From Candidatus Poribacteria bacterium (lineage in GTDB: Bacteria; Poribacteria; WGA-4E; JAJDTR01): 64,000 nucleotides of DNA. Numbering within the stretch: the stretch's first letter is position 1; each line of letters opens with the position of its first letter. The notes beneath the pieces are model-generated. The model searched no databases and had not been told where the DNA came from. It was given only the letters and a program-made list of their open reading frames with translations. The stretch is taken from the NCBI GenBank assembly GCA_965222225.1, contig CBDCTK010000002.1, positions 5,294,977 through 5,358,976 of the forward strand. The letters are read 5' to 3'. Made by a program: the position numbers and the translations under genes. Shown in pieces: positions 1 to 64,000 of the stretch.

Positions 1-1092
1 CCCTCGCGCGCTATTCCCGCGTCGAGCACCCGCGTTCACGGTATCGACAACGAAACGGTCAAAAATGAACCGAGTATCGAAGCGGTGCTTCCAAGCTTTC
101 TCAGTTTTATCCAAGACCGCATTCTCATCGGTCATAATGTAATTGAGTTTGACAATATGGTCTTGGAACGCGAACTCAGGCGATTGGATATCGGCTTATC
201 AAACCCTTGCTACGATACCCTCGTCACCGCTCAACGGCTTTATCCGCGCGAGTCCTGTAAACTTGAGGCGCTTTCTGAAAAATTCGGTATTGAACACGAT
301 ACCATGCACCGAGCGATTGAGGACGTACAGGTGAACCACCGTGTGTTTGAGGAGCTAATCAAGGTTAATCTCCGCCATCGCGAGGTGCGCTCATTGACAG
401 AGTTTTTGCCGTTTGTGGGAGTCGGGATCCTCGCAAGTCGGGCGGGGCGCTGGGAAACTGAAGGCTCTGAGAATGCCCTGAACGATGAACAACCGTCGGA
501 TGCCATAGGAGCCTTTCTTCAAGCATCTGCACGATACGTGCAACACCATCGTCCTGAGGCGGGTAAGTTGTTGTCATCCATGGGATCTACGGAGATAGAG
601 AAAATTGGAGAATTTTTTCAAACACTCCGAAAAACCACGCTCCCGAATTTTCCGGAAGATGGAGATTGGGAAAATAGGCGGGCAAAATTCATGAACGGCG
701 TTATACAATTCGAGAGGAATAGCCGTGAAAAGGAAATTTCTGGTTTCCTTGATTATCAAAAGTTAATCAATAGCGCCGACGAAACAGAGAGCGAAACCGA
801 CAAGATTACGTTGATGACCCTTCATGCGGCAAAGGGAACAGAGTTTCGAGTGGTCATCGTGACAGGAATGGAAGAGGGAACGTTCCCCATTAGGCGCAAA
901 GACCAGTCGTTGGCGGAAATTGAAGAAGAACGCCGATTGTTCTATGTCGGCATGACGCGAGCCAAGGATCGACTCTATCTCACCTCTGTTGTCCGTCGTC
1001 ACGGCGATTTAGAACGCGTGCCCTCCATGTTCACTCGCGAAATTCCATCGAACCTTATCAATCGATGGTCGCCGCGCGGTTTGAGGCATTGA
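1..1092 (+). CDS. 5'-partial protein with a DnaQ/DEDDh-type 3'-5' exonuclease domain followed by a UvrD-like helicase C-terminal domain
   Basis: Frame 1 is open from nt 1, so the ORF continues upstream of the window. The N-terminal part (…VHGIDNETV…ILIGHNVIEFDNMVL…HRAIEDV) shows exonuclease motifs II and III (H-x4-D). The C-terminus (LMTLHAAKGTEFRVVIVTGMEEGTFP…EERRLFYVGMTRAKDRLYLT) matches the UvrD/PcrA helicase motif VI region. Confidence 0.65.
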   Translation, partial: PSRAIPASSTRVHGIDNETVKNEPSIEAVLPSFLSFIQDRILIGHNVIEFDNMVLERELRRLDIGLSNPCYDTLVTAQRLYPRESCKLEALSEKFGIEHDTMHRAIEDVQVNHRVFEELIKVNLRHREVRSLTEFLPFVGVGILASRAGRWETEGSENALNDEQPSDAIGAFLQASARYVQHHRPEAGKLLSSMGSTEIEKIGEFFQTLRKTTLPNFPEDGDWENRRAKFMNGVIQFERNSREKEISGFLDYQKLINSADETESETDKITLMTLHAAKGTEFRVVIVTGMEEGTFPIRRKDQSLAEIEEERRLFYVGMTRAKDRLYLTSVVRRHGDLERVPSMFTREIPSNLINRWSPRGLRH

Positions 1093-1149
1093 TTTACATC
1101 CAAACTGTCCTTGAGAGTATTCGCACATAGGTATGTTATATTTCGCCAC

Positions 1150-1226
1150 CTGTAGGAGCGATCTCCCGATCGCGACCTCCTGTTACGACAAAATTCAGGA
1201 ATCGCGAGCAAAACTCGCTCCTACTG
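1150..1226. repeat. Palindromic hairpin element, family copy 1 (CTGTAGGAGCGATCTCCCGATCGCGACC … TCGCTCCTACTG)
   Basis: A conserved 27-nt 5' module contains an inner perfect hairpin (GCGATC-TCCC-GATCGC). An outer 11-nt inverted repeat (ctgtaggagcg / cgctcctac(t)g) encloses about 50 nt. The same module recurs at 8685, 14476, 14674, 16069 and 44362. Confidence 0.75.
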
Positions 1227-1326
1227 AAAACGCACAGTGAACTGCAGTATTACAAACCGAAGTTTGTAAGTTTTATCTTCGGTTAGATTTACCAAACGTC
1301 TCAGCGTTTCACGCGGAAGAATCAGC

Positions 1327-2097
1327 ATGTTCGACTTACAGAACAGAGTTGCGTTCATCACCGGCGGAGCGCGTGGGATTGGACGCGGGTGCGCGCTTGA
1401 GATGGCAAAATGCGGCGCCGACATCGTCATCTACGACAAGGGGAATCGGGAGGCGGCAGCGGAAACCGTCGAAATGATTCGCCAAGTTGGCGGAGAGGCG
1501 ATTATTGTGGTTGGTGATGTTACTGATCGGAATGCTGTGGAGGCGGGCGTTCAACAAAGCATTGACCGTTTCGGCAAGATTGACATCCTCGTAAGCAACG
1601 CCGGAAGCAGTATCCGAAACCCATTTCTGGAACTCTCCGCTGAGGACGCCGCTCAAACGATTAATGTTTGCATGTGGGGAGTGTTCCATTGCACTCAGAT
1701 TGTTGCAAGGCACATGGTCGCGCGTGATGGAGGCGGAAAGATCCTAATCATCAGTTCCGTCCACGCCTTCATTCCGTTTGGGAATTCCGTTCCGTACAAC
1801 ACGGCGAAAGCGGGCATCATCAACATGGGAAACACAATAGCAACCGAGCTCGCACAACATCGCATCAACGTGAACGTCATTGAGCCCGGTTGGACGGACA
1901 CACCCGGAGAACGGAACTATTCGACCCGGGAGGAGCAGCGGGAAGGCGCGAAGAAATTACCTTGGGGACGGCTGGGAACGATTGAGGATATTGGGAAGTC
2001 GGCTGCGTTTCTGTGTTCGGACGCAGCCGACTACATCACCGGCGCCACGCTCCGCGTTGACGGCGGATACTGGTTGCCACGGTATCCGTCAGAGTAG
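1327..2097 (+). CDS. SDR-family oxidoreductase (3-oxoacyl-ACP reductase-like)
   Basis: TGGARGIGRG cofactor-binding motif. NAG and YNTAKAG (YxxxK) catalytic motifs. 256 aa. Confidence 0.85.
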   Translation: MFDLQNRVAFITGGARGIGRGCALEMAKCGADIVIYDKGNREAAAETVEMIRQVGGEAIIVVGDVTDRNAVEAGVQQSIDRFGKIDILVSNAGSSIRNPFLELSAEDAAQTINVCMWGVFHCTQIVARHMVARDGGGKILIISSVHAFIPFGNSVPYNTAKAGIINMGNTIATELAQHRINVNVIEPGWTDTPGERNYSTREEQREGAKKLPWGRLGTIEDIGKSAAFLCSDAADYITGATLRVDGGYWLPRYPSE

Positions 2098-2130
2098 AAG
2101 ACCATAGGATAGGTTGTCGAGATACTGCAC

Positions 2131-2209
2131 GATCAAGCGAGCGAATAGCGAGTGCGATAGAGATCCTAAGGCGATAGTAAATCCCTTAGTGAGGGCGATA
2201 GAAATCACC
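2131..2209. repeat. Intergenic degenerate tandem array (GATCAAgCGAgcGAATAG / GAGTGCGATAGAGATCC / GCGATAGTAAATCCC units)
   Basis: Three to four units of about 19-21 bp with the core GCGATAG-N3-ATCC. Same family as the arrays at 6968, 8513, 8953, 20711, 37571, 38007, 44705, 56955, 58279, 60150 and 60321. Confidence 0.8.
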
Positions 2210-2258
2210 TCATTGCGCGTCTCGAATCGGCTGTAACATTTGGATTTTTGAAATCGTA

Positions 2259-3335
2259 TTAAACCTCCGGTACCGGGACACGATAGGATTCGGCAATTTC
2301 TACCAAACGCTTCCAGGTTTTCTCTTCGATTGGAATCCCTTCCTTCATGCGTTGGGCGCGGCTATGCGCCTCAAATTCGCCGGGAACGTAGATTTCATCC
2401 ACGCCGGGAAGCCTGTTCGAGGATTTGACCCACTCAACCATATACTCTATCTCCTCGGTGTAGGTGTCGAGATCGATGAAATCCTGTATTTTCATGACAA
2501 TCATCACAATTCCGCTCCCGCCGCGAGTTGGTTCGTCGCGGCTGCACCCCGCCCATGAGAGTCCACCGGCAATTGCATCAATCATGAATCCCAAACCAAA
2601 ACCTTTATGCCCGAATTGGAAGCCCCCCAGCGGCATCACCGCCGTATCCTCTACCCTGTCATTAAACGCGCTCGGATCCGTAACCGGGTTACCCTCCGAA
2701 TCAATCATCCAGCCCTCCGGCATCTCCTGGTCGCGTGCCGATTTGATGGCGATTTTGCCGCCAGCCACGACGCTAAGCGTCATATCAAGCATTAGCGGTT
2801 CACCGTGCTTGCGAGGGACGGCAATCGCTATTGGATTGGGGGGCAACCGTCGTGAAGTTCCCCCGAACGGGTGCATGAAGCGGTTGCCGCCGTTGAGCAG
2901 GACGATACCAATCATCCCTTCCTCCGCAGCCTGAGGTGGGTAGGTTCCCATACGTCCGGCATGACCGCAGTTGTATAGCGCTACTGCTCCCAGCGTTCTC
3001 GATTTCGCCTTTTCGATGGCGAGATCCATGGCTTTCTTCGCCGCCACCATGCCAAGCGCATCGTTGACATTGATAACGGCGCTGGCGGGGGTTTCACGGA
3101 CAATTTCCATCCGCTCCTCCGACGGTCCCGCTTTCATCGTGTCTATGTAAAAATCGGTGCGCATCACGCCGTGCGAGTCGTGACCCATAAGATTGGAATC
3201 GCAGAGGTGATCGCTGACAATTCGCGCATCCTCCTCCACCGCGCCGACGTTGATATAGATGTTGTACACCATCTCCTTAAGTGCTGCGTATGGAACATGA
3301 ACCATAAAAATTTCTCCCTTCACAGTAGTAGGCAT
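2259..3335 (-). CDS. Ldh_2 family dehydrogenase (malate/L-lactate/ureidoglycolate/sulfolactate dehydrogenase type 2)
   Basis: 358 aa. N-terminal signature …DSNLMGHDSHGV…; the overall family pattern is recognised by eye only. Confidence 0.7.
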   Translation of the reverse strand: MPTTVKGEIFMVHVPYAALKEMVYNIYINVGAVEEDARIVSDHLCDSNLMGHDSHGVMRTDFYIDTMKAGPSEERMEIVRETPASAVINVNDALGMVAAKKAMDLAIEKAKSRTLGAVALYNCGHAGRMGTYPPQAAEEGMIGIVLLNGGNRFMHPFGGTSRRLPPNPIAIAVPRKHGEPLMLDMTLSVVAGGKIAIKSARDQEMPEGWMIDSEGNPVTDPSAFNDRVEDTAVMPLGGFQFGHKGFGLGFMIDAIAGGLSWAGCSRDEPTRGGSGIVMIVMKIQDFIDLDTYTEEIEYMVEWVKSSNRLPGVDEIYVPGEFEAHSRAQRMKEGIPIEEKTWKRLVEIAESYRVPVPEV

Positions 3336-3420
3336 ACTCCGTATGCCGTACTCCGCCTTCCTTGTAAAGTCCTAAAATAGGTTTACAGATTTTATTACGC
3401 ATTACTCTTCACGTATTACC

Positions 3421-3877
3421 CCTTAAATTACCGGCACGATTTCTACGTCCGAACGTTTGGCGAACTGATCAACCGCACCGTTGAAAACACCTCTGCTGCC
3501 ACGAACCAAATCCTCGCCGCGAGTCACGCTAAAGTTCTCATACGTCGTAGGATTGGGGTGAGACGAATTGGTTTCCTGAAAGTAGTGGGCAACAATGATT
3601 TTAGGCGTGACGTTCTCCTTGATTCAGGTTCGGGTTCCTGATACCAATTTCATTCATCAACTGTGTTAACTCCAAGTTGATTTAGGGCTTCCTTCAAAAG
3701 AAGATTTTTCAGTCCATCGGACCCGTACGTTCTATCGAAAAACTACACCGCGTCCTTGTTTTCGTCCAATCCTCTGCCACTCAACACTTCCCACAGATCC
3801 GCCGCAAAGACCTCTTGGGTGAGTCTTCCTTCTAAAATATCACTGTGCGGCACAGCAATTGTGTGGAAGGGATTCAT
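3421..3877 (-). pseudogene. Decayed gene remnants: a 44-aa N-terminal fragment (MNPFHTIAVPHSDILEGRLTQEVFAADLWEV…, stop after 44 aa) plus a downstream protein-like fragment (…IIVAHYFQETNSSHPNPTTYENFSVTRGEDLVRG…)
   Basis: Manual minus-strand translation gives clearly protein-like segments interrupted by stops. There is no intact ORF of 60 aa or more between the Ldh_2 gene and hepT. From memory the N-terminal motif resembles a defence-associated ATPase family (DUF499-like); this is unverified. Coordinates are approximate because the printed sequence line at 3781 is short. Confidence 0.35.
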
Positions 3878-3914
3878 TTGCGTAGCCCCTTAATCATCTG
3901 TTCAATCTTCAGCT

Positions 3915-4220
3915 TCAGAGCCGGCATATCTGATTGCACGATTTCCCAAACAATCTCAATATTGTGACATCGAAATATCCGTGAATGAGAATGTCTCTTA
4001 AGCCGGCAATTTTTCGCCACTCAACACTTGGATACTCCTCTCGAAGGGACTCAGGCACCTGTTTGACAGCTTCACCAATGACTTCAATGTTTTGGATAAT
4101 CGCGTCAAATCGCATCCGATCAGATTCAAACTCCGTGCGAGTGATTCCCTGCATGTACGCTTGAATTCGATTGATTGCTTCTAAAACATCTTCAAGGTAA
4201 ATCTCATAGTTTCGCGACAT
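3915..4220 (-). CDS. hepT: HepT-like HEPN toxin (DUF86) of a HepT/MntA toxin-antitoxin pair
   Basis: 101 aa. C-terminal R-x4-H-x-Y motif ([11 protein letters not shown]). Overlaps the upstream nucleotidyltransferase gene by 17 nt. Confidence 0.75.
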
Positions 4221-4527
4221 ATTCGACTTCTTTTTCGATGTGCGGTCTCAAACCCGGTTTGACAGAATTGGAAATCACCAGGTCAATCTTTTTTTCAAAC
4301 AAATCTTCAAGGAATATACGTAGCCCCATGTAATTATCGAATGACAGTTTCTTAAATTCTACGAGCAGGTCAATGTCACTGTCCTCGCGGGCCGCACCAT
4401 TGACATAAGAACCGAAGAGTCCAAGCCATTTCACACTGTATTCTTTCAGTGTACCTTGGTGCTTAAGAAGCGTCTGTTCAATTTCGTTTTTGGATAAGAT
4501 GCTTGGCTTTATCTTTTCCGTTTCCAT
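4204..4527 (-). CDS. mntA: MntA-like minimal nucleotidyltransferase antitoxin
   Basis: 107 aa. GS…D-x-D motif ([22 protein letters not shown]). Lies immediately upstream of, and overlaps, hepT. Confidence 0.75.
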
Positions 4528-4613
4528 CTCTGCTTTTCCGCGATTCTACCAGCCTAGCCTTCTTGCGCGTTGAGATAGTCAAATCTCCTCCACGGCGCGA
4601 GTCTGCGTCTACC

Positions 4614-6899
4614 CTAAGACGATTCGGTTTCTCCTTCCTCGAAAGCGCTGCGAATCTCTTTGAAAAGTGTAATGGCTTTACGTCGCCTATCGTTGGGTAA
4701 ATCACTCGCATCCGTCATTTTGCTAAGCGCTCCGTGCACTCGGATAGCCAACGATTCCTTGGTGATTTCTATACCCTTGTCTTCCATAAATCGCTCGATT
4801 CCTTCCCAGATTACGCCTTCACCGCGTAAAGAAATCTCATTCACATTCGCAAGTGCTAGTTGCTTGCTGTAAGCATCCATAAGATCCTCTGCAAAAAAAT
4901 CCTCCGAAAAGAGGTCTTCAATAGCGAAATTACCATTGGTTCCCACGGCGTCACCCAGTAACAGAGATTTGGTTTGATGAGTTTTATAAGGTGCGAGCCA
5001 TGTTTTAACCAGTTTCACCTGAGCGCTTCGTCCTTCATCATCAGAATCGAACAAGGCGACCACCTTTAACCCCTGTCCGGTCATAAATGTGGCAATATTA
5101 ACAGCCGCGAAGGAGCTTCCCCCGGGCGTGGTGAGTACATCCTCCGGCAAGCCCCCTTTCCCATCTTGTTGCAGCAAGTTAGATAATTTCGTCAGGATTC
5201 GATACTCATTGACCCCCTCTACGACAAGATTGCGTTGGGCGACCACAAAACACTGTGAAGCGTTTATTCCTAAAGCTGCCTGAAATACGCGTTTTGCTTC
5301 TGGAGGGCTCTCGGTAAAGTCAGTCGTGACAACGGTGCCATTCTTCGTTTCCATCAACACTCGGATTCGGTCCGAATAGTTCAGATCAATCATAAAAGGA
5401 AGATGAGTCGTATAGAGAAGCGTATTCCCCTCTGCATAGTGGTCAAGCCGGAGAAGTAGGTCTTTTTGGGCATCGGGATGAAGATGAAGTCCGGGTTCGT
5501 CAAGGAGAACGACACATCCTTCAAACGATCCTTGACTTTCGTGCATCAACATGAGATCGAAGGGAAAAAACCACTGAAATCCTTTCGATCGCTCCTCCAG
5601 TCGAATGAGTGCCGGATCGTGATTGTCTTTTACAAAGGTGAAGAAATGCTGGCCGTCGGCGCGGTACTCAACTTCATATTGACGCTGACGAAGTCGATTC
5701 GAAATTTTACTCGTTAGCGTGGCGGTGCCATCGTCAAGATCGAATTGGCGTTGCTCGACATGGTCCGGATTGCCCTCTTCAAGATTAACCACCTCGTCTA
5801 AGCTCGACTTTGTACAAAAGTACAATGGTTGGGTTGTACGGAAAGCCATACAACACCAAACCCGTAGGCGGGGCATCTTGCCCCGCCATGCAACACCGAA
5901 ATTCGAGTGACACCCAACACATTATCTGCATGATACTGGAAACCGCTACCGACTTTTTCAATGGTCTGCCAAAAAGCCGAGAGAATCAAAATCTCCTTCG
6001 CTTTTCGACAACACTTGATTATCGCTGCTTGTTATGTCTCTAAAATGTACAAAGTCGAGCTAAGTCGAGACCGGATAACGTAAGGAGAGCCAGAAATGTG
6101 TTATCTTCGTCTGTCAAACGATTTTGGTCGTGGCGAACTTTAATCTCATCCAGTTGAGCCGTGCCGCTAAATGCCCTGTAATCAGACATATAGACAAATG
6201 TGGGCAAATGATCTCTAACGTACTTGTGCGCTTTTGATCGAATGGTAGGCAATTGTTCAAGTGTCTGAACAAACTGCTTAAGGCTTTTACCGTAGCAATT
6301 GACGAACTTGCTCTCAATCTGCTTCAAAGGGGCCTCCGGCGATCGCACTTCGCGCAACAACGACTTGTGCTTCTGTACCAGTTTTGTCAACTCTGTCAAT
6401 TGTCCCTCATGCGCCAGGCGTCTCGCGTCTTCAAGGCATTCACCGGCGCGATGTTTAATCGGTCACCGAGCCCTTCTGGAATCTCCGGCAGGGAATAGCA
6501 GGCTTTATCGACATCGCCCGGATGATGTTCATCCGAGAGAAAATCTTCCTCAAATTCTACAGTTAATTCACCGGCATAATTTCGTGACACCTCCACACAA
6601 TCCGGAATATCTTCGCACTCCGCCATTCGACCGAGATCCGACTTCTCCCGATCTGAGAGTCTAAGCCTTACTCGACAAACCTCCTGTTTTTCGCTTCGCC
6701 CTTTTCGATGGGCACGCGGCCACTCCCGTTCCATCTGGTATGGGTCCGGATTGTACGGGTTGAGCTTATGGAGCGCCTTCAGAAGGGTAGTCTTGCCTGA
6801 TTCGTTTTTGCCAACAAACACTGTTAGAGGATTCACCTCAATCCACCCGGAGTCAAGTATTCCTTTGTACATCTTTACACGAAAGGCAATCAAGTCCAT
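4614..6899 (-). pseudogene. Disrupted OLD-family ATP-dependent nuclease (ABC-type ATPase plus TOPRIM), split into three ORF fragments
   Basis: Fragment 6396..6899 carries the Walker A motif (VFVGKNESGKTTLLKAL). Fragment 4614..5876 carries Walker B (VVLLDEPGLHLHP) and the TOPRIM motifs (VVEGVNEYRIL; LFDSDDEG). Fragments 1 and 2 are joined by a frame break (the TGA stop overlaps a TTG). Fragments 2 and 3 are separated by the MITE-like insertion at 5802..6060. Confidence 0.65.
5802..6060. mobile_element. MITE-like non-autonomous insertion (259 bp) with perfect 15-bp terminal inverted repeats GCTCGACTTTGTACA, flanked by TAA direct repeats
   Basis: Left inverted repeat at 5802-5816 and right inverted repeat (tgtacaaagtcgagc) at 6046-6060. 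TAA lies at 5799-5801 and 6061-6063. The interior has no coding capacity and carries a GC hairpin (ggcggggcatcttgccccgcc). Removing the element plus one TAA joins ORF 6040..6399 and ORF 4614..5876 in frame (…TLSGLD|LDEVVNLEE…). Confidence 0.7.
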
Positions 6900-6967
6900 A
6901 AAAAAGTTCGAAATCTCCTATCTCGTTTCTTTAATAACCCATGTTGCTACCTATCCTGTAAATCGGG

Positions 6968-7045
6968 GTCAAGCGACTGAATAAGGAGTGCGATAGTAGA
7001 TCCTGATAGAGATCCCAGTGCGATAGCTAATCCAGCGCGATGAGT
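6968..7045. repeat. GCGATAG-family intergenic array
   Basis: gagtgcgatagtagatcc / tgatagagatccc / agtgcgatagctaatcc. Confidence 0.75.
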
Positions 7046-7318
7046 TCCCTTCTAACCCGATCCCTGAACGAAATCATGATATAAAAATTGCAATACAACC
7101 CTCGAAGGAACGTTTCCCACGATTTCCGATAGGTGACGACCTGAGCTCGGTACGAGTCATTTTATCATGGCGCCGTAGCGTAAACCAACTCCATCTTGGC
7201 TATAAGGTAATCATCTAACGATCGCAATGGATCTATTCACCATCCGGCCCGGACGCGCGACGAATAGCGCTTCTACGAACCGGCGGCGATGATCGCGCAT
7301 GAATATCAACCGTGCCCG

Positions 7319-8344
7319 CTACGCATTCCCTTTCCGATAAAAATCCTTAAACGCTTTAATGAGCGTGTAAATATCGTCTCTGCTGACATCCAAGTGAATT
7401 GTCAGGCGGATTGATGTGCCTCCTGATATCAGAATGCCTCTATTCTTCATAAATTCTGACAGTGCCGCTGAATCGGAATCGGTAACCCCAATATATACCA
7501 TGTTCGTCTGCGTAGGCGGGTAATTAACGATAACCTCGTCAATTTCATTGAGCCCGTCTGCCAAAAGGGCGGCGTTCACATGATCTTCCTCAAGCCTGTC
7601 AACCTGCTTCGTTAGTGCAAAAATACCCGCTGCCGCCAGTATCCCAGCTTGCCTCATACCGCCGCCGAGAACTTTACGCCAGCGGCGTGCCTCCTTTATT
7701 ACATCGGTCGTCGCGCAGAGCACCGATCCGACAGGAGCGCCCAACCCCTTTGAAAGACAGAATGAGACGGAATCGAAATTGCACGCGATTTCATTGACGG
7801 GAACCCTCTGCTTCACGGCAGCGTTGAACACGCGAGCGCCGTCAAGATGGAGTTTCAGATTCCGCTCTTGTGTAAACTTTCGCGCCTTGCGAAGATAGTC
7901 GAGAGGTAGAGCAATCCCGGCCCGCGTGTTCTCCAGACACAATAACTTAGTTCGAGCGTAGTGGAAATTGTCGGGTTTGATGGCGTTATCAACCGCGTCC
8001 AAATCCAGCGTGCCGTCGGAATCGAAATCTAGAGGTTGCGGCTGGATGCTGCCCAACACCGCCGCGCCGCCTCCTTCTGCCTTGTAGGTGTGGGCATCCT
8101 GTCCGACGACGTATTCATCACCCCGCTGACAATGTGACATTATCCCCAATAAGTTACTCTGCGTGCCGCTGGTGGCGAATACGGCTGCTTCCATCCCCAT
8201 GGTTTCCGCCGCGAGTTCCTCCAGACGGTTGACCGTTGGATCTTCGCCAAGAACATCATCACCGAGTTCTGCGGCCGCTATCGCCGCGGTCATACCCTCT
8301 GTAGGTCTAGTGGCTGTATCACTCCTCAGATCAATGACTTTCAT
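7319..8344 (-). CDS. ltaE: Low-specificity L-threonine aldolase (beta-eliminating lyase family)
   Basis: MKVIDLRSDTATRPTEGM… N-terminus and the overall PLP-enzyme pattern (…GTQSNLLG…). The likely start is the internal MKVIDL rather than the longest ORF start at 8422. Confidence 0.75.
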   Translation of the reverse strand: MKVIDLRSDTATRPTEGMTAAIAAAELGDDVLGEDPTVNRLEELAAETMGMEAAVFATSGTQSNLLGIMSHCQRGDEYVVGQDAHTYKAEGGGAAVLGSIQPQPLDFDSDGTLDLDAVDNAIKPDNFHYARTKLLCLENTRAGIALPLDYLRKARKFTQERNLKLHLDGARVFNAAVKQRVPVNEIACNFDSVSFCLSKGLGAPVGSVLCATTDVIKEARRWRKVLGGGMRQAGILAAAGIFALTKQVDRLEEDHVNAALLADGLNEIDEVIVNYPPTQTNMVYIGVTDSDSAALSEFMKNRGILISGGTSIRLTIHLDVSRDDIYTLIKAFKDFYRKGNA

Positions 8345-8444
8345 GATTTTCCTCAATGGTGTAGAACTTTGGCAATTGACGGTGCAAAGCCTGGTCGTTT
8401 GGAAATTCAACGCGAAGAACACATCAATCGCTGCAGATCTTAAT

Positions 8445-8470
8445 TATACCATTTCGCTTGAATAACAGTG
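8445..8470. repeat. Leader module TATACCATTTCGCTTGAATAACAGTG (second copy at 14599..14624)
   Basis: 24 of 26 nt are identical between the two copies, and each precedes a GCGATAG-type array. Confidence 0.7.
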
Positions 8471-8512
8471 CATATGATGCCTAAATTATATCATTCACTT
8501 TCTCCGTAAGCG

Positions 8513-8665
8513 GGGATCAAGCGAGCGATTAAGTGAGTGGACAATGAACGATCAAACGACTGAAAAAGGAGTGCGATAGTAGACCCTGATAGAGATCCTT
8601 TATGGAGTACGATAGTAAATCCCACAAAGGACATGAATAGTGACTGCGATGGAGATTCCATAGAA
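8513..8665. repeat. GCGATAG/GATCAA-family intergenic array (about 7 units)
   Basis: gatcaagcgagcgattaagtg / gatcaaacgactgaaaaag / gagtgcgatagtagaccc / tgatagagatcc / gtacgatagtaaatccc / ctgcgatggagattcc. Confidence 0.8.
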
Positions 8666-8684
8666 ACACCGTTAGGCATGTCTT

Positions 8685-8753
8685 CTGTAGGGGCGATCTC
8701 GCAATCGCGACCTTCCCCGCTCCAGCGGAAATCAGGGGATTGTCAATCGCACC
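8685..8753. repeat. Palindromic hairpin element variant (CTGTAGGGGCGATCTCGCAATCGCGACC) with CGCTCCAGCGGA module
   Basis: 5' module variant of the 1150 family. The CGCTCCAGCGGA motif recurs at 8868 and 60143. Confidence 0.6.
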
Positions 8754-8952
8754 TTGAGATACTAGCGCGACGGCCTCATCACAGTGTTCTGAGAATCACG
8801 ATGAGGTCTTCGTGTCTTGCACTCCCGGAGGAGTGCTATGTTAGTAGAAAGTAGGCCTTCCCTTCTCGCGCTCCAGCGGAGCGGCATGTATATCCTTCGA
8901 TTGGCGAGCACGCAGGTTCGGTGTAATTGCTCCAACGATTCTCGGCTATGGG

Positions 8953-9012
8953 GGATCAATCGAGCGGTAAGTGACCGATCAACTGAGCGAACAGCGAAGG
9001 CGATAGAGATCC
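8953..9012. repeat. GATCAA/GCGATAG-family array
   Basis: gatcaatcgagcggtaag / gatcaactgagcgaacag / cgaaggcgatagagatcc. Confidence 0.75.
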
Positions 9013-9157
9013 TATTCAGACAATTACCGAAATACCCCTGCCTTATACCTCATTCTTTTAGGGAATAGACCACCAAGTTAAGAATTTTGCGACGGAAATC
9101 CCACCAATACTTGACGAACTCTCTTAAATTAATCCCTATGCCAACAATATTACCCCT

Positions 9158-10123
9158 CTATCTCTTTTTAATCAGCTTCTGGAACGACCGAAGTTCACGA
9201 GGTGGATCCATTTGACTTCCGTAGTCGCTCCAAGAAACCTCCGCAACGTAAATATCACCCTTCGAGTCAACTGCGATTCCGTGCGGCGAATAAAACCGTC
9301 CGGGTTCATCACCGTAAGATTGGTCGCTCAATTGTGACAAAATATTGCCCTTGAGATCCATGATGGTTACGCGAGGACCTAGGTTGGTGCCGATACGATT
9401 ACTGCCAATTCCGCAGAAGTATTCTCCAACGTAAATCAGCGGTTCATCCTTCATGTCAATACAGATGCACGCCGCGCGCGACAAATTTACCCACTGCGTT
9501 TCGTATTTGCCGTTTGGGTCGAACACCTGTATTCGGTGATTCTCGCGATCCGCGATGTAGACCCAGCCGTCCTTGTCTACGACGATGTTGTGAACGATAT
9601 TGAATTGTCCCGGCCCCGTGCCAGATTCTCCCCAAGAAAACAGGTGTTTTCCATCCGGCGAAAATTTGTGCACCCGCGCATTCGCGTAACCGTCCGCGAC
9701 ATACAAACCCCCGTCGCGTGGATCAACTGCACTGTGCGTCGGCAAGTTAAACGGAATACCGCCCATTGCCGGTGAAGGCTTGTTCGCTTCTCCCAAGGTT
9801 AACAGCAGTTTTCCGTCGGGAGTAAACTTGCGAACCGTATGATCGCCATTGTCAACACAGTAGACCATGGCATCAGGTCCAATGGTTACCCCATGCGGAT
9901 TTCCGAATATACCGTCGCCCCACGTCCGGAGGACATTCCCGTCAGGGTCTAGTACGACCATTGGGTGAGTGCCGCGATTGAAGACGTAAACGTTGTCTTT
10001 TTCGTCCACGGCGACAGCGGTAGCTTCTTTGTAGGTCCAGTTCTCTGGAAGATTGCCCCAATCCTCCCCGGACGTTTCATAGCCATAATCTTCGTTGCCT
10101 AGAGTAACCATATCTTTCCTCAA
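9158..10123 (-). CDS. NHL-repeat six-bladed beta-propeller protein
   Basis: Repeated …Y(V/I)AD..N.R(V/I).(F/V)…DGK… blades (GNPHGVTIGPDAMVYCVDNGDHTVRKFTPDGK; YVADGYANARVHKFSPDGK; YIADRENHRIQVFDPNGK). Confidence 0.7.
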   Translation of the reverse strand: MRKDMVTLGNEDYGYETSGEDWGNLPENWTYKEATAVAVDEKDNVYVFNRGTHPMVVLDPDGNVLRTWGDGIFGNPHGVTIGPDAMVYCVDNGDHTVRKFTPDGKLLLTLGEANKPSPAMGGIPFNLPTHSAVDPRDGGLYVADGYANARVHKFSPDGKHLFSWGESGTGPGQFNIVHNIVVDKDGWVYIADRENHRIQVFDPNGKYETQWVNLSRAACICIDMKDEPLIYVGEYFCGIGSNRIGTNLGPRVTIMDLKGNILSQLSDQSYGDEPGRFYSPHGIAVDSKGDIYVAEVSWSDYGSQMDPPRELRSFQKLIKKR

Positions 10124-10183
10124 CTTTAAGATGTTCTATTGATCCCCATCTCGTATTGTGGACGGGGCTCAAGATGCGTTCAA

Positions 10184-11023
10184 TCAACCCGTTGCCGGGT
10201 GAGTGAGACCGAGAGTCTGACGCGCCTCGTCGGGCGTTGCGACTTCACGCTGCAACTGCTCCACCAAATTGGCGGCGACTTCAACCATCTCAGCATTGCT
10301 TTTGAGCAGTACCCCGCGACGCAGATAGATGTTGTCCTCAAACCCGACGCGGATGTGACCGCCCAATAGGATACCCATCGTAATCATCGGCAACTGCGTT
10401 CGGCCAACCCCCAAAACGGACCATTGTGCTTTTGGTGGCAACTGTTTTACCATAGCCAGTAGATGCTCCGGCGTGGCTTCAATCCCCCACCCGGCGCCCA
10501 TGCACAGTTGGATAAATAACGGTTCATCAAACAATCCCTCATCAATCAACTGCTGCGCTTGCGCCATGTGACCCATATCAAACACTTCGATTTCGGGTTT
10601 GACGCCGTATTCCCGCATCCGCTTTGCCGCGGCGCGTCCCCACTCCGGCGGATTGAGAAACACGCCATCCCCAAAGTTCATTGACCCCACATCAAGTGAA
10701 CACAACTCGGGTTTTAAGGTCACCGGCTCAAGGCGTTCTTCGATGATGTTTTTGCCCGGTATATTTCCGCCGCTCGTCGTGAGGTTGATTGCAATATCGC
10801 ACCCCTCCCGAATTCGGTCGACCACCTCTTTGAAGAGTTCAATCCTTGAGCACACGATGCCGGTCTCGGGATCACGAACATGGATGTGAGTAATCGCCGC
10901 CCCCGCTTTGCAACATTCGATGGCTGCCTCTGCGATCTCCTTTGGGGTGTACGGCACAGCCGGATTCTTGTCCTTCATGGGGCCTGAGCCGCACACTGCC
11001 ACCGAGATAATAGTCTTCTCCAT
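10184..11023 (-). CDS. BKACE-family beta-keto acid cleavage enzyme (3-keto-5-aminohexanoate cleavage enzyme-like, DUF849)
   Basis: N-terminal [44 protein letters not shown] signature. 279 aa. Confidence 0.75.
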
Positions 11024-11253
11024 AATCTCTCACTTCCAATCAGATTGCAAAGATGGCCGAAGTCTACCCAAGCATCCACCGCACCGCCGGTGCTAAAGGC
11101 ATAGGTTGCTTCCGATACTATACACCTGACGCACCGCTAGAACCAAAGAGAGGGTATCCCCCAATCTTCCATCTTCCCAGTCTTCCACCCTTGCCCCGCC
11201 TTGGAAAGATTTGATTGACGCTATTTATACACTGCAAATATAGAGAAATGGTA

Positions 11254-12105
11254 TTAATTCTTGACCATTCCGCCGTCAACATTCAAAGTTTGGCCCGTGA
11301 TGTTCATCGCATCTTCGGAGACCAGAAACGTCACAGCGCGTCCGAGATCTTCTGCCATCTGCTCCCGTCGCATAGGAGTCGCACGGAACATGTCGGGGTA
11401 TTTACCGTGGGCAATACCGACGAACCATTCTCTGGAGTCTTGCCCCTGAAATTCTGGAATGTTCTCCACCATCCGTTTTGAGATGCCTTTCCACGCATCC
11501 GTATATACGATGCCGGGGCAAACGCAATTCACGTTGATGTTATGTGGTCCTAGTCGTTCCGCGAGCGTCTGGGTGTAGCTAATCAAACCCGCCTTCACCG
11601 CACAGTAGGCTGGCGGGACGAAACGCTCCATGTTCTTGGCTGATGGCGTAAACCGACCAGCTATCGACGAGACGTTCACAATCTTCCCGCTGTTTTGTTC
11701 TATAAAATGTGGTGCGACAGCTTCACACATCAGAACCGATGCCCTGAGGTTCTGTTCGTAGGTGCCATCCCACAGCGCTTCAACATTTGCGAGCGGTCCC
11801 GAGCCGACCACTTTTGGCGTTGCGCGTCCGCCGCCCACATTGTTAACAACGATGTCAATCTTGCCGCACGCGTCAAGCGTTTTCTGAACCACACGCAAGA
11901 TTGTATCCGCTGTCGTAATGTCGCCCGGCATGGCAACGGCTTTGCGGCCGATTGCCCGCACCGCATCGGCAGTGCTGTTTGTTGTTTCTTCGCGGAAGGA
12001 ACTCACGACGACATCAGCGCCTTCCTCGGCGAGACAAAGCGCAATGGCGCGGCCAATCCCCCGTCCCGCAGCGGTTACGATAGCTACTTTTCCTTCCAAT
12101 TTCAT
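11254..12105 (-). CDS. SDR-family oxidoreductase
   Basis: MKLEGKVAIVTAAGRGIGRAIA… glycine-rich NAD(P)-binding motif and the YxxxK pattern. Confidence 0.85.
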   Translation of the reverse strand: MKLEGKVAIVTAAGRGIGRAIALCLAEEGADVVVSSFREETTNSTADAVRAIGRKAVAMPGDITTADTILRVVQKTLDACGKIDIVVNNVGGGRATPKVVGSGPLANVEALWDGTYEQNLRASVLMCEAVAPHFIEQNSGKIVNVSSIAGRFTPSAKNMERFVPPAYCAVKAGLISYTQTLAERLGPHNINVNCVCPGIVYTDAWKGISKRMVENIPEFQGQDSREWFVGIAHGKYPDMFRATPMRREQMAEDLGRAVTFLVSEDAMNITGQTLNVDGGMVKN

Positions 12106-12139
12106 GGCATACCTCTCTCGTTACCAATCTTTGCTCGCC

Positions 12140-13258
12140 CTAAGCTGTCCCGGAAGATTCGAACACGACAAGCGATCTTGCCACATTTCCCTTTTCCAAC
12201 GCGTCGAAACCCGTGTTAATCTCGGACAGTGGCAAACGCATGCTAATCATTTCGTCAAGTAGCAATCGCCCATCCATATACAGATTTGCCAATCGCGGAA
12301 AGTCCACTCGTGGACGGCTCATACCGTAAGACGTGCGCACGATTTCACGTTCACCCATCAGGATATGGAACGGCAACGTGACCTCTTCCCCGAAAGGCGT
12401 CTTGCCGAGTAGGACAATCCTCGCGCCGGGGCGTGAGGCTTCGAGTGTCTGTCGAATCGAGATATTCTGACCAGCGGCTTCAATCGCATAATCGGCACCG
12501 CGCCCATCGGTTAGCTCGCGTACAAACGCGACGGGGTCATCTTGTGTAGCATCCACAACATGTGTCGCGCCGAATTTTCGAGCCCATTCCAATTTCAGGG
12601 GATTGACATCTACCCCCACGATAATTGAGGCGCCGGAGATACGAGCTCCTTGCACGGCACTAAGTCCCACGGCGCCGCAACCACTCACCACGACGCTAGT
12701 CTCCGGTTTAATGCGGGCGGCATGAACGGCGCCCCCATATCCTGTCATAACCGCGCATCCAAGCAATGCCGCCCGGTCCAATGGAAAGTCCTTCCGCAAC
12801 GGCACCGCTGCCTGCTCCGGGATGACGTTATACTCCGCGTGTGACGACACAAGGCTGTAGTAATAGACCGGCTCCCCGTCAAGTGACATGCGCGTTGTCC
12901 CGTCGAATAGAACCCCCTTGCCACCGGCGGACTTCGCCACCTCGCACAGAATAGGTTGACCGTGATCGCAGTAAAAACAGTGACCACAATTGGGGCTCCA
13001 TGAACACGCCACGTGGTCGCCGACTTTCACCCGCGTAACTCCCGGACCAACGGATTCAACCACACCTGCGCCTTCGTGACCAATTACGGCAGGTAGGTTC
13101 ACCGGCTGGTAGCCGTGCATGGTCTCCCAGTCCGTGTGGCAAAGTCCGCTGGCGGCGATTTTCACGCGAACCTCGCCTGGACCCGGATCTGCAATTTCAA
13201 GCTCTTCAACTGAGAGCGTGCTAGGCGTTGAGTGCAGCACGGCGGCTTTCATTTTCAT
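12140..13258 (-). CDS. Zinc-dependent alcohol dehydrogenase (MDR family, class III/formaldehyde dehydrogenase-like)
   Basis: GLCHTDWETMHG, GHEGAGVVESVG and GxGxxG (VSGCGAVGLSAVQGA) motifs. Confidence 0.85.
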   Translation of the reverse strand: MKMKAAVLHSTPSTLSVEELEIADPGPGEVRVKIAASGLCHTDWETMHGYQPVNLPAVIGHEGAGVVESVGPGVTRVKVGDHVACSWSPNCGHCFYCDHGQPILCEVAKSAGGKGVLFDGTTRMSLDGEPVYYYSLVSSHAEYNVIPEQAAVPLRKDFPLDRAALLGCAVMTGYGGAVHAARIKPETSVVVSGCGAVGLSAVQGARISGASIIVGVDVNPLKLEWARKFGATHVVDATQDDPVAFVRELTDGRGADYAIEAAGQNISIRQTLEASRPGARIVLLGKTPFGEEVTLPFHILMGEREIVRTSYGMSRPRVDFPRLANLYMDGRLLLDEMISMRLPLSEINTGFDALEKGNVARSLVVFESSGTA

Positions 13259-13370
13259 GGTGGTCGTTCTCCTTATGTCGAAACGGGTAGCGTTTTGAGG
13301 TATTGGAGTTCGCTCACACCTTCAAATATCCTAATATGCTTCATCTTTCGGTAGCTATGTACCAGACGTA

Positions 13371-14264
13371 TTATTCAGCCGCGGACGGTGTCCACGATTT
13401 CAACTGCTTCCGCCAGACCCGATCTACCTCACCCCGAATCGCCTGTACATCCTCCCAGCGGTCTCCGAACACAGACAGGAAATAGCCTCCCGACCCCTGC
13501 TCCGGACAAACAAACATCTCCCTGCCCGGTTCAGCCGCTTGCATCCAACACTCAATGACCTGCTCGGCGAATTCTAGCCAATCCAGAAACTCCGGCGTGA
13601 ACTTCCCACCTCGTCCAAGTGCGGGCACTTGGCAATGATGACCATTAAACGGTCGAAAATGGAACTGCTGCGCATACTGGATAAGGTCTGTCCGCTCCGC
13701 CAAGCGATCCCAGTAAGGCGGTGAAAGGTGTTTGATGACTGCCGGATGCGAGAAATCCCACGTCATTTTCAGTAGGCGGTTCTCCGCCTTTTCAAATCCC
13801 TCCGCCAGTGCATAAGCCTTCTCTGGGGTCTCGGTGCACGTGTCGCGGTGAACCTCAATGGCGACATCCATCTCCAACTCGTCTGCTGTCTCCATCACCC
13901 GTCGCGCTACAAACAGCGCACGTTCGGTTGGAGTGTCATGGTCGAGCAACTGCACATTCACGCATCGCGCGTTAGCATCTTTAATCGCCCTGAGCTTCGG
14001 ACAAATCTCCTTTGCGTTTCCTATATCCACGGTGGCTGCGAAGAGAAGTCCGTGTTTTTCGACATGCTCGGCGGTGATATCAGGCACCCGTCCGCAAAAT
14101 CCATCAAAGCCCGCCTTCTTGATCCGCTTAATTTTCTGGTCGATCGACCATTCTCCCTTCTTCCCGCCGTAGTCGGTCAACGTCCAAAGGGTAGCCATGT
14201 GCTGAATCTTCGGCCGATTGATTTTCTTTAAATCATCGTTTTTCCCGTTATCCTTAGCCATCAA
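13371..14264 (-). CDS. Sugar-phosphate isomerase/epimerase (xylose isomerase-like TIM barrel) family protein
   Basis: Pattern recognised by eye only (…AGFDGFCGR…, multiple E/D/H metal-ligand positions). Confidence 0.45.
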   Translation of the reverse strand: MMAKDNGKNDDLKKINRPKIQHMATLWTLTDYGGKKGEWSIDQKIKRIKKAGFDGFCGRVPDITAEHVEKHGLLFAATVDIGNAKEICPKLRAIKDANARCVNVQLLDHDTPTERALFVARRVMETADELEMDVAIEVHRDTCTETPEKAYALAEGFEKAENRLLKMTWDFSHPAVIKHLSPPYWDRLAERTDLIQYAQQFHFRPFNGHHCQVPALGRGGKFTPEFLDWLEFAEQVIECWMQAAEPGREMFVCPEQGSGGYFLSVFGDRWEDVQAIRGEVDRVWRKQLKSWTPSAAE

Positions 14265-14475
14265 TCTCTCCTTAAGTGTATGGAACCTTTCAATGCCTCG
14301 TAACTGCGACTGAGCTATTCGTATCTATCGTTGCCCACGTTGGAAAATTCGACTTCAAAAATTATAACATCTTTCCGAAAAGTTAAGAATAAAAATCGAC
14401 AGATGCCATAAAGCCATCCACCTGCTAGAGGTTTGGGAATCTTCAATCATCAAATCGACAATGGAATCTTCACAG

Positions 14476-14502
14476 ATGCAGGTCCCTGTAGGAACGATCT
14501 CG
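14476..14502. repeat. Palindromic-element 5' module variant (CTGTAGGAACGATCTCGCGGTCACGAC)
   Basis: Diverged copy of the 1150 family module. Confidence 0.5.
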
Positions 14503-14598
14503 CGGTCACGACAATTTAATTGCAGGTGTACAAGCAGAATGGGCACCTGCAACTTCGGCCACGTTAATAAACCGCCGAAAATATCCGCTGTTAATAGC

Positions 14599-14698
14599 TA
14601 TACCATTTCGTTCGAATAACAGTGGATAGAGCGAAATAACTATTTCGTTAGGACTTATGCGATGGAGCATCCGGTAGGAGCGATCTCCGAATCGCGAC
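14599..14698. repeat. Composite repeat: TATACCATTTCG leader module, then a GCGATGG unit, then a palindromic-element 5' module (GTAGGAGCGATCTCCGAATCGCGAC)
   Basis: Juxtaposes modules from both repeat families. Confidence 0.7.
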
Positions 14699-14940
14699 TT
14701 TAATTCACGCCATTGATGCACTGTCATTTAGAGAATTGGTGTTATCACTGTTTTTTCCTATTCCTATCTGGTATAATTTTCATAACTTGGGCACACTCCT
14801 TGATGCCCGATGAATCGGGCTACTATAGGCTGGAGCGCGTAAGTCCTAGACCGCTCAAGATATAGTAGAAATAGCATTTGCCACTATAACTGAAATAGAG
14901 ATTTACAATTCGTAGCTAGACCCACAGGAAAACGAAAAGC

Positions 14941-16032
14941 ATGAAAGCGACAATTGCAGTATTGGAAGGCGACGGAATCGGTCCCGAAATCATGGCAGAA
15001 GGTCTCAAGGTCCTTGATGCCATAGCAGCGCGATACAACCACGATTTTGAATATAAACGATGCGCGTTCGGTGCCGCTGCGTATTTCACCACGGGATCGG
15101 CATTTCCGGACCAAACCCGTGAAGTATGTGATGAGGCAGATACCATCATCAAGGGGCCCGTTGGGATTGCCGTTCGAGAAATGAACCGAATTCCTACCGA
15201 GGAACGACCTGAGTTGGCGGTATTGGAATTGCGAGAACGATACACGACCTTCGCCAATTATCGCCCCGTAAAACTACCGTCATCTTTGGCTAGCTTCTCG
15301 CCACTGCGTGAGGATCGTTTGGGAGCAGGCATCGACATTCTCATGATCCGAGAACTCACGGGGGATATATACTTCGGTAAAAAGCGGGAGGGAAAGGACA
15401 CCGGAATGCAATTTGCCCAAGACGATTGTGTCTACACGGAGGAGCAGATTCGGCGTGTTGCAACGACTGCCTTTGAAGAGGCGCGGGCTCGGAACGTGCA
15501 GCTCACCAACGTTGATAAAGCGAATATACTTGCCACCTCAAGGTTCTGGCGCGCAATTGTGGAGGAAACCGCCCGCTCATTTCGGGAGGTGCCGCTTCAG
15601 CACGTGTTGGTGGACAATGCAGCCTACCAACTCGTCATCGATCCGACACAGTTCAACGGCGTGATGTTACTTGGCAATATGAACGGTGACATTTTGAGCG
15701 ATGAAGCGGGAGGAATCATCGGATCCCTCGGACTTATGCCATCAGCCTGCGTGGGCCCTGAGAAAGTTTTCGTGGAACCCGTGCACGGTGCGGCACCGGA
15801 CATTGCGGGTACGGGACAAGCTAATCCTTATTCGATGATTGGCAGCGCCGCCCTGATGCTTGAAAAAGGACTTGGGCTAAACGAGGAATCTAATCTGATC
15901 TGGGACTGCCTATTTGGTGTTTTTGAACAAGGCTATGTTACGGCCGAGCTTGCCGCGGCGGTGAAACGGGGAACGGTACTTTCTACGTCGGAGTTTGGGG
16001 ATCGCGTAGCAAGCGCGATACAAACGGCTTAA
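14941..16032 (+). CDS. leuB: 3-isopropylmalate dehydrogenase-like (isocitrate/isopropylmalate/tartrate dehydrogenase family)
   Basis: MKATIAVLEGDGIGPEIMAEGLKVL N-terminus and the IRE(L)TGDIYFG motif. 363 aa, typical of LeuB or tartrate dehydrogenase. Confidence 0.7.
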   Translation: MKATIAVLEGDGIGPEIMAEGLKVLDAIAARYNHDFEYKRCAFGAAAYFTTGSAFPDQTREVCDEADTIIKGPVGIAVREMNRIPTEERPELAVLELRERYTTFANYRPVKLPSSLASFSPLREDRLGAGIDILMIRELTGDIYFGKKREGKDTGMQFAQDDCVYTEEQIRRVATTAFEEARARNVQLTNVDKANILATSRFWRAIVEETARSFREVPLQHVLVDNAAYQLVIDPTQFNGVMLLGNMNGDILSDEAGGIIGSLGLMPSACVGPEKVFVEPVHGAAPDIAGTGQANPYSMIGSAALMLEKGLGLNEESNLIWDCLFGVFEQGYVTAELAAAVKRGTVLSTSEFGDRVASAIQTA

Positions 16033-16068
16033 GTTCTGCGGTTTGACAAATCACTTGGCGTTCTTCGG

Positions 16069-16091
16069 TGGAGCGATCTCCGAATCGCGAC
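16069..16091. repeat. Palindromic-element 5' module (GGAGCGATCTCCGAATCGCGAC), partial
   Basis: Lies immediately downstream of the leuB-like stop. Possibly a terminator or stability hairpin. Confidence 0.6.
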
Positions 16092-16155
16092 TTCAATTCC
16101 TCCCAGTGATTCAGAGCAACTGCCACTTGAATCTCCACGGTTCAACCGACAAATG

Positions 16156-17001
16156 TTATCGCTTAGTCGCTAATTCACGTTTTAGCCGTTTGGCGTTCTC
16201 AATCTTAACCTCGAATTGTCGTAAATCACTAGCCTTTTCAAGAAAGAGATTCAGATACAATTGGGTCATGGACGCATTGCCCTCCTCCTTGTACAACTGA
16301 CTGAGCCGGTAATAGACCTCCGGATCCGTCGAGTCGAGCGACAACGCCTTTTCATACGTGCGAATCGCTTGATTCAATCGTCCCGAATCTTGAAACGCTT
16401 CGCCCAAGCTAACATGCGCATCCGCGTCGCTTTGATCTAGGCTGATTGTCCTCTCGTAATTCTCGATAGCAACCTCAAACTCTCCCCGCGCGTGCTGAGC
16501 CACCGCCAAATTATAATAGGCATCTTGGAATTCCGGGTCAATTTCGATTGCCCCACGATAGGCTTTGACCGCTTCTTCAAATTCGCCCTCACTGTCGTAA
16601 GCGTATCCCAAATTGTTATAGAACACTGGATTGTCCGGCTCCACCCGAATCGCCTCCCGGAACGCTTTAGTCGCCTCATCATTTAGCCGCAAACTTAGGT
16701 ATACCAATCCAAGGTGGTTATGAGTTTTCGCGTTCTCGTCATCAAGGCTCACCGCCGTCCGGAATGCCTCAATCGCTTTATCGTGCTCGCCCAGATCATG
16801 GTAGGTTTTCCCGAGTTGAAAGTGTCCCTCCGCGTCCTCCGGCGTTAAACCCATTCCCATTCTAAGTTTGAACGCTTCGCGTTTAAGTTGCTCTTGCCGT
16901 TGCGTGGCTTCATCGGGAGGCTGGCAACCTGAGAATATGAGCCAGGCGCTGAGCATAATACGAATCGAGGTGTGTAGTCGACTGAACGATGGCGAACGCA
17001 T
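16156..17001 (-). CDS. TPR-repeat lipoprotein
   Basis: Signal peptide with a lipobox-like LIFSGC. Multiple 34-aa TPR units (…AIEAFRTAVSLD…, …AIENYERTISLD…). Confidence 0.7.
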   Translation of the reverse strand: MRSPSFSRLHTSIRIMLSAWLIFSGCQPPDEATQRQEQLKREAFKLRMGMGLTPEDAEGHFQLGKTYHDLGEHDKAIEAFRTAVSLDDENAKTHNHLGLVYLSLRLNDEATKAFREAIRVEPDNPVFYNNLGYAYDSEGEFEEAVKAYRGAIEIDPEFQDAYYNLAVAQHARGEFEVAIENYERTISLDQSDADAHVSLGEAFQDSGRLNQAIRTYEKALSLDSTDPEVYYRLSQLYKEEGNASMTQLYLNLFLEKASDLRQFEVKIENAKRLKRELATKR

Positions 17002-17167
17002 GGTGGCTATCTCATTGGTGACAACGGAGTGGATGGACTGTGGTAAAATTTTAGTAGGAACAGATAAGTTGGCGAGAACTCGAACTTCTCAATCCGTGGA
17101 TTTGAGGATTGGCAGAGCCTTGATAAATTCGCAAAAAGCAGAGACGTCACCCGCTATTGGCGGGGTA

Positions 17168-17737
17168 TTACGGCAACCGGCGGAACACATCGCTCAACGG
17201 TTTTCGAGGCGAATTTCCAATCACCGCTGGATAACCCGTATAGAAAAAGCCAATGATGTATTCGCGTGCACTATCAATACCGAGCAAACGATACGTGTTC
17301 GGCTCCATCGTAATCTTTCCCGTACTCCACTGCATACCGATGCCCATCTCCCAGGCGACGAGCTGGACGCTCATCATCGCACAGCACGCAGCCGCATAAT
17401 CCTCTCGACGCTGTTGTTCGTCACCGTCCTGAATGCAGGAAACCGCGATGATAGTGGGCTTTGACATCAGTTTTTGAAAACCGGCTTCACCAATCTTCTC
17501 CTTGTTCTCTGCACTCACGTGATCTGCCGCTTTCTCTATTTGAATCTCTCGATACCGTTCTGCGAGGGTCAGTTTTGTTTCTTCGCCGACGACCGTGAAT
17601 CGCCAAGGTTCGGTAAGTTTGTGATTGGGTGCGAAGATCCCGAAACCCAAGATTTTCTCGATAACATCATTGGGTATTGGATCCGGCTTGAACTTAAAAA
17701 TCGTGCGACGCGACATAACTGTCTCTGAAACTGTCAT
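17168..17737 (-). CDS. Nitroreductase-family protein
   Basis: …MSRRTIFKFKPDPIPNDVIEKIL… and the overall nitroreductase fold pattern. The start is inferred at MTVSE. Confidence 0.65.
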   Translation of the reverse strand: MTVSETVMSRRTIFKFKPDPIPNDVIEKILGFGIFAPNHKLTEPWRFTVVGEETKLTLAERYREIQIEKAADHVSAENKEKIGEAGFQKLMSKPTIIAVSCIQDGDEQQRREDYAAACCAMMSVQLVAWEMGIGMQWSTGKITMEPNTYRLLGIDSAREYIIGFFYTGYPAVIGNSPRKPLSDVFRRLP

Positions 17738-17821
17738 GGTCAGATAGCCTCCAACTAAAATGTGCACTATTGCGGATGTTCAATCCTGAAACGTCTGCTA
17801 AATTCTAATTCTTAATCTTTA

Positions 17822-18619
17822 TCAAACCCAACCAATTAACCTCAAATATCCTTTCCACATCCCCTCTCCCCAAAAGAGGTCCAACACCGCCGCAATCGCC
17901 AAAAATGGTCCATAAGGAATCGGATGCTGTCGATTGCGCTCGGTAAATAGGATTAGCAGTACCCCTACGATTGAGCCAATAAGTGCGGATAAAACGACCA
18001 CAATCAACAGGTGCGGCCACGCGCCCAGAAACAGCCCAATCAGTGCCATCAACTTGATGTCTCCGCCGCCCATGGCTTCCTTGCGCAAGATCGCCTTTCC
18101 TAGGGTTCCTATTAACAACAGAATCCCACCACCTGCAACCGTCCCGATTAGATGTTCAAGAAGGTAATACCAATCCTGTTGTTGCACGGATATGGCGACG
18201 GTTATCCCTAGGCCTAGCAAGAGTCCGATGGCGACAATGGCATCGGGGATGATGTACCATCGCGCGTCAATCCATGAAACCGCTATGAGCAGCGCAACGA
18301 AAAGACACCCATGAACGAAGTCTAGCGTTAAGCCGAACCGATAATACATAAACAGAAACAACCCGCCCGTAATCAATTCGACGAACGGGTATGCAATCGA
18401 AATTCGGGTTCCGCAATCCCGGCATCGCCCGTGCAGGAGGATATAACTTAGGACGGGAATGTTATCGTAGAATCTTATCGTAGCCTGACATTTTGGACAA
18501 ATCGACCATCGGGGAGAGTTTATGGTAAGCCCGTCGCGTGGGATACGGTAGATGCAGACATTCAGGAAACTGCCGATCAGCAAACCAAGCACGAAGATTA
18601 AGAACGGTGCTACTTCCAC
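17822..18619 (-). CDS. pilD: Type IV prepilin peptidase (A24 family)
   Basis: N-terminal CxxC…CxxC zinc box (CPKCQATI…CRDCGTRI) followed by the polytopic membrane domain. Confidence 0.85.
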   Translation of the reverse strand: MEVAPFLIFVLGLLIGSFLNVCIYRIPRDGLTINSPRWSICPKCQATIRFYDNIPVLSYILLHGRCRDCGTRISIAYPFVELITGGLFLFMYYRFGLTLDFVHGCLFVALLIAVSWIDARWYIIPDAIVAIGLLLGLGITVAISVQQQDWYYLLEHLIGTVAGGGILLLIGTLGKAILRKEAMGGGDIKLMALIGLFLGAWPHLLIVVVLSALIGSIVGVLLILFTERNRQHPIPYGPFLAIAAVLDLFWGEGMWKGYLRLIGWV

Positions 18620-19071
18620 CAGTACTTGGCTCCTTCCTCTGGGTCCTTATGATACACACGGCTAATCTCCGCAACGCCTCCGTGTTTGTATTTTTCCGGT
18701 ACGCGGGGATGGTCTGCAAAAACACACACCTTGTATATATCCGGCAAGAGTTGATAGCTCCCTCCCCACGGTGTTTGGGGAAGGTCTTCAAGGTAACTTC
18801 CCTTCCAGCCTTCAAGTCCGGGGTTGGTAACCAGATCTTCCAGCCTCATGGGATATGTGTTGGTATGCCTGTGAAATTTCTTAATGACTCCGGCAATCAT
18901 GTCCACGTCGTTGTCGGCAGACAAAACTTTTCGGTCATATTCTAGATACGGTGGCAACGAAAGGGCGGCGATAAGAATGACTAGCGCGACCAAAATGAGT
19001 AGCTGTACTAGTGTCATGCCGGCTGCACAAGATCCGAATCTGCTTTTTGCGTTATTCAGAGTATGGTTCAT
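18610..19071 (-). CDS. Prepilin-type N-terminal cleavage/methylation domain protein (pilin or pseudopilin-like)
   Basis: G|MTLVQLLILVALVILIA hydrophobic N-terminal helix after a short basic leader. Overlaps pilD (10 nt) and the upstream regulator (1 nt). Confidence 0.55.
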   Translation of the reverse strand: MNHTLNNAKSRFGSCAAGMTLVQLLILVALVILIAALSLPPYLEYDRKVLSADNDVDMIAGVIKKFHRHTNTYPMRLEDLVTNPGLEGWKGSYLEDLPQTPWGGSYQLLPDIYKVCVFADHPRVPEKYKHGGVAEISRVYHKDPEEGAKYWWK

Positions 19072-20477
19072 CAGTATGGTTCATCATCTGGACGTTTGAT
19101 GTTGTATTTGGCGAGTTTTTTGTAGAAATTACTTCTCTCTATTTTCAATTGTTCCGCAGTTTGTTTCACATTCCAGCGGTTAGCCTCGAGCGCTTGGAGA
19201 ACGAAACTCTTCTCGGCTTCATCGACCAACTTTTGTAGTGAGCCGTTTGATTGCGGTTGAAGACTGATGGACGTTGCGTCAATCTCTATTACAGCCTCAT
19301 GTGCAACTGGGAGGACAGCGGCGACATCGTCGGCGATGATGGTTTCACGAGGTACCATGATGAGCAAGCGTTCGACGATGTTCTTCAACTCCCGAATATT
19401 GCCCGGCCAGTCGTACGATTGCATGACGCGAATTGCCGAAGGGTCGATTGTCTTGATCGAACGCGCATTATCCCGATGAAATCGCTCGACGAAGTGTTGT
19501 ACCAATAGCGGTAAATCATCCTGCCGATTCTGTAATGGCGGTACGGAGATAGGCACCACATTTAAGCGATAGTAAAGGTCCTGCCGAAAGCTTCCATTCT
19601 CAATCTCTTTATCCAAGGCTTTGTTGGTCGCTGCGATAACTCTTACGTCAACATGCAGCGTTTGGCTGCCGCCGAGACGCTGAATTTCACCATACTCAAG
19701 CACTCGCAATACTTTCGCCTGCGCCTTCAGGCTCATATCCCCGATTTCGTCGAGAAACAGCGTGCCGCCATCTGCCAGTTCAAATTTGCCGCGGCGCTGG
19801 TGCGCTGCCCCGGTGAATGCGCCCCGTTCGTGTCCGAATAACTCACTTTCAATGAGTTCGTCTGGGAGAGCGGCGCAATTCAGTGGAATGAATGGCTTTC
19901 GGTTTCGTTGACTCTGCTGATGGATAGCATCGGCGACGAGTTGTTTGCCCGTGCCGTTTTCTCCTGTGATGAGTACGCTCAAGTCACTTGACGCCACCTG
20001 CCTAATTTGTGTTCGGAGTTGCTGTATAGCGCCCCCTGTCCCAATCATCTCATCCTTGACGCCAATCTGAGATTTAAGAACTTCGTTCTCCCGAGATAGG
20101 CGTAATAGTTCTAGAAAAGGATTAACAGTGTGAAGGATCTCGGATACAGTTTTGGGCTTGACGAGGTAATTCCTTGCGCCAAGTTCCATTGCTTTAACCG
20201 CGGTTTCAATGTCCTGTTGCGCGGACATCATTACCACATTCAAATCCGGCTGGGTTTTTCTCAGATTCGTTAATGTCTCTATGCCATTCATTCCGCCCGG
20301 CATGATTATGTCAAGCAGCACAAGGTCTACGGCTTTTGAGGCGCAGATTTCCACTGCTTTCTCTCCGCTTGAAGCCGTTAGCGCTGTATAGCCTTCGAGT
20401 TTTAGACCTTGCGAGACCGATGCCAAGGCGTTTTTTTCGTCGTCTACAATTAGAATCGTACCCTTCGTTGATGCCAT
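19071..20477 (-). CDS. Sigma-54-dependent response regulator (NtrC/PilR family): receiver, AAA+ and HTH domains
   Basis: ILIVDDE receiver motif, GENGTGKQLVADAIH Walker A and a GAFTGA-like loop (ERGAFTGA). 468 aa. Confidence 0.85.
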   Translation of the reverse strand: MASTKGTILIVDDEKNALASVSQGLKLEGYTALTASSGEKAVEICASKAVDLVLLDIIMPGGMNGIETLTNLRKTQPDLNVVMMSAQQDIETAVKAMELGARNYLVKPKTVSEILHTVNPFLELLRLSRENEVLKSQIGVKDEMIGTGGAIQQLRTQIRQVASSDLSVLITGENGTGKQLVADAIHQQSQRNRKPFIPLNCAALPDELIESELFGHERGAFTGAAHQRRGKFELADGGTLFLDEIGDMSLKAQAKVLRVLEYGEIQRLGGSQTLHVDVRVIAATNKALDKEIENGSFRQDLYYRLNVVPISVPPLQNRQDDLPLLVQHFVERFHRDNARSIKTIDPSAIRVMQSYDWPGNIRELKNIVERLLIMVPRETIIADDVAAVLPVAHEAVIEIDATSISLQPQSNGSLQKLVDEAEKSFVLQALEANRWNVKQTAEQLKIERSNFYKKLAKYNIKRPDDEPY

Positions 20478-20658
20478 GTGCGAATACCTCAGAAAAACTC
20501 CTTACTGACTACGCAATTCAGATTGTAGGGAATAAAGATCGTTTCAGCAAATCATCATTTTTGCTTTTTGCGTAAATCCTGTTCATGTGTTTTTGCAGAA
20601 TCGCACCAAAAATCATCTTGGATATAACCTCACACTTGGAACCTTATTCGCTATAAGG

Positions 20659-20688
20659 GTACATTTGTAGGGTGGGCACTGCCCACCC
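20659..20688. repeat. Hairpin module GTACATTTGTAGGGTGGGCACTGCCCACCC (second copy at 37956..37984)
   Basis: 7-bp stem (GGTGGGC / GCCCACC) around an ACT loop. Both copies sit directly upstream of GATCAA/GCGATAG arrays. Confidence 0.7.
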
Positions 20689-20710
20689 TTTCTCGTAGAG
20701 ACCCCGTAGT

Positions 20711-20833
20711 GACCGATCAGCTGAGATCAACCGAACGATCAACTGAGTGGATAACGAAGGCGATAGTAAATCCTACAGTGGGGGATCAAGTGAGTGGACA
20801 ACGAACGCGATAGCTAATCCCGATAGAGATCCT
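20711..20833. repeat. GATCAA/GCGATAG-family array (about 6 units)
   Basis: gatcagctgagatcaaccgaac / gatcaactgagtggataacg / aaggcgatagtaaatcc / gatcaagtgagtggacaacg / aacgcgatagctaatccc / gatagagatcc. Confidence 0.8.
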
Positions 20834-21025
20834 TCTCCTGATTGCGAATTTTTGTGGTATCGGCAATCATCAAATCGCCGATTTACTCTTTTAGCAGGGA
20901 ATCTTCAAGGAGTGGCAACACAAAAAAACATGGGGCAGACTTCCCTTACACGCACCGAAATTGCTATGCCATATATTTTCAAGCATACCCCTTTTTTCAT
21001 TAACGGCAAAAATCGCCATCGCCAC

Positions 21026-23011
21026 CTATCCCTCCTTAAGTTCCCGCTTCAGTTCGGAAATCTGATCTCGCAGCGCCGCTGCCTGCTCAAACTCTAGCCC
21101 GGCGGCAGCCTTTTGCATCTGAGAAGTCAATTGAGTAAGCAACGCTTGGATTTCTTCGGCGCCAACATCCGCCAATGTTGGGACAGCATCAGTTGTTTCT
21201 GATTCATCAGGTTTGTCCGTTAACTTGGTAATGAGGTCATGGATAGTTTTGTCAATCGTGGTTGGCGTGATGCCGTGTTCCTCGTTATACGCCATCTGAA
21301 TCTCGCGCCGTCGGTTGGTTTCATCAATCGCGTTCCGGATGGCATCCGTGGCTTCATCGGCATACAGCAGCACCTCTCCATCCACGTTCCGAGCGGCGCG
21401 CCCCGCAGTTTGAATGAGCGATGTTTCCGATCGAAGGAAACCCGCGCGATCCGCGTCAAGAATCGCGACAAGCGACACCTCGGGGAGATCCAAACCTTCC
21501 CGCAAGAGATTAATTCCCACGATTACATTGAAAATACCTTCTCGAAGTTCGCGTAAAATCTGCACGCGTTCAAACGTTTCGACCTCCGAGTGAAGGTAAT
21601 TTGCCTTAATCCCAGCCTCCGCAAGATAATCCGTAAGGTCTTCCGCCATGCGTTTGGTGAGTGTTGTCACAATTACGCGCTGATTCTGGGCAACACGTGC
21701 GTTGATTACACCAATCAAATGATCAATCTGCCCTTCTACCGGGTGGACGACAATCTGCGGATCTATTAAGCCCGTTGGACGAATAATCTGTTCAACCACC
21801 TGATTGCTGCTGTGCAATTCGTGTTTTCCGGGTGTGGCTGAAACGAAAATAGCTTGATTGATATAAGAGTCCAACTCTTCAAAGCGCAGCGGACGATTGT
21901 CCAGTGCAGAAGGGAGGCGAAAGCCGTAATCTACGAGGGTTTCCTTACGTGAACGGTCGCCGCGATACATTCCACGTAACTGTGGCACCGTCACATGAGA
22001 TTCGTCAATGAACATTAGGTAATCATCAGCGAAGTAGTCAATCAGACAGTACGGTGGTTGACCCGGTTCTAGACCGGAGAGGTGACGCGAGTAATTTTCG
22101 ATGCCGGAACAGTAGCCGACTTCACGCAGCATCTCAAGATCAAAGCGTGCGCGTTGCTCAATTCGCTGTGCTTCCAGCAGCTTGTTGTTTGCGACAAAGT
22201 AGTCAATTCGTTCCTGAAGTTCTGTTTCGATGTTCACCAATGCTTCGTCAAAGAGTTCCGCGTCCGTCATAAAGTGTTTGGCGGGAAAGATTTCAACGGC
22301 GTCATGTGCCGATAATATCTCCCCTGTCAGTGTATCAATCTCAGTCAGTCGATCCACCTCATCCCCGAAAAGTTCGATTCGGTAAGCAGTGTTCGCATAA
22401 GCCGGGAACACCTCAATAACGTCGCCACGGGCACGGAAATTACCCTGCAAAAATTCGACATCGTTACGCTCATACTGAATAGTGACCAGTGCCCGCAAGA
22501 GTTTCTGACGCTTAATCACCTCTCCCACTTTAACCTCAACCTTATGAAGATCGTACTCCTTCGGCGATCCGATTCCGTAGATACAGGACACGCTGGCGAC
22601 AATAATGACGTCACGGCGGGAGAGCAACGACGCCGTCGAGGCGAGCCTCAGGCGGTTAATTTCTTCGTTAATCTGGATATCTTTTTCGATATAGGTATCA
22701 GTGGAAGGGATATAGGCTTCCGGCTGGTAGTAGTTGTAGTAGCTGACGAAGTAATGCACCGCGTTATTGGGAAAGAAATCTCGAAACTCGCTGTACAACT
22801 GCGCCGCAAGAGTTTTGTTCGGGGAGATGACTATCGTTGGACGCTGCATCTCGGCAATTACGTGCGCCATAGTAAAGGTCTTTCCTGAACCTGTGACCCC
22901 AAGCAGTGTCTGTAATCGGTCCCCGTTTTTCAAACCTTTGGTAAGTTGACGAATTCCCTCTGGTTGATCGCCTTGAGGCTCGTAGTCTGAAATTAACTTG
23001 AACTCTTGCAT
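21026..23011 (-). CDS. uvrB: Excinuclease ABC subunit B
   Basis: [23 protein letters not shown]…[13 protein letters not shown]… N-terminus and the C-terminal UvrB/UvrC interaction motif (…[12 protein letters not shown]…). 661 aa. Confidence 0.95.
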
Positions 23012-23054
23012 GGTGTTTCTTGCCGGGACGTATGATAGCTCCTATGGACATTGT

Positions 23055-24092
23055 TTACGGTATATCGGATGGACTTAGACAAATCTTGCCGAAATTTTCA
23101 CGCGCTTCCATTATTCGGTGTGCTTCGGCGGCTTGGTGCAGAGGCAACACGCGGTCGATTATTGGATGCAACTTTCCCTGCTCCGCGAGACGAATAATCG
23201 TGCGTAATTCCGAGGTCGTACCCAACGCCGATCCCATAAGTGTCAACTGCTTCTGATACATCTTGCGAATGTCGATTTCACCAATGTTGCCGGTCGTTAC
23301 ACCGCACGAAACGAGTCGCCCCTTTTTGGCAAGACACGCGATGCTCTTGTCCCACGTCGCCGCTCCAACATGCTCAAATACGACATCAACGCCGCGGTTG
23401 CCCGTTTCTTCACGGATAGTCTCGCTGAAATCTGCCTCCGCGTAATTGATTGTAAAATCGGCGCCCAGTTGTTGCGCGCGTTGCAGTTTCTCGTCGGTGC
23501 TTGCGGTCGCAAAAACACGCGCGCCGCACAACTTGGCAATTTGTAGCCCGGCGCTGCCGACGCCGCTGCCTGCTGATAAAATCAGCACGTCCTCTCCGGG
23601 ACGAACCCCGGCACGGGCCACTAGCATGTGCCACGCCGTGAGGTACGCCATCGGCATCGCAGCCGCTTCATAGTAGGAAAGATGGGGGGAGAGTAACGTT
23701 GCATTCTCGGCGGGAGCTTTGACGTATTCGGCGTACCCGCCGTTGGTTTGGAACCCAAGGAGAATCTGCGAGTCACATAAATTCTCATCGCCGTTGAGGC
23801 AGTCAACGCACTGACCGCACGGAATGCAAGGCGATAAAACAACGCTATCCCCGACAGCTACATTATGCACCTCGGCGCCGACCTCAACCACCTCACCGGC
23901 GATATCGGAACCCAGAATATGCGGGAAAGGTTGCACCTCCGGGCGATCGCGACGTGCACGAATATCAAGGTGGTTGACGGCGCAAGCGCAGACTTTTACC
24001 ACGATTTCCGACGCAGCGATAGTCGGATCCGGCACTTCCTCATAACGCAACTTACCGATTCCGCCCTGCTCGTGGAAAACGACTGCTTTCAT
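23055..24092 (-). CDS. Zinc-binding alcohol dehydrogenase / quinone oxidoreductase (MDR superfamily)
   Basis: …HLDIRARR…GSDIAGEVVEVG… and the GxGxxG pattern (SAGSGVGSAGLQIA). Confidence 0.8.
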   Translation of the reverse strand: MKAVVFHEQGGIGKLRYEEVPDPTIAASEIVVKVCACAVNHLDIRARRDRPEVQPFPHILGSDIAGEVVEVGAEVHNVAVGDSVVLSPCIPCGQCVDCLNGDENLCDSQILLGFQTNGGYAEYVKAPAENATLLSPHLSYYEAAAMPMAYLTAWHMLVARAGVRPGEDVLILSAGSGVGSAGLQIAKLCGARVFATASTDEKLQRAQQLGADFTINYAEADFSETIREETGNRGVDVVFEHVGAATWDKSIACLAKKGRLVSCGVTTGNIGEIDIRKMYQKQLTLMGSALGTTSELRTIIRLAEQGKLHPIIDRVLPLHQAAEAHRIMEARENFGKICLSPSDIP

Positions 24093-24111
24093 GAAGGCCC
24101 TTCGCTATGCA

Positions 24112-24450
24112 TCACCCGCTAATCGCCGCCGCGACAATTAACCCGAGTGCAATCAATAACCCGGCGACTGCCACTCCAGCCGCAGTGTTATTGTCTTCGG
24201 CAATCTCGTGATTCAGGTGATAGGGCGTAACGGCGTCGAATATCTTGTATCCAACTAACAAGACGACTAGACCGACGACGCTGAATACGATGCTTTCGAT
24301 AACTAAGCCTACGAGAACCTTTATGTCAAGCATAGCTGTGCTTCCGGCAGCGGCGACATCGTCGGCACGAGCATGTGTCGCAAGTATTGCCGCAGAAACA
24401 ATCCAAATAATCGTTAGACAGAAAGTGATGCGGACGATTTTCTTAGCCAT
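24112..24450 (-). CDS. DUF350-like small membrane protein
   Basis: 112 aa with 3 TM segments and a …KIFDAVTPYHLNHEIAEDNNTAAGVAVAG… motif recalled from the DUF350 family. Confidence 0.45.
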   Translation of the reverse strand: MAKKIVRITFCLTIIWIVSAAILATHARADDVAAAGSTAMLDIKVLVGLVIESIVFSVVGLVVLLVGYKIFDAVTPYHLNHEIAEDNNTAAGVAVAGLLIALGLIVAAAISG

Positions 24451-24509
24451 TGGTATCTCCTTATTTGTGGTATGTGAAGTTAGCGCCTAATGAACCATTA
24501 AAGAACGAA

Positions 24510-27500
24510 TCACGCTTCCGACTCCGGGGTTTCGGCTGCTGCTTCATCGTGAGGGCTGCTAGACGAAGTCGCGTCTTCGGCAACTTGTTCTTGCGCCTCC
24601 GTGTCTACCTTGGAAGTCTCTTCTTCTGGAGATGGTACAACCTCAAAGGTTATCTCGTTTTCCACATGTTTGCATTTAACGAAAACGATATCTTTCTCCT
24701 GCCGATAAAGCCAGCCGGATTCAGCCGCTTCCAAATCTTCTACGCAGGGCAGATCCTGACCGAGGGCTCTCACCGCGCTTGGAATACTACCATACCCCGT
24801 GATGATAGTGTGGCTTGTTTCATTGTGTACATAACACAGTTTGAAATCCAACTTTCCGTTGCTGCCCTTGTCGCTGGTTTCTATCTGGGCTCCGCTGCTT
24901 AAGTGGATACGCCCGTTCTCATGACGTATGATTGACGTGGAGATGTCCGGATCCTGCCCACGCAAAGTGTATAGGTTTGCCATAATGCTACCAGGGTTGA
25001 TATGCGGTGGGCGTCCCTCTGTACAGAATTCATGAAGACTGTCTGGGTATGTTCCTCTGAATTCGCCCTCCGTCCATTGCTGGTGCATACCGCTATGCGT
25101 AATGCCTTCGGCAATACCCGTCCAATCACATCGCTGGCTATGGCGTGCAAGATGCTGCAAATGGTACGCGAAAACAAGACCACTCCGTTGTGATGCAACC
25201 CCAAACCACGCGCGAGTATCGAAGGTTGTTCCGAATATGGGAACGGAGGCGAAACGCATGGCGGGACGATCCGGCAGATTCCAGTGATAAATGAAAGCCA
25301 GCCCGGCTTTTGCCCAATATTCTGCACATGCAATATGGCGCTTATCATCGGTTATCGTGTAGGCTTCAACATACGCGCCGACAGCATTGGCTGCGGCAAG
25401 GAGATTCGGAGTCTTCGGCGGACAATCCGACGCTTGAGCGCCGCGCGGAATTTTAAACCGGTCCATGCCCTTTAGCGCCTTTAATCCGGCGTTCAATGAG
25501 TTCTCATTCCCCGAGATTCTGGCGTGCTTTAATAGGATGAAGGCGCAATGCGCACAAATTCCTAGAACTGTGTCGTTGTCTCCTCCGAGTTCTTTCGCGC
25601 TTTCAGTTATGGGGCGGTAACGCCAACGTCCATCATCCTCCTGCGTCTCAATTAAATTCTGGGTTGTTTCTTTAAGGCGTTCTAAGCCCGCTTCGATGTT
25701 GCCGAAGTAAAACGGTAGTTCCCAGTTTAAGCTTTGGCGCTTCACTGCAGCGATCGGCCCTCCTGCCCTCGATTCGCGAACCGTGTTTCCCGCGATGGCA
25801 AGGGCGTGTTGCTTCACATCATCGTTTCGCGTTGCAAGATAGTCGTACCATAGCAGCGTTGCAATCCCTGGGAGGTTCGCTGCCGCCGAATCAACAGTTT
25901 GCTGAGGTTCACCGGTATTTTCATTCCTCGCCTCCCGCATAATCCCGTCTCGTGAGAGCGCAAGCTGCTCCTCGTGATTCCGCAGAGATTCAAGTGGTTC
26001 AGGCGCGCCGTACGTATCGGTCCAATGCGAGACAGCATCGGAAATAGAGGCGTTGCCGTCAATAATAATGTGTGCACTAATCGTAAGTTGTCGGTTTGCC
26101 TCCAACGTGTACGGCGTAGATGCCTCTAAGCAATTTTCCTCAACCCAGTCACCCGGTGCCGGAAGAAACAACCCCATCAGATGATTCTGATGCTTTTCAT
26201 GCCAATTCGGCGAGGCAAAAACAGCGGATAGCATCGTGTGTTCGCCATCCCAAGTTTCCAATGGGTCCCATGCCAAACCAACCAGCGTTTTCTTGTACTC
26301 AACCGCCATCAGAGGAACGGTAATCTTATAGGGATGTGGAACGAGACGGTTATTATATGGCGGTGCCGCATCTCGCGTATTTGAGGAAGGTTCATCTGTT
26401 CCTAAGAACTCCAGTCCGGGAAAAAGGGCTGCACTTTTGCCCTCCCCGTAACTACGATCGCCTGCGTGAAGCATCGGGCCATTAAAAGCGAGAATCTCCC
26501 GCCGAGCGCTGGTTGAAAGGCAGTATTCCGTGCGCACGCGTTTGTCATCCTCGGTCAACGAAAAACGGGCCTCAAAACACCAATTCACACCGTCGGCATC
26601 CTGTTGTTCGCCAGCGAGGATAACAGTTGACTCCCCAAAGCTATTTCCCGCGAGACGATAGATTGTGGGTATAATACGGAGTTGTTCGGTTTCGTTCTTT
26701 GAATTTCGATACCGAATCGTTGTCATCGCATGACTTGTGGCAACTTGACGATAGCTCCCGTGTTTGGCGGCAAAAAGCGTGAAATACTCAAACCCGCGTG
26801 TACCTTGAACGAAAAGAAGTCGCACGTGCTTGTTCCCAATCACTACATGTTCTTGGAGGTTGTATGTGTGTAATTCCGGAACTATCTGAGAAGGGACCTT
26901 CGGTGACGCCGGCTGAATTTCAATAAAGGTTTCAAGCGTTTGCCGTACCTCGCCCATTGGCGTTTTGTACTTCAGCAAGATGGAAATCTGAGTTGCGGAC
27001 TCGCGTGAAAATCTGCGGAGATTCCATACTAATTTGGTTTCGTCGCCGGCATCTAGCGTCTTAATCGGATAGACATGCCGCCCGCGGCGTAGCTTCACCT
27101 GGTTAATTGCCACACTCGTTTGATTTGCGGGGGAGAGAGCAACCGTTCCCGTGTTACGGAGTGTGCACTGCACCTCAAAATCTTCACTCACGGTAACAAT
27201 TGCCGTGTTGAGTCCTAAACTTGATACCTCTAATTTGGGCAATTCTGTATACAGTGCCACACTGAACTCTTGGGAAGAGAGTTCGGTTGAAAACCCTCTC
27301 CTTTGAGTCTCGACAACCATGCGTTGACCGATTTCGTCGGCAATCTTGGATACAGGTGTTGGTGATTCGTAAGCAAACTCCATGGCGGATATTTTGCCGT
27401 TTGGTCCATCGGTTGATTCGTGGACATGAATGCCATCCTCTCCAATCTGCTTCATATCATTGAAACTTCCGATGATGATTCCCTTTATGGCAGTTGGCTC

Positions 27501-28832
27501 TGTCTTGCTCTTTTCAACGGCGGACGATGTACGGGTAAGCTTGAGGATCCGCGGATTGCCCCACAGTGCCGAATTGTTCCCGTCATCTCGACTTTCATCA
27601 CACGCGGCTAGGAAGGTAACCTGAATCTCTCTGCCGGCATGTTTCGAGACATCCATTGCGTGTTCGTTCCATTTGGGTTCGGTGGCAATTCCCTCAAAAT
27701 GCCGCTCACCCGAGATTTCAATCGCGAATCGAACACCGCGTGATTTTGTCGATGGGTCGTCAGAATCAATTCCGTCCCGTAGTCCGGTACTAAAATGCAA
27801 AATTAGCGTATCTCCGGACTCTACTTGAGGCAACGAAAGCTGATATTCGATTCGCGCAACATCCTCCTCTCGCGGCTGCTGAACTATTGCGGGCTTTGCC
27901 ACGCCGCCTGCGCTATGTTGGCTATGCGCTAAAGCCTGATCAGCGCCTTGGGCTGGACTGCTACTAGAAGCATCCGCAAAGTTGTAGATTTCGTCAATGA
28001 TGCCGAATCCAAGCGGAGTTTCAATACTGTCGGAAAAGGTCTTCTGTTCCATAGCTACGGGCTCCGACTGATCGGTTGCTGTCACCCCTGTTTCCACAGG
28101 CGATTCCGCCGCCATTGGAATGTTCGTTTCTGAAGTTTGGCTATCTATCTCTGGAACCTGGTCCGGTTGCGCGTCGGTGACATGTGAAGATGCCGCCTCA
28201 TCGGCCTCAAATGACTCCGGTGCAACGGGATTGGTCGTTTCTGACGCTTGACTGGGTATTTCGGGGGCGTCACTATCTGTTGCTACATCAGCCGGCGGCG
28301 TCTCATCGTGGTCCACCACTGCTTCATCGGTGTTTGTTGCAATATCGTCCGGAGCGTCGGCTGCCTCGTTTGCCAACTCACCGGTGATATCCGTCTCGAA
28401 TTCGCTTGAAGGTAGAACGTCTTCGGCCGCCGCGTCAAGACTGTCATCTGATACATCGCGCGTCTCTAATTCAACTGAGGCTATATCTGTTGCGAAGATG
28501 CCTGCCTGTCCAACCTCAGCCGTTGCGTCTGATGCTTCTAGTTCTGTCTCGCTAGTTTCGTCGGCTACAATAGGCAATGGATTAGCGACATCAAAACGTT
28601 CCGACTGTTCATTTGCTACCTCCAAAAATCCCTCCGGTGCTTCAGCAGTCTCATTACCTAAATCTACTCTACCGTAATCGCCTGAAGTAGGATTGATTTC
28701 TTCCGCGTTTTCTGATTGGACCTGCGGTTGTTCCAATTGATTATCTTGTGCCGGTTCGTTAGTTGTGTTGTGTTGATCGTCCTCTGTTGGCTGCGTAACT
28801 AGCGATAACAACAGTTGAAAAACAGTAAGCAT
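24510..28832 (-). CDS. Very large (1440 aa) probable secreted protein with a strongly acidic, low-complexity N-terminal region of about 300 aa and an acidic C-terminal tail. The central region is possibly a carbohydrate-active or alpha/alpha-toroid-like domain.
   Basis: The D/E/T/S-rich N-terminus continues for several hundred residues. The central globular region has conserved aromatic and acidic pairs. No named family is recognised with confidence. Confidence 0.5.
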   Translation of the reverse strand: MLTVFQLLLSLVTQPTEDDQHNTTNEPAQDNQLEQPQVQSENAEEINPTSGDYGRVDLGNETAEAPEGFLEVANEQSERFDVANPLPIVADETSETELEASDATAEVGQAGIFATDIASVELETRDVSDDSLDAAAEDVLPSSEFETDITGELANEAADAPDDIATNTDEAVVDHDETPPADVATDSDAPEIPSQASETTNPVAPESFEADEAASSHVTDAQPDQVPEIDSQTSETNIPMAAESPVETGVTATDQSEPVAMEQKTFSDSIETPLGFGIIDEIYNFADASSSSPAQGADQALAHSQHSAGGVAKPAIVQQPREEDVARIEYQLSLPQVESGDTLILHFSTGLRDGIDSDDPSTKSRGVRFAIEISGERHFEGIATEPKWNEHAMDVSKHAGREIQVTFLAACDESRDDGNNSALWGNPRILKLTRTSSAVEKSKTEPTAIKGIIIGSFNDMKQIGEDGIHVHESTDGPNGKISAMEFAYESPTPVSKIADEIGQRMVVETQRRGFSTELSSQEFSVALYTELPKLEVSSLGLNTAIVTVSEDFEVQCTLRNTGTVALSPANQTSVAINQVKLRRGRHVYPIKTLDAGDETKLVWNLRRFSRESATQISILLKYKTPMGEVRQTLETFIEIQPASPKVPSQIVPELHTYNLQEHVVIGNKHVRLLFVQGTRGFEYFTLFAAKHGSYRQVATSHAMTTIRYRNSKNETEQLRIIPTIYRLAGNSFGESTVILAGEQQDADGVNWCFEARFSLTEDDKRVRTEYCLSTSARREILAFNGPMLHAGDRSYGEGKSAALFPGLEFLGTDEPSSNTRDAAPPYNNRLVPHPYKITVPLMAVEYKKTLVGLAWDPLETWDGEHTMLSAVFASPNWHEKHQNHLMGLFLPAPGDWVEENCLEASTPYTLEANRQLTISAHIIIDGNASISDAVSHWTDTYGAPEPLESLRNHEEQLALSRDGIMREARNENTGEPQQTVDSAAANLPGIATLLWYDYLATRNDDVKQHALAIAGNTVRESRAGGPIAAVKRQSLNWELPFYFGNIEAGLERLKETTQNLIETQEDDGRWRYRPITESAKELGGDNDTVLGICAHCAFILLKHARISGNENSLNAGLKALKGMDRFKIPRGAQASDCPPKTPNLLAAANAVGAYVEAYTITDDKRHIACAEYWAKAGLAFIYHWNLPDRPAMRFASVPIFGTTFDTRAWFGVASQRSGLVFAYHLQHLARHSQRCDWTGIAEGITHSGMHQQWTEGEFRGTYPDSLHEFCTEGRPPHINPGSIMANLYTLRGQDPDISTSIIRHENGRIHLSSGAQIETSDKGSNGKLDFKLCYVHNETSHTIITGYGSIPSAVRALGQDLPCVEDLEAAESGWLYRQEKDIVFVKCKHVENEITFEVVPSPEEETSKVDTEAQEQVAEDATSSSSPHDEAAAETPESEA

Positions 28833-29065
28833 TCAAATTCTCCATTACTCACAGCCTAATCGGCATGTTACTTGACAAAGTACCTTCTCGTCCCCTGTAG
28901 CCCGATCTGGTGCAGATTGGCGTGGAGCATTATGGCTGCAATTAAGAATATCGTCAGGCATTATTATATCATAGATTGTACGGAGATTAAAAGGAAAGAA
29001 ATCGAAATCTCTAGCCTTTGACCTGAAGTGGAATGCAAAAGATACATTGCTAGAAGGGTTATTGA

Positions 29066-29107
29066 CATAAAAAAGCCCCAAGACTATTCGTGTCATTGCC
29101 TTGGGGC
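29066..29107 (-). terminator. Rho-independent terminator downstream of the ThiF/MoeB-like gene
   Basis: GCCCCAAG…CTTGGGGC stem followed on the minus strand by a TTTTTTAT run. Confidence 0.65.
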
Positions 29108-29142
29108 ATTTGTGATATCGCCGTTCCGTACTAAAGAAAATT

Positions 29143-29949
29143 CTACCAATGCACCTGGCAAAACTCCTCGTAGTCAATCAGCTCATGGATTGTTGGGTTT
29201 TCACCACAGACCGGACACTGAGAATCTGCGCGCAGTTTCATTTTCTTGAAGTCCATTCCCAACGCGCTGAACAACAGCAGATGACCAATAAGTGGTTCCC
29301 CAATATCAAGTATAACCTTGATAGTTTCGATGGCTTGCGCAGTTCCCACAATTCCCGGCAAAGCGCCGAACACCCCTGTCTCCTGGCAACTCGGCGCCAT
29401 CCCCGGAGGTGGCGGTGACGGATAGAGGCAGCGATAACACGGCCCCTTGCCCGGGTAGAAAATAGTGACCTGACCCTCAAATTGGAAAATACTGCCGTGG
29501 ACATTCGGTTTGCCCAGCATCACACAAGAATCGTTGATCAGATAGCGGGTTGGAAAGTTGTCACATCCGTCAACCACCACATCATATTGACCGATAATAC
29601 CAAGCGCGTTCTTCGATGAGAGACGCTCCCTGTGTTCAACCACGTTCACATCCGGATTCATCTCGACTATGGTTTCCTTGGCAGACTCGGTCTTCGGCCG
29701 ACCAATGTCACTCATTCCATGGAGAATTTGACGTTGGAGGTTGCTTAAGTCGACAACATCGTGGTCCATGATGCCCAACGTTCCGATGCCGGCAGCCGCC
29801 AGATAAAGCCCCGCGGGTGAGCCAAGCCCGCCCGCGCCGATGAGAAGCACCCTCGACTCAAGCAACTTGGTTTGTCCCATCCCGCCGACTTCTTTGAGAA
29901 TGATGTGCCGGCTATAGCGTTCAATCTGTTCGTTATTGAAATTATACAT
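29143..29949 (-). CDS. ThiF/MoeB/HesA-family E1-like adenylyltransferase with two CxxC zinc motifs
   Basis: RYSRHIILKEVGGMGQTKLLESRVLLIGAGGLGSPAGLYLAAAGIG… nucleotide-binding motif. CYRC and CPVC motifs. 268 aa. Confidence 0.85.
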   Translation of the reverse strand: MYNFNNEQIERYSRHIILKEVGGMGQTKLLESRVLLIGAGGLGSPAGLYLAAAGIGTLGIMDHDVVDLSNLQRQILHGMSDIGRPKTESAKETIVEMNPDVNVVEHRERLSSKNALGIIGQYDVVVDGCDNFPTRYLINDSCVMLGKPNVHGSIFQFEGQVTIFYPGKGPCYRCLYPSPPPPGMAPSCQETGVFGALPGIVGTAQAIETIKVILDIGEPLIGHLLLFSALGMDFKKMKLRADSQCPVCGENPTIHELIDYEEFCQVHW

Positions 29950-29980
29950 CTGACGCTCTCCCCGTTCGATTGAATTGACT

Positions 29981-30562
29981 CTAATGATTTTCCAAGTTTG
30001 TCAGCAACTCCGAAATCTCACTGTTTGAACTCGCGGAAATGTGAATTGCAAATCGTTTACGCACATCTTCAGATGGGCAATCAAGCGTAAAATTGGCATC
30101 TCCGTACATCTGTTCAAGTACAGGAGCCAATTCTAACTTGATTGCTTCAAACATCTCTGGCGTGTTGGGGGCGATATGCCGGCTGTTAATCATGAACAGG
30201 ATTTCTCCGCTGGTAAAACGTACTTCGTTCTCCAGTTCTTCGGCGTTCTCCAATCGTTGACACCTGGTAAGCGTTTCGACGAACGCTCGGCGAATCTTCT
30301 CGCGATTCTCACCTTCAATCTTGTGCTTCCGGTTGTAGAGAAAGCCGTGCCGATTCATCGCGTTATCAATGCTATAGTTGGCACTTTTAGAAATCAGCAA
30401 CACGCCGGGACCGGAAGAAGTGTGAGAATAGTCGGCGTAGTTCAGGTAGTCACCCTGATCCGCTTCCTCCATCCATCGGTTGAAGACCTTAATGAAATTC
30501 TGATAATTGATATGACTGTCCGCCGTGGCGAAAACCTTGATGTTGATCTGTTGTAAGTCCAT
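29981..30562 (-). CDS. Hypothetical protein (about 194 aa), probably co-transcribed with the ThiF/MoeB-like gene
   Basis: The start is inferred at MDLQQINIKVF…, with a TTATAAT element 4 nt upstream of the ATG. No family is recognised. The longer 269-aa ORF start is an unlikely extension. Confidence 0.45.
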   Translation of the reverse strand: MDLQQINIKVFATADSHINYQNFIKVFNRWMEEADQGDYLNYADYSHTSSGPGVLLISKSANYSIDNAMNRHGFLYNRKHKIEGENREKIRRAFVETLTRCQRLENAEELENEVRFTSGEILFMINSRHIAPNTPEMFEAIKLELAPVLEQMYGDANFTLDCPSEDVRKRFAIHISASSNSEISELLTNLENH

Positions 30563-30800
30563 ACGAATTATAACCGTAAATTCCCTTTTCTGTAAATAAT
30601 TCTGACCCGCGTTTGGCATGTGATGAGACAAACAAACCCACCGAGTCAAGATTGCGGTCAAAGATATGGCCAGTGAAGCCAAGTAGTGCTTGCTTTCATC
30701 CTCGTGACCAATTGACAGCCTCTGGCACTTTCTGGATCGTCCTTCCCCACAATTCCGTTCGCCGATAAACCGAAGGTTCTTAAATTGCAAAGTTGGCGGG

Positions 30801-31139
30801 TTAGACAGTGCTCAACAATTCATCGACATTCCTGCCGATAGTCGAGGGAGGGAGCGCTTTGTTTTCGTGATGAGCTATTGCCAGCCACTCATCAACAATT
30901 TCGCATAGCTCCCGATAAACTTCCACTTCATCATTGCCGTGACAATACGGCCCGATAATCCCAGGACAGCATCCGATAAAACACTGGTCTTCTTCAGACC
31001 ATTCAACAATCTTGATGTACCTCGCGCTGCTAGTCATCTTGATGTCTTTTGAAGGCCCCAAATGTAGATGTCCGGGTTTGTCGAAAGGCACAACTCCGTT
31101 GCCACCCTGATATAATTCAGACTCAGAGTGCCGCGTCAC
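30801..31139 (-). CDS. HicB-like (UPF0150) antitoxin-fold protein
   Basis: YIKIVEWSEEDQCFIGCCPGIIGPYCHGNDEVEVYRELCEIVDEWL matches the HicB N-terminal RNase-H-like fold pattern. The start overlaps the stop of the upstream membrane gene by 4 nt. No hicA partner is seen. Confidence 0.5.
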   Translation of the reverse strand: MTRHSESELYQGGNGVVPFDKPGHLHLGPSKDIKMTSSARYIKIVEWSEEDQCFIGCCPGIIGPYCHGNDEVEVYRELCEIVDEWLAIAHHENKALPPSTIGRNVDELLSTV

Positions 31140-31471
31140 CTGTTCTTGTCTTCGCTAAAGCCGTCTATTATCCAGTATATAATCTTCGCTATCGCTCTTG
31201 GAATAAGAAAGAAGACGATGCTGCTTGTTACTCCAATGAGAATGCAGAATACAGTCTCCATATCTGACAAATCACCTAGGTTGCCGATTAACGCACCAGA
31301 CATCCAGAAAACCGGAAACACGGCTAAGGCGACTGAGCAAGTTAACACGATTCTTCTAACACCGTCAGATCGAGGTTGCTTGGTATTCATAGTAAACCTC
31401 CTAAGCGTCAGCAAAAAACTGCCTCTTGCGAGAGCAAGAGAGAACAGATCTGGAGTGCCCAAAAAGTCCAT
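31136..31471 (-). CDS. Small 2-TM membrane protein (111 aa), paralogous to the N-terminal domain of the next gene
   Basis: …VRRIVLTCSVALAVFPVFW…ILIGVTSSIVFFLIPRAIAKIIYWI aligns with …VSRFVSTCSVLLVLCWLAIAGW…GCVVVLAVIPYLMPRVLAKVVFWM. Confidence 0.55.
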   Translation of the reverse strand: MDFLGTPDLFSLALARGSFLLTLRRFTMNTKQPRSDGVRRIVLTCSVALAVFPVFWMSGALIGNLGDLSDMETVFCILIGVTSSIVFFLIPRAIAKIIYWIIDGFSEDKNR

Positions 31472-31529
31472 GTTGGGTTAAGACAAGGTGACACAAATAT
31501 TGACCTTCTCCCAATCTCAAGTTTTCAGT

Positions 31530-32372
31530 TCAATCTTTTACAGGGGTTTCAACTTTCAGCTTGACGCCAAGTTCGGATGCAATCGTCTCAAGAAGTCGTT
31601 TCTTTTCCGCTGTGGTAGTGTTATGGATCATTATGTAATACCGACCAGACTTGCGTTGCTTCTCGTGCGACTGAGAAGTTGATATGAGAGAAAAACGCCC
31701 CACATTATTTCCAAGGTTCCTCACTCGCTCGATCCCCAGCTTCTCTATTGTTTCAACGAAGGTATCTGATGCGGCTCGACGGTCAATCCGTTCTCCATCT
31801 TCCATAGTGACGACAAGGCGAGTCGGTAGTTTTCTACCCGTAGACGTTGCTGTCGGCTCGCTCACTGGCTGGCTTGTCGGAGCGGACGCTTCCTTCGGTT
31901 GATTCGGTTGAAACTCAGATCTCTGCAAGCTTTTCAGGAATTCCAATACTTGTGCCCGAGTTGGTTTGTGACCCTGCAAACTCTTTGCCTTCTCCGCTAC
32001 TAGGTTGAGCAGTAGGTCATCCGCATCCTGCACCAATTTACTCCATGCCTCTGGTAATCCTGTTTCAATCTGGCTCTGACTGGGCACGGATTGAAAATCG
32101 TCTTTGGCTACCCGCATTGCCTGCATTTCTCGAATCGCTTCACTCGTCGGCGAACCGCCTTTCATCCAAAATACAACTTTGGCTAAAACTCTCGGCATAA
32201 GATAAGGAATAACCGCGAGGACGACGACACAACCTACCGAGAAGGCGTCAAGTGCCTCGGGTCTTTTACTCAAGTTCCACCCGGCGATGGCTAACCAACA
32301 GAGGACTAGCAACACTGAGCAGGTAGAAACAAACCGACTAACACCTTGAGATTGACGTTGGCTGGTTCTCAA
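31530..32372 (-). CDS. Membrane protein (280 aa): N-terminal 2-TM domain paralogous to the 31136..31471 product, plus a C-terminal cytoplasmic domain of unknown function
   Basis: See the alignment above. The C-terminal domain (…RLVVTMEDGERIDRR…RYYIMIHNTTTAEKKRLLETIASELG…) is not recognised. Confidence 0.5.
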   Translation of the reverse strand: MRTSQRQSQGVSRFVSTCSVLLVLCWLAIAGWNLSKRPEALDAFSVGCVVVLAVIPYLMPRVLAKVVFWMKGGSPTSEAIREMQAMRVAKDDFQSVPSQSQIETGLPEAWSKLVQDADDLLLNLVAEKAKSLQGHKPTRAQVLEFLKSLQRSEFQPNQPKEASAPTSQPVSEPTATSTGRKLPTRLVVTMEDGERIDRRAASDTFVETIEKLGIERVRNLGNNVGRFSLISTSQSHEKQRKSGRYYIMIHNTTTAEKKRLLETIASELGVKLKVETPVKD

Positions 32373-32501
32373 TGTGACATCTCCTGATCATGAGAAATTC
32401 TGCCATGAAAGACAGCGCCGAAATGAGCTGGATATATGAATTGTCACAAACGATTAATCAGACCTCGCTCAATCAATACGTACTCCCGCACAGTCTCGGG
32501 A

Positions 32502-32741
32502 TCAGTCACTCTCTTTTTCTGTCGTTGGCAACGAAGTGATAATAGCCCGCAGCACATGATTGACGGCTTCGGTGGTTTTGAATACAGCGGCGACATCCGC
32601 ATCAAGGCAGACCATCAACTGGTCTTGTCTAAGCTTACCCGCGAAGCGGTTAGGTTTTGCTTTATTATAGTCGAACGAATACTCATCCTGCATCTCATCT
32701 GAGGTGCTATTGACCCGATTAACCGATTTGATGTTCTTCAT
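32502..32741 (-). CDS. brnA: BrnA-like antitoxin (CopG/RHH type) of a BrnT/BrnA pair
   Basis: DEYSFDYNKAKPNRFAGKLRQDQLMVCLDADVAAVFK matches the BrnA signature (DEYDF…NPYAKKLK…V…LD.DV…FK). The start is inferred at MKNIK and overlaps the end of brnT. Confidence 0.7.
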   Translation of the reverse strand: MKNIKSVNRVNSTSDEMQDEYSFDYNKAKPNRFAGKLRQDQLMVCLDADVAAVFKTTEAVNHVLRAIITSLPTTEKESD

Positions 32742-33006
32742 AATCTTGACGTTCTCTCCTTGTTGCTTTTCGTGCACTAATAATTCGGATAACATTATCA
32801 CGCTCGGTGAAGCATACCAAGAGTAAACGGTTCATGTCAGAGTGACCAATAATAATTTCCCTAGATTCCTCATCCGAGTGCTTTGCATCACCAAAAATCG
32901 CGGCAATTGGGCCACAGAATACGGTGGCAGCTTCTTCAAAACTCACACCGTGCTTTGCTGTGTTACCATTAGCTTTATCAACATTCCATTCAAAGCACCA
33001 AGTCAT
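32719..33006 (-). CDS. brnT: BrnT-like toxin (DUF497 ribonuclease)
   Basis: FEWNVDKANGNTAKHGVSFEEAATVF…LLLVCFTERDNVIRIISARKATRRERQDYE matches the BrnT/DUF497 consensus. Confidence 0.75.
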   Translation of the reverse strand: MTWCFEWNVDKANGNTAKHGVSFEEAATVFCGPIAAIFGDAKHSDEESREIIIGHSDMNRLLLVCFTERDNVIRIISARKATRRERQDYEEHQIG

Positions 33007-33196
33007 AAGATTAGTATCTAGTCGTCAATTAGTCGGAACTGATTTCTCAATCAATAAATACTCGCAATCCACTGATGATGTTACATGGAGGCTAACGTTC
33101 GACTCAACCGGAACCTATATTCAAGGTTGAAAACGTAATCTTGAGCCCATGTTGCTCTTGGGATTTACGCCTTCGTGATAGTTAGACATCCAGAAA

Positions 33197-34405
33197 TCAA
33201 TCAGTTGGAAATTCTTCGATTTTATCAATGGTGTAACTTGAGGGCGGAGACCAGATTCGACGTGCATCCTCAAGGTCTGTTTCTGTATAGTTTTCTTTAA
33301 TCTCGTCTGCTCCAATTACGATTGCGCTCGACAATCCCAGTAAGCGCGACGGAAAAGTAATTGACACTTGGAATCCGAAGCCGTAAACTCCAAAGTCAAA
33401 CAAGTTCCAATGAACTTCACTAATCAGTTTTAGCCTGACGAACCTTTCTAAATTATCCTGTATTTGTCTTGGGCTCAACTTTGCAAAATAAAAAACCAAC
33501 CAATTGCTCGTAGACGGATTACAAATTGCGAACCGCCGGAATGGTTTGCCACGTATAAAGGACTCCTGGACCTTTTCAATTTTTTCACCCAAATAAGCTC
33601 TTTCTCTCCGCGTCATTGAACCAAGTTCCCACGCGAAATACAACCCCAAAGGGCATTCATCGTGTGGCTTCCTTTGGTCAGTGAAGACATTCTCAAGTTT
33701 ATCTAGCCACTGAGAATATTGATTGTGAGCATTGCGTGCTGCAATTTGTTCAACCATGGAGACTCTGTATGTTTCCAGAAAGGATTGGGAATCAAAATCG
33801 ATCGGCGAGTTTGAGAATCGATTAGATTGGCTTTTGTAATATCCTAAGGTCTCAAGTTCCTTATTAAGCGGAATGTCAGAGACCTTTAGGTATTCAAACC
33901 GATCCTTCAAGTAGTAGCAAAAATCAGGAACGGTGTCTATCTCTTCTGTCATTTCAAATAGGGCATTGCCGGAGAAAACATGTATGGGTATTTCCTGATT
34001 GTAGATTTCCTTAGTCGTTTGTGACGGTAGAAGGGCAATATCCCCATCATGAATCAAAACTATTATTCCAACCACCTCCGAAACGCCTTCGCAGTCAAGT
34101 TGGGTATGATAGTATGAATTGTGCAGGAATATTTGTTCCCTTGCTTTGATTCGCCCGTAATTTTTCTTGATTTGTACTAAGGCTTCTCGAATCCGTGATT
34201 CTGCCCAAGATTCAACCGGAACTTTGCTTCGATCTCGAGTTTTGACTTCAATTAGGAACACCGTCCTATTCATCCAGACGAGCACATCTGCAACTTCAGC
34301 GTTTGACTTTGTCTTGGGATTGGGAAAGGAAAAAACCTTTGAGAAATGCTTATCAAAGAATTTTGCGACAAGCTTTTCGCCAACTGTTCCGTTATTATCG
34401 TCCAT
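33197..34405 (-). CDS. NERD-domain (PD-(D/E)xK-like) nuclease-related protein with an unknown C-terminal domain of about 250 aa
   Basis: N-terminal G-x2-GE (NGTVGEKLV), then …AEVADVLVWMNRTVFLIEVKTRD…, which fits the NERD D…(E/V)xK arrangement. 402 aa. Confidence 0.55.
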   Translation of the reverse strand: MDDNNGTVGEKLVAKFFDKHFSKVFSFPNPKTKSNAEVADVLVWMNRTVFLIEVKTRDRSKVPVESWAESRIREALVQIKKNYGRIKAREQIFLHNSYYHTQLDCEGVSEVVGIIVLIHDGDIALLPSQTTKEIYNQEIPIHVFSGNALFEMTEEIDTVPDFCYYLKDRFEYLKVSDIPLNKELETLGYYKSQSNRFSNSPIDFDSQSFLETYRVSMVEQIAARNAHNQYSQWLDKLENVFTDQRKPHDECPLGLYFAWELGSMTRRERAYLGEKIEKVQESFIRGKPFRRFAICNPSTSNWLVFYFAKLSPRQIQDNLERFVRLKLISEVHWNLFDFGVYGFGFQVSITFPSRLLGLSSAIVIGADEIKENYTETDLEDARRIWSPPSSYTIDKIEEFPTD

Positions 34406-34578
34406 AGTATGAATCTTCGAGAAACCGGATTCTCAGGGATAAATCATTCTATTTTAATTTTTTCTAACAATAAACGCCGACGACTGGTTAGGATCCCTGT
34501 ACCCATCTAGTTGAGTCGGAGCAAATTTATCACGGAGACGCTTGAGGTCCCTTGCGAAACTGCTTCTGAACTCAACTT

Positions 34579-34809
34579 TCAAGATTTACTTTCTAAGATT
34601 TGGAAGACTTGATTTATGTCTACAATCTCAGTGTTTTCCTCTTCTTTGATTGAGTTCACCAGAGCGATGTCTTCAAGAACCTCGGAAAAAACATCATACA
34701 GCAAGGCTCTTTGCTCCTGTAATAATTCAGCGAATGCTTGTTTAATCACTTCCTTGAGTTGATTCTCGTCATCAATTACTTGTTGCATCGCACACTCATG
34801 ATTTTCCAA
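34579..34809 (-). CDS. Small acidic helical protein (76 aa), possibly antitoxin or addiction-module-like
   Basis: …LKEVIKQAFAELLQEQRALLYDVFSEVLEDIALVNSIKEEE… Only weak similarity, from memory, to small addiction-module components. No partner is identified. Confidence 0.3.
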   Translation of the reverse strand: MENHECAMQQVIDDENQLKEVIKQAFAELLQEQRALLYDVFSEVLEDIALVNSIKEEENTEIVDINQVFQILESKS

Positions 34810-34873
34810 AAAATAAAGCGTGACGAACCCAGCTTCAGTCCACCACGCTTTATCTTGACGACACCTGACTCTA

Positions 34874-37327
34874 TTATTCGACCTTGCGAATCACGAGACG
34901 GTAGTGTTGCCCAATCTTCTTCGTGTCTGTAATCTCGTGACCATCATTCGTTAGGCTTTTGGGCACGTTTTCAATCGGTTCGCCATCATCAATGGTGATT
35001 TCCAGAAGTTGACCGACATCCATCGTTTCCAAACGGATTTTCGCTCGCACGTAGTTGAATGGACACGCCACACCTTTCAGGTCAAGGCTGTCCACAATTT
35101 CCTCAACTGCTTCAACTTTCGACGGAGCGTCCGGGATACGTGCGGGGCTTGCCTCGCGCCGTTTCCGCTCGCCTCGACTTTGTTGCTGCTCCTCTTCCTG
35201 ACGAATCTGCATACGATTATAGACGTTGTGCGCTTCCTCGATAAAGAGCGTCGCCTCCTCAACCCGCTGATGTGTCAATTCGGCGTTGAGATTATCCGTT
35301 CCCTCCTCAACGGCTTTGAAGATGTGTGCGCCAAAACCGGCAAAGACAATTCGCGGCTCGAAAAACCGGTTCCGAAATTCCGAAACCGTTGTTTCATCGT
35401 CAACGTATTGCAAACCTTCTGTCGTCAGCAAACCATCGGCAGCCCGAATCATTCCTTCAAAGGCGCGTGTAGCAGATTCGACGAACTCCTCTCGTTCGAG
35501 CAGCAGCCCGGCTTCATAAAGCAGACGATCGGCTTCCTCAAGTTTGAACGAAACTAGCCCAACTAACTTCCCTGCACATTCACCAACACCGGTCTTCAGC
35601 TGGAACTCCTTCGTATCACCGGTGTCAACGTAGTAACTCGGGTCCTCCTCGTAGGTCGGAATCTTGTCGTACTTCAAGAGGACTTTCTTGATTTCAGCTT
35701 TCCCCAACCGCCCAATGAAAGCGGTGAAGGTTTCGTCCTCACCTCGCTCGTCAAGATACCTATCCGTCATTTCCTTGATAAACTCGGGGATATACTTTCC
35801 GTGAATCTTGCCGTTGGGAAGTCCATAAGAGCCTGCATTATCAACGGCATGACCACCCAAGAGCACCTGATAATACGGCGCGATGTGGTCCCCAAATCGC
35901 CGAGATGAGCCAAAGAAACCGATGTTGGCGATGTGGTGTTGGCCGCACGAGTTTGGGCAACCGCTAATCTTGATTCGCAGGTCGTCGAGTTCAGATTTCA
36001 CGCCGGTCTGGATGAAATGGTCTCTCAGGTGTGCTGCCAAACCGCGAGAAGACGACACTCCTAATTTGCAAGAATCGGTGCCCGGGCAAGCCGTAATATC
36101 AACCGTAGATTCCGCACCCGGATCGCCCAAACCGACGGCTTTCAATTCACGATAGAGTGCGGGAAGGTCGGTCATCGTGACCCAACGCAGCACAAGATTC
36201 TGCTCTACAGTCGTGCGAACCGTCTCCTTCACATATCGACGGGCAATGTCCGCCAGCGCCCGCGTTTGGTCGGCGGTGATGTCTCCCAGCGGAAGTGTGA
36301 CAGTGACGAATGCATAACCAAGCTGACGCTGTGAACGAACGTTTGAGGCGTACCACTCCTCGAATCCTTCCGGCTTTGTGACTCCGTTCAGTTGCGTCGG
36401 CGGCTTCAGCGGCTCTTCGTCATACGCATTGAGATTTTCAAGATAACTTGTCCATGCGGGGTCATGTCGCAGTTTCTCACGTTCTTCAAGCACCAAGTGT
36501 CGGAACTCGTCAATCCCAAGTTTCCCGACAACGAACTTCATCCGTGCTTTGTTGCGGTTTTTCCGCTCGCCAAGCCGAGTAAATACTTTGGCAATCGCCT
36601 GTGAAATCGGGAGCAACTCCTCCTCCGGTAAAAACTCATCGAAAACCTTTGCCTGATGGGGTACCGCACCAAGACCGCCGCCAACGAGAAGTTTGAACCC
36701 TCGTTTTGGTTTGCCATCGACCTCTTTCATAACCGCAACTGCCCCGATGTCGTGCATGTATCCCAAACCACAGGCATGTTCATGGCAACCGGAGAACGCA
36801 ATCTTAAATTTCCGTCCGAAATCTTGGGCATCGGGGTGACCCAACATAAACGCGGAGAGTGCCTGCGAATGCGGAGTCACGTCAAACGCCTCATCATGGC
36901 ATACACCGGAAAGCGGACAAGCTGTTACATTTCGAACCGCATTCCCGCACGCTTCCTTTGTGGTAATGCCGACAGACGCGAGCCGTCGCATCAACTCCGG
37001 CGCGTGATTGATGTCAACGTAGTGATATTGCACATCTTGGCGCGTAGTAATGTGGATAATATTGTCCGACATCTCCTCGGCGATATCAGCGAGCATCTCA
37101 AGTTGCGCCGCATTCAATCCGCCGAACGGAATCTTCACACGAATCATTTGTGATTGATTGTCGCGTTGTCCGTATACTCCGTGACGCAATCTGAACTCGG
37201 TGAAAAGTTCCTCCGGCACGTCGCCATCTTGGAAGCGATTAAGCTGTGTTTCAAAAATCTCAATCGCGCGGCCAACGTCCTCGGGAATCGTGTCTATGTT
37301 ATAAGGTATTGCCGCTCCCGTCGCCAT
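34874..37327 (-). CDS. Ferredoxin-type assimilatory sulfite/nitrite reductase hemoprotein with a C-terminal extension that ends in a TusA/SirA-like domain
   Basis: Two NiR/SiR ferredoxin-like repeats. Siroheme/4Fe-4S motif CPNSCGQHHIANIGFFGS and a second cysteine cluster (TACPGTDSCKLG). 817 aa, against about 570 aa for a typical Sir. The C-terminus, LDLKGVACPFNYVRAKIRLETMDVGQLLEITIDDGEPIENVPKSL, resembles the TusA CPxP-type fold. Confidence 0.8.
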   Translation of the reverse strand: MATGAAIPYNIDTIPEDVGRAIEIFETQLNRFQDGDVPEELFTEFRLRHGVYGQRDNQSQMIRVKIPFGGLNAAQLEMLADIAEEMSDNIIHITTRQDVQYHYVDINHAPELMRRLASVGITTKEACGNAVRNVTACPLSGVCHDEAFDVTPHSQALSAFMLGHPDAQDFGRKFKIAFSGCHEHACGLGYMHDIGAVAVMKEVDGKPKRGFKLLVGGGLGAVPHQAKVFDEFLPEEELLPISQAIAKVFTRLGERKNRNKARMKFVVGKLGIDEFRHLVLEEREKLRHDPAWTSYLENLNAYDEEPLKPPTQLNGVTKPEGFEEWYASNVRSQRQLGYAFVTVTLPLGDITADQTRALADIARRYVKETVRTTVEQNLVLRWVTMTDLPALYRELKAVGLGDPGAESTVDITACPGTDSCKLGVSSSRGLAAHLRDHFIQTGVKSELDDLRIKISGCPNSCGQHHIANIGFFGSSRRFGDHIAPYYQVLLGGHAVDNAGSYGLPNGKIHGKYIPEFIKEMTDRYLDERGEDETFTAFIGRLGKAEIKKVLLKYDKIPTYEEDPSYYVDTGDTKEFQLKTGVGECAGKLVGLVSFKLEEADRLLYEAGLLLEREEFVESATRAFEGMIRAADGLLTTEGLQYVDDETTVSEFRNRFFEPRIVFAGFGAHIFKAVEEGTDNLNAELTHQRVEEATLFIEEAHNVYNRMQIRQEEEQQQSRGERKRREASPARIPDAPSKVEAVEEIVDSLDLKGVACPFNYVRAKIRLETMDVGQLLEITIDDGEPIENVPKSLTNDGHEITDTKKIGQHYRLVIRKVE

Positions 37328-37570
37328 TTCTTTCTCCTTAGTTTTTTGCGGTAATGATGGAAAGAGAAACTGTCCTCTGCAAATCTCAAAATTGGATTGT
37401 GCAAGCCTGCCGATAAAAGATTGAAGGTGACCAATGTAGTCGGATTTACGTATAAAATTTTAGACCAATTTGATTATATTTAGATCGGCTATAGTATAAT
37501 ACAATTTAGAGTAGCAAATCAAACTTTATTTGGTCTGCAGGACAATCGCCCCAGACCCTAGAAGATTAAC

Positions 37571-37628
37571 CGACCGGATAGCGAATGCGACAATACTTCC
37601 ATAGAGATCTCAGTGCGATAGCAACCCC
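37571..37628. repeat. GCGATAG-family array
   Basis: ggatagcgaatgcgacaatacttcc / atagagatctc / agtgcgatagcaacccc. Confidence 0.7.
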
Positions 37629-37955
37629 GATGACCAAGCCGTCGATTGTCCCTAATTATCTTGTCATTCAATCGTTGCTCCTTTCTTCAACTAAGTCAGT
37701 GGAAATCAAGAAAGGTAATCCTACAAAATTTACGCACCGACCTACGTCAAGAAAAGATGAACTTCGCATGGGGGAGGCAGATGTATTGAAAACACGAAAG
37801 TCACAGCAATGGGCAGGACAAGGTTTAAGGTTTGATGGCGTGCAAACCATCAGCAACTGTTCAGAATTGGTTCGCGCACATTGTTTTATTCTTGAATAAC
37901 CGCTGACATCCTATCGACAAATAAATCGTCGTAACCCTAAGAGCCTGTTTGAAAA

Positions 37956-38130
37956 GTACATTTGTAGGGTGCGCACTGCGCACCAACCTCTAAAAGCCCC
38001 AGAGTGGGATCAAGGGAGCGAATAGCGACTGCGATAGAGATCCATGAAGGTGTATAGAAACGCCAAAACCCCGTGCACCTAAGCCCCAGCGGGGATCAAA
38101 CGAACGGATAGTGAGTGCGATAGCAATCCC
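37956..38130. repeat. Composite: GTACATTTGTAGGGTGCGCACTGCGCACC hairpin module plus a GATCAA/GCGATAG array
   Basis: gatcaagggagcgaatagcgactgcgatagagatcc … gatcaaacgaacggatagtgagtgcgatagcaatccc. Confidence 0.8.
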
Positions 38131-38272
38131 ATAGGTACGTAGCAGGCAACAATTAAGACATGGAAGAACTTCCCACAAATGACCAAAAATGGCTTTCCTA
38201 TCGATTATTCAAACAGGTTCTAAACGAAGACCGGGGGAATGGATGCAGAGAATTGCAACTCGCCTCAATTCC

Positions 38273-39034
38273 CTACCATGTTGCGAAGTCCCTGAGAAAT
38301 AAGACTACCTCTGCTGTAATGGCGTTCAGTAAAGATTCGCCCTTTTCCGCAGTCGCGTGTTGAGGTCCTCCCATTGCGCCGGTTGGTGTCCAAGTATTCA
38401 TCCGTTTGGCGACATTGACTCGCCCGCCCTGTTCGCTATGGAAGAACGGCGAGTCCACTAGAGGGGGGCTTGACGTGACTCTGTCCATCCGCATAATCTC
38501 GCCGTGCAACGATAACATCATGGAGGTCTCGTATTCGCAGGCGTGTGATAACTGTTTCGTCTGCATGCCGTGGTTTTCCGCCGCCATGACGGGCGATGCG
38601 ACTGACCAATAGGACGCCAGTGCCATCCAGAGATTGTTGTACACTTCGGATTCGGTAGACAACTCCGTAATCGCCTGTGTGCCTGGAATGACATTGCCGC
38701 CGTGACCGTTCAGGAAGAAAATCCGTTGAAATCCCGCTTTGCTAATAGAACGTACGATGTTCTTAATGATTAATGTATAAACATGATTGGGAACGCTCGT
38801 CGTTCCGGGCAAATCAAGATGATGATCTGATGCGCCAAGCCACAGCGTCGGTAGAAAGTACGTCTGCTCACGAAGCTCTTGTTCGACACGTTCGGCGACC
38901 ACGGTGACCAAATACGTGTCCGTTAGGAGCGGGGAATGGTGGCCGTGCTGCTCCATTGAACCAAGCGGAACCACAACAACTTTATTCTTGTCCGCTTGCT
39001 CAATATCCACCCAACAACCATCACCATATTTCAC
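38273..39034 (-). CDS. Creatininase-family amidohydrolase
   Basis: …VVVVPLGSMEQHGHHSPLLTDT… metal-binding signature. 253 aa. Confidence 0.75.
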   Translation of the reverse strand: MKYGDGCWVDIEQADKNKVVVVPLGSMEQHGHHSPLLTDTYLVTVVAERVEQELREQTYFLPTLWLGASDHHLDLPGTTSVPNHVYTLIIKNIVRSISKAGFQRIFFLNGHGGNVIPGTQAITELSTESEVYNNLWMALASYWSVASPVMAAENHGMQTKQLSHACEYETSMMLSLHGEIMRMDRVTSSPPLVDSPFFHSEQGGRVNVAKRMNTWTPTGAMGGPQHATAEKGESLLNAITAEVVLFLRDFATW

Positions 39035-39101
39035 AGTATCTTTCCTCCTCGCCCACGTTCGAGGGCGCGATTAAATTTCATCGTGTGTCGCAACACGCAT
39101 T

Positions 39102-40907
39102 TCATTCTGTATCATCTTCACCGTAAATGGCGTTAATTTCACCGCTGAAGTGATCGAGAATAACTTGACGCTTCAGTTTAAGAGTGGGCGTCATCTCATC
39201 CTCTTCTTGTGTAAATTCTCGACTTAGCACGGCGAACATTCTAGGGCGTTCAAAGTCTGCAAAGTCTACCACGAGCCGATTGATTTCTCCTCGGATGAGT
39301 TGTCGAACTTCCTTGGTTTCAACCAGCGTCGCATTATTCCCCGTATCCAAGCCTTGCTCTTTCCCGTATTCTCCGAGTGCGTCGAAATTCGGGACAACCA
39401 GCGCGGCAACGCTTTTCTGTCCATCCCCGATTAACATAACCTGACTGATATAATCGCTTTGTACAAGTTGGCTTTCAATCGGTTGCGGTGCGACATTTTT
39501 CCCGTTGGACAACACGAGAATGTTCTTCTTTCGGTCTGTAATCTTCAGAAATCCGCCTTCATCAAACAGACCAATGTCTCCGGTGCGGAACCAGCCATCG
39601 GGGCCAATTGCCTCTGACGTATCCTCGGGTCGATTGTAATATCCTTTCATGATATGTGGTCCCCTAGATAGGATTTCGCCATCTTCGGCAATTTTGACTT
39701 CAACACCGGGAATGGGTTTGCCAACGGTGCCAAATTTCCAAGCGTTTGGGCAATTTACGGAAATCACCGGCGAGGTTTCAGTCAAGCCATATCCTTCAAG
39801 AATCAGAATACCAGCCGCATGGAAGAATTCTGCAATGGATTGGGGCAAGGCGGCGCCACCCGACACAAAAAATCGCAATCGTCCGCCTACTCTGGCTAGA
39901 ATTTTCCCGAAAACCAATTTGTTTGCAAGTCCCATTTTCAGCTTCAATAGGAAAGACGGTTCCTTGTGCGCCTGTATAGCCTGACTCACCTTTTTGCCGG
40001 TTTCTACCCCCCAGCCGAATATCTTCTGTTTAACGGGCGAGCCCTCTTTCACTGCACGAAGAATCCGCTCATGCATCGTCTCATAGAGACGAGGAACACT
40101 CGCCATAACAGTAGGACGTACCTCCCCCAAGTTTTTAGCGACCGTAAACGGGCTTTCCGCATAGGCAATGGTCGAGCCACAAGTAAGTGGCAAATAATGT
40201 CCTGCCATTCGCTCAAACACGTGTGATAGAGGTAAAAATGACAGAAGTACATCCTCTTGGCTAATGCCTATAAGCTCAACACAGGCGCTGGCATTGAACA
40301 TGAAGTTGTGATGGGTAAGCATTGCCCCTTTTGGATCGCCGGTTGTCCCTGAAGTATAAATGATTGTGACAAGATCGTCGGCGTTTGCCGCTTCGCTTGC
40401 TTCTTGGTAAATTTGAGTTCCATTCTCGACCTTCTTGCCGAGGTCGCACACTTCCTCAAAGCTCAAATCTTGACCATCTGTGTCCGACTTTGTGGCGTCA
40501 AAAACAATGACTCGCTCAAGATGTGATACGTTCTCTCGGAATGCCTCAATCTTTTTCAACTGGTTTTCATTTGATACACATACGATTTTGGCTCCTGAAT
40601 CTTTCACTATATACTCTACTTGGGCGGGTGTCAGCGTTGGAAACATGGGTACATTCACGCCGCCCGCAGCAATAATCGCCAAGTCTGTAATTGCCCATTC
40701 TGGACGGTTCTCGGACAATAATACAACGCGGTCACCTCGTTCCATACCAAGCTCGACGAGTCCTAAAGCGAAGTTTTCCACACGCTCTCCGAGTTCGGCG
40801 TAGGAGATAGCTTGATAACTACCGTCAATCTTGCTAGAGAGTGCCGCTTTCGATCCGTAATGACGAATCGAATTCGCAAGCATTTCATTAATGGTCATTT
40901 TATCCAT
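39102..40907 (-). CDS. Long-chain fatty acid-CoA ligase (AMP-dependent synthetase/ligase)
   Basis: AMP-binding motif IIYTSGTTGDPKGAMLTHHN and the conserved …TGDIG… / …YGLTETS… motifs. 601 aa. Confidence 0.9.
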   Translation of the reverse strand: MDKMTINEMLANSIRHYGSKAALSSKIDGSYQAISYAELGERVENFALGLVELGMERGDRVVLLSENRPEWAITDLAIIAAGGVNVPMFPTLTPAQVEYIVKDSGAKIVCVSNENQLKKIEAFRENVSHLERVIVFDATKSDTDGQDLSFEEVCDLGKKVENGTQIYQEASEAANADDLVTIIYTSGTTGDPKGAMLTHHNFMFNASACVELIGISQEDVLLSFLPLSHVFERMAGHYLPLTCGSTIAYAESPFTVAKNLGEVRPTVMASVPRLYETMHERILRAVKEGSPVKQKIFGWGVETGKKVSQAIQAHKEPSFLLKLKMGLANKLVFGKILARVGGRLRFFVSGGAALPQSIAEFFHAAGILILEGYGLTETSPVISVNCPNAWKFGTVGKPIPGVEVKIAEDGEILSRGPHIMKGYYNRPEDTSEAIGPDGWFRTGDIGLFDEGGFLKITDRKKNILVLSNGKNVAPQPIESQLVQSDYISQVMLIGDGQKSVAALVVPNFDALGEYGKEQGLDTGNNATLVETKEVRQLIRGEINRLVVDFADFERPRMFAVLSREFTQEEDEMTPTLKLKRQVILDHFSGEINAIYGEDDTE

Positions 40908-41083
40908 AATTTTATCCTTGCATTCTAGACTGGACGTTAGGAATCTGGAGCTTATTAGTGGTTTTCGTTACTCAAGAAAATGAGATGGATTTATGTGAAA
41001 ATGCGTTCAATTGCGTTCAATACAGATAGCTTATTCTAAAAAAATGGGACCGTAAATGCCGTTTGAATTCCAAAGCGCGATTG

Positions 41084-41914
41084 TTAGCGGCTAACCCGCT
41101 TACGTCTTCCCGCAACATGCGATGCTGGGACGCCTACCTCCTCCACAGGACTGGAAGACCTCCGTGCAGTTCCATAAATAATCCAACTACCAACGATTGC
41201 CAATGCAATACTAATTAGTTGTGCTGTCGTCAACCCGGCGATGACACGCTCACTCGCCCGCCAGAACTCGGCAATGAAACGTTCAACTCCCGCCGCTACA
41301 AGTCCCGCGCCCACCAGCCACCCGGCTATCCCCTCTTTCTTTTTACGGATTGACCATAGTAGTGCAAAACCGACGAGCGACAATCCAAATTCATACAGGG
41401 GCGTTGGGTGAACGGGCACGTTTATGGGAACCGTGCCTCTTGGAAATGGCATTGCCCAAGGCAAATCCGATGGCGGACCATAGTCACCATCCCCAGAGAG
41501 GAAACATCCGATTCGTCCAATGCCATATCCGAGTAAAAGTAGAGGAGCAAGAGCGTCAAGCGTTGGCAAGAGAGGGTCGGAAGATCGATGTATGACCCAG
41601 ATCGCGGCTGCAAACCCTCCAATTAGACCACCATACCACACAAGCCCGCTGTTTGAGAACAATTCTCTTAATGAAAGGCTGCCATCTTGCAGGGATGAAT
41701 AAAGTTTTGCGCCAATGATACCGCCTAAAGCGCCCCATAAAATAATAGATGAGGCAAGCCTAGGCTCAAGTCCTTTTCGTTTGAACTCGCGTTGCCCCAT
41801 ATACATACAAGTAAGGAAGGCAAGCGCCATCATCAACCCATAACTGTGTACCGCTATAGGTAGGTGGATCGGGCCAAGGTGTAGGGTTGGTAACTCAAAT
41901 ATGGTTGGATACAT
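41084..41914 (-). CDS. lgt: Prolipoprotein diacylglyceryl transferase
   Basis: Lgt signature (…VHPTPLYEFGLSLVGF…), the G-x-R-x-G pattern and a polytopic membrane topology. 276 aa. Confidence 0.85.
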   Translation of the reverse strand: MYPTIFELPTLHLGPIHLPIAVHSYGLMMALAFLTCMYMGQREFKRKGLEPRLASSIILWGALGGIIGAKLYSSLQDGSLSLRELFSNSGLVWYGGLIGGFAAAIWVIHRSSDPLLPTLDALAPLLLLGYGIGRIGCFLSGDGDYGPPSDLPWAMPFPRGTVPINVPVHPTPLYEFGLSLVGFALLWSIRKKKEGIAGWLVGAGLVAAGVERFIAEFWRASERVIAGLTTAQLISIALAIVGSWIIYGTARRSSSPVEEVGVPASHVAGRRKRVSR

Positions 41915-42264
41915 GATTCATCACGAAAAAGAGAGATGGTTGTCTCATTCACCCGCAGCAACATCTTTTAAAGGTAGGCAAAACATCCAAAGCACAACCG
42001 AAACTGTGTGCTAAAATCCTAATATCCACCCAAACCGCTACTGCGCCATTAGAATATTCGACCCCCTAAAAAATGTCAAGCAGAATCTCGCTCCTAATTC
42101 GTCTGTTTTTTTTGAAAAAGGCTTTGCAAACTTTTCTGAAATGTGCTATACTTGGCGCATCCAACTTCCGAGAGACGCTAGGAGCGTTATACCGCAAGGG
42201 TTTTCCTCTGTTTTGTAGTATTCTCTGCAACGTGCCTCAGGTATTGGAAAGGGTAGCAGCATTT

Positions 42265-43137
42265 ATGACTCGACGGGAACTCTGGTTGGCGCTTGCATCG
42301 GTTGAAGGCATCGGCCCGATTCGAATTAATCGGCTCTTGGCTCGCTTTGGAAGCGTGGAAAAAGTTTTTGATGCCGAATGCTCGGAAATCGCTTGTCTTC
42401 CGCTTTTCAATCCGGTTTTAGCGTCGCGTGTTTTGGAAACTCGAGAGCGCCTCGGTAAATTTCGACGCCAAATGGAGTGGCTCAAGAGTCAAGGCGTTGA
42501 GGTTTTGTGCTTGGAAGATGCAAATTACCCTGATAAGTTGAGGGTCATTTCCAACGCTCCGCCAATTCTTTATAAAAAAGGTAAATTGACGGGAGTCAGT
42601 CGGAAGGCTATAGCAATCGTTGGTTCGACTCAGCCGACACAGATGGGCATTCTGACAACCTTGGAGTTGTCGAAGTCTCTCGCTCAGGCAGGTTTCACGG
42701 TTGTTAGTGGCTTTGCCAAGGGGATTGACACTTCTGCCCATTTTGGCGCGCTTTCGGTGGGTGGAAAGACCGTGGGGGTGTTTGGTGGGGATCTTTTTTC
42801 GATATACCCCACAGAAAATCGACCGCTTGCAGCGCAAGTTTGTAAAAGTGGCATGCTCCTGTCTGAACATCCGTTTGATAAGCGGCCCACACCCGCAAAT
42901 CTAATTCTACGTAACCGAATTATCAGTGGGCTGTCAATTGCGACAATTGTAGTTGAAGCCAGAGAAAACGGCGGCGCGGTGCGCACGGCAGGCTATGCCC
43001 TCGAACAAGGACGTGCGGTTTTCGCTTACGACTGGCAAAAAAGTCATCGCTTGAGCGAGGGCCCTCGCCATCTTCTTCAACGAGGGGCAATACCAATCAC
43101 TCTTGGACGGCTGAGGATATTCAGAATCGTCTATTAA
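42265..43137 (+). CDS. dprA: DNA processing protein DprA/Smf
   Basis: The N-terminal SAM-like region (LALASVEGIGPIRINRLL) and Rossmann-like DprA domain (AIVGSTQPTQMGILTTLELSKSLAQAGFTVVSGFAKGIDTSAH) support the call. The start is inferred at MTRRELW and the longest ORF begins at 42073. Confidence 0.85.
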   Translation: MTRRELWLALASVEGIGPIRINRLLARFGSVEKVFDAECSEIACLPLFNPVLASRVLETRERLGKFRRQMEWLKSQGVEVLCLEDANYPDKLRVISNAPPILYKKGKLTGVSRKAIAIVGSTQPTQMGILTTLELSKSLAQAGFTVVSGFAKGIDTSAHFGALSVGGKTVGVFGGDLFSIYPTENRPLAAQVCKSGMLLSEHPFDKRPTPANLILRNRIISGLSIATIVVEARENGGAVRTAGYALEQGRAVFAYDWQKSHRLSEGPRHLLQRGAIPITLGRLRIFRIVY

Positions 43138-43532
43138 ATCCGGAACTGTTCACGGAGCAACCGAGGAATAGTTCTCTAGTTGAGCAAATGGAACTGTTTT
43201 AGGAGGTGTTTTTGAAGACTTAAGAACTTCGGTAGGCAAAAAATTTGGAAAAATGTGCAGGTTTTTCTTTACAACAATCGGAAATTCTGGTAGACTATAA
43301 TCTACCTTGCACGAATTAAGTCAAAAACATGCGGATGCTTGGTTGATTGAAAGCATTACAACACTTGGCATGTTCTTGAGGTTTGACATTGGCGCTGCTG
43401 CTAACGGGATTGAAAATCTATTGAATACTTCACCCTTCGGGCACATATGCCGATTTTGATTGCGAGGACTGATTTAGGCTGTCTAGCTAAACCTAGATGT
43501 TTTTATACGCAAATTAAAAAGGAGTAGAAATA

Positions 43533-44171
43533 ATGCACAAGCTCTTTCGAACCTTAGCTTTGGTAATGACTGCGATGTTGGTTTCCTACGTAGTTGGATG
43601 CGGTGGTGGTGAGACGGAACCGGATGGTCCTGCGTCGGCTACGACCGTTACGGCTGATCCACCGAGTGGATCTACGGTTCCGTCAAATGCCGTAATCAAG
43701 CTTACCCTCGATCAGGCGGTTGATGCTGTTGCAGGCGCAACGGGCTCAGGGAAAAACTGGGAGGTTGCGGCGGCCGGTAACTTGAGCGTGACTTGGACCA
43801 ACAAGGATGGATCTGCTGGAGGACCTGAGACCTTCACCTACACGCTTCAAGCTCCGGATAATGATGCGCCGAAGATTACCGGCGGCACGGTAACCAATGG
43901 AGCTAAAGATGTTGATCCCGGACCTATAAATGCGGATAAGATTCAAATCACGTTCGATGAGGATGTTACCGGTACAGCCGAATTGAACTTTGAGGACAAT
44001 ACATCTGCTGGTTGGCAAGGGGCGGTTACGGGCATGAATGCCGAACTTACCCCTGTTGCAGGGAAGGAACTCGCCAACTCGGTGACCTATGTAGTCGTGC
44101 TCAACGTTAGCGATAAGGCAGGGAATAAGGCTGCGTTCATGGTCGAGTTTACTACCAAGGCAAAAGAATAG
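43533..44171 (+). CDS. Lipoprotein with Ig-like (BIG/SbsA-type) beta-sandwich domains
   Basis: Signal peptide with a lipobox (VVGC|GGG) followed by T/G/S-rich beta-strand repeats. 212 aa. Confidence 0.55.
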   Translation: MHKLFRTLALVMTAMLVSYVVGCGGGETEPDGPASATTVTADPPSGSTVPSNAVIKLTLDQAVDAVAGATGSGKNWEVAAAGNLSVTWTNKDGSAGGPETFTYTLQAPDNDAPKITGGTVTNGAKDVDPGPINADKIQITFDEDVTGTAELNFEDNTSAGWQGAVTGMNAELTPVAGKELANSVTYVVVLNVSDKAGNKAAFMVEFTTKAKE

Positions 44172-44210
44172 GTGTTTTAGCCACCCGGTTCGTTGAAATG
44201 CTGTTTTCAA

Positions 44211-44245
44211 GGCAACACGTTATAGAACGTGTTGCCTTTTTTTGT
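44211..44245 (+). terminator. Rho-independent terminator after the lipoprotein gene
   Basis: GGCAACACG … CGTGTTGCC stem followed by TTTTTTT. Confidence 0.75.
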
Positions 44246-44361
44246 TCCATTTTCAAGAGAAAGCTGCACATTCTGAGGCTATAGTCATGTCCATTCATGT
44301 GTACCCATATTAATGAGAGAAATTAGCGACTTGATTGTTGAAGATTGTTACGACAAACTTA

Positions 44362-44419
44362 CTGTAGGAGCGATCTCCCGATCGCGACCGCCTGTCGCTA
44401 GGAAAGCTCGCTCCTACAG
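44362..44419. repeat. Palindromic hairpin element, compact copy (CTGTAGGAGCGATCTCCCGATCGCGACC … CTCGCTCCTACAG)
   Basis: Perfect 11-nt outer inverted repeat. The 5' module is identical to the 1150 copy. Confidence 0.8.
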
Positions 44420-44704
44420 AAGACGCGCAATAAATTGCACTACGATGAATCAAACTGCATAAATCCTATATGTGTAATTCTCAGTTGTAATGACTATAAT
44501 TGTAGGGGACGGCCCCCCCCATGGTTGTAAAGGACAACCATGACTGTGCCGAGGCGGCGGCGTGCAATCTTCTCGGAGACCGATTGGGAGGTATCTGTTG
44601 CGAGAGGATGAACTCAGGGAAGGATTCCGGCTAAGGGAGGAAATCGGCGATTTGATGATCGCGCAGATTCCACACAGAAACAGGGGTGATTTTATCCGCT
44701 AGTG

Positions 44705-44775
44705 ATTAACTGAGCGAATAGATCAAACGACTGAACAAGGAGTGTGATAGAGATTCCGAGGCGATAGCAATCCCA
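44705..44775. repeat. GATCAA/GCGATAG-family array
   Basis: ttaactgagcgaatagatcaaacgactgaacaag / gagtgtgatagagattcc / gaggcgatagcaatccc. Confidence 0.75.
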
Positions 44776-44837
44776 TAGATATCGGTAAAACCCAACTATC
44801 TACCATCGATAACGTAGGGACATGTGCTCAATCGAAT

Positions 44838-45485
44838 TTAAATCAGATGTAGCCAATCATGCAATAGAAAATCAACGCGCTGAATCAAGAGCGAAACACG
44901 CCCCATTACGGTATTGCCAAAAGCTGAGCCGAATCCGACCATGAGGAAGATAATCCCCACCTTTGAGATTCCACCAACAGCGCCCCGATGTTCAATTGAG
45001 AAGAAGAAGTATGTCAGCGTACAGATTACGCCGACAAGCATCAAGATTACGCCGAAAATCTCAAAAGGCCCCAGAGCTCCGGCATGAATCTGCCCGAACG
45101 GCGTTAATGTGCCGTGCACCTGGCGGAAGATGCTAGTTTCCATAACATTGGGGATGGCTTGTCCTGAACTGATTCCGATAAGAATGGCGATCGGATATCG
45201 GATTAACCAACTGTACTTCGGAACAAGACGAGCAAAGAACAGTAGGCCAATGGCAATCGGAATGAGTTTGAGAAGTCCCATGAATTCACGTTTCGTGACA
45301 GCTTCCCAGAACGGATCCCATGCAAACGGGATTAATCCTTGATGGATTGAGAACACAATTCCGTAGCCGACCGAGAGTCCTACAAAGAGATGTTCGGCGA
45401 AACGGTAAAATGGATTGTCACGATAAAGAAAACTATAAATGCACAGCGTAAAAAATGCAGCGACCCAAATTCCAAGGACTTCCAC
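44838..45485 (-). CDS. Polytopic membrane protein (215 aa), fourth gene of a four-gene membrane operon
   Basis: About 6 hydrophobic segments. No recognised family. Confidence 0.5.
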   Translation of the reverse strand: MEVLGIWVAAFFTLCIYSFLYRDNPFYRFAEHLFVGLSVGYGIVFSIHQGLIPFAWDPFWEAVTKREFMGLLKLIPIAIGLLFFARLVPKYSWLIRYPIAILIGISSGQAIPNVMETSIFRQVHGTLTPFGQIHAGALGPFEIFGVILMLVGVICTLTYFFFSIEHRGAVGGISKVGIIFLMVGFGSAFGNTVMGRVSLLIQRVDFLLHDWLHLI

Positions 45486-45497
45486 CTCGTAAACCTC

Positions 45498-46313
45498 CTA
45501 TTGCGTCCTGCGTCGTTGGATAAAGAAGGCAACATTTCCTATAATGACCAAGGCGAAAACCAGCAGATGAACAAACGATTGGACACTCATTCCCGCCGTT
45601 GCTTTTTCAGGCGTGTCAATTAACGTTTCATATTCGGCTGCACCCAAAAGCCCGGGCATCAACCCGACCAACTGCCCTGTTTGTATGTAGGGGTATAGCT
45701 CGGACACCATAACTCCTGTTACTCCAGCCGCTACTTGTTGTTTGTACTTGGCGTTCGTATAAGTAATCCATGCAACCGGCGTCGCCGACGAAGCCAAATC
45801 GAGGACCAGTGCAATTTGGTCATAATTCTTTACTTCCTGCATCATCGGAATCTCCGACAACGGCTTTCCTTGATAATCAGCGCCAAAAACGCTGTCAATC
45901 GCTGACCCCATTCCGAGGATGACTTGTGTGCCGCCGGGCCGAAAACCGAGAAATACATAATCCTCTCCATCCACCGCTTCCATCTCCGCCGCGGTATTGC
46001 CCATGACCTTGTCCCCCAACCTGGCCCCAACGTTAAATAGTGTCATACCAATGATTCTAACATTTTTCCTGAAACAGTGCCGCAAAACCGCAGTCGCCAT
46101 TGGTTCCAGCTCCGCGAGCGATGAAGGCCCATAATTGAACGCCATGAGAATTGTGGATTCGGCCGGCAGTTCATCTATATAGTCATATATGCTACGAGTA
46201 GGCTGCGAGACAGTAATGGGAAAACTGACTCTCAAGAATGAAGGAATGATCACTGCTAACGCCACAAAGATAAAAATAATGCGCCGGTCAATCCCCATCA
46301 ATATTTCTAGCAC
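45498..46313 (-). CDS. Bitopic or polytopic membrane protein with a central soluble domain (271 aa), third gene of the operon
   Basis: N- and C-terminal TM helices flanking a soluble domain of about 200 aa. Unknown family. Confidence 0.5.
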   Translation of the reverse strand: MLEILMGIDRRIIFIFVALAVIIPSFLRVSFPITVSQPTRSIYDYIDELPAESTILMAFNYGPSSLAELEPMATAVLRHCFRKNVRIIGMTLFNVGARLGDKVMGNTAAEMEAVDGEDYVFLGFRPGGTQVILGMGSAIDSVFGADYQGKPLSEIPMMQEVKNYDQIALVLDLASSATPVAWITYTNAKYKQQVAAGVTGVMVSELYPYIQTGQLVGLMPGLLGAAEYETLIDTPEKATAGMSVQSFVHLLVFALVIIGNVAFFIQRRRTQ

Positions 46314-46317
46314 GGCT

Positions 46318-47001
46318 TCAATCCCCTCCTCCTAGATAGGAGCGCTCGATTCCAAAGATAATCCGTATAGACTGAGAAATCACGCCAAGGCTTACGCCAA
46401 GAATTATTCCCCGTCGAGATGAGAGATTTGGATTATCCAAGATCCACTGTCTCGCCGTTGATGGGAAATAATCTCCTATAGGTATTGTCTTGATTACAGG
46501 TATCTTCTCGATCCAGACAGGAATTGTCTTGTTCCAGATAAGATCGCCGATGGGAGCGTTGCCAATCATCACAATAAGCGCGGCGACAAGGAGAAGCGTA
46601 GCTTCAAGCGTGCGGGCGCGGAAAGCGCGGTACGAAGCTGATGCGATGAAAAATGCAAGCAGGGAAAACATCGTTGCTTCCATCGGCACTTGAACATTGT
46701 CGAAAAGCCATTCGAATACTTTGTCCTTGGGGCCATTGGGAAGTCCGAAAGCAACCATCACGATTATTCCGATGAAAACCAAGTAGCTATACTGCCAATG
46801 CTCAACACGCCGTTTTATTCGTATCAAATGGTTATGTACAAGTGTAACTACGCCAATGACAAGTGCGAATGGACCGATAATCAGTGACCAGTTAATGATT
46901 TCTGCTCGCAGTCCTTCGGAAAAAGGGTGCGGACTAAACTCGACGAGCATCATCACAATGCCGAATAGGAAACACAGGATTAGCGGAACTTGTCGTCTCA
47001 T
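46318..47001 (-). CDS. Polytopic membrane protein (227 aa), second gene of the operon
   Basis: About 6 TM segments. A 5-nt gap separates it from the downstream gene. Confidence 0.5.
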   Translation of the reverse strand: MRRQVPLILCFLFGIVMMLVEFSPHPFSEGLRAEIINWSLIIGPFALVIGVVTLVHNHLIRIKRRVEHWQYSYLVFIGIIVMVAFGLPNGPKDKVFEWLFDNVQVPMEATMFSLLAFFIASASYRAFRARTLEATLLLVAALIVMIGNAPIGDLIWNKTIPVWIEKIPVIKTIPIGDYFPSTARQWILDNPNLSSRRGIILGVSLGVISQSIRIIFGIERSYLGGGD

Positions 47002-47028
47002 AATACCTCAACGTGGTCAAATGTCCAA

Positions 47029-47958
47029 CTACTGAACTCCTCGAAAGAACGTAGACATCCAGGTGATTCCTGCCAGTTCCAAAATTACACCAAGGATAAT
47101 GCCAGCGAACAGTATAATCTTCCCATAATCTTGCCCTTTCAAACTGCCGAGCAACATGGGTTCGCGAGACAAATAGGCGCTCGCTGCGTAAAGCTCTTCG
47201 CCAATTAACGTATAGTCGCATGCTGTGATGAAAAATGGCAACTGTGAATCCGAGTCGCTTCCTGCTATCTGAATTGCGCCCACAGAATTTCCCGTCTCGG
47301 CAAGAATCAGTGATTCAGCATAGAAAGTGCCCTGCATAAACACGGCTGCTGGCTTCTCTCGCACCATCATTCCGTCTACCGCTGCCGCATAAGCGAATTG
47401 GCTCTCTGTGACAAAGAAAATGTTGTCTTCACTGTACGCATCAGGGCGCCCTTCACCAAGATAAGCGGCCTTCACCATCTCGCGAACAACATTCATTACA
47501 ATCGGATCATTACACGGCACGCGAAGCGGCGTTTCGTAATCAGCCGTTTTTCTTGCAACTTGACTGAGAATGTTCATGCTCGCAATAGTTGCAACGTCAC
47601 CGATGCCGCCTAATCCTAGGATGTACAGTATTGGACGCCCCATTTCTGTTGATCTGCCAATGGCCTCGTCCACGGCCTCCAAACCGGCGATACGGCGAAT
47701 AAAAATGTCGCCGCCGCCTCGCGCGTGATAGATAGAGTAGATGACAGCGACCGAGAAAAGGACAACCGATACAAAAATCCCGGTTTTTTCCACATCAAAC
47801 CATTTCTGGAAGAACTGGAGTACCCATTTTAGAAAAAGCCATTGAAACCATTGGGTTCCTGTTGCTGCGGCTGTTTCTTGGGCGAACGCAAGATTGCCGC
47901 TGCAGCCAAGAATAACCACCAGAAGAACCAAAAGCGGTATCATTTTTTTTAAAATCAT
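47029..47958 (-). CDS. Membrane-anchored or lipoprotein-like protein (about 309 aa), first gene of the operon
   Basis: N-terminal signal with LGCSG, a second TM segment, then a soluble domain and a C-terminal TM segment. The start is inferred at MILKKMIP. Confidence 0.45.
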   Translation of the reverse strand: MILKKMIPLLVLLVVILGCSGNLAFAQETAAATGTQWFQWLFLKWVLQFFQKWFDVEKTGIFVSVVLFSVAVIYSIYHARGGGDIFIRRIAGLEAVDEAIGRSTEMGRPILYILGLGGIGDVATIASMNILSQVARKTADYETPLRVPCNDPIVMNVVREMVKAAYLGEGRPDAYSEDNIFFVTESQFAYAAAVDGMMVREKPAAVFMQGTFYAESLILAETGNSVGAIQIAGSDSDSQLPFFITACDYTLIGEELYAASAYLSREPMLLGSLKGQDYGKIILFAGIILGVILELAGITWMSTFFRGVQ

Positions 47959-48087
47959 TAAGAAGTTGTATCCTTTCACCTGCTCCAAACCGGGGGACAA
48001 CCTATCACACCCTACATGATAATACAAGGGAAAATAACCTGATAACTTTTATTTCTACGGGCGTTCTATTGCGTCAGAATGCGTGTC

Positions 48088-48705
48088 TCACCAGCGCATT
48101 GCCGCCTCGCGGTAGAGAAGGATTTGCTGCATATTTCGCGGAATGGTTAGCTGGATCGATTTACGCTTTCGATTGGCATCCTTTAGGATAATCGGTGTGC
48201 GAATCATATTGGTCATGGTTACCAGCTTTGATTGATAGAAAACCCAGAAGCGTTGTTCGGTGTAAGGATTGATGATATATTCCGAACCTGAAAACCGTTC
48301 GTGCTTTGGGTATTCTAGGGGAATTGTCTTATCGTGTCCTTCTAAGAACAACTCGGACGGGGGCTCTTTCGGAGAGTAGCCACTCAATTTACAATTTCTT
48401 AAGCGAATCGGCATTCCGGATTTGTTAGTCAGATGGAGGGATACGACAATCGCCAACCTGTGGTTATCGTCGCGGTTGATAAACCATGTATCATCTTCGA
48501 TGTTCTCGACAGTAAGTCCCGGAATCTGCCGCTGACGATGATAAACTATGGCTAACACAACAAAACCCGCAAGCCCGGTCAGTGTCCACACCCCTGCCGA
48601 TGTCGACAGGAATTGCTGCAACTCCTTCAATAGTTCCTGTAGCACATGCTCTCCTTTGTGCGAAAATCTGGGCACAATTATGTCATAGAAACCATGAAGG
48701 CGCAA
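48088..48705 (-). CDS. Hypothetical membrane-anchored protein (205 aa)
   Basis: A single TM segment (LTGLAGFVVLAIVY) near the N-terminus. No family recognised. Confidence 0.4.
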   Translation of the reverse strand: MRLHGFYDIIVPRFSHKGEHVLQELLKELQQFLSTSAGVWTLTGLAGFVVLAIVYHRQRQIPGLTVENIEDDTWFINRDDNHRLAIVVSLHLTNKSGMPIRLRNCKLSGYSPKEPPSELFLEGHDKTIPLEYPKHERFSGSEYIINPYTEQRFWVFYQSKLVTMTNMIRTPIILKDANRKRKSIQLTIPRNMQQILLYREAAMRW

Positions 48706-48989
48706 GGAAATTCATCTTGCGCACTGCCATCGTATATGATATTATCTTGCGTTCGTGCATTCGCTGTAGCCGTCAACAAAACCAAACGCAAAGATGTTTT
48801 GAACTGTAGCAGAATTGCAACCGAGCGGTTTCAAAAAGACTGCACAAACTCCTTCCATTTGCACTGTTGCCCGAGTTTTGAGTGCGCCATAGTTTAGCTG
48901 GCACAGTGTTTGCGCTCCGGTGATTGGTTTTGATTGAAGTTAAATTCACAAAAACCTGAACCGTACATGTTCTGGAAGGAGACGAATTC

Positions 48990-49640
48990 ATGTTTGTGCA
49001 AACACATCATACTTTCCCGGTAGTCTTTCTGACCCTCTCGCTAATCTGGACATTCGGTTGTGAGATAAACGACTCGGTTGAACCTGACACGGAGCCGGCT
49101 GCAATTCCACGTGGTGTGGTGAGCATCACTGGGAATGGGCGAATAACCGTTGAGTGGTTCCCTAATGGCGAGCGGGATCTCGCCGGCTATAAAGTTTGGC
49201 GAAGTCATGACGACAGGGAATATGACTTATTGGCAGACCTTTCAGCCGACGCGTTTCGATATGTGGACGATGATGTGAGAAACGGCAGCACCTATTTCTA
49301 TGCGGTTTCGGCGTACGATTACGATGGCAACGAGAGCGAATTGAGTCCGGAACAGGTGTACGATGCGCCGCGGCCATCCGGAAATAGTATTACACTGGAT
49401 GATTTTGCCCTTGTCCCAGCCCGGAGCGGGTTTGATTTCTCGCGACCTGAGCGAGGGTCGATTCCATGGGATTCGCGTGCGGCGGATGTCTATTTTGGAT
49501 GGGACACACTGGTCAATGTTGCCTACCTGTATTCGGACAACTTAACCAAAATGCAGGACATGGGTTACCACAAGAAATTTAGCGAGGTTGATGTTTCACC
49601 ACAAGCGGGCTTTACGGGGGAGTTTGTTGAACTCATTTAA
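48990..49640 (+). CDS. Secreted fibronectin type III domain protein, possibly continued by a frameshift into 49588..49788
   Basis: FN3 signature GYKVWRS…YFYAVSAYDYDGNESELS. A GGGGG run at 49614-49618 coincides with the overlap to the downstream protein-like ORF (…SIVFYTPDGNYAKIRTTAVSDSYVTFDWAYQTD…). Confidence 0.6.
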   Translation: MFVQTHHTFPVVFLTLSLIWTFGCEINDSVEPDTEPAAIPRGVVSITGNGRITVEWFPNGERDLAGYKVWRSHDDREYDLLADLSADAFRYVDDDVRNGSTYFYAVSAYDYDGNESELSPEQVYDAPRPSGNSITLDDFALVPARSGFDFSRPERGSIPWDSRAADVYFGWDTLVNVAYLYSDNLTKMQDMGYHKKFSEVDVSPQAGFTGEFVELI

Positions 49641-49989
49641 GGGCACATCTATAGTGTTTTACACGCCTGACGGAAATTACGCAAAAATCCGCACGACTGC
49701 GGTTTCCGATAGCTACGTGACATTTGATTGGGCGTACCAGACCGATCGGAACAATCCTGAGTTAGCGCCGCCTGCTCCGAGAAACTAAATTCATTACGCA
49801 ATCTGAAATCTCATCTAGCATTACCTCTCGGTTGTGTTGTTTGTGCCAATTTTCAACCCCTCGCGGCCGATCCGCTTTGCGACATTAAAGTCAATGAGCG
49901 GTCAATATGTAGGGATAGGACGAAGATTTTCAGCGCGGATGCAACAAAAAGATAGCAAGAGGAAATCACCCGTTTCCCAGGAGATTGCG

Positions 49990-50775
49990 ATGTTGCATCC
50001 TACCGAAATCGTGCGATTGAGCCGCCAACGGATCGGGGCATCAGTTCTGGCTTGGCTTGCGTTGTGGTGTATACCGTGTGGTGCATCAACACACCTGTCA
50101 CTACTTGATGCAAAAGACTTGGAGCCGTTTCCGATTAGAATCGGAGAAATTCTGACTTATACGGTCAAAATTGCGGGCATATCTGCCGGAAAACAAGTTA
50201 CTAAGGTGGTTGAACAGACCACATTGGATGGACATGAAGTTTATCGTTTGACATCGGAATCACGGACGGACTCGCTGTTTGCAAAGTTTTACCATTTCCA
50301 AGATTTAAAAGAAAGTTACATTACGACAGATCAATTTTATCCTGTTCGATTCACGAAGAACCTTGAAGACCGTAGCTACCAGGCACGCGTCAAAGTCAAC
50401 TTTTTCTGTGAGGACGGTGCTACCGAGTATTCTAAGAATGAGGCCTGTAAGAAGATTAAGGCTCCGATTGGTACACAAGATGAGTTATCAATGGTTTATT
50501 TTGTCCGATCCAAAGATTTCAAAGTTGGGCAGACATATTCTTTTCCGGTATTGATAAAAGACGCCGTTCAAGATGTTGTTCTCACTGCCTATCGCCGCGA
50601 GGTGATAAAGACGGAAGCCCTTGGACGGGTGGAAACCATTGCATTGCGCACATCGCACGGTTATTTGATATGGTTGACCAACGACGAGCATCGTTTTCCT
50701 GTGCGTATTGAGGCGGAAACCCGCGCGGGTAGTAAATTAGTTGGAACACTTAAGAGCGTTGATTTTGCCGAGTAG
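49990..50775 (+). CDS. DUF3108-like protein
   Basis: Signal/TM segment followed by the …GEILTYTVKIAGISAGKQV… pattern recalled from the DUF3108 family. The start is inferred at MLHPTEIV. Confidence 0.5.
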   Translation: MLHPTEIVRLSRQRIGASVLAWLALWCIPCGASTHLSLLDAKDLEPFPIRIGEILTYTVKIAGISAGKQVTKVVEQTTLDGHEVYRLTSESRTDSLFAKFYHFQDLKESYITTDQFYPVRFTKNLEDRSYQARVKVNFFCEDGATEYSKNEACKKIKAPIGTQDELSMVYFVRSKDFKVGQTYSFPVLIKDAVQDVVLTAYRREVIKTEALGRVETIALRTSHGYLIWLTNDEHRFPVRIEAETRAGSKLVGTLKSVDFAE

Positions 50776-50784
50776 GTTGAGGGC

Positions 50785-53700
50785 GTGTTAGATTTGCTGC
50801 AACAAACAGATACTTATCAGAAGCTCATTGAGATTCTTACAAGTCATCTCCCGAGTTCCGAGACCAGATCAGTTACGAGCGGAAAAGAAAATTCGGTCCT
50901 ACCTTGGTTAACAGGAGTGCATGGACCATCCCTCTCCTACCTGCTGGCAGCGTTGGCGAAAGACGCTCCCGAAACGTCCTTTCTAGTTGTCCTGCCCTCC
51001 CTTCAAGAGGCCGAAAAAGTCGTTCAAGATTTACCGGCATACGGCTTTGAAGATGCCCAGTTTTTCCCCGACCTTCAGAATTTTCTATACGATGGCGTTG
51101 CCCCGTCAAAAAGAGTTACCGCGGAGCGAATGAATTGCCTCCATAGCCTTATGGGCGGAAAACGTACGATCGCCATTACTTCCGTAAAGGCATTGATGCA
51201 TAGAGTTCTCCCCAAGGCTATTCTGGAGTCGGCGTTTCTTCGGGTAAGTGTGGGAGATGAAATTAGTCCTGACAAGATTGTTGAGGTATTGGTGCATAGC
51301 GGCTATCAGCGGACTGATCTGGTTGAGGTCAAAGGGGAATTCGCCCGTAGAGGGGATATTTTGGACGTGTATCCGCTTGTTTCTGACGAACCAATCCGTA
51401 TCGAATTTTTTGGGGACGAAGTCGATATAATTCGCGTGTTCGATCCGACTTCGCAACGATCGGTTAAGGTACTGAAATCGGTTATGTTCAGTCCGATGCG
51501 TGAAATGCTGATTACCGACGAGGCGATTGAAGCATGGCGGACACAAGCGAATCAGCTTATAGAAGATGATACATCGACAAAGTTTCGGAGCGAAATTCAG
51601 GGAATTACGGAACGCTTGGAAAGCGGAATAAACCTGGATGGACTTGAAGCGTTACTTCCAATCCTATATCCGAACGCGAGCGTTCTTTCCGAATACCTGT
51701 CGGGCAGAATTGTCACACTTCTGGTTGAGCCGACGTGGCTTGAGCGCGAAGCCGATCGAATTGTTGAAGGAGCGAACGGATTGTATGAAAAGAGAAAAGC
51801 CTTAAATCAATTCATGGTGTCACCCGATCAGATGTTTGTTCCGTTTGAGACGCTAATGTCCGTACTCAAAACTCGACCGACTCTGCAAGTGTCTTCCTCG
51901 CCACTCCCCGAGGCCGGATCCGAAGAACCTTTAGATTTCGGTATGCAACCTCTCAGCCTTTATCGAGGCAACTATCAAGTGGTCATAGACCAAATAAAGG
52001 AATGGACTGACGCGGGCTACTTCGTCAACATCTTCTCCGAAACTCCGAAACAAGCAACGCGAATGCAAAGCATCCTAGGCGATCACGGTCTTCCCGATAC
52101 CCAGACGACTGTGAGTGTTGGTGGCATCAGTGAAGGTTTTCTGAATAAGTTCCTCAAGCTCGCTATTTTGTCCGAAGATGAGATATTTGGGCGGGAGCGT
52201 CGATTGCCTCAGCGTCATTCTACGTTCAAAGAAGGGGCGCCAATCCTTAGCCTCATCGATCTCAAAGAAGGCGACTATATAGTGCACGTTTCGCACGGAA
52301 TCGGGATTTACGAGGAGATGCGGCGCCTTGATATTGATGGAAAATCTCAGGATTTTCTGGTGTTGAAATATGCGGATGGCGACATACTGTACGTTCCAAC
52401 CTATCAAATCGACTTGGTGCAAAAATATATTGGCGGCGGGGGTGAAGAAAGACGTGGACCTCGGCTCGACAAGATCGGCGGAACTTCGTGGCAACGCAGG
52501 AAGGCACGCGTCAAAGCCTCGATTGAGCAAATGGCGGATGAACTTCTTCGCCTATACGCAATACGCGAATCCGGTGAAGGGCATTCATTTTCTGCTGATG
52601 TACCGTGGCAAGTCGAGTTTGAAGCCACGTTTCCCTTTGAGGAAACTCCCGATCAGTTGAAAGCCATTGAGGACGTTAAGGGTGATATGGAACGTGCCCG
52701 TCCTATGGATCGATTGGTCTGCGGTGATGTGGGGTACGGAAAAACGGAGGTCGCCCTTCGCTCGGCGTTCAAAGCCGTGATGGACGGGAAGCAGGTCGCT
52801 GTTCTTGTTCCAACGACTATTCTTGCGCTACAGCATTATAACACGTTTGTGGAGAGATTTAGTCCATTCCCTATTCAGGTCGAAATGCTGACGCGTTTTC
52901 GCACGGCAAAGGAGTTGGCAGCTGTCAAGCAGGGATTGGCTGAGAGCACGGTTGATATTGTGATTGGGACACATAGTTTGCTCTCCGATAACGTAGAGAT
53001 TCACGACCTTGGATTGCTCGTGGTTGACGAAGAGCATCGCTTTGGGGTCAAGCATAAGGAAAAGATTAAGCAACTCAAAAAGACGGTGGATGTCCTGACC
53101 CTGACAGCGACGCCAATACCACGCACATTGCACATGTCACTCGTCGGGATTCGTGATTTCAGCGTCATCAATACACCGCCCGAAAACCGCATGCCCATTA
53201 AGACCTACGTGATGGAGTATGACTCCGCCGTGATTCAGGACGCAATTCTGCGCGAGATGGAACGTGGCGGGCAAATCTTTTTTGTTCACAATCGTGTAGA
53301 AAGCATTGCAAGCATTGCGAAGTCCATCCGAGAGCTCGTTCCGCAAGCGCGAGTCGCCATCGGACATGGGCAGATGTCTGAGCGACAACTCGAAACGGTC
53401 ATGATCGATTTTGTTCAGTACAAGTACGATGTTTTGGTCTGCACCATGATTATCGAATCGGGACTGGACATTCCCAATGTCAACACGATTCTGATCAATC
53501 GCGCCGATGCTTTGGGGCTTGCTCAGCTCTATCAGTTGCGTGGGCGAGTTGGACGCGCACAACAGCAGGCTTACGGTTTCCTTTTCTATCCGCAAGGGCG
53601 AGTTATCACCGAAGGGGCGCAGAAACGGCTGCGGGTAATTGAGGAGTTCACGGAGCTTGGTTCTGGATTCAAAATTGCCCTCCGAGACCTTGACATTCGC

Positions 53701-54264
53701 GGTACCGGAAATATTCTCGGAGCGGAACAGCACGGTTACATCGCCACGATCGGCTATGAAATGTATTGTAAGCTGCTTAATGAAACGGTGAAGACCGTAT
53801 CCGGCGAGGAGGTCAAAGAGTCGGTTGAAACGCGAATTAACCTACCGGTTGAGGCGTATCTGCCGGATGAATATGTTCCGGATAGTCGTCAGAAAGTTTC
53901 TCTCTATAAGAAAATTGCTGGCATAGAGACGGCGACGCGCCGAGCAGACCTCGAAGCCGAGATAAATGACCGTTACGGAAAAATTCCGGAACCTGTCGAG
54001 ATATTGCTCGAAATTGCTCAATTGAAGCATCTGAGTAAAGAATTGGGTATTCAGACCATCGCCGCCGGTGATGAACAGATTAAGATTACATTTGACGATG
54101 CGAAGTCGCAGGTGGATCCGACACGGTTAATCCAACTTATTCGGCAAGATCGACGCCTCCGGCTCGCGCCCCCTGCGCGGTTGATGGTAAATATGCAGGG
54201 GCTGGCTGGAAAGACGCTAGTGTTGGCAGTCAAAGCGATTCTAAAGCGCCTGATTGAAAATTAA
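50785..54264 (+). CDS. mfd: Transcription-repair coupling factor
   Basis: 1159 aa. UvrB-homology N-terminal region, CarD/TRCF RNAP-interaction domain (…[14 protein letters not shown]…), superfamily-2 helicase motifs ([11 protein letters not shown]; DEEHRFG) and the C-terminal TRCF domain. Confidence 0.95.
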
Positions 54265-54703
54265 ACTGTAGCGGCGTGTCTAAATCGGGTAAACGAACGA
54301 CCCAAACAGAATTTCCAGTCAACGCTCTTATCGCCTACGTTGGCATATAGTGCGAGAAGAAATAACCAATCGGTTTGATTTAAGACGAGCGGGAACCCGG
54401 TTGGAAACCTTCTGTTCATGAAAAACGTACTAATCCATGGTGAAAGTCTCTCAACATATACTTTTCTGTTGCTAGATTTGCCTAAATCTTGCACAAAGTT
54501 GCCGGACGACAACGAGGTATTTCAATTAAAGCATGCTAAACTTATGCAAGTCTTTGTGAATATTTGTAGGTTGGGCGTGCGCAAATGGATTATTCGCTTC
54601 GAGAGCCCAAAATGCGTAAGTCCTATGCCATATATTCTTAGCGAATAAACCAGTAAACTATCACACACTAAATCTATCCATAAAGGAAAAGGAGATACAT
54701 ATT

Positions 54704-55732
54704 ATGAAGAAGACTCTCTTGATGTCGGTTATGATTCTTGCGGTCTGCTTCTGTAGTTGGCAAATTGCGTTCTCGCACGGAGGAGACTCGGATCATGAGG
54801 TGGCAGATGAAGTAGATGAGAGCAAGGTAAGCATTGCCGAATATAGCTGGAATGGTGAACAATTCTCCGTCTCGTTGGCGGACCTCAATGCAAAGATTGA
54901 GGATTTGTCCTCATATCGCCAACGTAAACTGCGGGCGAGGGAAAGCAAGGAAGAATTTCTCACGGAACTCATTGAAGACAAGCTGAAAATCCTTGCCGCA
55001 GCGGAAAAACGGTATGACGAAGATCTGGAGCACCTTGAACAATGCGAGGACTATAAGCACCAGCTTATGGTTGAAAGAATCTCTGAAGCGGAAGTCGATG
55101 AAAAAATCAACGTTACAGAGGAAGAGCTTATGCAATATTACGAGGAACACAAAAGTGAATCCACGTATATTGAAGAAGCGCGGTGCAAGGCGACCTGCAT
55201 CTCCGTGATAGATAAGGAGCTTGCGCAAACGACGTTTGATGAAATCAAAGCGGGTAAGGATATTCTTGAAGCGGCAAAGGAACTGGCTGAGAAGAATAAA
55301 CTCAAGGGGCCCGGAGCTGGAACGCGGTCCCCGGGGAACACAGGCAACTTTACAAAAGACGTTGCCCCGAGCTGGCAGCCCTTCATCGATGCGGTTTTCG
55401 AGCAAGAAATCGGCGAGATGACGGATACAATCCTTGAAATCGAAGTCGAGGGGACAACCTACTATCTAATCTTCCGAAAAGAAGAATACAAACCTGAGCG
55501 ACAGAAGGAGTTCGACGAAGTTCGAGAAAGAATTCAGCGGAGGGTTGAGCGTGAGAAAAAGCAGGAACGAATCAAGATCTGGATTGAGGAAATATCGGCG
55601 GCAAGCAAACTCAAAACATTCCCGGATCTTATTCCCGAACCTCCCGCTGATGAAACGGATCAACAAGAGGATGGAGGTAGCAACGCAGAGACCTCGGAAA
55701 ACGCAGAATCTACGGAATCAGACCAACAGTGA
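54704..55732 (+). CDS. SurA/PrsA-like periplasmic chaperone paralog 1 (SurA N-domain plus degenerate parvulin domain, acidic C-terminal tail)
   Basis: Signal peptide, SurA-N-like helical region, a parvulin-like segment (…KATCISVIDKELAQTTFDEIKAGKDILEAAKE…), then an E/D-rich tail. Confidence 0.6.
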   Translation: MKKTLLMSVMILAVCFCSWQIAFSHGGDSDHEVADEVDESKVSIAEYSWNGEQFSVSLADLNAKIEDLSSYRQRKLRARESKEEFLTELIEDKLKILAAAEKRYDEDLEHLEQCEDYKHQLMVERISEAEVDEKINVTEEELMQYYEEHKSESTYIEEARCKATCISVIDKELAQTTFDEIKAGKDILEAAKELAEKNKLKGPGAGTRSPGNTGNFTKDVAPSWQPFIDAVFEQEIGEMTDTILEIEVEGTTYYLIFRKEEYKPERQKEFDEVRERIQRRVEREKKQERIKIWIEEISAASKLKTFPDLIPEPPADETDQQEDGGSNAETSENAESTESDQQ

Positions 55733-55760
55733 TTTTTTCCCATATTTAGGAGGCGAAATT

Positions 55761-56807
55761 ATGAAAAGCCAGATGTCTGGGTTAGCAAGTTTAATGTTGA
55801 TTGGAATTGTTGCTACCTGTGTTGTGTTCAACGGATGCGGTGGCAGCGCGACCGCCGCTGAAGGGACAGTTATCGCGGAATTCGAGTGGGACGGAAAACA
55901 CCAAATCACCCTCGAAGAGATGATGCAAGAGATTGCTGAATTACCAGAGTACAAGCAGAAAAAGTACAAAGACAAAAGCGGACTTGAAGAATATATGACC
56001 TTGATGGCGGAAAGCCGCTTAATCCTCAGCCTCGCCAAGGACCGAAATCTCGACGAAGATGAAGAAATCCTGAAGAAAGTCAGAGATCATCTTCACAAAT
56101 TAATGGTCGATAAAATCACCGATACTGAAGTCGAGGAAAAACTCGTGTTAACGGAGGAAGATTATCGGCTCTACTACGAATCCAATAAAGAGGATTACAT
56201 TGATACGGAGAACGTTGAGTTGACATGTATTGCCCTCGATGACGAAGAGCGTGCCACGGAAATATTTGAGGAACTCAAAGGTGGTAGAGACATGATTGAA
56301 CTCGCCACGGAGTTGTCCGATCACGGTGACTTGGTGGGTCCCGGCTCTGACGCTCAGAATCCAGGCCAACCGGGCAAGATTCGCCGAGGCGCCTTTCCGG
56401 AAGGAACCGAGCCATTCGTGGATGCCGCTTTTGCGGCAGCGGTTGGTGAGTTTCATGATGGTGTAATCAAAATCACTGTTCGCGGCAAAAATTACTTCAT
56501 CATCTTCCGCAAAGACAAACATAATGAAGAACGGCAAAAGACATTCGACGAAGAAGGTGTCCGCAGCAATGTCGAACGAGCCGCTAAACGGCAAAAGCGC
56601 AAAGAACTCATGGCGCAATGGCTTACCCAACTTCGAGATCGGGCAAAGATTCAAATCCACAGTGAACTCATTCCCGAGACGCCGGCGGAAGAAGAAGAGG
56701 CCGAGGAAGAACAGGTGAACGAGGAAGATTCGACAGAGTCGGAGGAAAATCAGCAGGAGCTGGACGAAAGCATGGCGCCTAACGAAGAAGCCACGACGCC
56801 AGAGTAA
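55761..56807 (+). CDS. SurA/PrsA-like periplasmic chaperone paralog 2 (tandem paralog of 54704..55732)
   Basis: Lipoprotein-like signal (VVFNGCGG) and the same domain order and motifs (…ELTCIALDDEERATEIFEELKGGRDMIELATE…). The start at 55761 has an AGGAGG ribosome-binding site. The longest ORF begins at 55545. Confidence 0.6.
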   Translation: MKSQMSGLASLMLIGIVATCVVFNGCGGSATAAEGTVIAEFEWDGKHQITLEEMMQEIAELPEYKQKKYKDKSGLEEYMTLMAESRLILSLAKDRNLDEDEEILKKVRDHLHKLMVDKITDTEVEEKLVLTEEDYRLYYESNKEDYIDTENVELTCIALDDEERATEIFEELKGGRDMIELATELSDHGDLVGPGSDAQNPGQPGKIRRGAFPEGTEPFVDAAFAAAVGEFHDGVIKITVRGKNYFIIFRKDKHNEERQKTFDEEGVRSNVERAAKRQKRKELMAQWLTQLRDRAKIQIHSELIPETPAEEEEAEEEQVNEEDSTESEENQQELDESMAPNEEATTPE

Positions 56808-56954
56808 GCGCTGTGCATTGCTCACATTAACTCGGAACTACCACGGGTGAATCGACAAGCAGGTTTGCCGTTCAAGGGTTATAACAATCTCTTGAACGGC
56901 AGAATCTGGGAGTTTGTTTGAAACTTTATTTTGGGTAGAGTCATTTGCCTTGAA

Positions 56955-57003
56955 ATCAATCATGGGAATCGATAGTAATTGCGATAGAGCTCCTATAGAG
57001 ATT
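56955..57003. repeat. GCGATAG-family array, interrupted at its 3' end by the IS insertion
   Basis: aatcgatagtaat / tgcgatagagctcc / tatagagatt. Confidence 0.7.
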
Positions 57004-58252
57004 CGGAATTAGTAGCTTGTAGCTTTTAGACTGACGACAAACATAAAACTTGGTACCCTGTCGTAAATCTTTTCGTCGCACGTAGATGTCCATAGTGACT
57101 ATTCTTCTCGTAGGAGTTTGCTATGGACATTTTGAATCTTATGAAAGAGTTTCCAAATCAAGAATCTTGTCTCAGATTTATAGAGGAAAAACGTTGGAAG
57201 GACGGTGTTTGCTGTATCCACTGTGGCAGTGAAAAAGTTGGACGCAAGAACAGAAACGACATTACTACTGGTTGGAATTGCTACGATTGTGAATCTAGCT
57301 TTTCGGCTACAGCAGGAACCATCTTCCATGGTACCAAGATACCTCTCCAGAAATGGTTTTTGGCTATCTCAATCCTTTCCAATGCCAAGAAAAACATATC
57401 GAGTTGTCAGCTTGCTCGTGACTTGGACATGAATCAAAAGTCCGCTTGGTATATGGCAATGCGCCTCCGTGAGAAAATGAGTGATAGTGATGAATTGCTG
57501 AAAGGGATAGTTGAAGCGGACGAAACCTATGTCGGCGGCAAACCCAGAGCAAAATCTAAGAGAGGTAGAGGCACAAATAAATCTCCCGTCATCGGCGTAG
57601 TCGAGAGAGGCGGTCGGGTGGTTGCTAAATTCATGAAGGTTCTATCTGGTGAAAATATCAGAGAATTCATCCTTAGCAATGTCTCACCCGATGAGTCTAT
57701 TCTTATGACTGATGAATTTCGCTCTTACAATAGTCTGGACGAAGATATCGAAAGACATGTTATCCATCACCAAGAGAGATATGTTTCTGAGGACGGCGTA
57801 ACTCACACCAATACCATCGAGTCGGTTTGGGCTTGTGTCAAGAGGTCATTCTACGGAACGCATCATCACTACAGCAAGAAGTGGCTGCCACTGTATATCA
57901 TGGAGTCTTGCTGGAAATATAATCGCAGAAAAGATGATGAGATTTTCATAAGATTTTTTGATGAATGCTTCACCTGAGCCACATGAATTGTTTGGCTATC
58001 GGTATATTCTGTCAACGACAGCATCATGGTATGATGTAAATCCCATAGTGTTGGAAATTAAAATCCCGCAGATAACCCGCAATGCTCCCGCGAGCATGTA
58101 CAAACGCTTGGTCAACATGATATGCCTCCATTTCTCTCTTATAGAGATGTATTTTAGTGTGAATCAAGATTCCGAACACTGTCTAAAGTTATTGTACATT
58201 AAGAAAAGAAAAGCAAGCAAATCAACCAAAAAGCAGTTAACTACTAAGTCCC
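57004..58252 (+). mobile_element. IS1595-family insertion sequence (1249 bp) with imperfect 23-bp terminal inverted repeats and an 8-bp target-site duplication TAGAGATT
   Basis: Left end CGGAATTAGTAGCTTGTAGCTTTT matches the reverse complement of the right end (GGGACTTAGTAGTTAACTGCTTTT) at about 17 of 23 positions. Direct repeats TAGAGATT at 56996-57003 and 58253-58260. An 8-bp duplication is typical of IS1595. Confidence 0.8.
57123..57977 (+). CDS. IS1595-family (ISXO2-like) DDE transposase
   Basis: N-terminal zinc ribbon (CIHCGS…CYDCES), then …QKWFLAI… and ADETYVGGK, characteristic of IS1595/ISXO2 transposases. 284 aa. Confidence 0.85.
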   Translation: MDILNLMKEFPNQESCLRFIEEKRWKDGVCCIHCGSEKVGRKNRNDITTGWNCYDCESSFSATAGTIFHGTKIPLQKWFLAISILSNAKKNISSCQLARDLDMNQKSAWYMAMRLREKMSDSDELLKGIVEADETYVGGKPRAKSKRGRGTNKSPVIGVVERGGRVVAKFMKVLSGENIREFILSNVSPDESILMTDEFRSYNSLDEDIERHVIHHQERYVSEDGVTHTNTIESVWACVKRSFYGTHHHYSKKWLPLYIMESCWKYNRRKDDEIFIRFFDECFT

Positions 58253-58278
58253 TAGAGATTTCCTCAAACGAGTGACTA

Positions 58279-58415
58279 GATCAATCGACTGAATAAAGAA
58301 CACGGTAGAAATCGCGCTGTAATAGGGTTCCCATAAAAATTTTCACCAGCCTTTGAAAGGCCCTGCGTGAGATCAAGCGAGCGGATAGCGATTCCCTAGG
58401 TGTATAGCAATACTA
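58279..58415. repeat. GATCAA/GCGATAG-family array, the continuation of the array split by the IS
   Basis: gatcaatcgactgaataaag … gatcaagcgagcggatagcgattccc. Confidence 0.7.
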
Positions 58416-58699
58416 AGTCACTTCACATCAAATTCCAGGCGGGGCGGCAAGTGTATAACAACTGAGGTAAGTGTTTGTGCCGTTTTCTTGGATAGCTCCC
58501 GCTGCCGACCCTTGGTTCCAGAGAATAAAACAGAGGAACGACATGCTGCACGGTGTCGGAAACCGCTGTCAACTATTTAAATGGTCAATCAACAAGGCCA
58601 GATAATCGAAATCTTCCCTGCTTTTGTTCAACGCTTGATTGGCGCTGTATGTTGTGCCGTTCGAATGTAAAGAGTCGAGCTAATACCTTATGAGAAATT

Positions 58700-60004
58700 A
58701 TGATGCTCTCTAGACAGATATTCCGCATAGTTTTCATCTCTATACTGATTGTGTGCGCGGTGGATTCGGCGCGATCACGCACATTCGATCAAATTATCGC
58801 CTATGTCAATGACGAAGTCATAACGAATTGGGAACTTGAAAACTTGGTGAAGCAGCGTGCCCTCGAACTTATCCAAATCCACAATTTTAGTAAGCGTGAA
58901 GCAGCCGAAAAAGCGCGACAAGAACGACATGAACTGCTGGATCGCTTGATTCGCCAGATGCTTCTTGTGGAAACAGCCCTGACCTTGAAGGTTGAAATTA
59001 CTAACGAAGAATTGGAGATGCATATCAAAACCTTCAAGCAACGAGCAAAGATCGAGACACAAGAAGAATTCGTCAAGCAATTGAAAGAGGAAGGTTATAC
59101 CCTAACCGGTTTCCGTGAACAGTCCAAGCGAAACCTGATGGCAGAACGACTTCTGGAAAGGCGAATTTTTCCAAGATTGCAGGTCAGGGATAGCGATGTC
59201 TTAAAGTTTTTTGAAGAAAACCGCGATCGATTTACAACCAAATCGGATAACCTGCAGCTGAGGCACATCCTTATTGCGTTTAAGCCCTCCGAAGCCGATC
59301 GAGAGGAGGCATTAAATAAGGCGGAGGTCGCTTTTCAAGCAGCTAAAGACGGAGCCGATTTCGAGGCGCTTGCAAAACGCTATTCTAAAGGGCAGCACGG
59401 GGACCTAAAGCCGGGGCCTGCGATCGAATTAACGATTGATGATGTCGATACACTCCCTAAGCCGTTTCGCGAATCGCTCCAAATGCTAAATGAAAACGAC
59501 ATTGGCGATCCGGTTGAAGACAAGAATGAAATCTTTATTTTCAAGATAGAACGCAAGACCGTCCAAACTGTTGAATTCCGCTATCTTGTCATCAGGTTAA
59601 CCGTGGGGGAAGAAGCTATCCAAGCTGCTCAAGAGCGCGCCGATCTTGTTTATCAGAAACTTATACAAGGGGAAGATTTCAATGCCTTGGCAAGCCGCTA
59701 CTCGGACGATACACAAACAAAAGCGAATGGCGGAGATCTCGGCAGTCATTCAATTAATAAGTTGGCTCCCGAAACGCGAAACGTAGTAGAAAAACTCGAA
59801 GTCGGAGAGTTTCAAGCCCCTGTCAAAATGAAGTTTGGCTTCCAAATCTTTAAAGTCGATGCTCGGACGCCGCCAGAATTGAACGATGTAGAAAAAGATC
59901 AAATCCGTTCGATGCTGCGTCAACAGAAATTCGAGGAAGAATGGAAAGTGTACACGGACATGCTGCTTGGGAACGCCTATGTAAAAATCAAACCCCTTGA
60001 CTAA
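58700..60004 (+). CDS. surA: Peptidyl-prolyl isomerase SurA-like chaperone with two parvulin (PpiC) domains
   Basis: Signal peptide, SurA N-terminal domain (FDQIIAYVNDEVITNWELE…) and two PpiC-type domains (…LQLRHILIAFKPSEAD…GDLKPGP…; …FRYLVIRLTV…GGDLGSHS…). 434 aa. Confidence 0.8.
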   Translation: MMLSRQIFRIVFISILIVCAVDSARSRTFDQIIAYVNDEVITNWELENLVKQRALELIQIHNFSKREAAEKARQERHELLDRLIRQMLLVETALTLKVEITNEELEMHIKTFKQRAKIETQEEFVKQLKEEGYTLTGFREQSKRNLMAERLLERRIFPRLQVRDSDVLKFFEENRDRFTTKSDNLQLRHILIAFKPSEADREEALNKAEVAFQAAKDGADFEALAKRYSKGQHGDLKPGPAIELTIDDVDTLPKPFRESLQMLNENDIGDPVEDKNEIFIFKIERKTVQTVEFRYLVIRLTVGEEAIQAAQERADLVYQKLIQGEDFNALASRYSDDTQTKANGGDLGSHSINKLAPETRNVVEKLEVGEFQAPVKMKFGFQIFKVDARTPPELNDVEKDQIRSMLRQQKFEEEWKVYTDMLLGNAYVKIKPLD

Positions 60005-60026
60005 GCGGTTTATTTTCTAAGTATTT

Positions 60027-60370
60027 AAGGCTTACGGGACTAGCACAACAGACTAGTTCCGCAACCCCTGCAGGACAAGTTTCCAGTTCGCCCCCGGAGA
60101 TCTGCCACTTAACTACGGAGGCATATAATACTGCTACAAGCGTTTCGCTCCAGCGGAGATCAAAGGAGTGAATAACGACTGCGATAGGGATCTTCCATTT
60201 TACCCTGTCTTAGTAGTCTATTCTCCAGCTAGTTAATACTTACGACTGCCACAAGAGACATGTTTCGCAACCCCTACGAGCCTTTACGCATAGCCAGTTC
60301 TAATCCGTGAAATCCTTTAATCCGATCAACTGACTGGACAAGGAAGGCGATAGGGAATCCTGATTCAGAC
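60027..60370. repeat. Tandem duplication of an intergenic block of about 170 bp, each copy ending in a GATCAA/GCGATAGGGA unit
   Basis: Copy 1 runs about 60027-60200 (ttaaggcttacgggactagcacaacagac…gcgatagggatcttcc). Copy 2 runs about 60234-60370 (ttaatacttacgactgccacaagagac…ggcgatagggaatcctg). Copy 1 also contains CGCTCCAGCGGA. Confidence 0.65.
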
Positions 60371-60594
60371 AATTAGTAAAATTCGCATGCCTCATACCTT
60401 ATACTTTTAACGAATCGACCACTGAGGTCAGTTGGGGACTTGGCTGAAGTAGCAGATGGGAGAAGACCATTACTGTTGATTGTCACTAATCTTGGACTCC
60501 GACACTCGCGGCGGTTTGACCTATCATATCAACGGCATGTTGAAGAAGGATGGGGAGTTTGTAGCGCTTGTAAATGGCATAAAGTAGGCAGGAA

Positions 60595-63500
60595 ATGAGG
60601 AAGCGAGGAAGGCGGAGTATTGAACTAGGAAGCAGGCAACGCAACCAGTCAAACCAAAGTTGGGGCATTCAATTCCACGTCTTGGGGTTCAACCTCTATC
60701 TTCCACATCGCGTCCTGCTCAGAGTTCATCACCTTCTGCCGAAGATATTCTCCTTCTATCATGTTGTCTCTTGTGCGTTTGGCAATGCACAACACCTGAT
60801 ATTACGAGTTTTTCTGAAGCCCGCGTTCTTGGTCGGGTTTGCTTGCCTATTCCTCCCGATTGATACCGTCCTCGCCCAAGTTCAATCCACCCCTCCAAAC
60901 GATGCAAGCGAAGTATCCACTTCCTCTCCAGAAGACCCATCTAAAACAGATGAAGCCGCGAATCTCTCGTTAACTGACGTAGAGAAATCTTCCACCGCCA
61001 GGCTGGATCCGAGGGGTACTGCGCCTGAGAAGGAAACCGTTATCGGAGACGGTGATAAGATGTTCATGTCAGATAACTTCGTCCAAATTCACGGCAACGC
61101 GTTGATAAAATCCGAAGATGTTGTACTATATGCCGATCACATCTGGGCAGATTTCGACGACAACATCATGCGCGCCACGGGAAATGTGAGGCTCATTGTC
61201 GGTAAAGAGGAGACTTTTGCCGATGAACTAATCTTTGATCTTGAAACGAAAAAAGGTATCGCACGCGATGGATTCACGTTTGATGATCCATGGTATTTTG
61301 GCGGCTCCGAAATCTTCAAGATTGAAGACGACGAGTCCTACATCCGCGGAGGCAGGTTGACAACCTGTTCCTTGAAGCAGCCGCATTTTTATTTCTCCGC
61401 ATCCCAAATCATCGTCAAAATCAATAAGGAGTTGATTGCTAAGAACATTGTGCTAAACGTCGGAGGGGTACCGCTTTTCTACTTCCCTCTAATTCGTCGT
61501 GACCTTCGAAAAAAGGACAAACTTGCCAAAATCATTGTTAAACTCGGCACCGATAGTTATCAAGGCCCCTACCTTAGTATCATTCTACCAGTTTTTCGCC
61601 ATTACCGGTATTCGGCGGAACTGCTGTTCGAGCAGAGCACCAGACGCGGTAGTGGAGGAGGAACGCAAGCCAAATACCGTGTGAACGATGTTAAATTCCA
61701 AGAACTTTTCATTCCGGTTCCGCCTGAAGCAACGCCGGGGCAGCGAGCGCAACTTAAGGAAAAGGCGGATGAACTTTCGGATCGCTTGCGAGGAGAATAC
61801 GATAGATTCAAGCTGCGCGAAGTTTTCTTGAAGTATCAAATCAAAGACATAGATATTGAACGGGCACGTGAGAGTGTTGAGACTGTATACAGCCAACTCC
61901 GGGAGGAAAACGTAGATTTCGGCGAGATTGCTCAGCAACAGTCAGACCATCAAGAATCGCGCTATCGGCAGGGCGATATGGGCTTCCTCGTCCCGGGCGA
62001 ACGCGACAAGGAAGGTAGGCTGAAGCTGGAACCCGCTCTTGAGCAAGTGGCGTTCCGTCTCCAGCCAGGCGAAATGAGCCCGATTCTGCGAACCGATTTT
62101 GCCTTTCACATTCTCAAGATAGACCAAGTGCTTGATATTTATGGGGAACGCGAAGTTCAAGTGCGGCGCATTGACATCGCTATCAAACCAAGCGAGGAAA
62201 CTCGAGACGCTATTCGAGCGGTCGGGAAAGAGCTTCAAGAGCGGGCAACCGCCGGTGAGCCGCTTGAAGGACTTGTCGCCGAATTCGATGGCGCCGAGAT
62301 AGATGTTGTAAATGGTGGAGAATTGACACACTTGAACGAAATGGATCAGCGGTGGCGACATTCGGTTCGACGCCTAAAGCAGCCCGGTGAAATTACGCTG
62401 CCAGTCAATACCGACCGGGGTGTCCATATCTTTCAACTGATTGAGAGGGAATCCACACCCACATTTGAACAGGTCGCTCGGCAATTTGAAGCGGAATGGG
62501 AAGTGCTAAAACAGGAATTGCCTGCCCTAGAAACAAAGCCGAATCCAGACAAGGATGAGGGAAGGTTTGAAAGTACAAGGCGTGTTGAAAGTTCCGCGTA
62601 TGCAAAAGGTGACTCGGACAGTGCCGAAGCTCTCTCGGAAGATGGAGAAGAGGAGGAAGAGATACAGGTCTATCAACAACACGGCTTCCGTGGCAAGTGG
62701 GAAGATCCGCAGGCAGTTGCGACGCAGGCACAAAGGCTTGATCGCGGAGAAACTAGCCGCGTCATCAAAGCCCCCGACGGATTTCGCCTGATAAAAGTGG
62801 AAAAAAAACGAGCCTATCGTGGCGATTTTCTATTCCTGTCCCAAGATAAATACTCGGGATCGCGCCGAGAGCCAATCAAAACCGGGCAACAATGGACAAT
62901 GCGATGGGGACACCATCATAAAATCTTTACGCCTTGGGATAATCGACAGGAGGGACGGAGTCCGTTGAGTTTCAACGGACGTATGGCATGGTATGCGAGA
63001 ACCTTCAAAGAGGGATACGGCACGCCCGAATCGACCATCAATTCCTTCGGGGTCTTCACATGGGGATCTGCCCTGACGGGGGTAGATTCTCATGACCTTG
63101 ATCCCGATGAGAATCTCAAATTTTCGCGCAAGCGATTTGGGTCTTTTCTCTCGCGCCTTGAGGTCAAACACACATTGGATCTCACGGGCGAAGGTACGAC
63201 AATTCTCCAGAAACTGCCCCAACTAACGATGCAATTTTCCCAAATGCAATTCGATCAACTTCCACTGTTCAAAACAGTCAATTCCGGGTTGACCAAGGCT
63301 GCCAAAAAACTGGATACGGATTTTCCAGTCCTTTCGATGTTTGCTTTTCCGACCCTCGACAATACACGCTTCGACCTTGACGTTGAATTTGGCAATTTCT
63401 TCAAGCAGCGATTCCGAGATGAAAGGGATATTTTCTTGCAAACGCTGGATCTTGGATTCGATCTTACAAAACAAACCACGATTCAGATAACGCCGTACCG

Positions 63501-64000
63501 AGAATTCCGCTTTGATTTGAGCTACGATAGCAACCTGATTTGGCATGCGAAAGATACTGAGGGCAATCGGAACATCATCCGTGGCGTTCATAGTTTGAGA
63601 GCGAGAGGCAGTAACACCCTGTTTAGAATTTATGACATCAGCTTTATCCCGGGTGCGCGACGCATGCGCCATCAAATCCAGTCGAGCCTTTCGTTTGATT
63701 ATCAACCCCCTGTCGACAGGGACAACAACCTATATCAATTTGCGCCAAGCACGTTCTTCTTTGAGAGAAAGAGGCTCTCCTATAATTTCCGTACCAGTTT
63801 TGAAGTAAAAACTCGGCGTAGCAAAAGACCCTTGTCCCTGCTTGATTTCGATACAAGGCTACGGGCAGATTTTAGCGAGAACACCGTGAGGGGGCGCACA
63901 TATGAACCAATCAGAAGCGACGTAACGATTACACCGTTGGCGAGCCGTAACCTACGAATTAGTTTTAACATGACCAACGACCCGAATCTAGATCCTGCAA
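60595..64000 (+). CDS. lptD: 3'-partial LptD/OstA-like outer-membrane protein with two parvulin (PpiC) domains inserted between the N-terminal OstA domain and the beta-barrel
   Basis: By manual translation, frame 1 is open from 60544 to the window end. It is absent from the ORF table only because no stop occurs. The OstA_N jellyroll (…NFVQIHGNALIKSEDVVLYADHIWADFDDNIMRATGNVRLIVGKEE…) is followed by the LptD hallmark (…RLTTCSLKQPHFYFSASQI…VPLFYFPL…). Two parvulin domains follow (…FKLREVFLKY…GDMGFLVPGE…FAFHILKIDQV…; …VQVRRIDIAIKPSEET…RGVHIFQLIE…). After those come beta-strand-rich, barrel-like repeats. The start codon is uncertain; the first in-frame ATG is at 60595. Confidence 0.6.
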   Translation, partial: MRKRGRRSIELGSRQRNQSNQSWGIQFHVLGFNLYLPHRVLLRVHHLLPKIFSFYHVVSCAFGNAQHLILRVFLKPAFLVGFACLFLPIDTVLAQVQSTPPNDASEVSTSSPEDPSKTDEAANLSLTDVEKSSTARLDPRGTAPEKETVIGDGDKMFMSDNFVQIHGNALIKSEDVVLYADHIWADFDDNIMRATGNVRLIVGKEETFADELIFDLETKKGIARDGFTFDDPWYFGGSEIFKIEDDESYIRGGRLTTCSLKQPHFYFSASQIIVKINKELIAKNIVLNVGGVPLFYFPLIRRDLRKKDKLAKIIVKLGTDSYQGPYLSIILPVFRHYRYSAELLFEQSTRRGSGGGTQAKYRVNDVKFQELFIPVPPEATPGQRAQLKEKADELSDRLRGEYDRFKLREVFLKYQIKDIDIERARESVETVYSQLREENVDFGEIAQQQSDHQESRYRQGDMGFLVPGERDKEGRLKLEPALEQVAFRLQPGEMSPILRTDFAFHILKIDQVLDIYGEREVQVRRIDIAIKPSEETRDAIRAVGKELQERATAGEPLEGLVAEFDGAEIDVVNGGELTHLNEMDQRWRHSVRRLKQPGEITLPVNTDRGVHIFQLIERESTPTFEQVARQFEAEWEVLKQELPALETKPNPDKDEGRFESTRRVESSAYAKGDSDSAEALSEDGEEEEEIQVYQQHGFRGKWEDPQAVATQAQRLDRGETSRVIKAPDGFRLIKVEKKRAYRGDFLFLSQDKYSGSRREPIKTGQQWTMRWGHHHKIFTPWDNRQEGRSPLSFNGRMAWYARTFKEGYGTPESTINSFGVFTWGSALTGVDSHDLDPDENLKFSRKRFGSFLSRLEVKHTLDLTGEGTTILQKLPQLTMQFSQMQFDQLPLFKTVNSGLTKAAKKLDTDFPVLSMFAFPTLDNTRFDLDVEFGNFFKQRFRDERDIFLQTLDLGFDLTKQTTIQITPYREFRFDLSYDSNLIWHAKDTEGNRNIIRGVHSLRARGSNTLFRIYDISFIPGARRMRHQIQSSLSFDYQPPVDRDNNLYQFAPSTFFFERKRLSYNFRTSFEVKTRRSKRPLSLLDFDTRLRADFSENTVRGRTYEPIRSDVTITPLASRNLRISFNMTNDPNLDPA

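Follow-up and report, generated by a model that had tools for sequence, protein, structure and literature searches.

GTAG-tagged REP elements account for a dispersed hairpin repeat in Candidatus Poribacteria

What is the short palindromic repeat that recurs along this contig of Candidatus Poribacteria, and how did it come to be dispersed between the genes? The window that we analysed, the whole stretch of 64,000 nucleotides, contains a 28-mer, CTGTAGGAGCGATCTCCCGATCGCGACC, in two exact copies (positions 1150-1177 and 44362-44389) and a third copy with three mismatches (8685-8712), where shuffled sequence is expected to contain none. A repeat search of the window adds members at 14486, 14672 and 16065; these variants are all on the plus strand and all intergenic. 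A seventh listed member, at 52357, has 65% identity and looks like a chance match. The repeat had been described from the sequence alone as a REP/MITE-like element or an RNA terminator hairpin, and of these terms it is REP that holds: the repeat is real, and its members are ordinary bacterial REP elements carrying a GTAG tag. This is a known kind of element; what is new is the host, which belongs to an uncultured sponge-symbiont phylum.

REPs have been defined as stem-loops of 20-40 bp that are mainly extragenic, usually exceed 100 copies per genome, and form HH or TT dimers and clusters; in those of the GTAG-1 type, an unpaired dinucleotide separates the unpaired GTAG from the stem, and a 3-bp motif is conserved beyond it. 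The Poribacteria unit has this size and shape. Its 25 nt start with GTAG, left unpaired, and a GA linker; a hairpin follows, with a stem of 5-6 bp and a loop of 4-6 nt, and beyond the hairpin the unit closes with a conserved GAC (or GAT). Eight units occur in the 64 kb, arranged as two doublets of an A-type and an inverted C-type unit, three singletons and one decayed unit:

1150-1226, plus strand: REP doublet 1, an HH heterodimer with its tags outside; 77 nt including the flanking CT/TG; DNA fold of -19.8 kcal/mol (z = -6.1)
1152-1176, plus strand: A-type unit GTAGGAGCGATCTCCCGATCGCGAC of doublet 1; GTAG, GA, a 6-bp stem (GCGATC/GATCGC) with loop TCCC, and GAC
1177-1200, no strand: 24-nt spacer of doublet 1, with a 5-bp stem of its own (TCCTG at 1178-1182, CAGGA at 1196-1200); includes GTTACGACAA
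1201-1224, minus strand: C-type unit GTAGGAGCGAGTTTTGCTCGCGAT of doublet 1; stem GCGAG/CTCGC; near-identical to Pseudomonas class PF18, GTAGGAGCGAGCyyGCTCGCGA
8687-8711, plus strand: A-variant singleton GTAGGGGCGATCTCGCAATCGCGAC; stem intact, loop and tag region altered; a heptad array of the window's first repeat family lies directly before it
14488-14512, plus strand: GTAGGAACGATCTCGCGGTCACGAC, a decayed unit that keeps four of its six stem pairs; the region cannot be aligned with the relative L009
14674-14698, plus strand: A-type singleton GTAGGAGCGATCTCCGAATCGCGAC of consensus sequence, in the middle of a palindromic shell of ~170 nt (about 14600-14745); kept at the orthologous site of L009
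16067-16091, plus strand: A-type singleton whose tag has decayed to GGTGGAG with the loss of one A; 35 nt past the stop of a leuB-like gene; core identical (22/22) at the orthologous site of L009
44362-44419, plus strand: REP doublet 2, an HH heterodimer of 58 nt; closing stem perfect, 12 bp; same sequence in strains L122 and L123
44364-44388, plus strand: A-type unit GTAGGAGCGATCTCCCGATCGCGAC of doublet 2
44394-44417, minus strand: C-type unit GTAGGAGCGAGCTTTCCTAGCGAC of doublet 2; one stem mismatch; 5 nt from the A unit

The doublets are REPIN/BIME-like, with their GTAG tags facing outward. The sequence-only reading had taken them for complete copies of a nested palindrome closed by an 11-nt outer inverted repeat, which is perfect in the second copy (44409-44419) but has one mismatch in the first (CGCTCCTACTG, 1216-1226). 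This outer repeat is in fact the GTAG head and half-stem of a second, inverted REP unit with a different stem (1224-1201 and 44417-44394), so that the supposed complete copies are REP doublets and those thought to hold the 5' module only are REP singletons. Similarly, the inner hairpin GCGATC-TCCC-GATCGC is perfect in the two doublets only, the other copies having GCGAT-CTCCGA-ATCGC or variants, and whereas the copies at 1150, 8685 and 44362 lie where they had been placed, the one put at 14476 begins at 14486 and is degenerate. Folding of the full doublets, which had been proposed as a check, showed both to be far more stable than shuffled sequences, as RNA (z = -5.5 and -4.9) and as DNA (z = -6.1 and -4.8). 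GTAG was followed by a perfect hairpin in 8 of 314 cases in the window; most permuted tags gave 0-3 such cases, and TAGG, which overlaps GTAGG, gave 6. No Rfam family matched the window at gathering thresholds, the only matches to the 44300-44480 region being spurious miRNA hairpins far below threshold, and no tRNAs were found in the window.

All copies in the window fall between long ORFs, in varied arrangements. The copy at 1150 follows the stop of a UvrD-like ORF by 58 nt and precedes an SDR gene by 101 nt; the one at 8685 lies between two minus-strand genes; those at 14486 and 14672 have divergent genes on either side; unit 16067 is downstream of the Iso_dh/leuB-like gene; and the doublet at 44362 separates convergent genes. 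The same bias was found in the first ~1.0 Mb of related DNA, where only 10 of 244 units (4.1%) are inside ORFs of at least 120 aa, though such ORFs cover 77% of bases. Units also explain spurious small ORFs in Poribacteria MAGs, as with the peptide "SRLSRRSVAIRRSLLQ", which is read across a doublet in locus L010. Two local explanations were discarded. The ~170-nt block around 14674 is not a leuB leader or attenuator; it recurs in L023, L045, L046 and L112 with no leuB nearby, which identifies it as a dispersed palindromic shell. A replication origin near 44-49 kb, where skew and gene orientation switch, was rejected as there is no DnaA-box cluster.

Two scans of the sequence collection matched at least 119 and at least 120 stretches. 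The genome stretches, at least 119, come from at least about 50 assemblies; 44 among the matches listed are labelled Poribacteria, and at least 11 of the matching stretches are on chromosome OZ244563.1. The earlier description had brought in the cyanobacterial HIP1, from which it held the repeat distinct. The distinction was borne out, as GCGATCGC occurs twice in the window against 1.98 expected; a cyanobacterial setting was not, nearly all related loci among the matches listed being Candidatus Poribacteria MAGs. We therefore rejected HIP1 and the cyanobacterial small dispersed repeats as identities for the family.

In all, 484 units were counted in 1.83 Mb of loci centred on the REP. The pattern GTAGGA-N16-GA[CT] had 216 matches in ~1.0 Mb, compared with nine for each of the N14 and N17 controls. 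The units belong mainly to two subtypes, A and B, with the same head, loop and tail but two compensatory differences among the stem pairs; the loop is CTCCGA in 166 of 191 A units and 141 of 150 B units. Across 1.83 Mb we found 105 HH A-B heterodimers (43 + 62) against two homodimers, along with 32 TT A-B pairs (25 + 7). The modal gap of HH A-B doublets is 14 nt, spacings being 14 or 16 nt; tandem arrays of units also occur, for example in L042, and elsewhere the A-B doublet sits within longer palindromic shells (TTATAGTG...CCACTATAA). Stems covary strongly: 38 cells show double-sided changes versus 12.2 +/- 2.9 after shuffling (0/500), and the covariation score is 0.312 versus 0.114, with double changes at all six pairs and none of 500 shuffles equalling it. 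For example, pair 8-21 is CG in 27 cases, GC in 11 and UA in two, and pair 11-18 is UA in 21, AU in nine and CG in six; the stem sequences observed include GCGAT, GGGAA, GCGAG, GCGAC and GGGGT.

The nearest counterparts are the GTAG-1 REPs of Pseudomonas (PF18, PF10 and PF11 of the P. fluorescens complex and the 35-bp REP of P. putida), which have the same tag, GA linker, short GC-rich stem and 3-nt tail, and are likewise extragenic and arranged in doublets and arrays. The published sequences (the PF18 sequence listed above and similar ones) have exactly the head GTAGGAGCGA and the tail TCGCGA of the Poribacteria units (GTAGGAGCGAG..CTCGCGA), and the Poribacteria C unit, GTAGGAGCGAG-CTGT/TTTT-GCTCGCGA, differs from PF18 in its loop only. 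Unlike in these Gammaproteobacteria, the dominant A and B stems of Poribacteria contain AT pairs (GCGAT, GGGAA), the loop is the 6-nt CTCCGA, nearly every doublet joins an A to a B unit across a 14-nt spacer, and no flanked RAYT was found. HH and TT heterodimers have been described for GTAG REPs, and REP dimers nested within long palindromes are also on record; among the latter, the GTAG-15 dimers of Anabaena variabilis resemble the Poribacteria doublets centred in palindromic shells. Cyanobacterial small dispersed repeats (Elhai 2008) insert into one another as small repeats do here; both cyanobacterial systems differ in host, and HIP1 enrichment is absent here. E. coli BIMEs and the GTAG-24 heterodimers of P. 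aeruginosa share with the present family doublets built solely of two subtypes differing in stem or loop, so that the long hairpin carries fixed mismatches (here C.C, T.T, A.A and G.G). Their unit sequences are different, however, and the Poribacteria subtypes share the loop and are distinguished by two exactly compensatory base-pair swaps. As in REPINs (Bertels & Rainey 2011), two inverted REPs make one hairpin, the proposed replicative unit; in contrast to REPINs, no linked RAYT was found in the 1.85 Mb searched, and the copies in the window stay fixed at their orthologous positions.

In L009, a species 13% diverged, orthologous sites still carry the units at 14674 and 16067, and doublet 2 is unchanged in two near-identical strains, L122 and L123 (two contigs reached through the Big_5 neighbour). 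No presence/absence polymorphism of units was seen among L122, L123 and L009, which form a very small sample. Most window copies now appear to be long established and passed on vertically.

We consider it probable, on the evidence of unit anatomy, doublet structure and covariation, that this is a Candidatus Poribacteria family of GTAG-tagged REPs of the GTAG-1 design whose units were spread by a RAYT (TnpA(REP)). The units would be non-autonomous ssDNA elements, created and spread by this HUH tyrosine transposase, which would bind the folded hairpin, read the GTAG tag and the loop, and cut at the adjacent CT; if they also affect DNA structure or the 3' ends of mRNA, this would be a secondary consequence. 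TnpA(REP) has been shown to cleave single-stranded REPs at CT, with GTAG and the loop required for cleavage, and CT lies immediately 5' of GTAG in 125 of 191 A units. RAYT genes have been found bracketed by inverted REPs. A search for such a gene, suggested in the sequence-only reading, found none in the window and none beside any of the 484 units when 1.85 Mb of Poribacteria DNA around REPs was searched by tblastn (a RAYT consensus and the L096 protein serving as queries) or with an HMM of 120 homologues run against 14,043 ORFs. ORFs between units 300-1600 nt apart were also inspected, and all ORFs were clustered for recurrent neighbours. Given this result across 1.85 Mb, we infer mobilisation only from established REP/RAYT biology. 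The Y1_Tnp genes that were found are CRISPR-linked (L096, L120, L121) or IS200-like (L040, 441-914). Neither kind is flanked by this REP: the L096/P0004/P0008 transposases are in CRISPR-cas loci, and both these and the L040 gene have other repeats at their sides; weak RAYT matches in L186 and L223 lie within ileS on the wrong strand.

A bolder form of this explanation, which we regard as doubtful, is that Poribacteria maintain a phylum-wide REP system with no locally linked RAYT. The obligate A/B heterodimers look like a minimal ssDNA transposon with distinct left and right ends, and other small repeats would insert precisely into the loop of the B unit; a trans-acting and possibly domesticated Y1 transposase, such as one embedded in CRISPR-cas, or an unrecognised enzyme would act on them. 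If so, being nearly identical to the REPs of Pseudomonas would imply that a REP-RAYT pair had been transferred between phyla.

It is unlikely that the hairpins are instead host RNA elements, stabilising 3' ends, blocking exonucleases or terminating the upstream gene, and maintained by selection, with no transposase to disperse them. REPs are reported mostly downstream of genes and may serve as RNA elements, a placement which fits this account, as do the strong RNA folding of the doublets, some G-U pairs in stems, and the unit past the leuB-like stop, whose 22/22 conservation in L009 lies between flanks that diverge or have a 46-nt indel. Yet no unit is followed by a T/U-run; the gene upstream of doublet 2 already has a canonical terminator at its end, a 13-bp hairpin with a T7 run (44209-44245) that lies 124 nt before the doublet; units 14488 and 14674 are between divergent genes; and 8687 is antisense to both neighbours. 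The invariant unpaired GTAG, GA and GAC, the strict A-B heterodimers and the tandem arrays are also left unexplained. We discarded intrinsic termination, one of the functions first suggested for the repeat, as a terminator scan does not call the doublets and its sole weak match (14680) is between divergent genes.

We think it very unlikely that the units serve to bind a protein that structures the chromosome or regulates genes (IHF- or gyrase-like, as proposed for BIMEs), with selection on the motif explaining its conservation across the phylum. Protein binding has been reported for BIMEs and REPs, the doublet spacing is fixed, and the 25-mer is 100% identical in L040 and L011 despite only ~66% nucleotide identity between their orthologous genes and those of the window. 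The present data identify no such protein, however, and a covarying stem with constant loop and tag suggests that a folded single strand is recognised, and not the duplex; such a role would moreover be compatible with a REP origin, to which it is usually secondary.

It is highly improbable that the doublets belong to the MITEs, which derive from DDE-transposase insertion sequences by internal deletion and are moved via terminal inverted repeats: the 11-12 nt inverted termini, the longer palindromic shells in other genomes and one shell adjoining a truncated IS630-like HTH ORF in L010 speak for it, but the supposed terminal repeat is itself the GTAG-tagged hairpin unit, singletons, TT pairs and tandem arrays of that unit are common, the IS630-like fragment was seen once in 1 Mb, and no direct repeat or target-site duplication flanks 1150-1226 or 44362-44419, as is expected for Y1/HUH transposition.

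Identification as GTAG-tagged REPs leaves the current picture of REP biology unchanged. It extends the host range of these elements to an uncultured phylum of sponge symbionts and shows one REP design (GTAGGAGCGA...TCGCGA) to be common to Poribacteria and Pseudomonas. In practice, the units serve as markers of intergenic DNA, and assemblies can break at them. The strict A-B rule, the compensatory stem swaps and the insertions in B-unit loops provide a clean natural data set for the recognition of REP doublets.

The 28-mer singled out by the sequence-only reading matches the window exactly at 1150-1177 and 44362-44389 and with three mismatches at 8685, no match being expected by chance. A repeat search of the window joined these copies in one family (D3) with others at 14486 (the true start of a copy previously placed at 14476), 14672 and 16065. 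All lie on the plus strand between long ORFs; adjoining genes encode a UvrD-like helicase, an SDR, a beta-eliminating lyase, an NHL-repeat protein, an Iso_dh/leuB-like dehydrogenase, a TPR protein and a Big_5 protein. Folding of the two long copies greatly exceeds that of shuffled sequence, with z-scores of -5.5 and -4.9 for RNA and -6.1 and -4.8 for DNA; this result and the 28-mer copies confirm that the family exists.

Compared with their flanks, the copies reveal a 25-nt unit in which GTAG and GA precede a hairpin (5-bp stem, 6-nt loop) and GAC follows it. The commonest type, A, is GTAGGAGCGAT-CTCCGA-ATCGCGAC; 14 nt beyond it there is usually an inverted B unit (GTAGGAGGGAA-CTCCGA-TTCCCGAC). 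The four positions that distinguish B from A amount to two base-pair swaps that compensate exactly. The loop CTCCGA is common to both (166 of 191 A units, 141 of 150 B units), and CT directly precedes GTAG in 125 of the 191 A units. A third type, C, is GTAGGAGCGAG-CTGT(G)-CTCGCGA(C/T). No B unit occurs in the window, where the units are:

1152-1176, plus strand: A unit of doublet 1, followed by a 24-nt spacer
1224-1201, minus strand: C unit of doublet 1, GTAGGAGCGAGTTTTGCTCGCGAT
44364-44388, plus strand: A unit of doublet 2, followed by 5 nt
44417-44394, minus strand (inverted): C unit of doublet 2, GTAGGAGCGAGCTTTCCTAGCGAC
8687, 14674 and 16067, plus strand: singleton units
14488, plus strand: decayed unit

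The copies described earlier as complete are thus HH doublets, inverted pairs with their GTAG tags outside. The 11-nt inverted repeat said to close them is present at both, with one mismatch in the right arm of copy 1 (CGCTCCTACTG); because each doublet is an A unit plus an inverted C unit, this repeat is the tag and half-stem of a second REP. In the A units of both doublets a CCCG variant lengthens the stem to 6 bp and shortens the loop to 4 nt. The 10-mer GTTACGACAA lies at 1182-1191, inside the doublet 1 spacer, and at 44347-44356, 15 nt left of doublet 2, with just one other match in ~1 Mb of related DNA.

Selecting on head and tail alone (GTAGGA-N16-GA[CT]) gave 216 matches in ~1.0 Mb, compared with nine for each of the spacing controls N14 and N17. 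Among 51 distinct sequences, changes on both sides of the stem numbered 38, while shuffles gave 12.2 +/- 2.9 (the observed value was reached by 0 of 500), and every slid control was lower. The REP-like character was rightly sensed: the unit is of GTAG-1 type, with a covarying stem and both HH and TT dimers.

Units and pairings in genome loci plus the window (~1.0 Mb; first value) and in JGI sponge metagenomes (0.82 Mb; second value)
Units: 244 (A 163, B 69, C 12); 240
HH A-B doublets: 43 (gap mode 14); 62
TT A-B pairs: 25 (gap mode 16); 7
A-A tandems: 12; 1
HH homodimers: 0; 2

In the first set only 4.1% of units fall inside ORFs of at least 120 aa, which make up 77% of the DNA. At ~4100-4430 of L042, a related stretch, A units are arrayed head-to-tail with a 38-nt period, their heads alternating between GTAGGAGCG and GTCCGAGCG.

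When one genome of each species was scanned with GGRGCGATCTCNNNATCGCGAC, at least 119 stretches were found. Among the matches listed, 44 of about 50 assemblies are Candidatus Poribacteria MAGs; the remainder comprise two sponge MAGs labelled 'uncultured bacterium', a Pseudomonadales MAG (L007), which carries an A unit identical to the window's, and a Gammaproteobacteria MAG, and one contig labelled Klebsiella is also listed. As the hosts are Poribacteria and the window shows no enrichment of HIP1 (2 observed, 1.98 expected), the cyanobacterial frame given to the repeat was wrong.

Established work shows that RAYT/TnpA(REP) enzymes act on single-stranded REPs, depend on hairpin folding, on the GTAG motif and on bases in the loop, and cleave at a CT dinucleotide; inverted REPs flank RAYT genes. 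The cis determinants are all present in our units, namely tag and linker, a stem that covaries, an unvarying loop and the CT 5' of GTAG, and neither window doublet has target-site duplications; on these grounds we infer that the units probably arose by RAYT-type mobilisation as ssDNA. The RAYT gene suggested by the sequence-only reading did not appear: no Y1 transposase was found in the window or adjoining any unit in 1.85 Mb of searched loci. If every few hundred units of a genome included a single REPtron (a RAYT gene flanked by inverted cognate REPs), roughly three would have been expected, so this absence is mildly informative, not decisive.

The Y1_Tnp genes that were found are flanked by repeats other than A, B or C units. 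A conserved 188-aa RayT-like gene lies inside Poribacteria CRISPR-cas loci, between cas2 and cas1 (L096 5953-6519, minus strand), after a split cas1 (L120 4001-4567) and between a WYL regulator and cas6 (L121 4001-4567), bracketed by its own dispersed palindrome GAAACCGAGTTTTGAAGAAAAAACTCGGTTTC, also given as aGAAACCGAGTTTT(GAAG)AAAAAACTCGGTTTCt. That palindrome also occurs in L021, L034, L045 and L056, and homologues of the gene (60-70% identity) in many other assemblies. The other is an IS200-like gene of 157 aa (L040 441-914, minus strand), beyond which CACTCCAGCGGAGTGCTATGTCTATAGAA-type repeats are arrayed in tandem at 1000-1400; this motif also recurs as fragments (GCTCCAGCGG, GGAGTGCTATGTTAGTAGAA) beside REP 8687 at window 8716-8730, 8826-8850 and 8868-8885.

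The window copies look old and fixed, because two near-identical strains carry doublet 2 without change and units 14674 and 16067 occupy orthologous sites in L009 (CBDDPW01), which shares synteny and about 87% identity with window 9158-16461. The core of unit 16067 is identical there (22/22) despite an adjoining 46-nt indel; the region of unit 14488 does not align with L009. Units 14674 and 16067 flank the leuB-like gene in direct orientation, a bracket kept in this species, 13% diverged (6044 and 7650). The unit is also letter-perfect in L040 and L011, where orthologues of the window's genes have ~66% identity, which argues for continued constraint or homogenisation. A terminator role, as earlier proposed, is not supported; an mRNA-stabilising or protein-binding side role may apply.

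Units also occur within larger structures. One is a dispersed shell, palindromic and about 170 nt long (arms ATACCATTTCG..CAGTGCATA / TATGCACTG..GAAATGGTAT), that centres on a single A unit and lies at window 14600-14745 and 8440-8712 and in L023, L045, L046 and L112. At 8440-8712 the right arm is missing, and a heptad array of the window's first repeat family is inserted between left arm and REP. A-B doublets often lie within a longer palindrome, TTATAGTGaA..TTTACAC [doublet] GTGTAAA..CCACTATAA, at many loci (e.g. L010 1510-1655, L026, L074, L105), and L015, L022 and L024 have another kind of shell, CTGTGAATCAACGCC-hairpin-GGCG [doublet without GTAG] CGAC-hairpin-GACGTTGATTCACAG. The B-unit loop (GGGAATC|GGAGTTCCC) looks like an insertion hot spot, holding small repeats in L078, L115, L008, L118, L020 and L034: one 'caaatcaa..acggtatgaa + hairpin' element, the others arrays of the first family. 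Further GTAG-tagged hairpin families lie on the plus strand at window 3328, 5864, 20667, 37964 and 44500-44520 (GTAGGCATACTCCGTATGCC, GTAGGCGGGGCATCTTGCCCCGCC, GTAGGGTGGGCACTGCCCACC twice, and GTAGGGGACGGCCCC..., the last differing by a 10-nt indel from strains L122 and L123). Near 44-49 kb a negative GC skew turns positive, and genes mostly on the minus strand give way to genes mostly on the plus strand; as no DnaA-box cluster was found at ~44000-49000, an origin there is not established.

GTAG-tagged REPs were defined by Di Nocera et al. 2013, who set GTAG-1 and GTAG-2 apart by two unpaired bases separating tag from stem and by a conserved motif of 3 bp on the opposite side. The same authors described HH and TT dimers, heterodimer partners with different stems, subfamilies in which stem residues alternate while staying complementary, and long palindromes with dimers nested in them. 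The Poribacteria family shows all of these features. The Pseudomonas classes of Nunvar et al. 2013 include PF18 (GTAGGAGCGAGCyyGCTCGCGA), from which our C unit differs solely in the loop; the A unit has the head GTAGGAGCGA and tail TCGCGA in common with it. Our literature search found no paper connecting Poribacteria with REPs. Thus the repeat is a GTAG-1-type REP with heterodimeric doublets, ordinary in kind, and what is new here is only its host phylum and some tidy details.

Follow-up and report, generated by a model that had tools for sequence, protein, structure and literature searches.

The intergenic DNA of the analysed window, a stretch of 64,000 nucleotides from the chromosome of a sponge-symbiont Candidatus Poribacteria, contains an approximately 36-base repeat family, here named AB, that is apparently without earlier description; its copies occur close to the apices of other folded repeats, namely GTAG-tagged REPs, hairpins that resemble IS200 ends, and the hairpin of AB itself. 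It is considered somewhat probable that AB is a non-autonomous miniature element, specific to Poribacteria and acting in the form of single-stranded DNA, similar to REP/BIME repeats and probably handled by a Y1 HUH enzyme.

Regarding its anatomy, AB has two modules: A consists of the invariant 5' flank GATCAA and, after it, a 17-nt hairpin of formula N1N2-GA-N5N6-GRAYA-N12N13-GA-N16N17, and B is the conserved 3' flank GCGATAG-N2-4-ATCC, which is often reiterated. In the stem of A, four variable Watson-Crick or G·T pairs enclose an essentially invariant tandem G·A/A·G mismatch and the conserved GRAYA loop. The stem pairs covary: pairing is present in 95% of the cells, while shuffles give 64% and slid controls 24-60%, double-change cells number 212 against 43 expected, and mutual information detects only the four stem pairs, with z of 39-64; G·T/T·G pairs (80) exceed A·C/C·A pairs (20) and occur mostly at two positions. 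The conserved positions, GA...GA and GRAYA, are non-palindromic and the variable ones are complementary, which is the signature of an intrastrand hairpin and not of a dimeric operator. Folding with DNA parameters makes the A hairpin thermodynamically marginal, and RNA parameters predict it better. Allele diversity is very high, with few identical copies (142 of 162 are distinct), and the allele set gives no sign of a recent burst; identical alleles are present in different host contexts and different genomes.

With a covariance model derived from 140 distinct copies, the window yields 11 intact AB copies (E <= 1e-4) and about five weak or decayed ones, all on the + strand (Table 1). The mini-repeat motifs reported by the initial annotation exceed chance, since, with at most one mismatch, GCGATAGNNNATCC has 10 matches in the window against 1.0 expected and GATCAANCGANYGRA has 19 against 0.7; 12 of its 13 loci hold family members, while at 14640 a B-like GCGATGGAGCATCC lies beside an ordinary REP and gives no model match. 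Its statement that almost every longer intergenic region carries units was too broad, as they occur in 10-11 of the 24 regions of at least 150 bp, and the units of 19-21 bp with a period of about two helical turns did not hold: A-to-A steps measure 23 nt and A-to-B steps 25 nt, and successive B units are 11, 13 or 17 nt apart. CRISPR was correctly excluded; Tandem Repeats Finder picks up almost none of these arrays. The strand uniformity, the covarying hairpin in the GATCAA unit and the copies inside other repeats are features that the initial annotation did not contain.

Table 1. AB copies, arrays and host repeats in the window, with the starts of intact and of weak or decayed AB model matches.
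Feature	Positions	Strand	Intact AB start	Weak AB start	Details
AB and two more B units	2131..2209	+	2131		A 2131-2153; B at 2154, 2171, 2195; model match 2131-2166, 61 bits, E 9e-8
AB with GGTCAA head, then 2-3 more B units	6967..7050	+	6967		model match 6967-7002, 41.4 bits; motif matches 6990, 7020
Composite nested array, host head CCGTAAGCGGG	8515..8660	+	8550	8625	3'-truncated A units 8515-8549; intact AB 8550-8585, 48.4 bits; B units 8586-8623; decayed AB 8625-8658, 16.2 bits
Empty host hairpin GCGCTCCAGCGGAGCG, IS200-end-like repeat	8868..8884	+			alignment of window 8423-9160 with L008 1-752
3'-truncated A, then intact AB	8954..9012	+	8977		truncated A 8954-8976; model match 8977-9012, 57.4 bits
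Uninterrupted GTAG-type REP GTAGGGTGGGCACTGCCCACC, AB host family	20667..20687	+			just upstream of array 20711..20832
Array	20711..20832	+	20737, 20784		two 3'-truncated A heads 20716-20736; AB 20737-20772 and 20784-20819 (55.8 and 50.2 bits); B 20820-20832
Decayed AB(B), GATTAACCGACCGGATAGCGAATGCGACAAT...GTGCGATAGCAACCCC	37564..37632	+		37570	weak model match 37570-37590, 9.9 bits; motif match
AB inside GCCCCAGAG-GGGCG...AAGGTGTATAGAAAC host repeat	38008..38043	+	38008		model match 58.4 bits
AB inside second copy of GCCCCAGCGGGG host repeat	38094..38130	+	38094		model match 57 bits
Uninterrupted GTAG-type REP GTAGGAGCGATCTCCCGATCGCGAC, host family	44364..44388	+			other copies start at 1152, 14674 and 8687 (variant), all +
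Self-nested pair	44704..44774	+	44721		outer AB 44704-44721 and 44757-44774; inner AB 44722-44756; model match 44721-44756, 51.3 bits
Decayed AB	56954..57010	+		56954	12.7 bits; just upstream of an IS1595-family transposase gene (Pfam)
Two decayed AB	58279..58394	+		58279, 58371	58279-58332 and 58371-58394; 17.4 and 18.1 bits
AB inside CGCTCCAGCGGA host hairpin	60158..60193	+	60158		model match 52.8 bits
AB adjoining ATTCAGACAATTA repeat	60324..60360	+	60324		model match 50.8 bits; context as at 8977-9033

As for the insertion sites, comparison with empty paralogous host sites indicates that AB replaces 2-5 apical nucleotides of the host hairpin; the junctions have no target duplication, prefer G or GA, frequently with a GA or G overlap, and lose a few target bases, and a fixed target tetranucleotide like that of IS200/IS605 was not found at them. 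At 38008..38043, the junction of the paralogous empty sites of the host repeat reads GGGCG; the AB at 8977-9012 adjoins another repeat, which starts ATTCAGACAATTA at 9014. GTAG lies within 16 nt upstream of AB in 69 of 242 elements, and CTAC in only 4; relative to five asymmetric host families, AB is co-oriented 53:0, a fixed polarity to which single founding insertions amplified with their host could contribute in part. In the self-nested pair, the inner AB sits immediately 3' of the loop of the outer hairpin, and its removal restores the paired outer hairpin CT-GA-GC-GAATA-GC-GA-GG. The same geometry recurs as an indel between two orthologous loci: L053 has an AB of 34-36 nt inside a resident A hairpin that is missing from L045, in an alignment with 83% overall identity that is near-identical through the shared array. 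Recursive self-nesting, with some tandem duplication, thus accounts for the modular arrays, in which 3'-truncated A heads are stacked ahead of a complete unit; inverted AB doublets are present in some lineages (L025, L051, L058).

Presence and absence also vary at orthologous sites: the L008 counterpart of the empty hairpin in Table 1 holds an AB (L008 401-436, 57.2-bit model match), and AB differs in position within the same intergenic region between orthologous loci. The L066 array orthologous to 20711..20832 has the same orientation and constant positions with different stem letters; over 20784-20832 these positions are intact though the surrounding intergenic sequence no longer aligns. A scan of 185,579 species genomes returned at least 114 stretches with AB, all from MAGs of Candidatus Poribacteria among the matches listed, in agreement with the lineage specificity proposed earlier; scans of viral contigs and of JGI metagenomes returned nothing.

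Strand bias, which the initial annotation proposed to check, exists in the window; relative to flanking genes, AB orientation is even, with 50 co-oriented and 58 antisense; pairing of the A hairpin is equal in these two settings (0.92 and 0.95), which argues for a role at the level of DNA rather than mRNA. The named host REPs of the window are likewise on the + strand, 8:0, the net orientation of REPs agrees with that of AB at 44 loci against 22, and neighbouring AB elements lie on the same strand in 56 of 81 cases. AB orientation shows no correlation with either GC skew or the coding strand, and a two-domain chromosomal pattern is suggestive in only one of four chromosomes. Under mobilisation by a Y1 enzyme or inside REPs, the single orientation in the window would stem from a strand preference that all repeats of the single-strand type share regionally and for which replication direction may be responsible; the lagging-strand template is where IS200/IS605 elements act (PMC6006769).

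Three Pfam-confirmed Y1_Tnp genes were found in about 1 Mb of AB-bearing genomes, each with a host repeat family on its flanks: that of the REP at 20667..20687 in L048, a REPIN family related to the REP at 44364..44388 in L105, and one host hairpin family around an IS200-like tnpA in L011; one of the flanking REPs carries AB. A Y1 or other transposase gene flanked by AB itself was not found in these genomes, nor was a cognate RAYT for AB or a REPtron built on it. TnpA_REP binds folded single-stranded REPs in a strand-specific manner, through a 5' tetranucleotide and a required irregularity of the stem (PMC8266576). The invariant 5' flank, covarying stem and obligatory irregularity of AB follow the substrate logic of Y1 HUH enzymes (IS200/IS605 TnpA, RAYT/TnpA_REP), which points to mobilisation in trans. 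Weighing against this reading are the missing AB-flanked transposase, the lack of a GT[AG]G tag in AB, the variable target, the marginal DNA hairpin, the very high allele diversity and the orientation uncorrelated with GC skew or coding strand.

The junction preference for G or GA and the loss of target bases would also fit template switching with no dedicated transposase: replication or repair would stall at the apex of a folded REP, the nascent strand would switch through G/GA microhomology to another AB, copy it and switch back, and the apical host nucleotides would end up replaced. The 2-5 replaced nucleotides without duplication, the truncated A heads stacked before complete units and the missing cognate transposase favour this route, but it is unlikely, as the copied segment has highly reproducible ends, GATCAA on one side and ATCC(C) on the other, the polarity relative to the host is strict, and an invariant G·A mismatch and loop within covarying stems are indicative of protein recognition. 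Quite unlikely is that the A hairpin is an RNA motif, with tandem sheared G·A and a GNR(N)A-type pentaloop, in transcribed arrays, where it would be the site of a Poribacteria-specific RNA-binding protein or a signal for RNA stability or processing. Tandem G·A and loops of the GNRA kind are well known as RNA motifs, the RNA minimum-free-energy fold contains the hairpin in the top strand and not in the bottom one, and G·U-compatible pairs are tolerated with A·C pairs rare; against this, the orientation is random relative to genes with pairing equally kept in antisense, the polarity follows the DNA repeats and not the genes, the sequences upstream of AB are halves of differing repeats and have no promoter in common, no promoter- or terminator-like site was found in the one AB-bearing intergenic region scanned (window 37900-38280), and an Rfam search with AB gave no match.

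That AB copies serve the host as signals on DNA in single-stranded or hemimethylated form, and that selection maintains them in each intergenic region instead of their being selfish, is very unlikely; such signals would be, for example, strand-specific hairpins for priming or primosome assembly, or GATC clusters for control of the Dam/SeqA type. The constant positions kept amid unalignable sequence, the regionally concordant orientation and a GATC at each end of most AB copies are consistent with it, but copies are present or absent at orthologous sites or shifted within one region, decayed copies are common, GATC is not enriched overall in the window (228 occurrences, with 249 expected), and the second GATC is missing from many B units. 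Highly improbable is the first reading of the initial annotation, in which an abundant nucleoid or regulatory protein would bind reiterated sites on duplex DNA: the short words GCGATAG, ATCC and GATCAA do recur in intergenic DNA, but their spacing has no constant period, complementarity lies in the variable and not in the conserved positions, and the elements sit inside other repeats, independent of promoter position.

Among known systems, AB shares with REP/REPIN/BIME repeats (RAYT/TnpA_REP) short length, high abundance, intergenic and lineage-specific occurrence, an invariant 5' flank before a hairpin whose stem covaries around a conserved irregularity, strand-specific logic, modular mixing with other motifs, inverted doublets in some lineages, and RAYT genes with REP flanks in the same genomes. 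In contrast, its 5' flank is GATCAA and not the REP tag GT[AG]G, its stem has only 2+2 bp around the tandem mismatch against 7-20 bp in REPs, and it sits inside REPs, not beside them. AB is also enriched between divergent genes (42, against 17 between convergent ones), unlike REPs, which are reported mainly downstream of genes (PMC3733652). Like IS200/IS605 ends and their miniature derivatives (PATEs), AB has neither terminal inverted repeats nor a target-site duplication; it also has a subterminal hairpin with a conserved irregularity and behaves in a strand-specific way, and in L011 one of its host hairpin families flanks the IS200-like tnpA gene; unlike IS200/IS605, it is about 36 nt long with one hairpin type instead of distinct left-end and right-end hairpins, lacks a fixed 4-5 nt target and loses target nucleotides at insertion. 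A variable number of internal units is also seen in modular small repeats such as the BOX elements of Streptococcus pneumoniae, but BOX modules measure 45-59 bp, lack a covarying mini-hairpin with G·A mismatches and do not lie nested within REPs. Repeat hairpins are preferred targets of IS1397/ISKpn1 (loops of palindromic units) and of the IS110-family ISPpu9/10 as well (PMC1525189, PMC12288879); these are full-length protein-coding IS, whereas AB is a 36-nt non-coding guest that is hosted by REPs and by AB itself. The occurrence of one repeat family inside another is already described (PMC3733652, section 7), with the REP as the guest in other palindromes; with AB, the REP is the host.

In conclusion, the proposal of a REP/BIME-like mosaic is supported in outline: the units are modular, combine with GTAG-type REPs and share genomes with REP-flanked Y1 genes, so that AB works like a REP/BIME component, short of demonstrated membership given the different tag and the missing cognate RAYT. 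AB best resembles a novel type of miniature mobile element, which would act as single-stranded DNA on one defined strand and would most likely be mobilised in trans by a Y1 HUH transposase, and/or hitch-hike inside REPs moved by RAYTs.

The AB element begins with module A, GATCAA followed by the 17-nt hairpin N1N2-G-A-N5N6-G-R-A-Y-A-N12N13-G-A-N16N17, and ends with module B, (G)CGATAG, two to four variable bases and ATCC(C); this anatomy emerges when 189 copies are stacked, drawn from the window and 114 Candidatus Poribacteria loci fetched with the AB pattern (L numbers below). The 5′ flank of the hairpin is an invariant ATCAA, and a short outer helix can form from the flanking GATC...GATC and the runs of G and C. 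Of 246 elements, 123 are a single AB of about 36 nt, which makes this the most frequent form; ABB, AABB, ABBB, AAB and AAABBB are also seen. Inverted doublets occur in L025, L032, L051, L058, L026, L028 and L043, and none in the window; those of L058, L025 and L032, from the OZ240245.1 and OZ242351.1 lineages, have a different B module (GCGATAGTCTT...), and some of them are squeezed into very short intergenic gaps.

Regarding its surroundings, AB lies here in unremarkable bacterial chromosomal DNA of ∼49% G+C, the window having housekeeping genes for UvrB, Mfd, SurA, Lgt, DprA, an NtrC-type regulator and sulfite reductase; a tRNA/tmRNA scan found no tRNA genes in it, and Rfam 15 gave no match at gathering thresholds, with only chance-level matches (E > 1) over one array. 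The dense family of mini-repeats described in the initial annotation is borne out: with at most one mismatch, GCGATAGNNNATCC occurs 10 times in the window against 1.0 expected and GATCAANCGANYGRA 19 times against 0.7. Twelve of the 13 loci listed in it are family members, the remaining one (14640) being a B-like word beside a REP; the window has 24 intergenic regions of 150 bp or more, and units are present in 10–11 of them, not in almost every longer one, and the supposed period of 19–21 bp is absent, the spacings being 23 nt for A-A, 25 nt for A-B, and 11, 13 or 17 nt for B-B. Its dismissal of a CRISPR array, which would have identical 23–50 nt repeats and unique spacers of similar length, was correct: the units abut or are irregularly spaced and differ from one another, and Tandem Repeats Finder reports no such arrays, nor anything relevant in the window. 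The units lie largely on one strand of the window, a stricter A-unit expression giving 18 matches on the + strand and 0 on the − strand, and GCGATAG 18 and 3, respectively. A covariance model trained on 140 distinct AB copies returned 11 matches in the window at E ≤ 1e-4 and five weak or decayed ones, all on the + strand; over the fetched DNA it returned 191 matches across 100 loci. Predicted ORFs contain just 13 of 218 AB clusters. As for other features of the window (table), the two neighboring ATPase half ORFs suggest a split or disrupted gene, and the IS1595-family element may have inserted into, or beside, an old AB array.

The AB family is real, phylum-restricted and apparently undescribed. 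A degenerate 30-nt pattern with 20 specified bases, for which ∼0.5 chance matches are estimated in 596 Gb, matched at least 114 stretches from at least 14 assemblies, and all those listed are MAGs of Candidatus Poribacteria (taxid 265317), in keeping with the lineage specificity that had been surmised; the same pattern had no match in viral contigs or JGI metagenome contigs, and full-text literature searches on repeats in Poribacteria found nothing relevant.

The A hairpin is a strand-specific structure maintained by selection. Among 183 distinct 17-mers, pairs 1:17, 2:16, 5:13 and 6:12 are Watson-Crick in 70–86% and mostly G·T in the remainder, with G·A at 3:15 and A·G at 4:14 in more than 93%. 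In a 140-sequence alignment 95% of the cells are paired, against 64% in column shuffles and 24–60% with slid partners, and double-sided changes number 212 against 43 expected; no shuffle reached the observed values. Mutual information is restricted to the four stem pairs (z 39–64). The two short helices show almost no dependence on each other, on the flanking sequence or on the B spacer; guide-target pairing was rejected, since the variable hairpin positions share no mutual information with the flanks or with the B spacer. There are 80 G·T/T·G pairs and 20 A·C/C·A pairs, the majority at 1:17 and 6:12, so the hairpin belongs to the strand as written. It is weak: the minimum-free-energy fold computed for the top strand as RNA includes it, and the folds for the bottom strand or with DNA parameters do not.

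AB sits at or near the apex of other repeat hairpins, in one polarity and with the loss of a few target bases. In very many cases the sequences to its left and right are the halves of one other repeat, as in GTAGGGTGG-AB-CTGCCCACC, GGTAGGTGC-AB-TCTAACCGCACC, GCACTCCAGAGGA-AB-GTGCAATGT, GCCCCAGAGGG-AB-ACAGGTGTA and CCGTAGGCGGG-AB-CTTGCCCCGC. Within 16 nt upstream, GTAG is found in 69 of 242 elements and CTAC in 4, and this GTAG is part of the upstream host repeat, not of AB. Across five asymmetric host families, AB and host have the same polarity in 53 cases and opposite polarity in 0, the sole apparent exceptions lying in one palindromic host. For 61 elements an uninterrupted host paralogue was available in the sampled DNA, and in all of them AB replaces 2–5 nt close to the apex of the hairpin, usually beginning with G (GA, GC, GG, GCA, GCG, GGTT); no target duplication was seen between filled and empty host sites, including the orthologous site of L045 and L053. 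The insertion site shows a mere G/GA preference, with no informative flank position, and Sau3AI-like insertion at GATC was rejected, most host sites having no GATC. The GTAG-tagged REP families of the window flank Y1_Tnp genes in other Poribacteria loci; a further ∼60-nt repeat, which directly follows AB at both of its window positions, is not exactly repeated in any of the 114 fetched loci, L079 having a variant of it.

AB is present or absent between species, and it nests within itself. Three fetched Poribacteria MAG loci align collinearly with stretches of the window (84–87% nucleotide identity), which places the window in this candidate phylum. While the genes are conserved to this degree, the orthologous intergenic regions are essentially unalignable, with the arrays placed differently within them; one host hairpin that is empty in the window carries AB in its L008 orthologue. 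The orthologous loci L045 and L053 are almost identical along a shared array (83% identity over the whole alignment), and apart from scattered substitutions in arrays and flanks they differ by one AB of 34–36 nt, just 3′ of the resident A-hairpin loop; hypermutation of the stems was therefore rejected for short timescales. The same geometry recurs in the window, where removal of the inner AB restores a correctly paired outer element. Such recursive self-nesting yields A'-[AB]-B, which is read as AABB. Plain duplication also builds arrays, since L083 has five near-identical 34-bp units in tandem, which looks like a recent amplification. Identical AB alleles are found in different hosts and different genomes, and 142 of 162 AB units are distinct, so that the family is old and diverse and not the product of a recent burst.

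Positions of AB copies, host repeats and neighboring features in the window and in the fetched Poribacteria loci (L numbers)
Stretch	Position	Strand	Feature
Window	1152, 8687, 14674, 20667, 37964, 44364	+	Uninterrupted GTAG-tagged REP hairpins, at least three families; REPs of this type are GTAGGGTGSGCACTGCSCACC, GTAGGAGCGATCTCC...TCGCGAC and GTAGGGGCGATCTCGCAATCGCGAC
Window	4614-5876	−	C-terminal half of an AAA_15/AAA_21 (AbiEii/OLD-like) ATPase
Window	6396-6899	−	N-terminal half of the same ATPase
Window	6967		AB array just upstream of the two half ORFs
Window	8868-8884		Empty host hairpin
Window	9014-9075, 60363-60425	+	∼60-nt repeat starting ATTCAGACAATTA
Window	24510-28832	−	1440-aa ORF, no Pfam match at E ≤ 1e-3
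Window	37564-37632		Decayed array
Window	37585-37899	+	104-aa ORF starting inside the decayed array, no Pfam match; probably spurious
Window	∼41900-42100		Change of sign of gene orientation and GC skew, between lgt (−) and dprA (+); lowest cumulative skew of the window
Window	44704-44774		L053-like nested array
Window	44722-44756		Inner AB of this array
Window	56954-57010, 58279-58332		Decayed AB on either side of the IS1595-family gene
Window	57123-57977	+	IS1595-family (ISXO2-like DDE) transposase gene
L053	1179-1214		AB that differs between L045 and L053
L083	5796-5967		Five AB units head to tail (GATCC/CCAAACG junctions), after a TTGTAG head
L058	1681-1759, 5475-5553, 6336-6414		Inverted doublets (A-B'...B'-A)
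L025	1161-1288		Inverted doublet (A-B'...B'-A)
L032			Inverted doublet (A-B'...B'-A)
L105	3848-4354		Y1_Tnp gene, GTAGGAGGGAATTCCGATTCCCGAC...GTCGCGATTCGGAGATCGCTCCTAC doublets on both sides (classical REPtron)
L048	5565-6140		RAYT-like Y1_Tnp gene between GTAGGGTG(C/G)GCAC...CACC REPs
L048	6286-6555		Duplicated copy of the 3′ fragment of this gene
L011	1456-1980		IS200-like tnpA, bracketed by CGCTCCAGCGGAGCG hairpins
L001	1196-5743		Member of a large paralogous protein family
L013	2887-6924		Member of the same family
L014	2662-5469		Member of the same family

As for polarity on a larger scale, the window copies of AB are all on the + strand, and so are the eight named uninterrupted host REPs; the repeats stay + on either side of ∼42 kb, where gene orientation and GC skew reverse. 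Across the loci, net REP and net AB polarity agree in 44 and disagree in 22, and of 81 pairs of neighboring AB elements separated by more than 200 bp, 56 lie on the same strand. This regional polarity is common to all the single-strand-type repeats; AB polarity has no correlation with coding strand or GC skew (GC3 skew weakly negative), and chromosome maps suggested two polarity domains along OZ244829.1, with no clear pattern along three other chromosomes. The direction of replication, to which the orientation of IS200/IS605-derived elements is tied, may set the regional polarity.

Y1 transposases with REPs of their own reside in AB-bearing genomes: three Pfam-confirmed Y1_Tnp (PF01797) genes were found in ∼1 Mb of fetched DNA, and one REP upstream of the L105 gene carries an AB. 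These genes are flanked by host repeats, and the hosts are therefore families that belong to resident single-strand transposases, namely REPs and miniature IS200 ends. In L048 the gene and the copy of its 3′ fragment each end beside a GTAGGG(C/T)GGGCACTGCCCACC REP, so the gene tail was apparently duplicated together with the REP. No Y1_Tnp flanked by AB was found in the ∼1 Mb of fetched loci, all three being flanked by other repeat families; the ORFs that lie between two AB copies, whether these have opposite polarity or the same, were considered as an autonomous partner and are ordinary metabolic genes, and clustering the ORFs of all fetched loci gave no recurrent AB-adjacent family except one large paralogous family unrelated to mobility (58 of 1752 ORFs, some of more than 1300 aa).

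Several explanations were weighed for these features. AB is not an mRNA element: in its frame the flanking genes are both co-oriented in 50 cases, both antisense in 58, divergent in 42 and convergent in 17, and the paired fraction of the hairpin is 0.946 in antisense and 0.924 in sense, and a role in transcription was rejected on this independence of orientation and pairing from gene direction; the sequences upstream of AB are heterogeneous, and the one AB-bearing intergenic region scanned (window 37900-38280) held no promoter-like or terminator-like sites. Probably a Y1 HUH-type enzyme acts on AB in the form of folded single-stranded DNA, because its invariant 5′ flank, covarying stem and obligatory irregularity match what TnpA_REP and the IS200/IS605 TnpA recognize, and/or AB is carried along when its host REP is moved. 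In E. coli, conversion of the REP bulge to regular pairs abolishes TnpA_REP activity, and binding is strand-specific (PMC8266576); enzymes of the TnpA_REP and IS200/IS605 type act on the lagging-strand template (PMC6006769). Against a Y1 HUH enzyme stand the lack of an AB-flanked enzyme gene in the fetched loci and of a fixed target word, and template switching would also suit the imprecise junctions with microhomology. A DDE-type MITE would have terminal inverted repeats and a target-site duplication, whereas the AB ends, GATCAA and ATCC, share only GATC and no duplication occurs; moreover, the fixed polarity of AB within its hosts is not expected of a transposase acting on duplex DNA.

The closest relatives of AB are the REP/REPIN/BIME systems and miniature IS200/IS605 derivatives. 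Like a REP, AB is a short intergenic hairpin-forming palindrome in high copy (11 intact in 64 kb), but it has ATCAA in place of the GT[AG]G that lies 0–2 nt 5′ of the foot of a REP hairpin, and the ∼1 Mb of fetched loci contain no REPtron, a RAYT gene flanked by the repeat, for it; for these reasons AB is not filed as a REP. The inverted doublet, the common unit of REPINs, occurs for AB in the seven loci named above, and the single AB is its most frequent form. The miniature IS200/IS605 elements (PATE) insert 3′ of a set word of four or five nucleotides and neither duplicate nor lose target bases, in contrast to the G/GA preference and 2–5 replaced nucleotides of AB. Nesting of repeats in repeats (PMC3733652, section 7) and full-length IS elements targeting REPs (PMC1525189) are already described; in the literature searched, no case was found of a non-coding guest of 36 nt whose hosts are REPs and copies of itself. 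The notable features of AB are its G·A-mismatch mini-hairpin, its apex-directed polar nesting and its self-nesting. Tentatively, and in a reading that we consider rather unlikely as a whole, AB could be a hyperparasitic ssDNA mini-transposon that targets the apexes of repeat hairpins (REPs, IS200-type ends and itself) in one polarity, thereby traveling within REPs and stacking copies one inside another, and recognized through its 2+2 bp stem, tandem G·A mismatch and GRAYA loop by a poribacterial HUH or another single-strand-specific protein; a substrate of this type would be previously undescribed.

In conclusion, a 36-nt element, defined almost wholly by a mini-hairpin with mismatches, has other selfish hairpins and itself as landing pads, and it amounts to a natural experiment in structure-directed, strand-specific insertion. 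To our knowledge, Poribacteria are uncultivated sponge symbionts known solely from single-cell and metagenomic assemblies; the AB family, which may reach hundreds of copies per genome by extrapolation from its density in the window, matters for the assembly, binning and annotation of these genomes, an example being the probably spurious ORF that overlaps the decayed array. Y1/HUH enzymes are in use as single-stranded DNA tools, and if one of them is responsible for AB, their known substrate range would be widened and a second trophic level added to REP/RAYT systems; if the copies are instead selected by the host, AB would mark a strand-polar chromosomal signal of a new kind.

Follow-up and report, generated by a model that had tools for sequence, protein, structure and literature searches.

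The stretch of DNA analysed here (the window, 64,000 nucleotides from a Candidatus Poribacteria bacterium) carries a 257-bp element that is very probably a MITE derived from an IS701-family insertion sequence (IS), inserted in and splitting an OLD-family gene, polymorphic, and followed by a later frameshift that makes the gene a pseudogene. That a MITE-like element interrupts an OLD-family gene was already claimed in the first-pass annotation of this DNA; two empty sites, three alleles that contain the insertion, dozens of other copies and an autonomous partner now support the claim. The features of the region, and of a second copy elsewhere in the window, are as follows.

4614-5797, minus strand: OLD C-terminal fragment with Walker B, H-loop and the TOPRIM motifs VVEGVNEY and FDSDDEG; the ORF begins at an ATG within the MITE (5876) and is 420 aa long
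5798-5802, unstranded: left 5-bp target duplication CTAAG, found as a single copy where L003 and L154 lack the insertion; the flanks co-vary in 73 elements
5803-5816, plus strand: left terminal inverted repeat (TIR) CTCGACTTTGTACA, the IS 5' end; the 1451-bp IS of L152 matches here over its first 26 nt at 88% identity
5803-6059, plus strand (the coding strand of the ancestral transposase, opposite to that of the OLD gene): MITE, 257 bp, with copies in Candidatus Poribacteria MAGs
5867-5887, unstranded: GC hairpin with a 9-bp stem (GGCGGGGCA/TGCCCCGCC) and a 3-nt loop, within a central module that is not IS-derived
5937-6044, plus strand: degenerate IS701 transposase C-terminal coding remnant WKPLPTFSMVCQKAERIKISFAFRQHLIIAACYVSK, from blastx and nucleotide alignment to the IS
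6046-6059, minus strand: right TIR TGTACAAAGTCGAG, the IS 3' end, from the exact inverted match and the IS alignment
6060-6064, unstranded: right 5-bp target duplication CTAAG, the same pentamer as at 5798-5802
6065-6461, minus strand: OLD middle fragment, which aligns to the intact P0001; ORF 6040-6399 enters the MITE and stops there
6462, minus strand: 1-nt deletion and frameshift, position approximate (GGTGATCCG in relatives versus GGTGACCG here)
6463-6899, minus strand: OLD N-terminal part with Walker A GKNESGKT, matching Pfam AAA_15 and AAA_23; the post-frameshift stop is at 6396-6398
58418-58679, plus strand: second, diverged MITE copy (site B) with a degenerate left TIR, flanked by CTAAG (58413-58417) and CTAAT (58680-58684)

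Ends, target duplication and copies of the element

The sequence GCTCGACTTTGTACA at 5802-5816 is followed by its exact reverse complement at 6046-6060, and no other perfect inverted pair of at least 15 nt with a spacing of 100-600 nt occurs in the window, where about 0.03 pairs of that size and spacing are expected by chance. The perfect 15-bp inverted repeats, the GC hairpin and the TAA immediately outside both ends (5799-5801 and 6061-6063) are all present as described in the first-pass annotation. Its inverted repeats stand, but the boundaries are better read as a perfect 14-bp TIR (15-16 bp when part of the duplication is included) with a 5-bp CTAAG, which gives an element of 257 bp; the excision product under this reading is identical to that of the 15-bp reading.

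The flanks of 73 complete elements act as a 5-bp duplication with the consensus CTWAG, represented by CTAAG at the OLD site. Perfect 5-bp direct repeats were found in 25 of the 47 MITE-sized copies. Across all 47, non-consensus bases agreeing between the two sides were observed nine times at position 1 and four times at position 5, compared with about 1.2 and about 0.7 expected by our own estimate from the base counts of the flanks. A perfect 5-bp duplication is seen in only 8 of the 26 IS-sized copies, in which the central base often differs between sides, a mismatch that may stem from recombination between copies; the duplication of the L152 IS, CTAAG/CTAAG, is perfect. The OLD site by itself is compatible with a duplication of 3, 4 or 5 bp, and a 4-bp reading is possible at any single site; the data favour a 5-bp duplication (CTWAG).

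Folding of the element is far stronger than that of its shuffles (z = -5.8), and the terminal repeats account for most of this. The hairpin at 5867-5887 is kept in copies of the window's MITE subtype, and in the majority subtype its loop contains a 37-nt GATAG repeat. No T-run follows the hairpin and the terminator scan made no call there, while the promoter/terminator scan found none above shuffle background. Rfam returned no matches at the gathering threshold over the whole window, and a relaxed search of 5700-6150 gave a single sub-threshold match at chance level (E = 0.9). The 37-nt GATAG unit also occurs in nine copies in the window, all on one strand.

A strict two-ended scan of reference genomes yielded 27 copies. 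Of these, 24 come from seven Candidatus Poribacteria MAGs and can be aligned with the window MITE from end to end (the closest is L014, 88.7%), and three, from Chloroflexota, have the ends alone in common. Single-end matches in metagenomes exceeded 120 among the matches listed. Copies sit at dozens of unrelated positions, and each is bordered by a duplication of its own. Within the window, what had been taken for a possible solo end at about 58658 turned out to belong to a diverged full-length second copy, site B, which L001 and L002 also carry (98% identity). It matches 5926-6063 over about 138 nt (72% identity, blastn E = 5e-21) and the last 108 nt of the IS at 74% identity, with a further match to IS positions 1185-1290. 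Chimeras of the MITE with a second MITE family bearing IS5-type ends exist as well. A literature search on Poribacteria and MITEs found no paper.

Descent from an IS701-family element

A search for more copies and for an autonomous partner with the same ends had been proposed along with the original observation, and both were found. The same ends enclose 26 longer elements of about 1290-1800 bp, most of them 1430-1505 bp long, and most of these IS-sized elements have one ORF of roughly 450-480 aa that in most ends 14-32 nt from the 3' end. The L073 transposase matches the NCBIfam model NF049999 (transpos_IS701_3, 'IS701 family transposase') with 324.3 bits against a cutoff of 170 (E = 1e-96), and its relatives, including P0238 and P0227, carry Pfam PF13546 (precomputed for P0121-P0240). 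The IS that encodes P0238 is 1451 bp long, is flanked by a perfect CTAAG/CTAAG duplication and lies next to companion repeats that are also found in the window. A full-length partner IS was found neither in the window nor in roughly 40 kb of flanking DNA of L001/L002, and the fetched genome loci contained no inverted TIR pairs 600-3000 bp apart.

Positions 5951-6059 of the window align ungapped with IS positions 1343-1451, the last 109 nt of the IS, at 74% identity (E = 3e-18); in other MITE copies the corresponding 3' stretch is 88-91% identical to the IS, also without gaps. These 109 nt translate to the transposase C-terminus, with blastx matches between MITE copies and IS transposases of up to E = 1e-7, and the C-terminus of P0238 is 93% identical to the MITE remnant in L031 and 83-89% identical to those in L005 and L007. 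The element is therefore an IS701 deletion derivative and not of Tc1/IS630 type, because its last 109 nt match the IS 3' end and encode a remnant of the transposase C-terminus. The earlier description of a non-coding body holds in that no transposase is encoded (the longest ORFs are 58-77 aa), but the right 40% is degenerate transposase coding sequence, the only recognisable coding in the element.

Very probably, the MITE arose through an internal deletion in an IS701-family IS about 1450 bp long. It still has the 14-bp terminal repeats; about 26 nt at its 5' end and the final 109 nt at its 3' end come from the IS, and between these two pieces lie about 120 nt of unrelated sequence containing the hairpin. 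An IS701-family transposase acting in trans from a full-length copy would bind the repeats, insert the MITE at a CTWAG-like pentamer and duplicate the pentamer. The shared ends together with the insertion polymorphism point to such mobilisation in trans by a partner transposase, and the family is a candidate at most for current mobility in this genome.

Several other ISs were rejected as partners. The IS1595-family IS beside site B (57004-58252, Pfam DDE_Tnp_IS1595) ends in sequences of a different kind, GGAATTAGTAG, and is flanked by an 8-bp duplication, TAGAGATT; the ends of the DDE_Tnp_1 IS in L002 differ as well (GGTGCTAGTTT). An IS5-family partner was considered because the duplication was initially read as 3-bp TWA, and the IS5-family IS with GAGCCTGTTTGAAAAGT ends (L030) was set aside since its end and subterminal similarity was not convincing. 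A metagenome scan for the TIR at 86-146 nt from the IS5-type R-W-x-V-E-R motif found nothing, which fits a non-IS5 partner, and a tblastn search with the IS5 transposase gave no new matches.

The interrupted OLD gene and its two lesions

In the intact homologue P0001 (674 aa), an N-terminal ABC-type ATPase containing both Walker motifs (Walker B is DEPGLHLH) precedes TOPRIM-like motifs, and intact 674-aa homologues of the host protein are the norm. Pfam AAA_15 and AAA_21 match P0001 and the window fragments, in which the motifs GKNESGKT and LLDEPGLHLHP are visible. The best PADLOC match of the host gene is Old (7e-15), with the Old model aligning residues 376-539, and the best solved-structure match is the Class 1 OLD nuclease 6P74 (4.9e-7), in an alignment that spans Walker B, the H-loop and the first TOPRIM motif (LLVEGYGD versus LVVEGVNEY), with a DxD-like FDSDDEG downstream. 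The OLD assignment rests on these PADLOC and PDB matches and on the motifs, because the Pfam TOPRIM models gave no match to the host protein at an E of 0.1 or better. The OLD gene stands alone in the window, with no UvrD-type helicase adjoining. In L154 and L155 the OLD gene is directly followed by another of about 1040 aa (SNF2-type in L155, called in pieces), which makes the OLD class of the host gene tentative.

Removal of 5802-6063 (262 bp) joins ...TLSGLD to LDEVVNLEE... in one minus-strand frame. Alignment of related OLD homologues across the junction, another check put forward in the first-pass annotation, revealed empty sites in L003 and L154, where the uninterrupted sequences (LTLSGLNLDELVDF and LTLSGLDLDELVNLEE, respectively) contain one CTAAG each and lack exactly 262 bp. 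The same insertion is present in L004 with no mismatches in 267 nt and in L155 with two mismatches in 267 nt, and a clean 5-bp duplication is found at the junctions in all three contigs with occupied alleles (the window, L004 and L155). L004 and L155 are separate contigs from one sample, and L004, L154 and L155 are long-read contigs of 2x coverage with evident indel errors. L003 has the same gene neighbourhood as the window and about 97% nucleotide identity over the gene region, and its intact 674-aa gene (P0001) has 94% amino acid identity to the reconstructed window protein. The MITE-bearing alleles group together at an identity of at least 98.7%, with the empty alleles at about 97%. The MITE insertion is polymorphic between closely related strains, which have either an uninterrupted gene or the same insertion.

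The element inserted at CTAAG within an OLD-family nuclease gene (ABC ATPase plus TOPRIM) that stands alone and runs antisense to it. The insertion separates the ATPase middle region from the Walker B/TOPRIM part, and the upstream ORF ends within the element. The deletion at about 6462 would come later, in the window's lineage, and by adding a frameshift it would make the gene a decaying pseudogene. In alignments with L003 and with five alleles, this deletion is common to the window and L004 and absent in L155, L003 and L154; it sits outside any homopolymer and places the Walker A ORF (6396-6899) and the middle fragment in different frames. Precise excision had been expected to restore the reading frame. 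It does rejoin the two flanking ORFs in frame, but the gene would not be restored in this genome because the 1-nt deletion shifts the frame and leaves the Walker A part disconnected. P0093, called in another assembly, is identical to the 420-aa product of the C-terminal ORF that starts in the MITE. Judged by the lesions in the sequence, OLD function has probably been lost.

The order of these lesions could also be the reverse, with the frameshift arising first and the MITE landing in a pseudogene, in which case no working defence gene was inactivated by the MITE. We consider this unlikely. Both lesions are present in the window and L004, L154 lacks the MITE yet is called as fragments of 167 and 507 aa, and truncation is common among members of the intact-allele cluster; the OLD gene may often pseudogenise. 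However, the 1-nt deletions differ among alleles, and L155 has the MITE without the 6462 deletion, which is confined to a subset of the MITE-bearing alleles that group together. The own indels of L154 and L155 lie in or beside homopolymer runs on 2x contigs and resemble read errors. The idea of an early frameshift came from protein lengths (P0257, 507 aa) and was downgraded when per-indel alignment returned differing, error-prone indels on 2x contigs. We infer that the MITE preceded the deletion at about 6462, an order that is weakened by the 2x contigs with their indel errors.

As for the nature of the insert, a Tc1/IS630-type MITE with a TA or TAA duplication, moved by an IS630-family transposase, was the original proposal. 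IS630/Tc1 elements typically use TA-containing targets, and TAA does flank the MITE on both sides, but the bases beyond TAA co-vary within the 5-bp direct repeat CTWAG, all 26 long elements with these ends form one IS group (with the L073 transposase IS701-family by NCBIfam and its relatives carrying PF13546), the MITE has IS701 3'-end sequence and a transposase remnant, and no IS630-type gene was seen; this proposal is already refuted and we regard it as extremely improbable. The strong hairpin and the folding z of -5.8, as well as the ability of short direct repeats to mediate deletions, could instead suggest a structured RNA, an intron-like insert, a REP-type palindromic unit or a 262-bp repeat-mediated deletion in the relatives. 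Such non-transposon origins have a very small probability given the lack of an Rfam family at the gathering threshold, the dozens of unrelated sites each with its own duplication, the homology to the ends of a transposase-encoding IS and the prevalence of intact 674-aa homologues. Repeats can also mislead assemblers, and some of the supporting contigs have only 2x coverage, but the identical junctions with a clean 5-bp duplication in three separate contigs (the window, L004 and L155) make the misplacement of a repeat into the OLD gene by assembly practically negligible as an explanation.

A more far-reaching reading takes the presence or absence of the MITE as a polymorphism, recurring in Poribacteria populations and open to selection, that switches a costly defence gene on or off, with a fragment driven by the MITE ATG and with the repeats as an undescribed class; we hold this to be quite improbable. 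The strong CTWAG preference and the 5-bp repeats would permit occasional precise loss, and the MITE ATG at 5876 could permit expression of a free Walker B/TOPRIM fragment, the 420-aa ORF that is likewise annotated as a gene in other assemblies. Separately, the central module (a hairpin whose loop accepts the 37-nt GATAG unit) could be an undescribed class of small mobile or regulatory repeat.

Significance and relation to known systems

The insertion of an IS701-derived MITE in the OLD gene provides a documented case, in uncultivated Candidatus Poribacteria, of a putative defence gene split by a MITE, complete with empty site, occupied site, parent IS and traces of the parent. Disruption of genes by ISs and MITEs, defence genes included, is well known, and this ordinary type of gene inactivation reveals no new mechanism. 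The definition of the family helps the annotation of repeat-rich genomes and avoids false 420-aa, 119-aa and 167-aa "proteins" in public databases. We regard the MITE family as putatively new and so far unnamed but of a known kind, characterized by the ends CTCGACTTTGTACA, the target CTWAG and a P0238-like parent transposase.

The ATPase-then-TOPRIM-like layout of P0001 is common to the Class 1 OLD nucleases (Thermus scotoductus OLD, PDB 6P74; phage P2 Old), but 6P74 is shorter (528 aa), the relatedness is only distant (E = 4.9e-7) and P0001 has no Pfam TOPRIM match. The parent of the MITE resembles IS701-family ISs such as IS701, ISAba11, ISDge5 and ISTth8 in its length (1450-1475 bp), single transposase ORF, TIRs and short target duplication; its hosts, Candidatus Poribacteria and Chloroflexota, are unlike those of the named examples. 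An ISAba11 subgroup of the IS701 family has been described with a 5-bp duplication. The family as a whole is summarized as 1400-1550 bp with one ORF and 4-bp direct repeats (PMC6352166, Table), whereas for the parent elements the data favour a 5-bp duplication with a strong CTWAG preference.

A companion IS5-family IS and its MITEs, with GAGCCTGTTTGAAAAGT ends, occur in the same genomes, also use TWA-centred targets, and abut and recombine with the IS701-derived family. This companion differs in its ends, its 263-aa transposase (DUF4096 plus DDE_Tnp_1), its length of 951 bp and its 3-bp duplication. The MaeMITE families of Microcystis are bacterial MITEs that originated from ISs by internal deletion (PMC2779907). 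Like such IS-derived MITEs, the family described here is shorter than 600 bp, has TIRs identical to those of the IS and a target duplication, lacks a transposase, occurs many times per genome and differs between strains in its insertions. In contrast to the MaeMITE type, the IS contributes only about 26 nt at the 5' end and 109 nt at the 3' end, and the middle is a separate module, either the GC hairpin or the hairpin with the 37-nt GATAG repeat.

Insertion in the OLD-type nuclease gene

The inverted ends described in the first-pass annotation are as reported: 5802-5816 reads GCTCGACTTTGTACA, its exact reverse complement lies at 6046-6060, TAA stands outside each of these perfect 15-bp ends, and a 9-bp GC stem (GGCGGGGCA/TGCCCCGCC) lies between them at 5867-5887. 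They form the sole perfect inverted pair of at least 15 nt with a spacing of 100–600 nt in the 64-kb window, where about 0.03 such pairs would be expected by chance. Because the outer flank bases co-vary as a 5-bp direct repeat, the MITE is 5803-6059, with a 14-bp terminal repeat CTCGACTTTGTACA and a CTAAG duplication.

With 5802-6063 (262 bp) deleted, the two minus-strand ORFs 4614-5798 and 6040-6399 become a single reading frame (...TLSGLD/LDEVVNLEE...), and the excision product is identical under a 3-, 4- or 5-bp duplication. A search with the reconstructed protein returned P0001, an intact 674-aa homologue on contig L003 (94% identity, full coverage), as well as P0093, which is identical to the window's truncated 420-aa product. 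L003 has the window's gene order (NHL-repeat gene, beta-eliminating lyase, then OLD) and is without exactly the 262 bp, reading CTCAAC-TTAG-ATGAG against CTCGAC-TTAG-(element)-CTTAG-ACGAG on the window's minus strand. Aligning further related homologues across the junction, a check that had been proposed at first pass, revealed a second empty site in L154 (translation LTLSGLDLDELVNLEE) and an identically placed copy of the insertion in L004 (no mismatch over 267 nt) and in L155 (2 mismatches over 267 nt). The insertion is real and polymorphic among strains 97–99% identical in the OLD gene, since it is present on three separate contigs (the window's, L004 and L155) and absent from L003 and L154.

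The host gene and its second lesion

Fragments of the OLD gene and its downstream neighbours
4614-5876, minus strand: public protein of 420 (or 392) aa
6040-6399, minus strand: public protein of 119 aa
6396-6899, minus strand: N-terminal Walker A fragment, public protein of 167 aa
3915-4527, minus strand: MNT/HepT-type pair directly downstream of OLD (Polbeta nucleotidyltransferase 4204-4527; HepT-like 3915-4220)

The host gene carries Pfam AAA_15 and AAA_21; in PADLOC the top match is Old (7e-15), with AriA and GajA next. Among solved structures 6P74, a Class 1 OLD nuclease of Thermus scotoductus, scores best (4.9e-7), in an alignment covering Walker B, the H-loop and LLVEGYGD/LVVEGVNEY. Pfam TOPRIM models gave no match to the host protein, so the TOPRIM assignment is likely, short of proof. 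The window's OLD gene stands alone between the beta-eliminating lyase gene and the MNT/HepT toxin-antitoxin pair. In L154 and L155 a gene of ~1040 aa directly follows OLD, which in L155 is an SNF2/DEAD-type helicase with a NOV_C region, called in pieces; these differing downstream genes make this a variable, defence-island-like spot.

Precise excision had been proposed to restore the OLD frame. The middle and Walker B/TOPRIM ORFs do rejoin, but the frames of the Walker A and middle fragments do not agree, a point overlooked at first pass. Alignment with L003 locates a 1-nt deletion at ~6462 (GGTGATCCG to GGTGACCG), common to the window and L004. Protein lengths in the cluster (L154: 167 + 507 aa) had suggested a frameshift older than the MITE; this order became less likely with the five-allele alignment, in which L154 and L155 carry differing single-base indels in or adjoining homopolymer runs, each with a T-run indel as well. 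L155 has the MITE and lacks the 6462 deletion, and MITE-bearing alleles group at 98.7% identity or more, with empty alleles at ~97%. In the most economical history the MITE inserted once and the sublineage of the window and L004 later acquired the 6462 deletion; confidence in this order is moderate because coverage is low (L004, L154 and L155 are long-read contigs at 2x). Whichever lesion came first, the OLD gene in the window's genome would stay broken if only the MITE were excised.

The fragments listed as separate public proteins are annotation artefacts of a pseudogene, and the 420-aa call takes its start codon, an ATG, from the MITE. The P0001 cluster also holds many truncated members (219–566 aa) despite long contigs, reflecting either frequent independent OLD decay or indel errors in long-read assemblies.

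Family copies and companion elements

The search for further copies with the same ends, also suggested at first pass, was productive: scanning one genome per species and strictly requiring both ends gave 27, comprising 24 in seven Candidatus Poribacteria-labelled MAGs and 3 in Chloroflexota, the latter having the ends alone in common with the Poribacteria copies. Among the Poribacteria copies, which can be aligned from end to end (~250 bp), there are two subtypes: in the window's the hairpin is tight, and in the other, the majority type, its loop holds a 37-nt GATAG repeat; the nearest to the window's MITE is in L014 (88.7%). The supposed solo end at ~58658 is the right end of a diverged second copy (site B), which shares 72% identity with 5926-6063 over ~138 nt (E = 5e-21). 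Site B, immediately upstream of a SurA-like gene, also occurs in the related contigs L001 and L002, where a third, partial copy occurs just past the window's right edge.

Repeats and mobile elements of the window
58418-58679: site B copy, CTAAG left and CTAAT right, left repeat degenerate
2131, 8977, 20737, 20784, 37564, 38008, 38094, 44721 and 60158, plus strand: 37-nt units (each ~37 nt)
37941-38220: second MITE family, ends GAGCCTGTTTGAAAAGT, TAA duplication
57004-58252: IS1595-family IS, transposase 57123-57977 (Pfam DDE_Tnp_IS1595, 2e-36, and zinc ribbon)

The 37-nt unit (GATCAAGCGAGCGGATAGCGAGTGCGATAGAGATCCC, palindromic ends) occurs at least nine times in the window, always on the plus strand, and in none of 10 shuffles; it had no Rfam match. 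It recurs in the majority-subtype hairpin loop in other Poribacteria MAGs, around sites B and C, and on both strands of L152. The second MITE family has as its full-length partner a 951-bp IS5-family IS with a 263-aa transposase (DUF4096 + DDE_Tnp_1); L030 has two copies of this IS (714-1664 and 2283-3233). IS701-type elements and their MITEs very often abut ends of this IS5-type family (L007, L013, L021, L152 at 4905-4935, L153 at 2575-6371 and others), and in L153 one IS5 copy is flanked by two IS701 copies. Where an IS5-type end meets its TWA duplication (...CTC-TWA-GAG...), most of the CTWAG target is formed anew, and this would account for the nesting. Chimeric elements in L026 (3141-3479) and L027 (2526-2972) combine the studied MITE's ends and right half with an interior of IS5-type MITE modules and GATAG units, so the MITE families exchange modules.

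The ends of the IS1595-family IS are of the GGAATTAGTAG type, and the element is flanked by an 8-bp duplication, TAGAGATT (56996-57003, 58253-58260). By intergenic spacing it appears absent from the otherwise matching L001 and L002, and thus looks polymorphic too. L002 has two extras absent from L001, a DDE_Tnp_1 IS with ends GGTGCTAGTTT (15306-16289) and an IS3-type orfB-like fragment judged by eye from sequence (18658-19074). Polymorphic mobile elements abound in these genomes.

Target duplication and IS701-type parentage

Our initial reading, a 3-bp TWA duplication with an IS5-type partner, was abandoned as the outermost bases co-vary across sides as a direct repeat. Paired flanks include TTAAG/TTAAG, ATTAG/ATTAG, GTAAG/GTAAG, CTGAA/CTGAA and CTCCG/CTCCG, and 25 of 47 MITE-sized elements have a perfect 5-bp direct repeat. 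Among these 47, non-consensus bases agree between flanks far above base-composition expectation (9 concordant pairs against ~1.2 at position 1, 4 against ~0.7 at position 5, the expectations being our own estimates from base counts). Judged from these flanks, the family's duplication is best read as 5 bp with target consensus CTWAG.

Scanning metagenome contigs for single ends gave, among the matches listed, over 120 loci, and at several of them a pair of inverted ends lies ~1460 bp apart. An autonomous partner, for which a search was suggested at first pass, was thus found: at least 26 of the listed elements, ~1290–1800 bp long (most 1430–1505 bp), have the same inverted ends. Most of the long elements encode one ORF of ~450–480 aa whose stop lies 14–32 nt from the 3' end. 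The protein of L073 matches NCBIfam NF049999 "IS701 family transposase" (324 bits, cutoff 170), and all its relatives carry PF13546. The 5-bp duplication and IS701-family partner rule out the Tc1/IS630-type identity with TA/TAA duplication originally assigned to the 257-bp element.

The MITE's right 105–118 nt align to the 3' end of IS701-type ISs, and its translated right end matches the transposase C-terminus with E down to 1e-7 (for example, WYWKPLPTFS...MVKISPAFLQRLIDTVCYAT with AWYTKPLPTFS...VVKVPRSLLDRLVNTLCYAA). In the window this remnant reads WKPLPTFSMVCQKAERIKISFAFRQHLIIAACYVSK on the plus strand, so the MITE is antisense to the OLD gene. One of 120 database relatives, the parent-like transposase P0238, shares 93% identity at its C-terminus with the remnant carried by the L031 copy. 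On L152, the contig of P0238, there is a 1451-bp IS bounded by a perfect CTAAG/CTAAG duplication and adjoining companion repeats also found in the window and in Poribacteria MAGs. The MITE's last 109 nt align ungapped to IS positions 1343-1451 (74% for the window copy, 88–91% for L030 and L007) and its first 26 nt match at 88%; the central ~120 nt are not IS-derived. No full-length IS701-type copy was seen in the window or in the roughly 40 kb of flanking DNA covered by L001/L002.

On its sequence features, the 257-bp element is a classical bacterial MITE, each defining feature tested having been found. A literature search returned no paper on MITEs in Poribacteria, and the family may be unnamed so far; both the element and the event are of well-known kinds. 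In size and single ORF the partner elements agree with the published IS701 family summary (1400–1550 bp, one ORF; PMC6352166, Table), whereas the family table gives 4-bp direct repeats (PMC6352166), so that the 5 bp here would be a departure or a subgroup trait.

What the first reader, a model, noticed from the sequence alone, without database searches (positions are those of the whole stretch)
60595..64000. The LptD/OstA-like outer-membrane protein appears to carry two parvulin (SurA-type) domains inserted between its N-terminal jellyroll and its beta-barrel
By manual translation, frame 1 has no stop from 60544 to the window end, giving more than 1100 aa. The ORF is missing from the six-frame table because it never terminates inside the window. 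The order is OstA_N (…ADHIWADFDDNIMRATGNVRLIVGKEE…), the LptD hallmark (…TTCSLKQPHFYFSASQI…VPLFYFPL…), two PpiC/parvulin-like domains (…KLREVFLKY…GDMGFLVPGE…FHILKIDQV…; …VQVRRIDIAIKP…GVHIFQLIE…), and then a beta-barrel-like region. In E. coli, lptD and surA are adjacent separate genes in one operon. Here chaperone domains seem to be built into the LPS-insertase itself. The same 10 kb also encode three more SurA-like genes (54704, 55761, 58700). A fused insertase-chaperone would be an unusual envelope-biogenesis architecture.
Basis: partly seen in the sequence, partly recalled or inferred. Interest (0 to 1): 0.7.

Follow-up and report, generated by a model that had tools for sequence, protein, structure and literature searches.

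The report
LptD with three built-in parvulin domains
In the sponge-associated phylum Poribacteria, the outer-membrane protein that inserts lipopolysaccharide (LptD) carries three chaperone-type parvulin domains spliced into a periplasmic turn of its barrel, an arrangement found in every lineage of the phylum sampled here and filed in databases only as "peptidylprolyl isomerase".

Summary
One reading frame runs from ATG 60595 to the window end (1135 codons). A 99 % identical full-length homologue has 1292 aa.

The flanks are LptD:
- NCBIfam LptD and N. gonorrhoeae LptD match the N-terminal part.
- Profile-profile alignment to canonical LptD_2 proteins gives E 2.7e-37 (N-part) and 3.8e-33 (barrel).
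- An AlphaFold model (pLDDT 82) has a jellyroll plus 26 strands. Its 15 best PDB matches are full-length LptD (E 3e-20).

Four barrel strands precede the insert and 22 follow it, so it sits in the periplasmic turn between strands 4 and 5, not between jellyroll and barrel.

The insert holds three parvulin folds, not two. They are nested: an outer parvulin is split by two inner ones and by an acidic disordered loop. None keeps both catalytic histidines, and there is no SurA N-domain.

The architecture recurs in more than 120 protein clusters in four divergent lineages. Every one with a taxon label is Poribacteria, and surA lies just upstream in all four loci examined.

Function is inferred: most likely a tethered, non-catalytic chaperone or assembly module. 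Whether this is the genome's only LptD could not be tested.

The parts
60595..64000 (+). ORF of the LptD-parvulin protein, residues 1-1135 of about 1292. It is cut by the window end and lacks barrel strands 20-26 and the C-terminal extension.
   Evidence: Residue i corresponds to nt 60595+3(i-1).
60595..60876 (+). Long basic leader plus hydrophobic signal-peptide-like segment ending ...TVLAQ|VQ (residues 1-94). The cleavage site is inferred.
   Evidence: the only in-frame start candidates are ATG 60595, TTG 60682 and TTG 60829. Comparable long leaders occur in P0018, P0071 and P0086. Conservation is low, 22 %.
60877..61029 (+). Low-complexity Ser/Pro/Glu-rich linker (residues 95-145).
   Evidence: Sequence; 30 % conservation.
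61030..61503 (+). LptD N-terminal beta-jellyroll (residues 146-303). It includes the invariant TTC(S)LK Cys258 and the GG(V/I)PLFYFP hinge motif.
   Evidence: NCBIfam LptD E 4e-6; N. gonorrhoeae LptD 7omm_A E 1.8e-5; hhalign to LptD_2 proteins prob 99.94; model strands; Cys258 in 67 of 67 sequences.
61534..61689 (+). Barrel strands beta1-beta4 (residues 314-365), before the insert.
   Evidence: hhalign maps them onto canonical LptD_2 and then onto E. coli SGFLIPNAKY...IMWENEFRYLS. The model has four strands here.
61690..61794 (+). N-part of the outer parvulin D3 (residues 366-400): its first strand, continuous with barrel strand 4, and its first helix.
   Evidence: Joining this segment to residues 620-646 and 687-748 raises Pfam Rotamase from 19.4 to 32.9 bits and extends coverage to profile positions 3-96 of 97. 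The same holds in P0122, 45.4 to 59.9 bits. The model has one continuous 23-residue strand followed by a helix.
61795..62139 (+). Inner parvulin D1 (residues 401-515).
   Evidence: Pfam Rotamase E 4e-17. At the catalytic His pair it has Glu and His.
62140..62460 (+). Inner parvulin D2 (residues 516-622).
   Evidence: Pfam Rotamase E 6e-9. At the catalytic His pair it has Arg and His.
62461..62811 (+). Remainder of outer parvulin D3 (residues 623-739): a helix at 623-645, an acidic disordered loop at 646-690, and the C-half at 691-739, whose last strand runs straight into barrel strand 5.
   Evidence: pLDDT is below 50 for model residues 511-552, which is P0001 647-688. There is one continuous 26-residue strand at 729-754. 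The loop is 23 % conserved against 59-62 % for the folded parts.
62812..64000 (+). Barrel strands beta5 to beta19 (residues 740-1135), with a helix-bearing periplasmic connection between beta10 and beta11 (residues 886-923).
   Evidence: hhalign to canonical LptD_2 E 3.8e-33; search of 1.84 billion representative proteins finds canonical LptD; model and Foldseek.
58700..60004 (+). Separate surA gene just upstream (SurA N-domains plus two parvulins). The neighbourhood is conserved.
   Evidence: The same surA-then-fusion order occurs in L001, L004, L005/L006 and L002.
54704..56807 (+). Two further PPIase-like genes (54704-55732 and 55761-56807), downstream of mfd (50785-54264).
   Evidence: Rotamase_2 at E 2e-6 and 2e-7. 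Both genes are conserved in L001 and L004. L005/L006 keep one, followed by an unannotated 235-aa ORF.

Best explanation
The gene encodes the Poribacterial form of LptD, the outer-membrane lipopolysaccharide translocon. It has a periplasmic beta-jellyroll and a 26-strand barrel. A module of about 375 residues is spliced into the periplasmic turn between barrel strands 4 and 5. The module is three parvulin folds in a nested arrangement. Barrel strand 4 continues as the first strand of an outer parvulin (D3). After D3's first helix come two complete parvulins (D1, D2). The chain then returns to finish D3, passing through an acidic disordered loop, and D3's last strand continues as barrel strand 5. 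The module therefore hangs on a two-stranded stalk under the barrel wall, three to four strands from the beta1/beta26 lateral gate and next to the jellyroll. All of this is shown or directly computed. The function is inferred. Because no domain keeps both catalytic histidines, and because LptD is the classic strongly SurA-dependent substrate in E. coli, the module most likely works as a tethered, non-catalytic chaperone or docking device. It would help this very large barrel fold at the BAM machine, and/or hold client or partner proteins at the translocon, working alongside the free SurA encoded immediately upstream. The confidence figure refers to the identity and architecture. I put the specific chaperone/assembly role at roughly 0.35.
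For: The ORF is continuous and 99 % identical to the full-length P0001.

LptD identity:
- NCBIfam LptD E 4e-6.
- PDB LptD 7omm_A E 1.8e-5.
- hhalign of both flanks to 29 canonical LptD_2/LptD/LptD_N proteins: E 2.7e-37 and 3.8e-33.
- Those canonical proteins against real E. coli LptD: E 3.3e-27, collinear.
- The exhaustive barrel-profile search returned no Pfam family other than LptD types and Rotamase among the 20 long hits scanned.
- Foldseek: the 15 best hits are full-length LptD, E 3e-20 to 1e-15, TM 0.45-0.54. The nearest barrel that is not LptD scores E 2.6e-5.

Topology:
- The insertion maps to about E. coli Q282-G284, between IMWENEFRYLS and GLMELDYLPS.
- E. coli P231 and P246 lie in GFLIPNAKY and FYLPYYW and are on beta1 and beta2 (PMC6164715). 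The site is therefore after beta4, a periplasmic turn.
- The model has 4 + 22 = 26 strands.

Nested parvulins.

Selection and conservation:
- The parvulins are as conserved (58-63 %) as the barrel (61 %).
- The architecture is present in more than 120 clusters and in divergent lineages (P0122, P0125, P0128), with Poribacteria labels wherever a label exists.
- surA lies immediately upstream in all four lineages.

SurA dependence of LptD: PMC3747590.
Against: - Pfam's own LptD, LptD_2 and LptD_N models do not reach threshold on this protein, and HMM profiles of the C-part find no PDB LptD. Membership rests on profile-profile and fold evidence.
- The barrel cysteine that makes LptD's conserved interdomain disulfide is replaced in this lineage, and the beta1 proline is absent.
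- No other lpt gene lies in the 64-kb window, among the 16 of its 33 ORFs of 250 aa or more that were scanned.
- I could not check whether the genome has a second, canonical LptD.
- No coordinates of the model were available, so the position of the module relative to the gate is deduced from strand order, not measured.
- Nothing tests the chaperone role. SurA's parvulin domains are largely dispensable in E. coli (general knowledge), so parvulin folds alone do not prove chaperone activity.
Confidence: 0.8

Rival explanations
1. The protein is an LptD-derived paralogue that no longer exports LPS. The barrel serves mainly as an outer-membrane anchor for a periplasmic parvulin module, making it an OM-tethered foldase or chaperone for other clients. 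A canonical LptD elsewhere in the genome does the LPS work.
For: It is strongly diverged from curated LptD models, with no Pfam LptD/LptD_2 hit. The conserved barrel Cys and the beta1 proline are lost. No lpt genes are nearby. A conserved C-terminal extension is absent from canonical LptD.
Against: The jellyroll, hinge motif, beta2 proline and the full 26-strand barrel are kept under strong conservation. The exhaustive profile search found no unfused full-length relative closer than LptDs of other phyla (WOR-3, TA06, Edwardsbacteria). The P0128 lineage keeps both cysteines together with the insert. These negatives are weak, because a distant classical LptD would not have been detected.
Confidence: 0.15
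2. The parvulin domains are active prolyl isomerases that act in trans on periplasmic or outer-membrane proteins, or in cis on prolines of LptD itself. The benefit of the fusion is catalytic, not chaperone-like.
For: D1 and D2 score well against Pfam Rotamase (E 4e-17 and 6e-9). Both keep the second histidine. The best PDB sequence match is the PrsA foldase parvulin 2jzv (E 1.4e-13).
Against: The first catalytic histidine is Glu in D1 and Arg in D2. The second is Arg in D3. The Asp/Cys position is His in D1 and Ala in D2. In P0122 the substitutions differ but are again incomplete.
Confidence: 0.15
3. One reading: the parvulin domains form a linker between the N-terminal jellyroll and the first strand of the barrel.
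For: By eye, the LptD hallmark motifs end about 60 residues before the first parvulin motif.
Against: Those 60 residues align to barrel strands 1-4 of canonical LptD and of E. coli LptD. They form four strands in the model, and only 22 strands follow the insert.
Confidence: 0.02
4. Artefact: two genes joined by a sequencing or assembly error or a frameshift.
For: None. The ORF is merely absent from the six-frame ORF list because it runs off the window.
Against: The same continuous architecture occurs in more than 120 clusters of 1243-1382 aa from many independent assemblies, including multi-megabase contigs. The barrel is split by the insert, which no simple join of two genes could produce.
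Confidence: 0.01

Closest known systems
LptD (LPS-assembly protein; E. coli P31554 type, Pfam PF04453/PF03968, and especially the LptD_2 type PF19838 of WOR-3, TA06 and Edwardsbacteria)
   Same: It has a periplasmic beta-jellyroll with the TTC motif, the GGxPxFYxP hinge, a 26-strand barrel and a proline in strand 2. It is collinear with canonical LptD over both flanks.
   Different: A three-parvulin module of about 375 residues sits in periplasmic turn 2. A conserved C-terminal extension of about 44 residues ends in ...SYF. The barrel cysteine of the interdomain disulfide and the strand-1 proline are lost. There is a helix-bearing beta10-beta11 turn. It lies below Pfam thresholds.
SurA (periplasmic OMP chaperone; E. 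coli b0053, PDB 1m5y)
   Same: Its tandem parvulins P1-P2 align collinearly with D1-D2 of the insert. The link to LptD is both genomic and functional: the genes are adjacent in E. coli, and LptD depends strongly on SurA.
   Different: The insert has no SurA N-terminal/C-terminal core chaperone domain. Identity is only 24-26 %, no closer to the neighbouring SurA than to E. coli SurA, so it is not a recent copy. It has a third, enclosing parvulin and is covalently part of a membrane barrel.
PrsA / PpiD-type foldases (parvulin domain inserted into another domain)
   Same: The best sequence matches of D1 are PrsA parvulins (2jzv, E 1.4e-13). The principle of a parvulin inserted into a host domain is shared (domain organisation from general knowledge).
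   Different: Here the host of D1-D2 is itself a parvulin, and that parvulin's host is a beta-barrel turn. There is no NC chaperone domain and no lipoprotein or inner-membrane anchor.

Membership tests
LptD | N-terminal OstA/LptA-type beta-jellyroll | tested here: met
   NCBIfam LptD PRK04423 E 4e-6. PDB LptD 7omm_A E 1.8e-5. hhalign prob 99.94 to LptD_2 proteins that carry LptD_N. The model has 14 jellyroll strands at pLDDT 80-90. Pfam LptD_N and OstA_2 alone are sub-threshold, E 0.05-0.07.
LptD | 26-stranded C-terminal beta-barrel homologous to LptD barrels | tested here: met
   hhalign E 3.8e-33. There are 4 + 22 strands in the model. Foldseek's top 15 hits are full-length LptD, E down to 3e-20. 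Caveat: this is a model, not a structure, and its alignment contained canonical LptDs.
LptD | Reaches the curated Pfam score for LptD (PF04453) or LptD_2 (PF19838) | tested here: not met
   There is no hit at E up to 10 on the C-part. Only P0086 and P0105 have a precomputed PF19838 hit, and P0121 scores E 4e-4.
LptD | Prolines in strands 1 and 2 that weaken the beta1/beta26 seam (E. coli P231, P246) | tested here: inconclusive
   The strand-2 proline is present and invariant (ILPV). The strand-1 position is Lys (KIIVKLG against GFLIPNA).
LptD | Interdomain disulfide between the jellyroll Cys and the barrel Cys (E. coli C173-C725) | tested here: not met
   Cys258 is invariant in 67 of 67 sequences, but it is the only Cys of the mature protein. 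Canonical LHCW is LHDW here. Both Cys are kept in the P0128 lineage.
LptD | Transports LPS together with an LptE-like plug, and is the cell's LptD | not testable with these tools
   No whole genome could be scanned. No lpt genes were found among the window ORFs scanned.
Parvulin (PpiC-type PPIase) | Parvulin fold or sequence above the Pfam Rotamase threshold | tested here: met
   D1 scores 63.4 bits and D2 37.2 bits. D3 scores 32.9 bits only when its two separated parts are joined.
Parvulin (PpiC-type PPIase) | Catalytic residues, including the conserved histidine pair | tested here: not met
   Aligned to E. coli SurA P1/P2, the pair reads Glu/His in D1, Arg/His in D2 and -/Arg in D3.
SurA | SurA N-terminal chaperone domain (PF09312/PF13624) | tested here: not met
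   It is absent from the fusion and present in the neighbouring gene 58700-60004.

The most novel reading that the evidence does not exclude
In Poribacteria the LPS translocon and part of the OMP-chaperone system are one machine. The tethered parvulin module would dock the nascent LptD, or other unfolded OMPs, to BAM, or it would take over the assembly and plug-assisting role that LptE, LptM or SurA play in proteobacteria. LPS insertion and outer-membrane protein folding would then be physically coupled at a single site. If so, this is a natural experiment showing which SurA-LptD contacts matter.
Probability: 0.15. Interest if true: 0.8.

Novelty: new variant of a known kind. Interest (0 to 1): 0.6.

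Why it matters
LptD is essential, is a drug target, and is among the hardest outer-membrane proteins to fold. In E. coli its assembly depends strongly on SurA, for reasons that are still debated. A lineage that has welded SurA-type parvulin folds into a defined periplasmic turn next to the lateral gate gives three things:
- a fixed geometry for thinking about where such domains act on LptD;
- a clear deletion or transplant experiment;
- an example of triple-nested domain insertion (parvulins inside a parvulin inside a barrel turn).

It also corrects annotation. Hundreds of database entries called "peptidylprolyl isomerase" or "hypothetical protein" are the LptD homologues of a phylum, so LPS-pathway reconstructions for Poribacteria that rely on Pfam would wrongly score LptD as missing.

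Tried and rejected
- Pfam on the whole protein and on its pieces finds only Rotamase. LptD_N and OstA_2 are sub-threshold, and the C-part gives nothing.
- HMM profiles against PDB sequences: the full-length family profile returns only parvulins, and the C-part profile returns nothing relevant. Only the N-part profile finds LptD.
- The first AlphaFold run, with 67 closely related sequences, was poor exactly at strands 1-4 (pLDDT below 50). It was replaced by a run with 114 sequences that included canonical LptDs.
- My first manual mapping put the insert in an extracellular loop, because I assigned P231 to the wrong strand. Translating the real E. coli gene corrected it, and the literature assignment agrees.
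- MAFFT misplaced two canonical strands around the insert. hhalign was used instead.
- Origin by recent duplication of the neighbouring surA is rejected: identity is 24-26 %, the same as to E. coli SurA.
- Long canonical relatives of 1014-1169 aa were checked for parvulins. They have extra OstA domains instead.
- The AFDB fold library was unavailable.
- Rfam on the 590-nt surA-lptD spacer found nothing credible.
- Literature searches for LptD with parvulin, rotamase or Poribacteria found no description of this architecture.
- I could not devise a valid test, within the tools, for a second LptD in the same genome.
Full report
**1. The observation**

Translating 60544-64000 in frame 1 shows three stops, at 60562, 60571 and 60580. 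After them the frame is open to the window end. The ATG at 60595 starts a 1135-codon ORF.

A search of 5.8 billion proteins found P0001, which has 1292 aa and sits on a 111-kb ENA contig. It differs from the window translation at 12 of 1135 positions and supplies the missing 157 C-terminal residues. Window residue i therefore equals P0001 residue i and lies at nt 60595+3(i-1).

More than 120 protein clusters of 1243-1382 aa share the architecture. The named ones are from Candidatus Poribacteria, where they are annotated "peptidylprolyl isomerase" or "hypothetical protein".

**2. What the curated libraries see**

- Pfam finds only Rotamase families on the window protein (E 3e-31).
- In pieces, domain 1 scores E 4e-17 and domain 2 scores E 6e-9.
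- A C-terminal half-parvulin scores E 1e-4 to 5e-3, below threshold.
- LptD_N and OstA_2 score E 0.05-0.07, below threshold.
- The 553-residue C-part gives nothing.
- NCBIfam LptD (PRK04423) matches residues 152-369 to profile positions 63-282 at E 4e-6.

Family profiles against PDB sequences return parvulins (PrsA 2jzv, E 1.4e-13; SurA with both parvulins collinear) for the full-length profile. They return nothing relevant for the C-part. The N-part profile finds N. gonorrhoeae LptD 7omm_A at E 1.8e-5, through the GGVPLFY(F/T)P motif.

**3. The flanks are LptD**

A profile of the post-insert region was searched against 1.84 billion representative proteins and gave 77 hits. These were the fused family and its fragments, then unfused proteins of 669-808 aa (E 1e-15 to 1e-10). 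Of the four such proteins scanned with Pfam, all carry LptD_2, three also LptD, and two also LptD_N. Their named relatives are LptD of WOR-3, TA06 and Edwardsbacteria.

Profile-profile comparison to 29 such canonical proteins gives:
- N-part plus pre-insert strands: prob 99.94, E 2.7e-37, ending at canonical residue 236.
- Post-insert region: prob 99.9, E 3.8e-33.
- Canonical set against real E. coli LptD, translated from NC_000913.3: E 3.3e-27 over 611 collinear columns.

**4. Structure**

A first AlphaFold run (67 close relatives) gave pLDDT 71.5 and failed at strands 1-4. Even so, its 34 best Foldseek PDB hits were all LptD.

A second run used P0001 residues 137-1292 as target, with 114 sequences that included distant fused forms and canonical LptDs. 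It gave pLDDT 82 and pTM 0.64. Its elements in order are:
- a jellyroll;
- four strands (residues 314-320, 324-335, 339-348, 352-374);
- the insert;
- 22 more strands, up to residues 1239-1248;
- a short C-terminal extension.

Four plus 22 equals the 26 strands of LptD. In Foldseek, the 15 best hits are full-length LptD structures (4q35_A E 3e-20; TM normalised to target 0.45-0.54). LptD core complexes follow, then a PPIase (8hm4), and only then other barrels (E 2.6e-5 or worse).

**5. Where the insert sits**

Chaining, the insertion point corresponds to about E. coli Q282-G284, between IMWENEFRYLS and GLMELDYLPS. In the real E. coli sequence, P231 lies in GFLIPNAKY and P246 in FYLPYYW. The literature places these prolines on beta1 and beta2 (PMC6164715).

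The segments before the insert are therefore beta1-beta4. The jellyroll is periplasmic, so the beta4-beta5 connection is a periplasmic turn. The even number of strands after the insert (22) agrees.

My own first manual mapping, to an extracellular loop, was also wrong and was corrected by these steps.

**6. Anatomy of the insert**

The segment right after strand 4, FQELFIPIPPEATPGQRAQLKEKADQLSDRLRG, resembles the first strand and helix of a parvulin. Compare E. coli SurA P1, [32 protein letters not shown].

Joining residues 360-401 to 620-646 and 687-748 raises the Pfam Rotamase score from 19.4 bits (profile positions 63-96) to 32.9 bits (positions 3-96 of 97; E 1.3e-7). In the distant homologue P0122 the same operation raises it from 45.4 to 59.9 bits.

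In the model, strand 4 is one continuous 23-residue strand followed by a helix. The last strand of the third parvulin runs without a break into strand 5, forming a single 26-residue strand.

The order is therefore: beta4, D3 (N-part), D1, D2, D3 (rest, interrupted by an acidic disordered loop at residues 646-690), beta5. That is three parvulin folds, nested.

Aligned with E. coli SurA P1/P2, the catalytic histidine pair reads Glu/His in D1, Arg/His in D2 and -/Arg in D3. There is no SurA N-domain.

D1-D2 are 24-26 % identical to both the neighbouring SurA and E. coli SurA, so there is no sign of a recent copy. Across the family the parvulins are as conserved (58-63 %) as the barrel (61 %), whereas the acidic loop (23 %) and the leader (22 %) are not.

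**7. Distribution and context**

Other fused forms exist:
- P0122: 1173 aa, three clean parvulins, labelled Poribacteria.
- P0125: 1211 aa.
- P0128/P0209: about 1300 aa, four Rotamase hits.

A relative of P0128 lies on a MAG labelled Candidatus Poribacteria. Unfused relatives of 1014-1169 aa carry extra OstA domains and no parvulin.

The neighbourhood mfd, PPIase, PPIase, surA, fusion is found in the window. In the window only, an IS1595 transposase at 57123-57977 has been inserted. The same neighbourhood occurs in L001 and L004, where just 16 nt separate surA from the fusion. Upstream of the fusion, L005/L006 keep a PPIase, an unannotated ORF and surA. In L002, surA was detected just upstream. 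In E. coli, lptD lies immediately upstream of surA.

**8. Differences from canonical LptD, beyond the insert**

- Cys258, the equivalent of E. coli C173, is invariant (67 of 67) but is the only cysteine of the mature protein.
- The canonical barrel motif LHCW (Cys in 29 of 29) is LHDW here, so the interdomain disulfide cannot form. The P0128 lineage keeps both cysteines.
- The strand-1 proline is Lys.
- All fused lineages share a conserved extension of about 44 residues after strand 26, which ends in ...RSYF in most. Canonical relatives lack it.

**9. Mechanism**

Shown: this is an LptD homologue with a periplasmic, conserved, probably non-catalytic three-parvulin module attached rigidly below strands 4 and 5, on the beta1 side of the lateral gate.

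Inferred: the module acts as a tethered chaperone or docking element. LptD is the textbook strongly SurA-dependent OMP (PMC3747590), and a free surA is always encoded next door. Alternatives are a paralogue that only anchors a foldase, or genuine PPIase catalysis.

I could not test whether this is the sole LptD of the genome, nor see the 3-D position of the module, because no coordinates are returned.

**10. Novelty**

Searches for LptD with parvulin plus fusion, with rotamase, or with Poribacteria found no description of this architecture. Databases do not call these proteins LptD. Both components are well known, so this is a new variant of a known kind.

Noticed in passing
P0128 / P0209; relative in L002:10800-14567: A divergent Poribacteria-labelled lineage has a second insertion of about 118 residues in the beta10-beta11 periplasmic connection, where the window protein has a helix (residues 890-906). 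The insertion is a fourth parvulin whose sequence order looks circularly permuted: the DF-helix, GGDLGW and GYHII motifs come first, then the VRAKYIFIA strand and its helix.
   Followed up: partly
window 61366-61368 (Cys258); P0001 residues 1215-1218 lie beyond the window: There is a single, invariant cysteine in the jellyroll (67 of 67 sequences), although its canonical disulfide partner in the barrel has been replaced by Asp/Asn. What the lone cysteine pairs with is unexplained.
   Followed up: partly
beyond the window: P0001 residues 1249-1292 (L001:13745-13876): A highly conserved C-terminal extension follows strand 26 (74 % identity across the family; two short strands and a tail ending SYF). 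It is shared by all fused lineages and absent from canonical LptD_2 proteins. It might be a lumen plug or a BAM beta-signal.
   Followed up: partly
window 60595-60876: An unusually long leader of about 94 residues, basic then hydrophobic, precedes the predicted AQ| cleavage site. Leaders of comparable length occur in other family members. The only alternative in-frame starts are TTG 60682 and TTG 60829.
   Followed up: partly
window 57123-57977: An IS1595-family transposase gene sits between the second PPIase gene and surA. It is absent from the near-identical contig L001, so it is a recent insertion into the conserved gene cluster.
   Followed up: partly
window 60005-60594; copies at 8975-9073, 20736-20774 and 38008-38042: The 590-nt spacer between surA and the fusion gene is only 16 nt long in L004. 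It contains short sequences repeated elsewhere in the window (80-89 % identity), suggesting a small dispersed intergenic repeat. Rfam finds nothing.
   Followed up: partly
window 24510-28832 (-): A 1440-aa ORF has no Pfam match at E 1e-5 or better.
   Followed up: no
window 34874-37327 (-): An 817-aa protein combines duplicated nitrite/sulfite-reductase domains with a C-terminal TusA sulfurtransferase domain.
   Followed up: no
window 49834-50775 (+): A DUF3108 gene lies directly upstream of mfd. The DUF3108-mfd pairing is also present in L001 and L004, so it belongs to the conserved neighbourhood of the PPIase/surA/lptD cluster.
   Followed up: no
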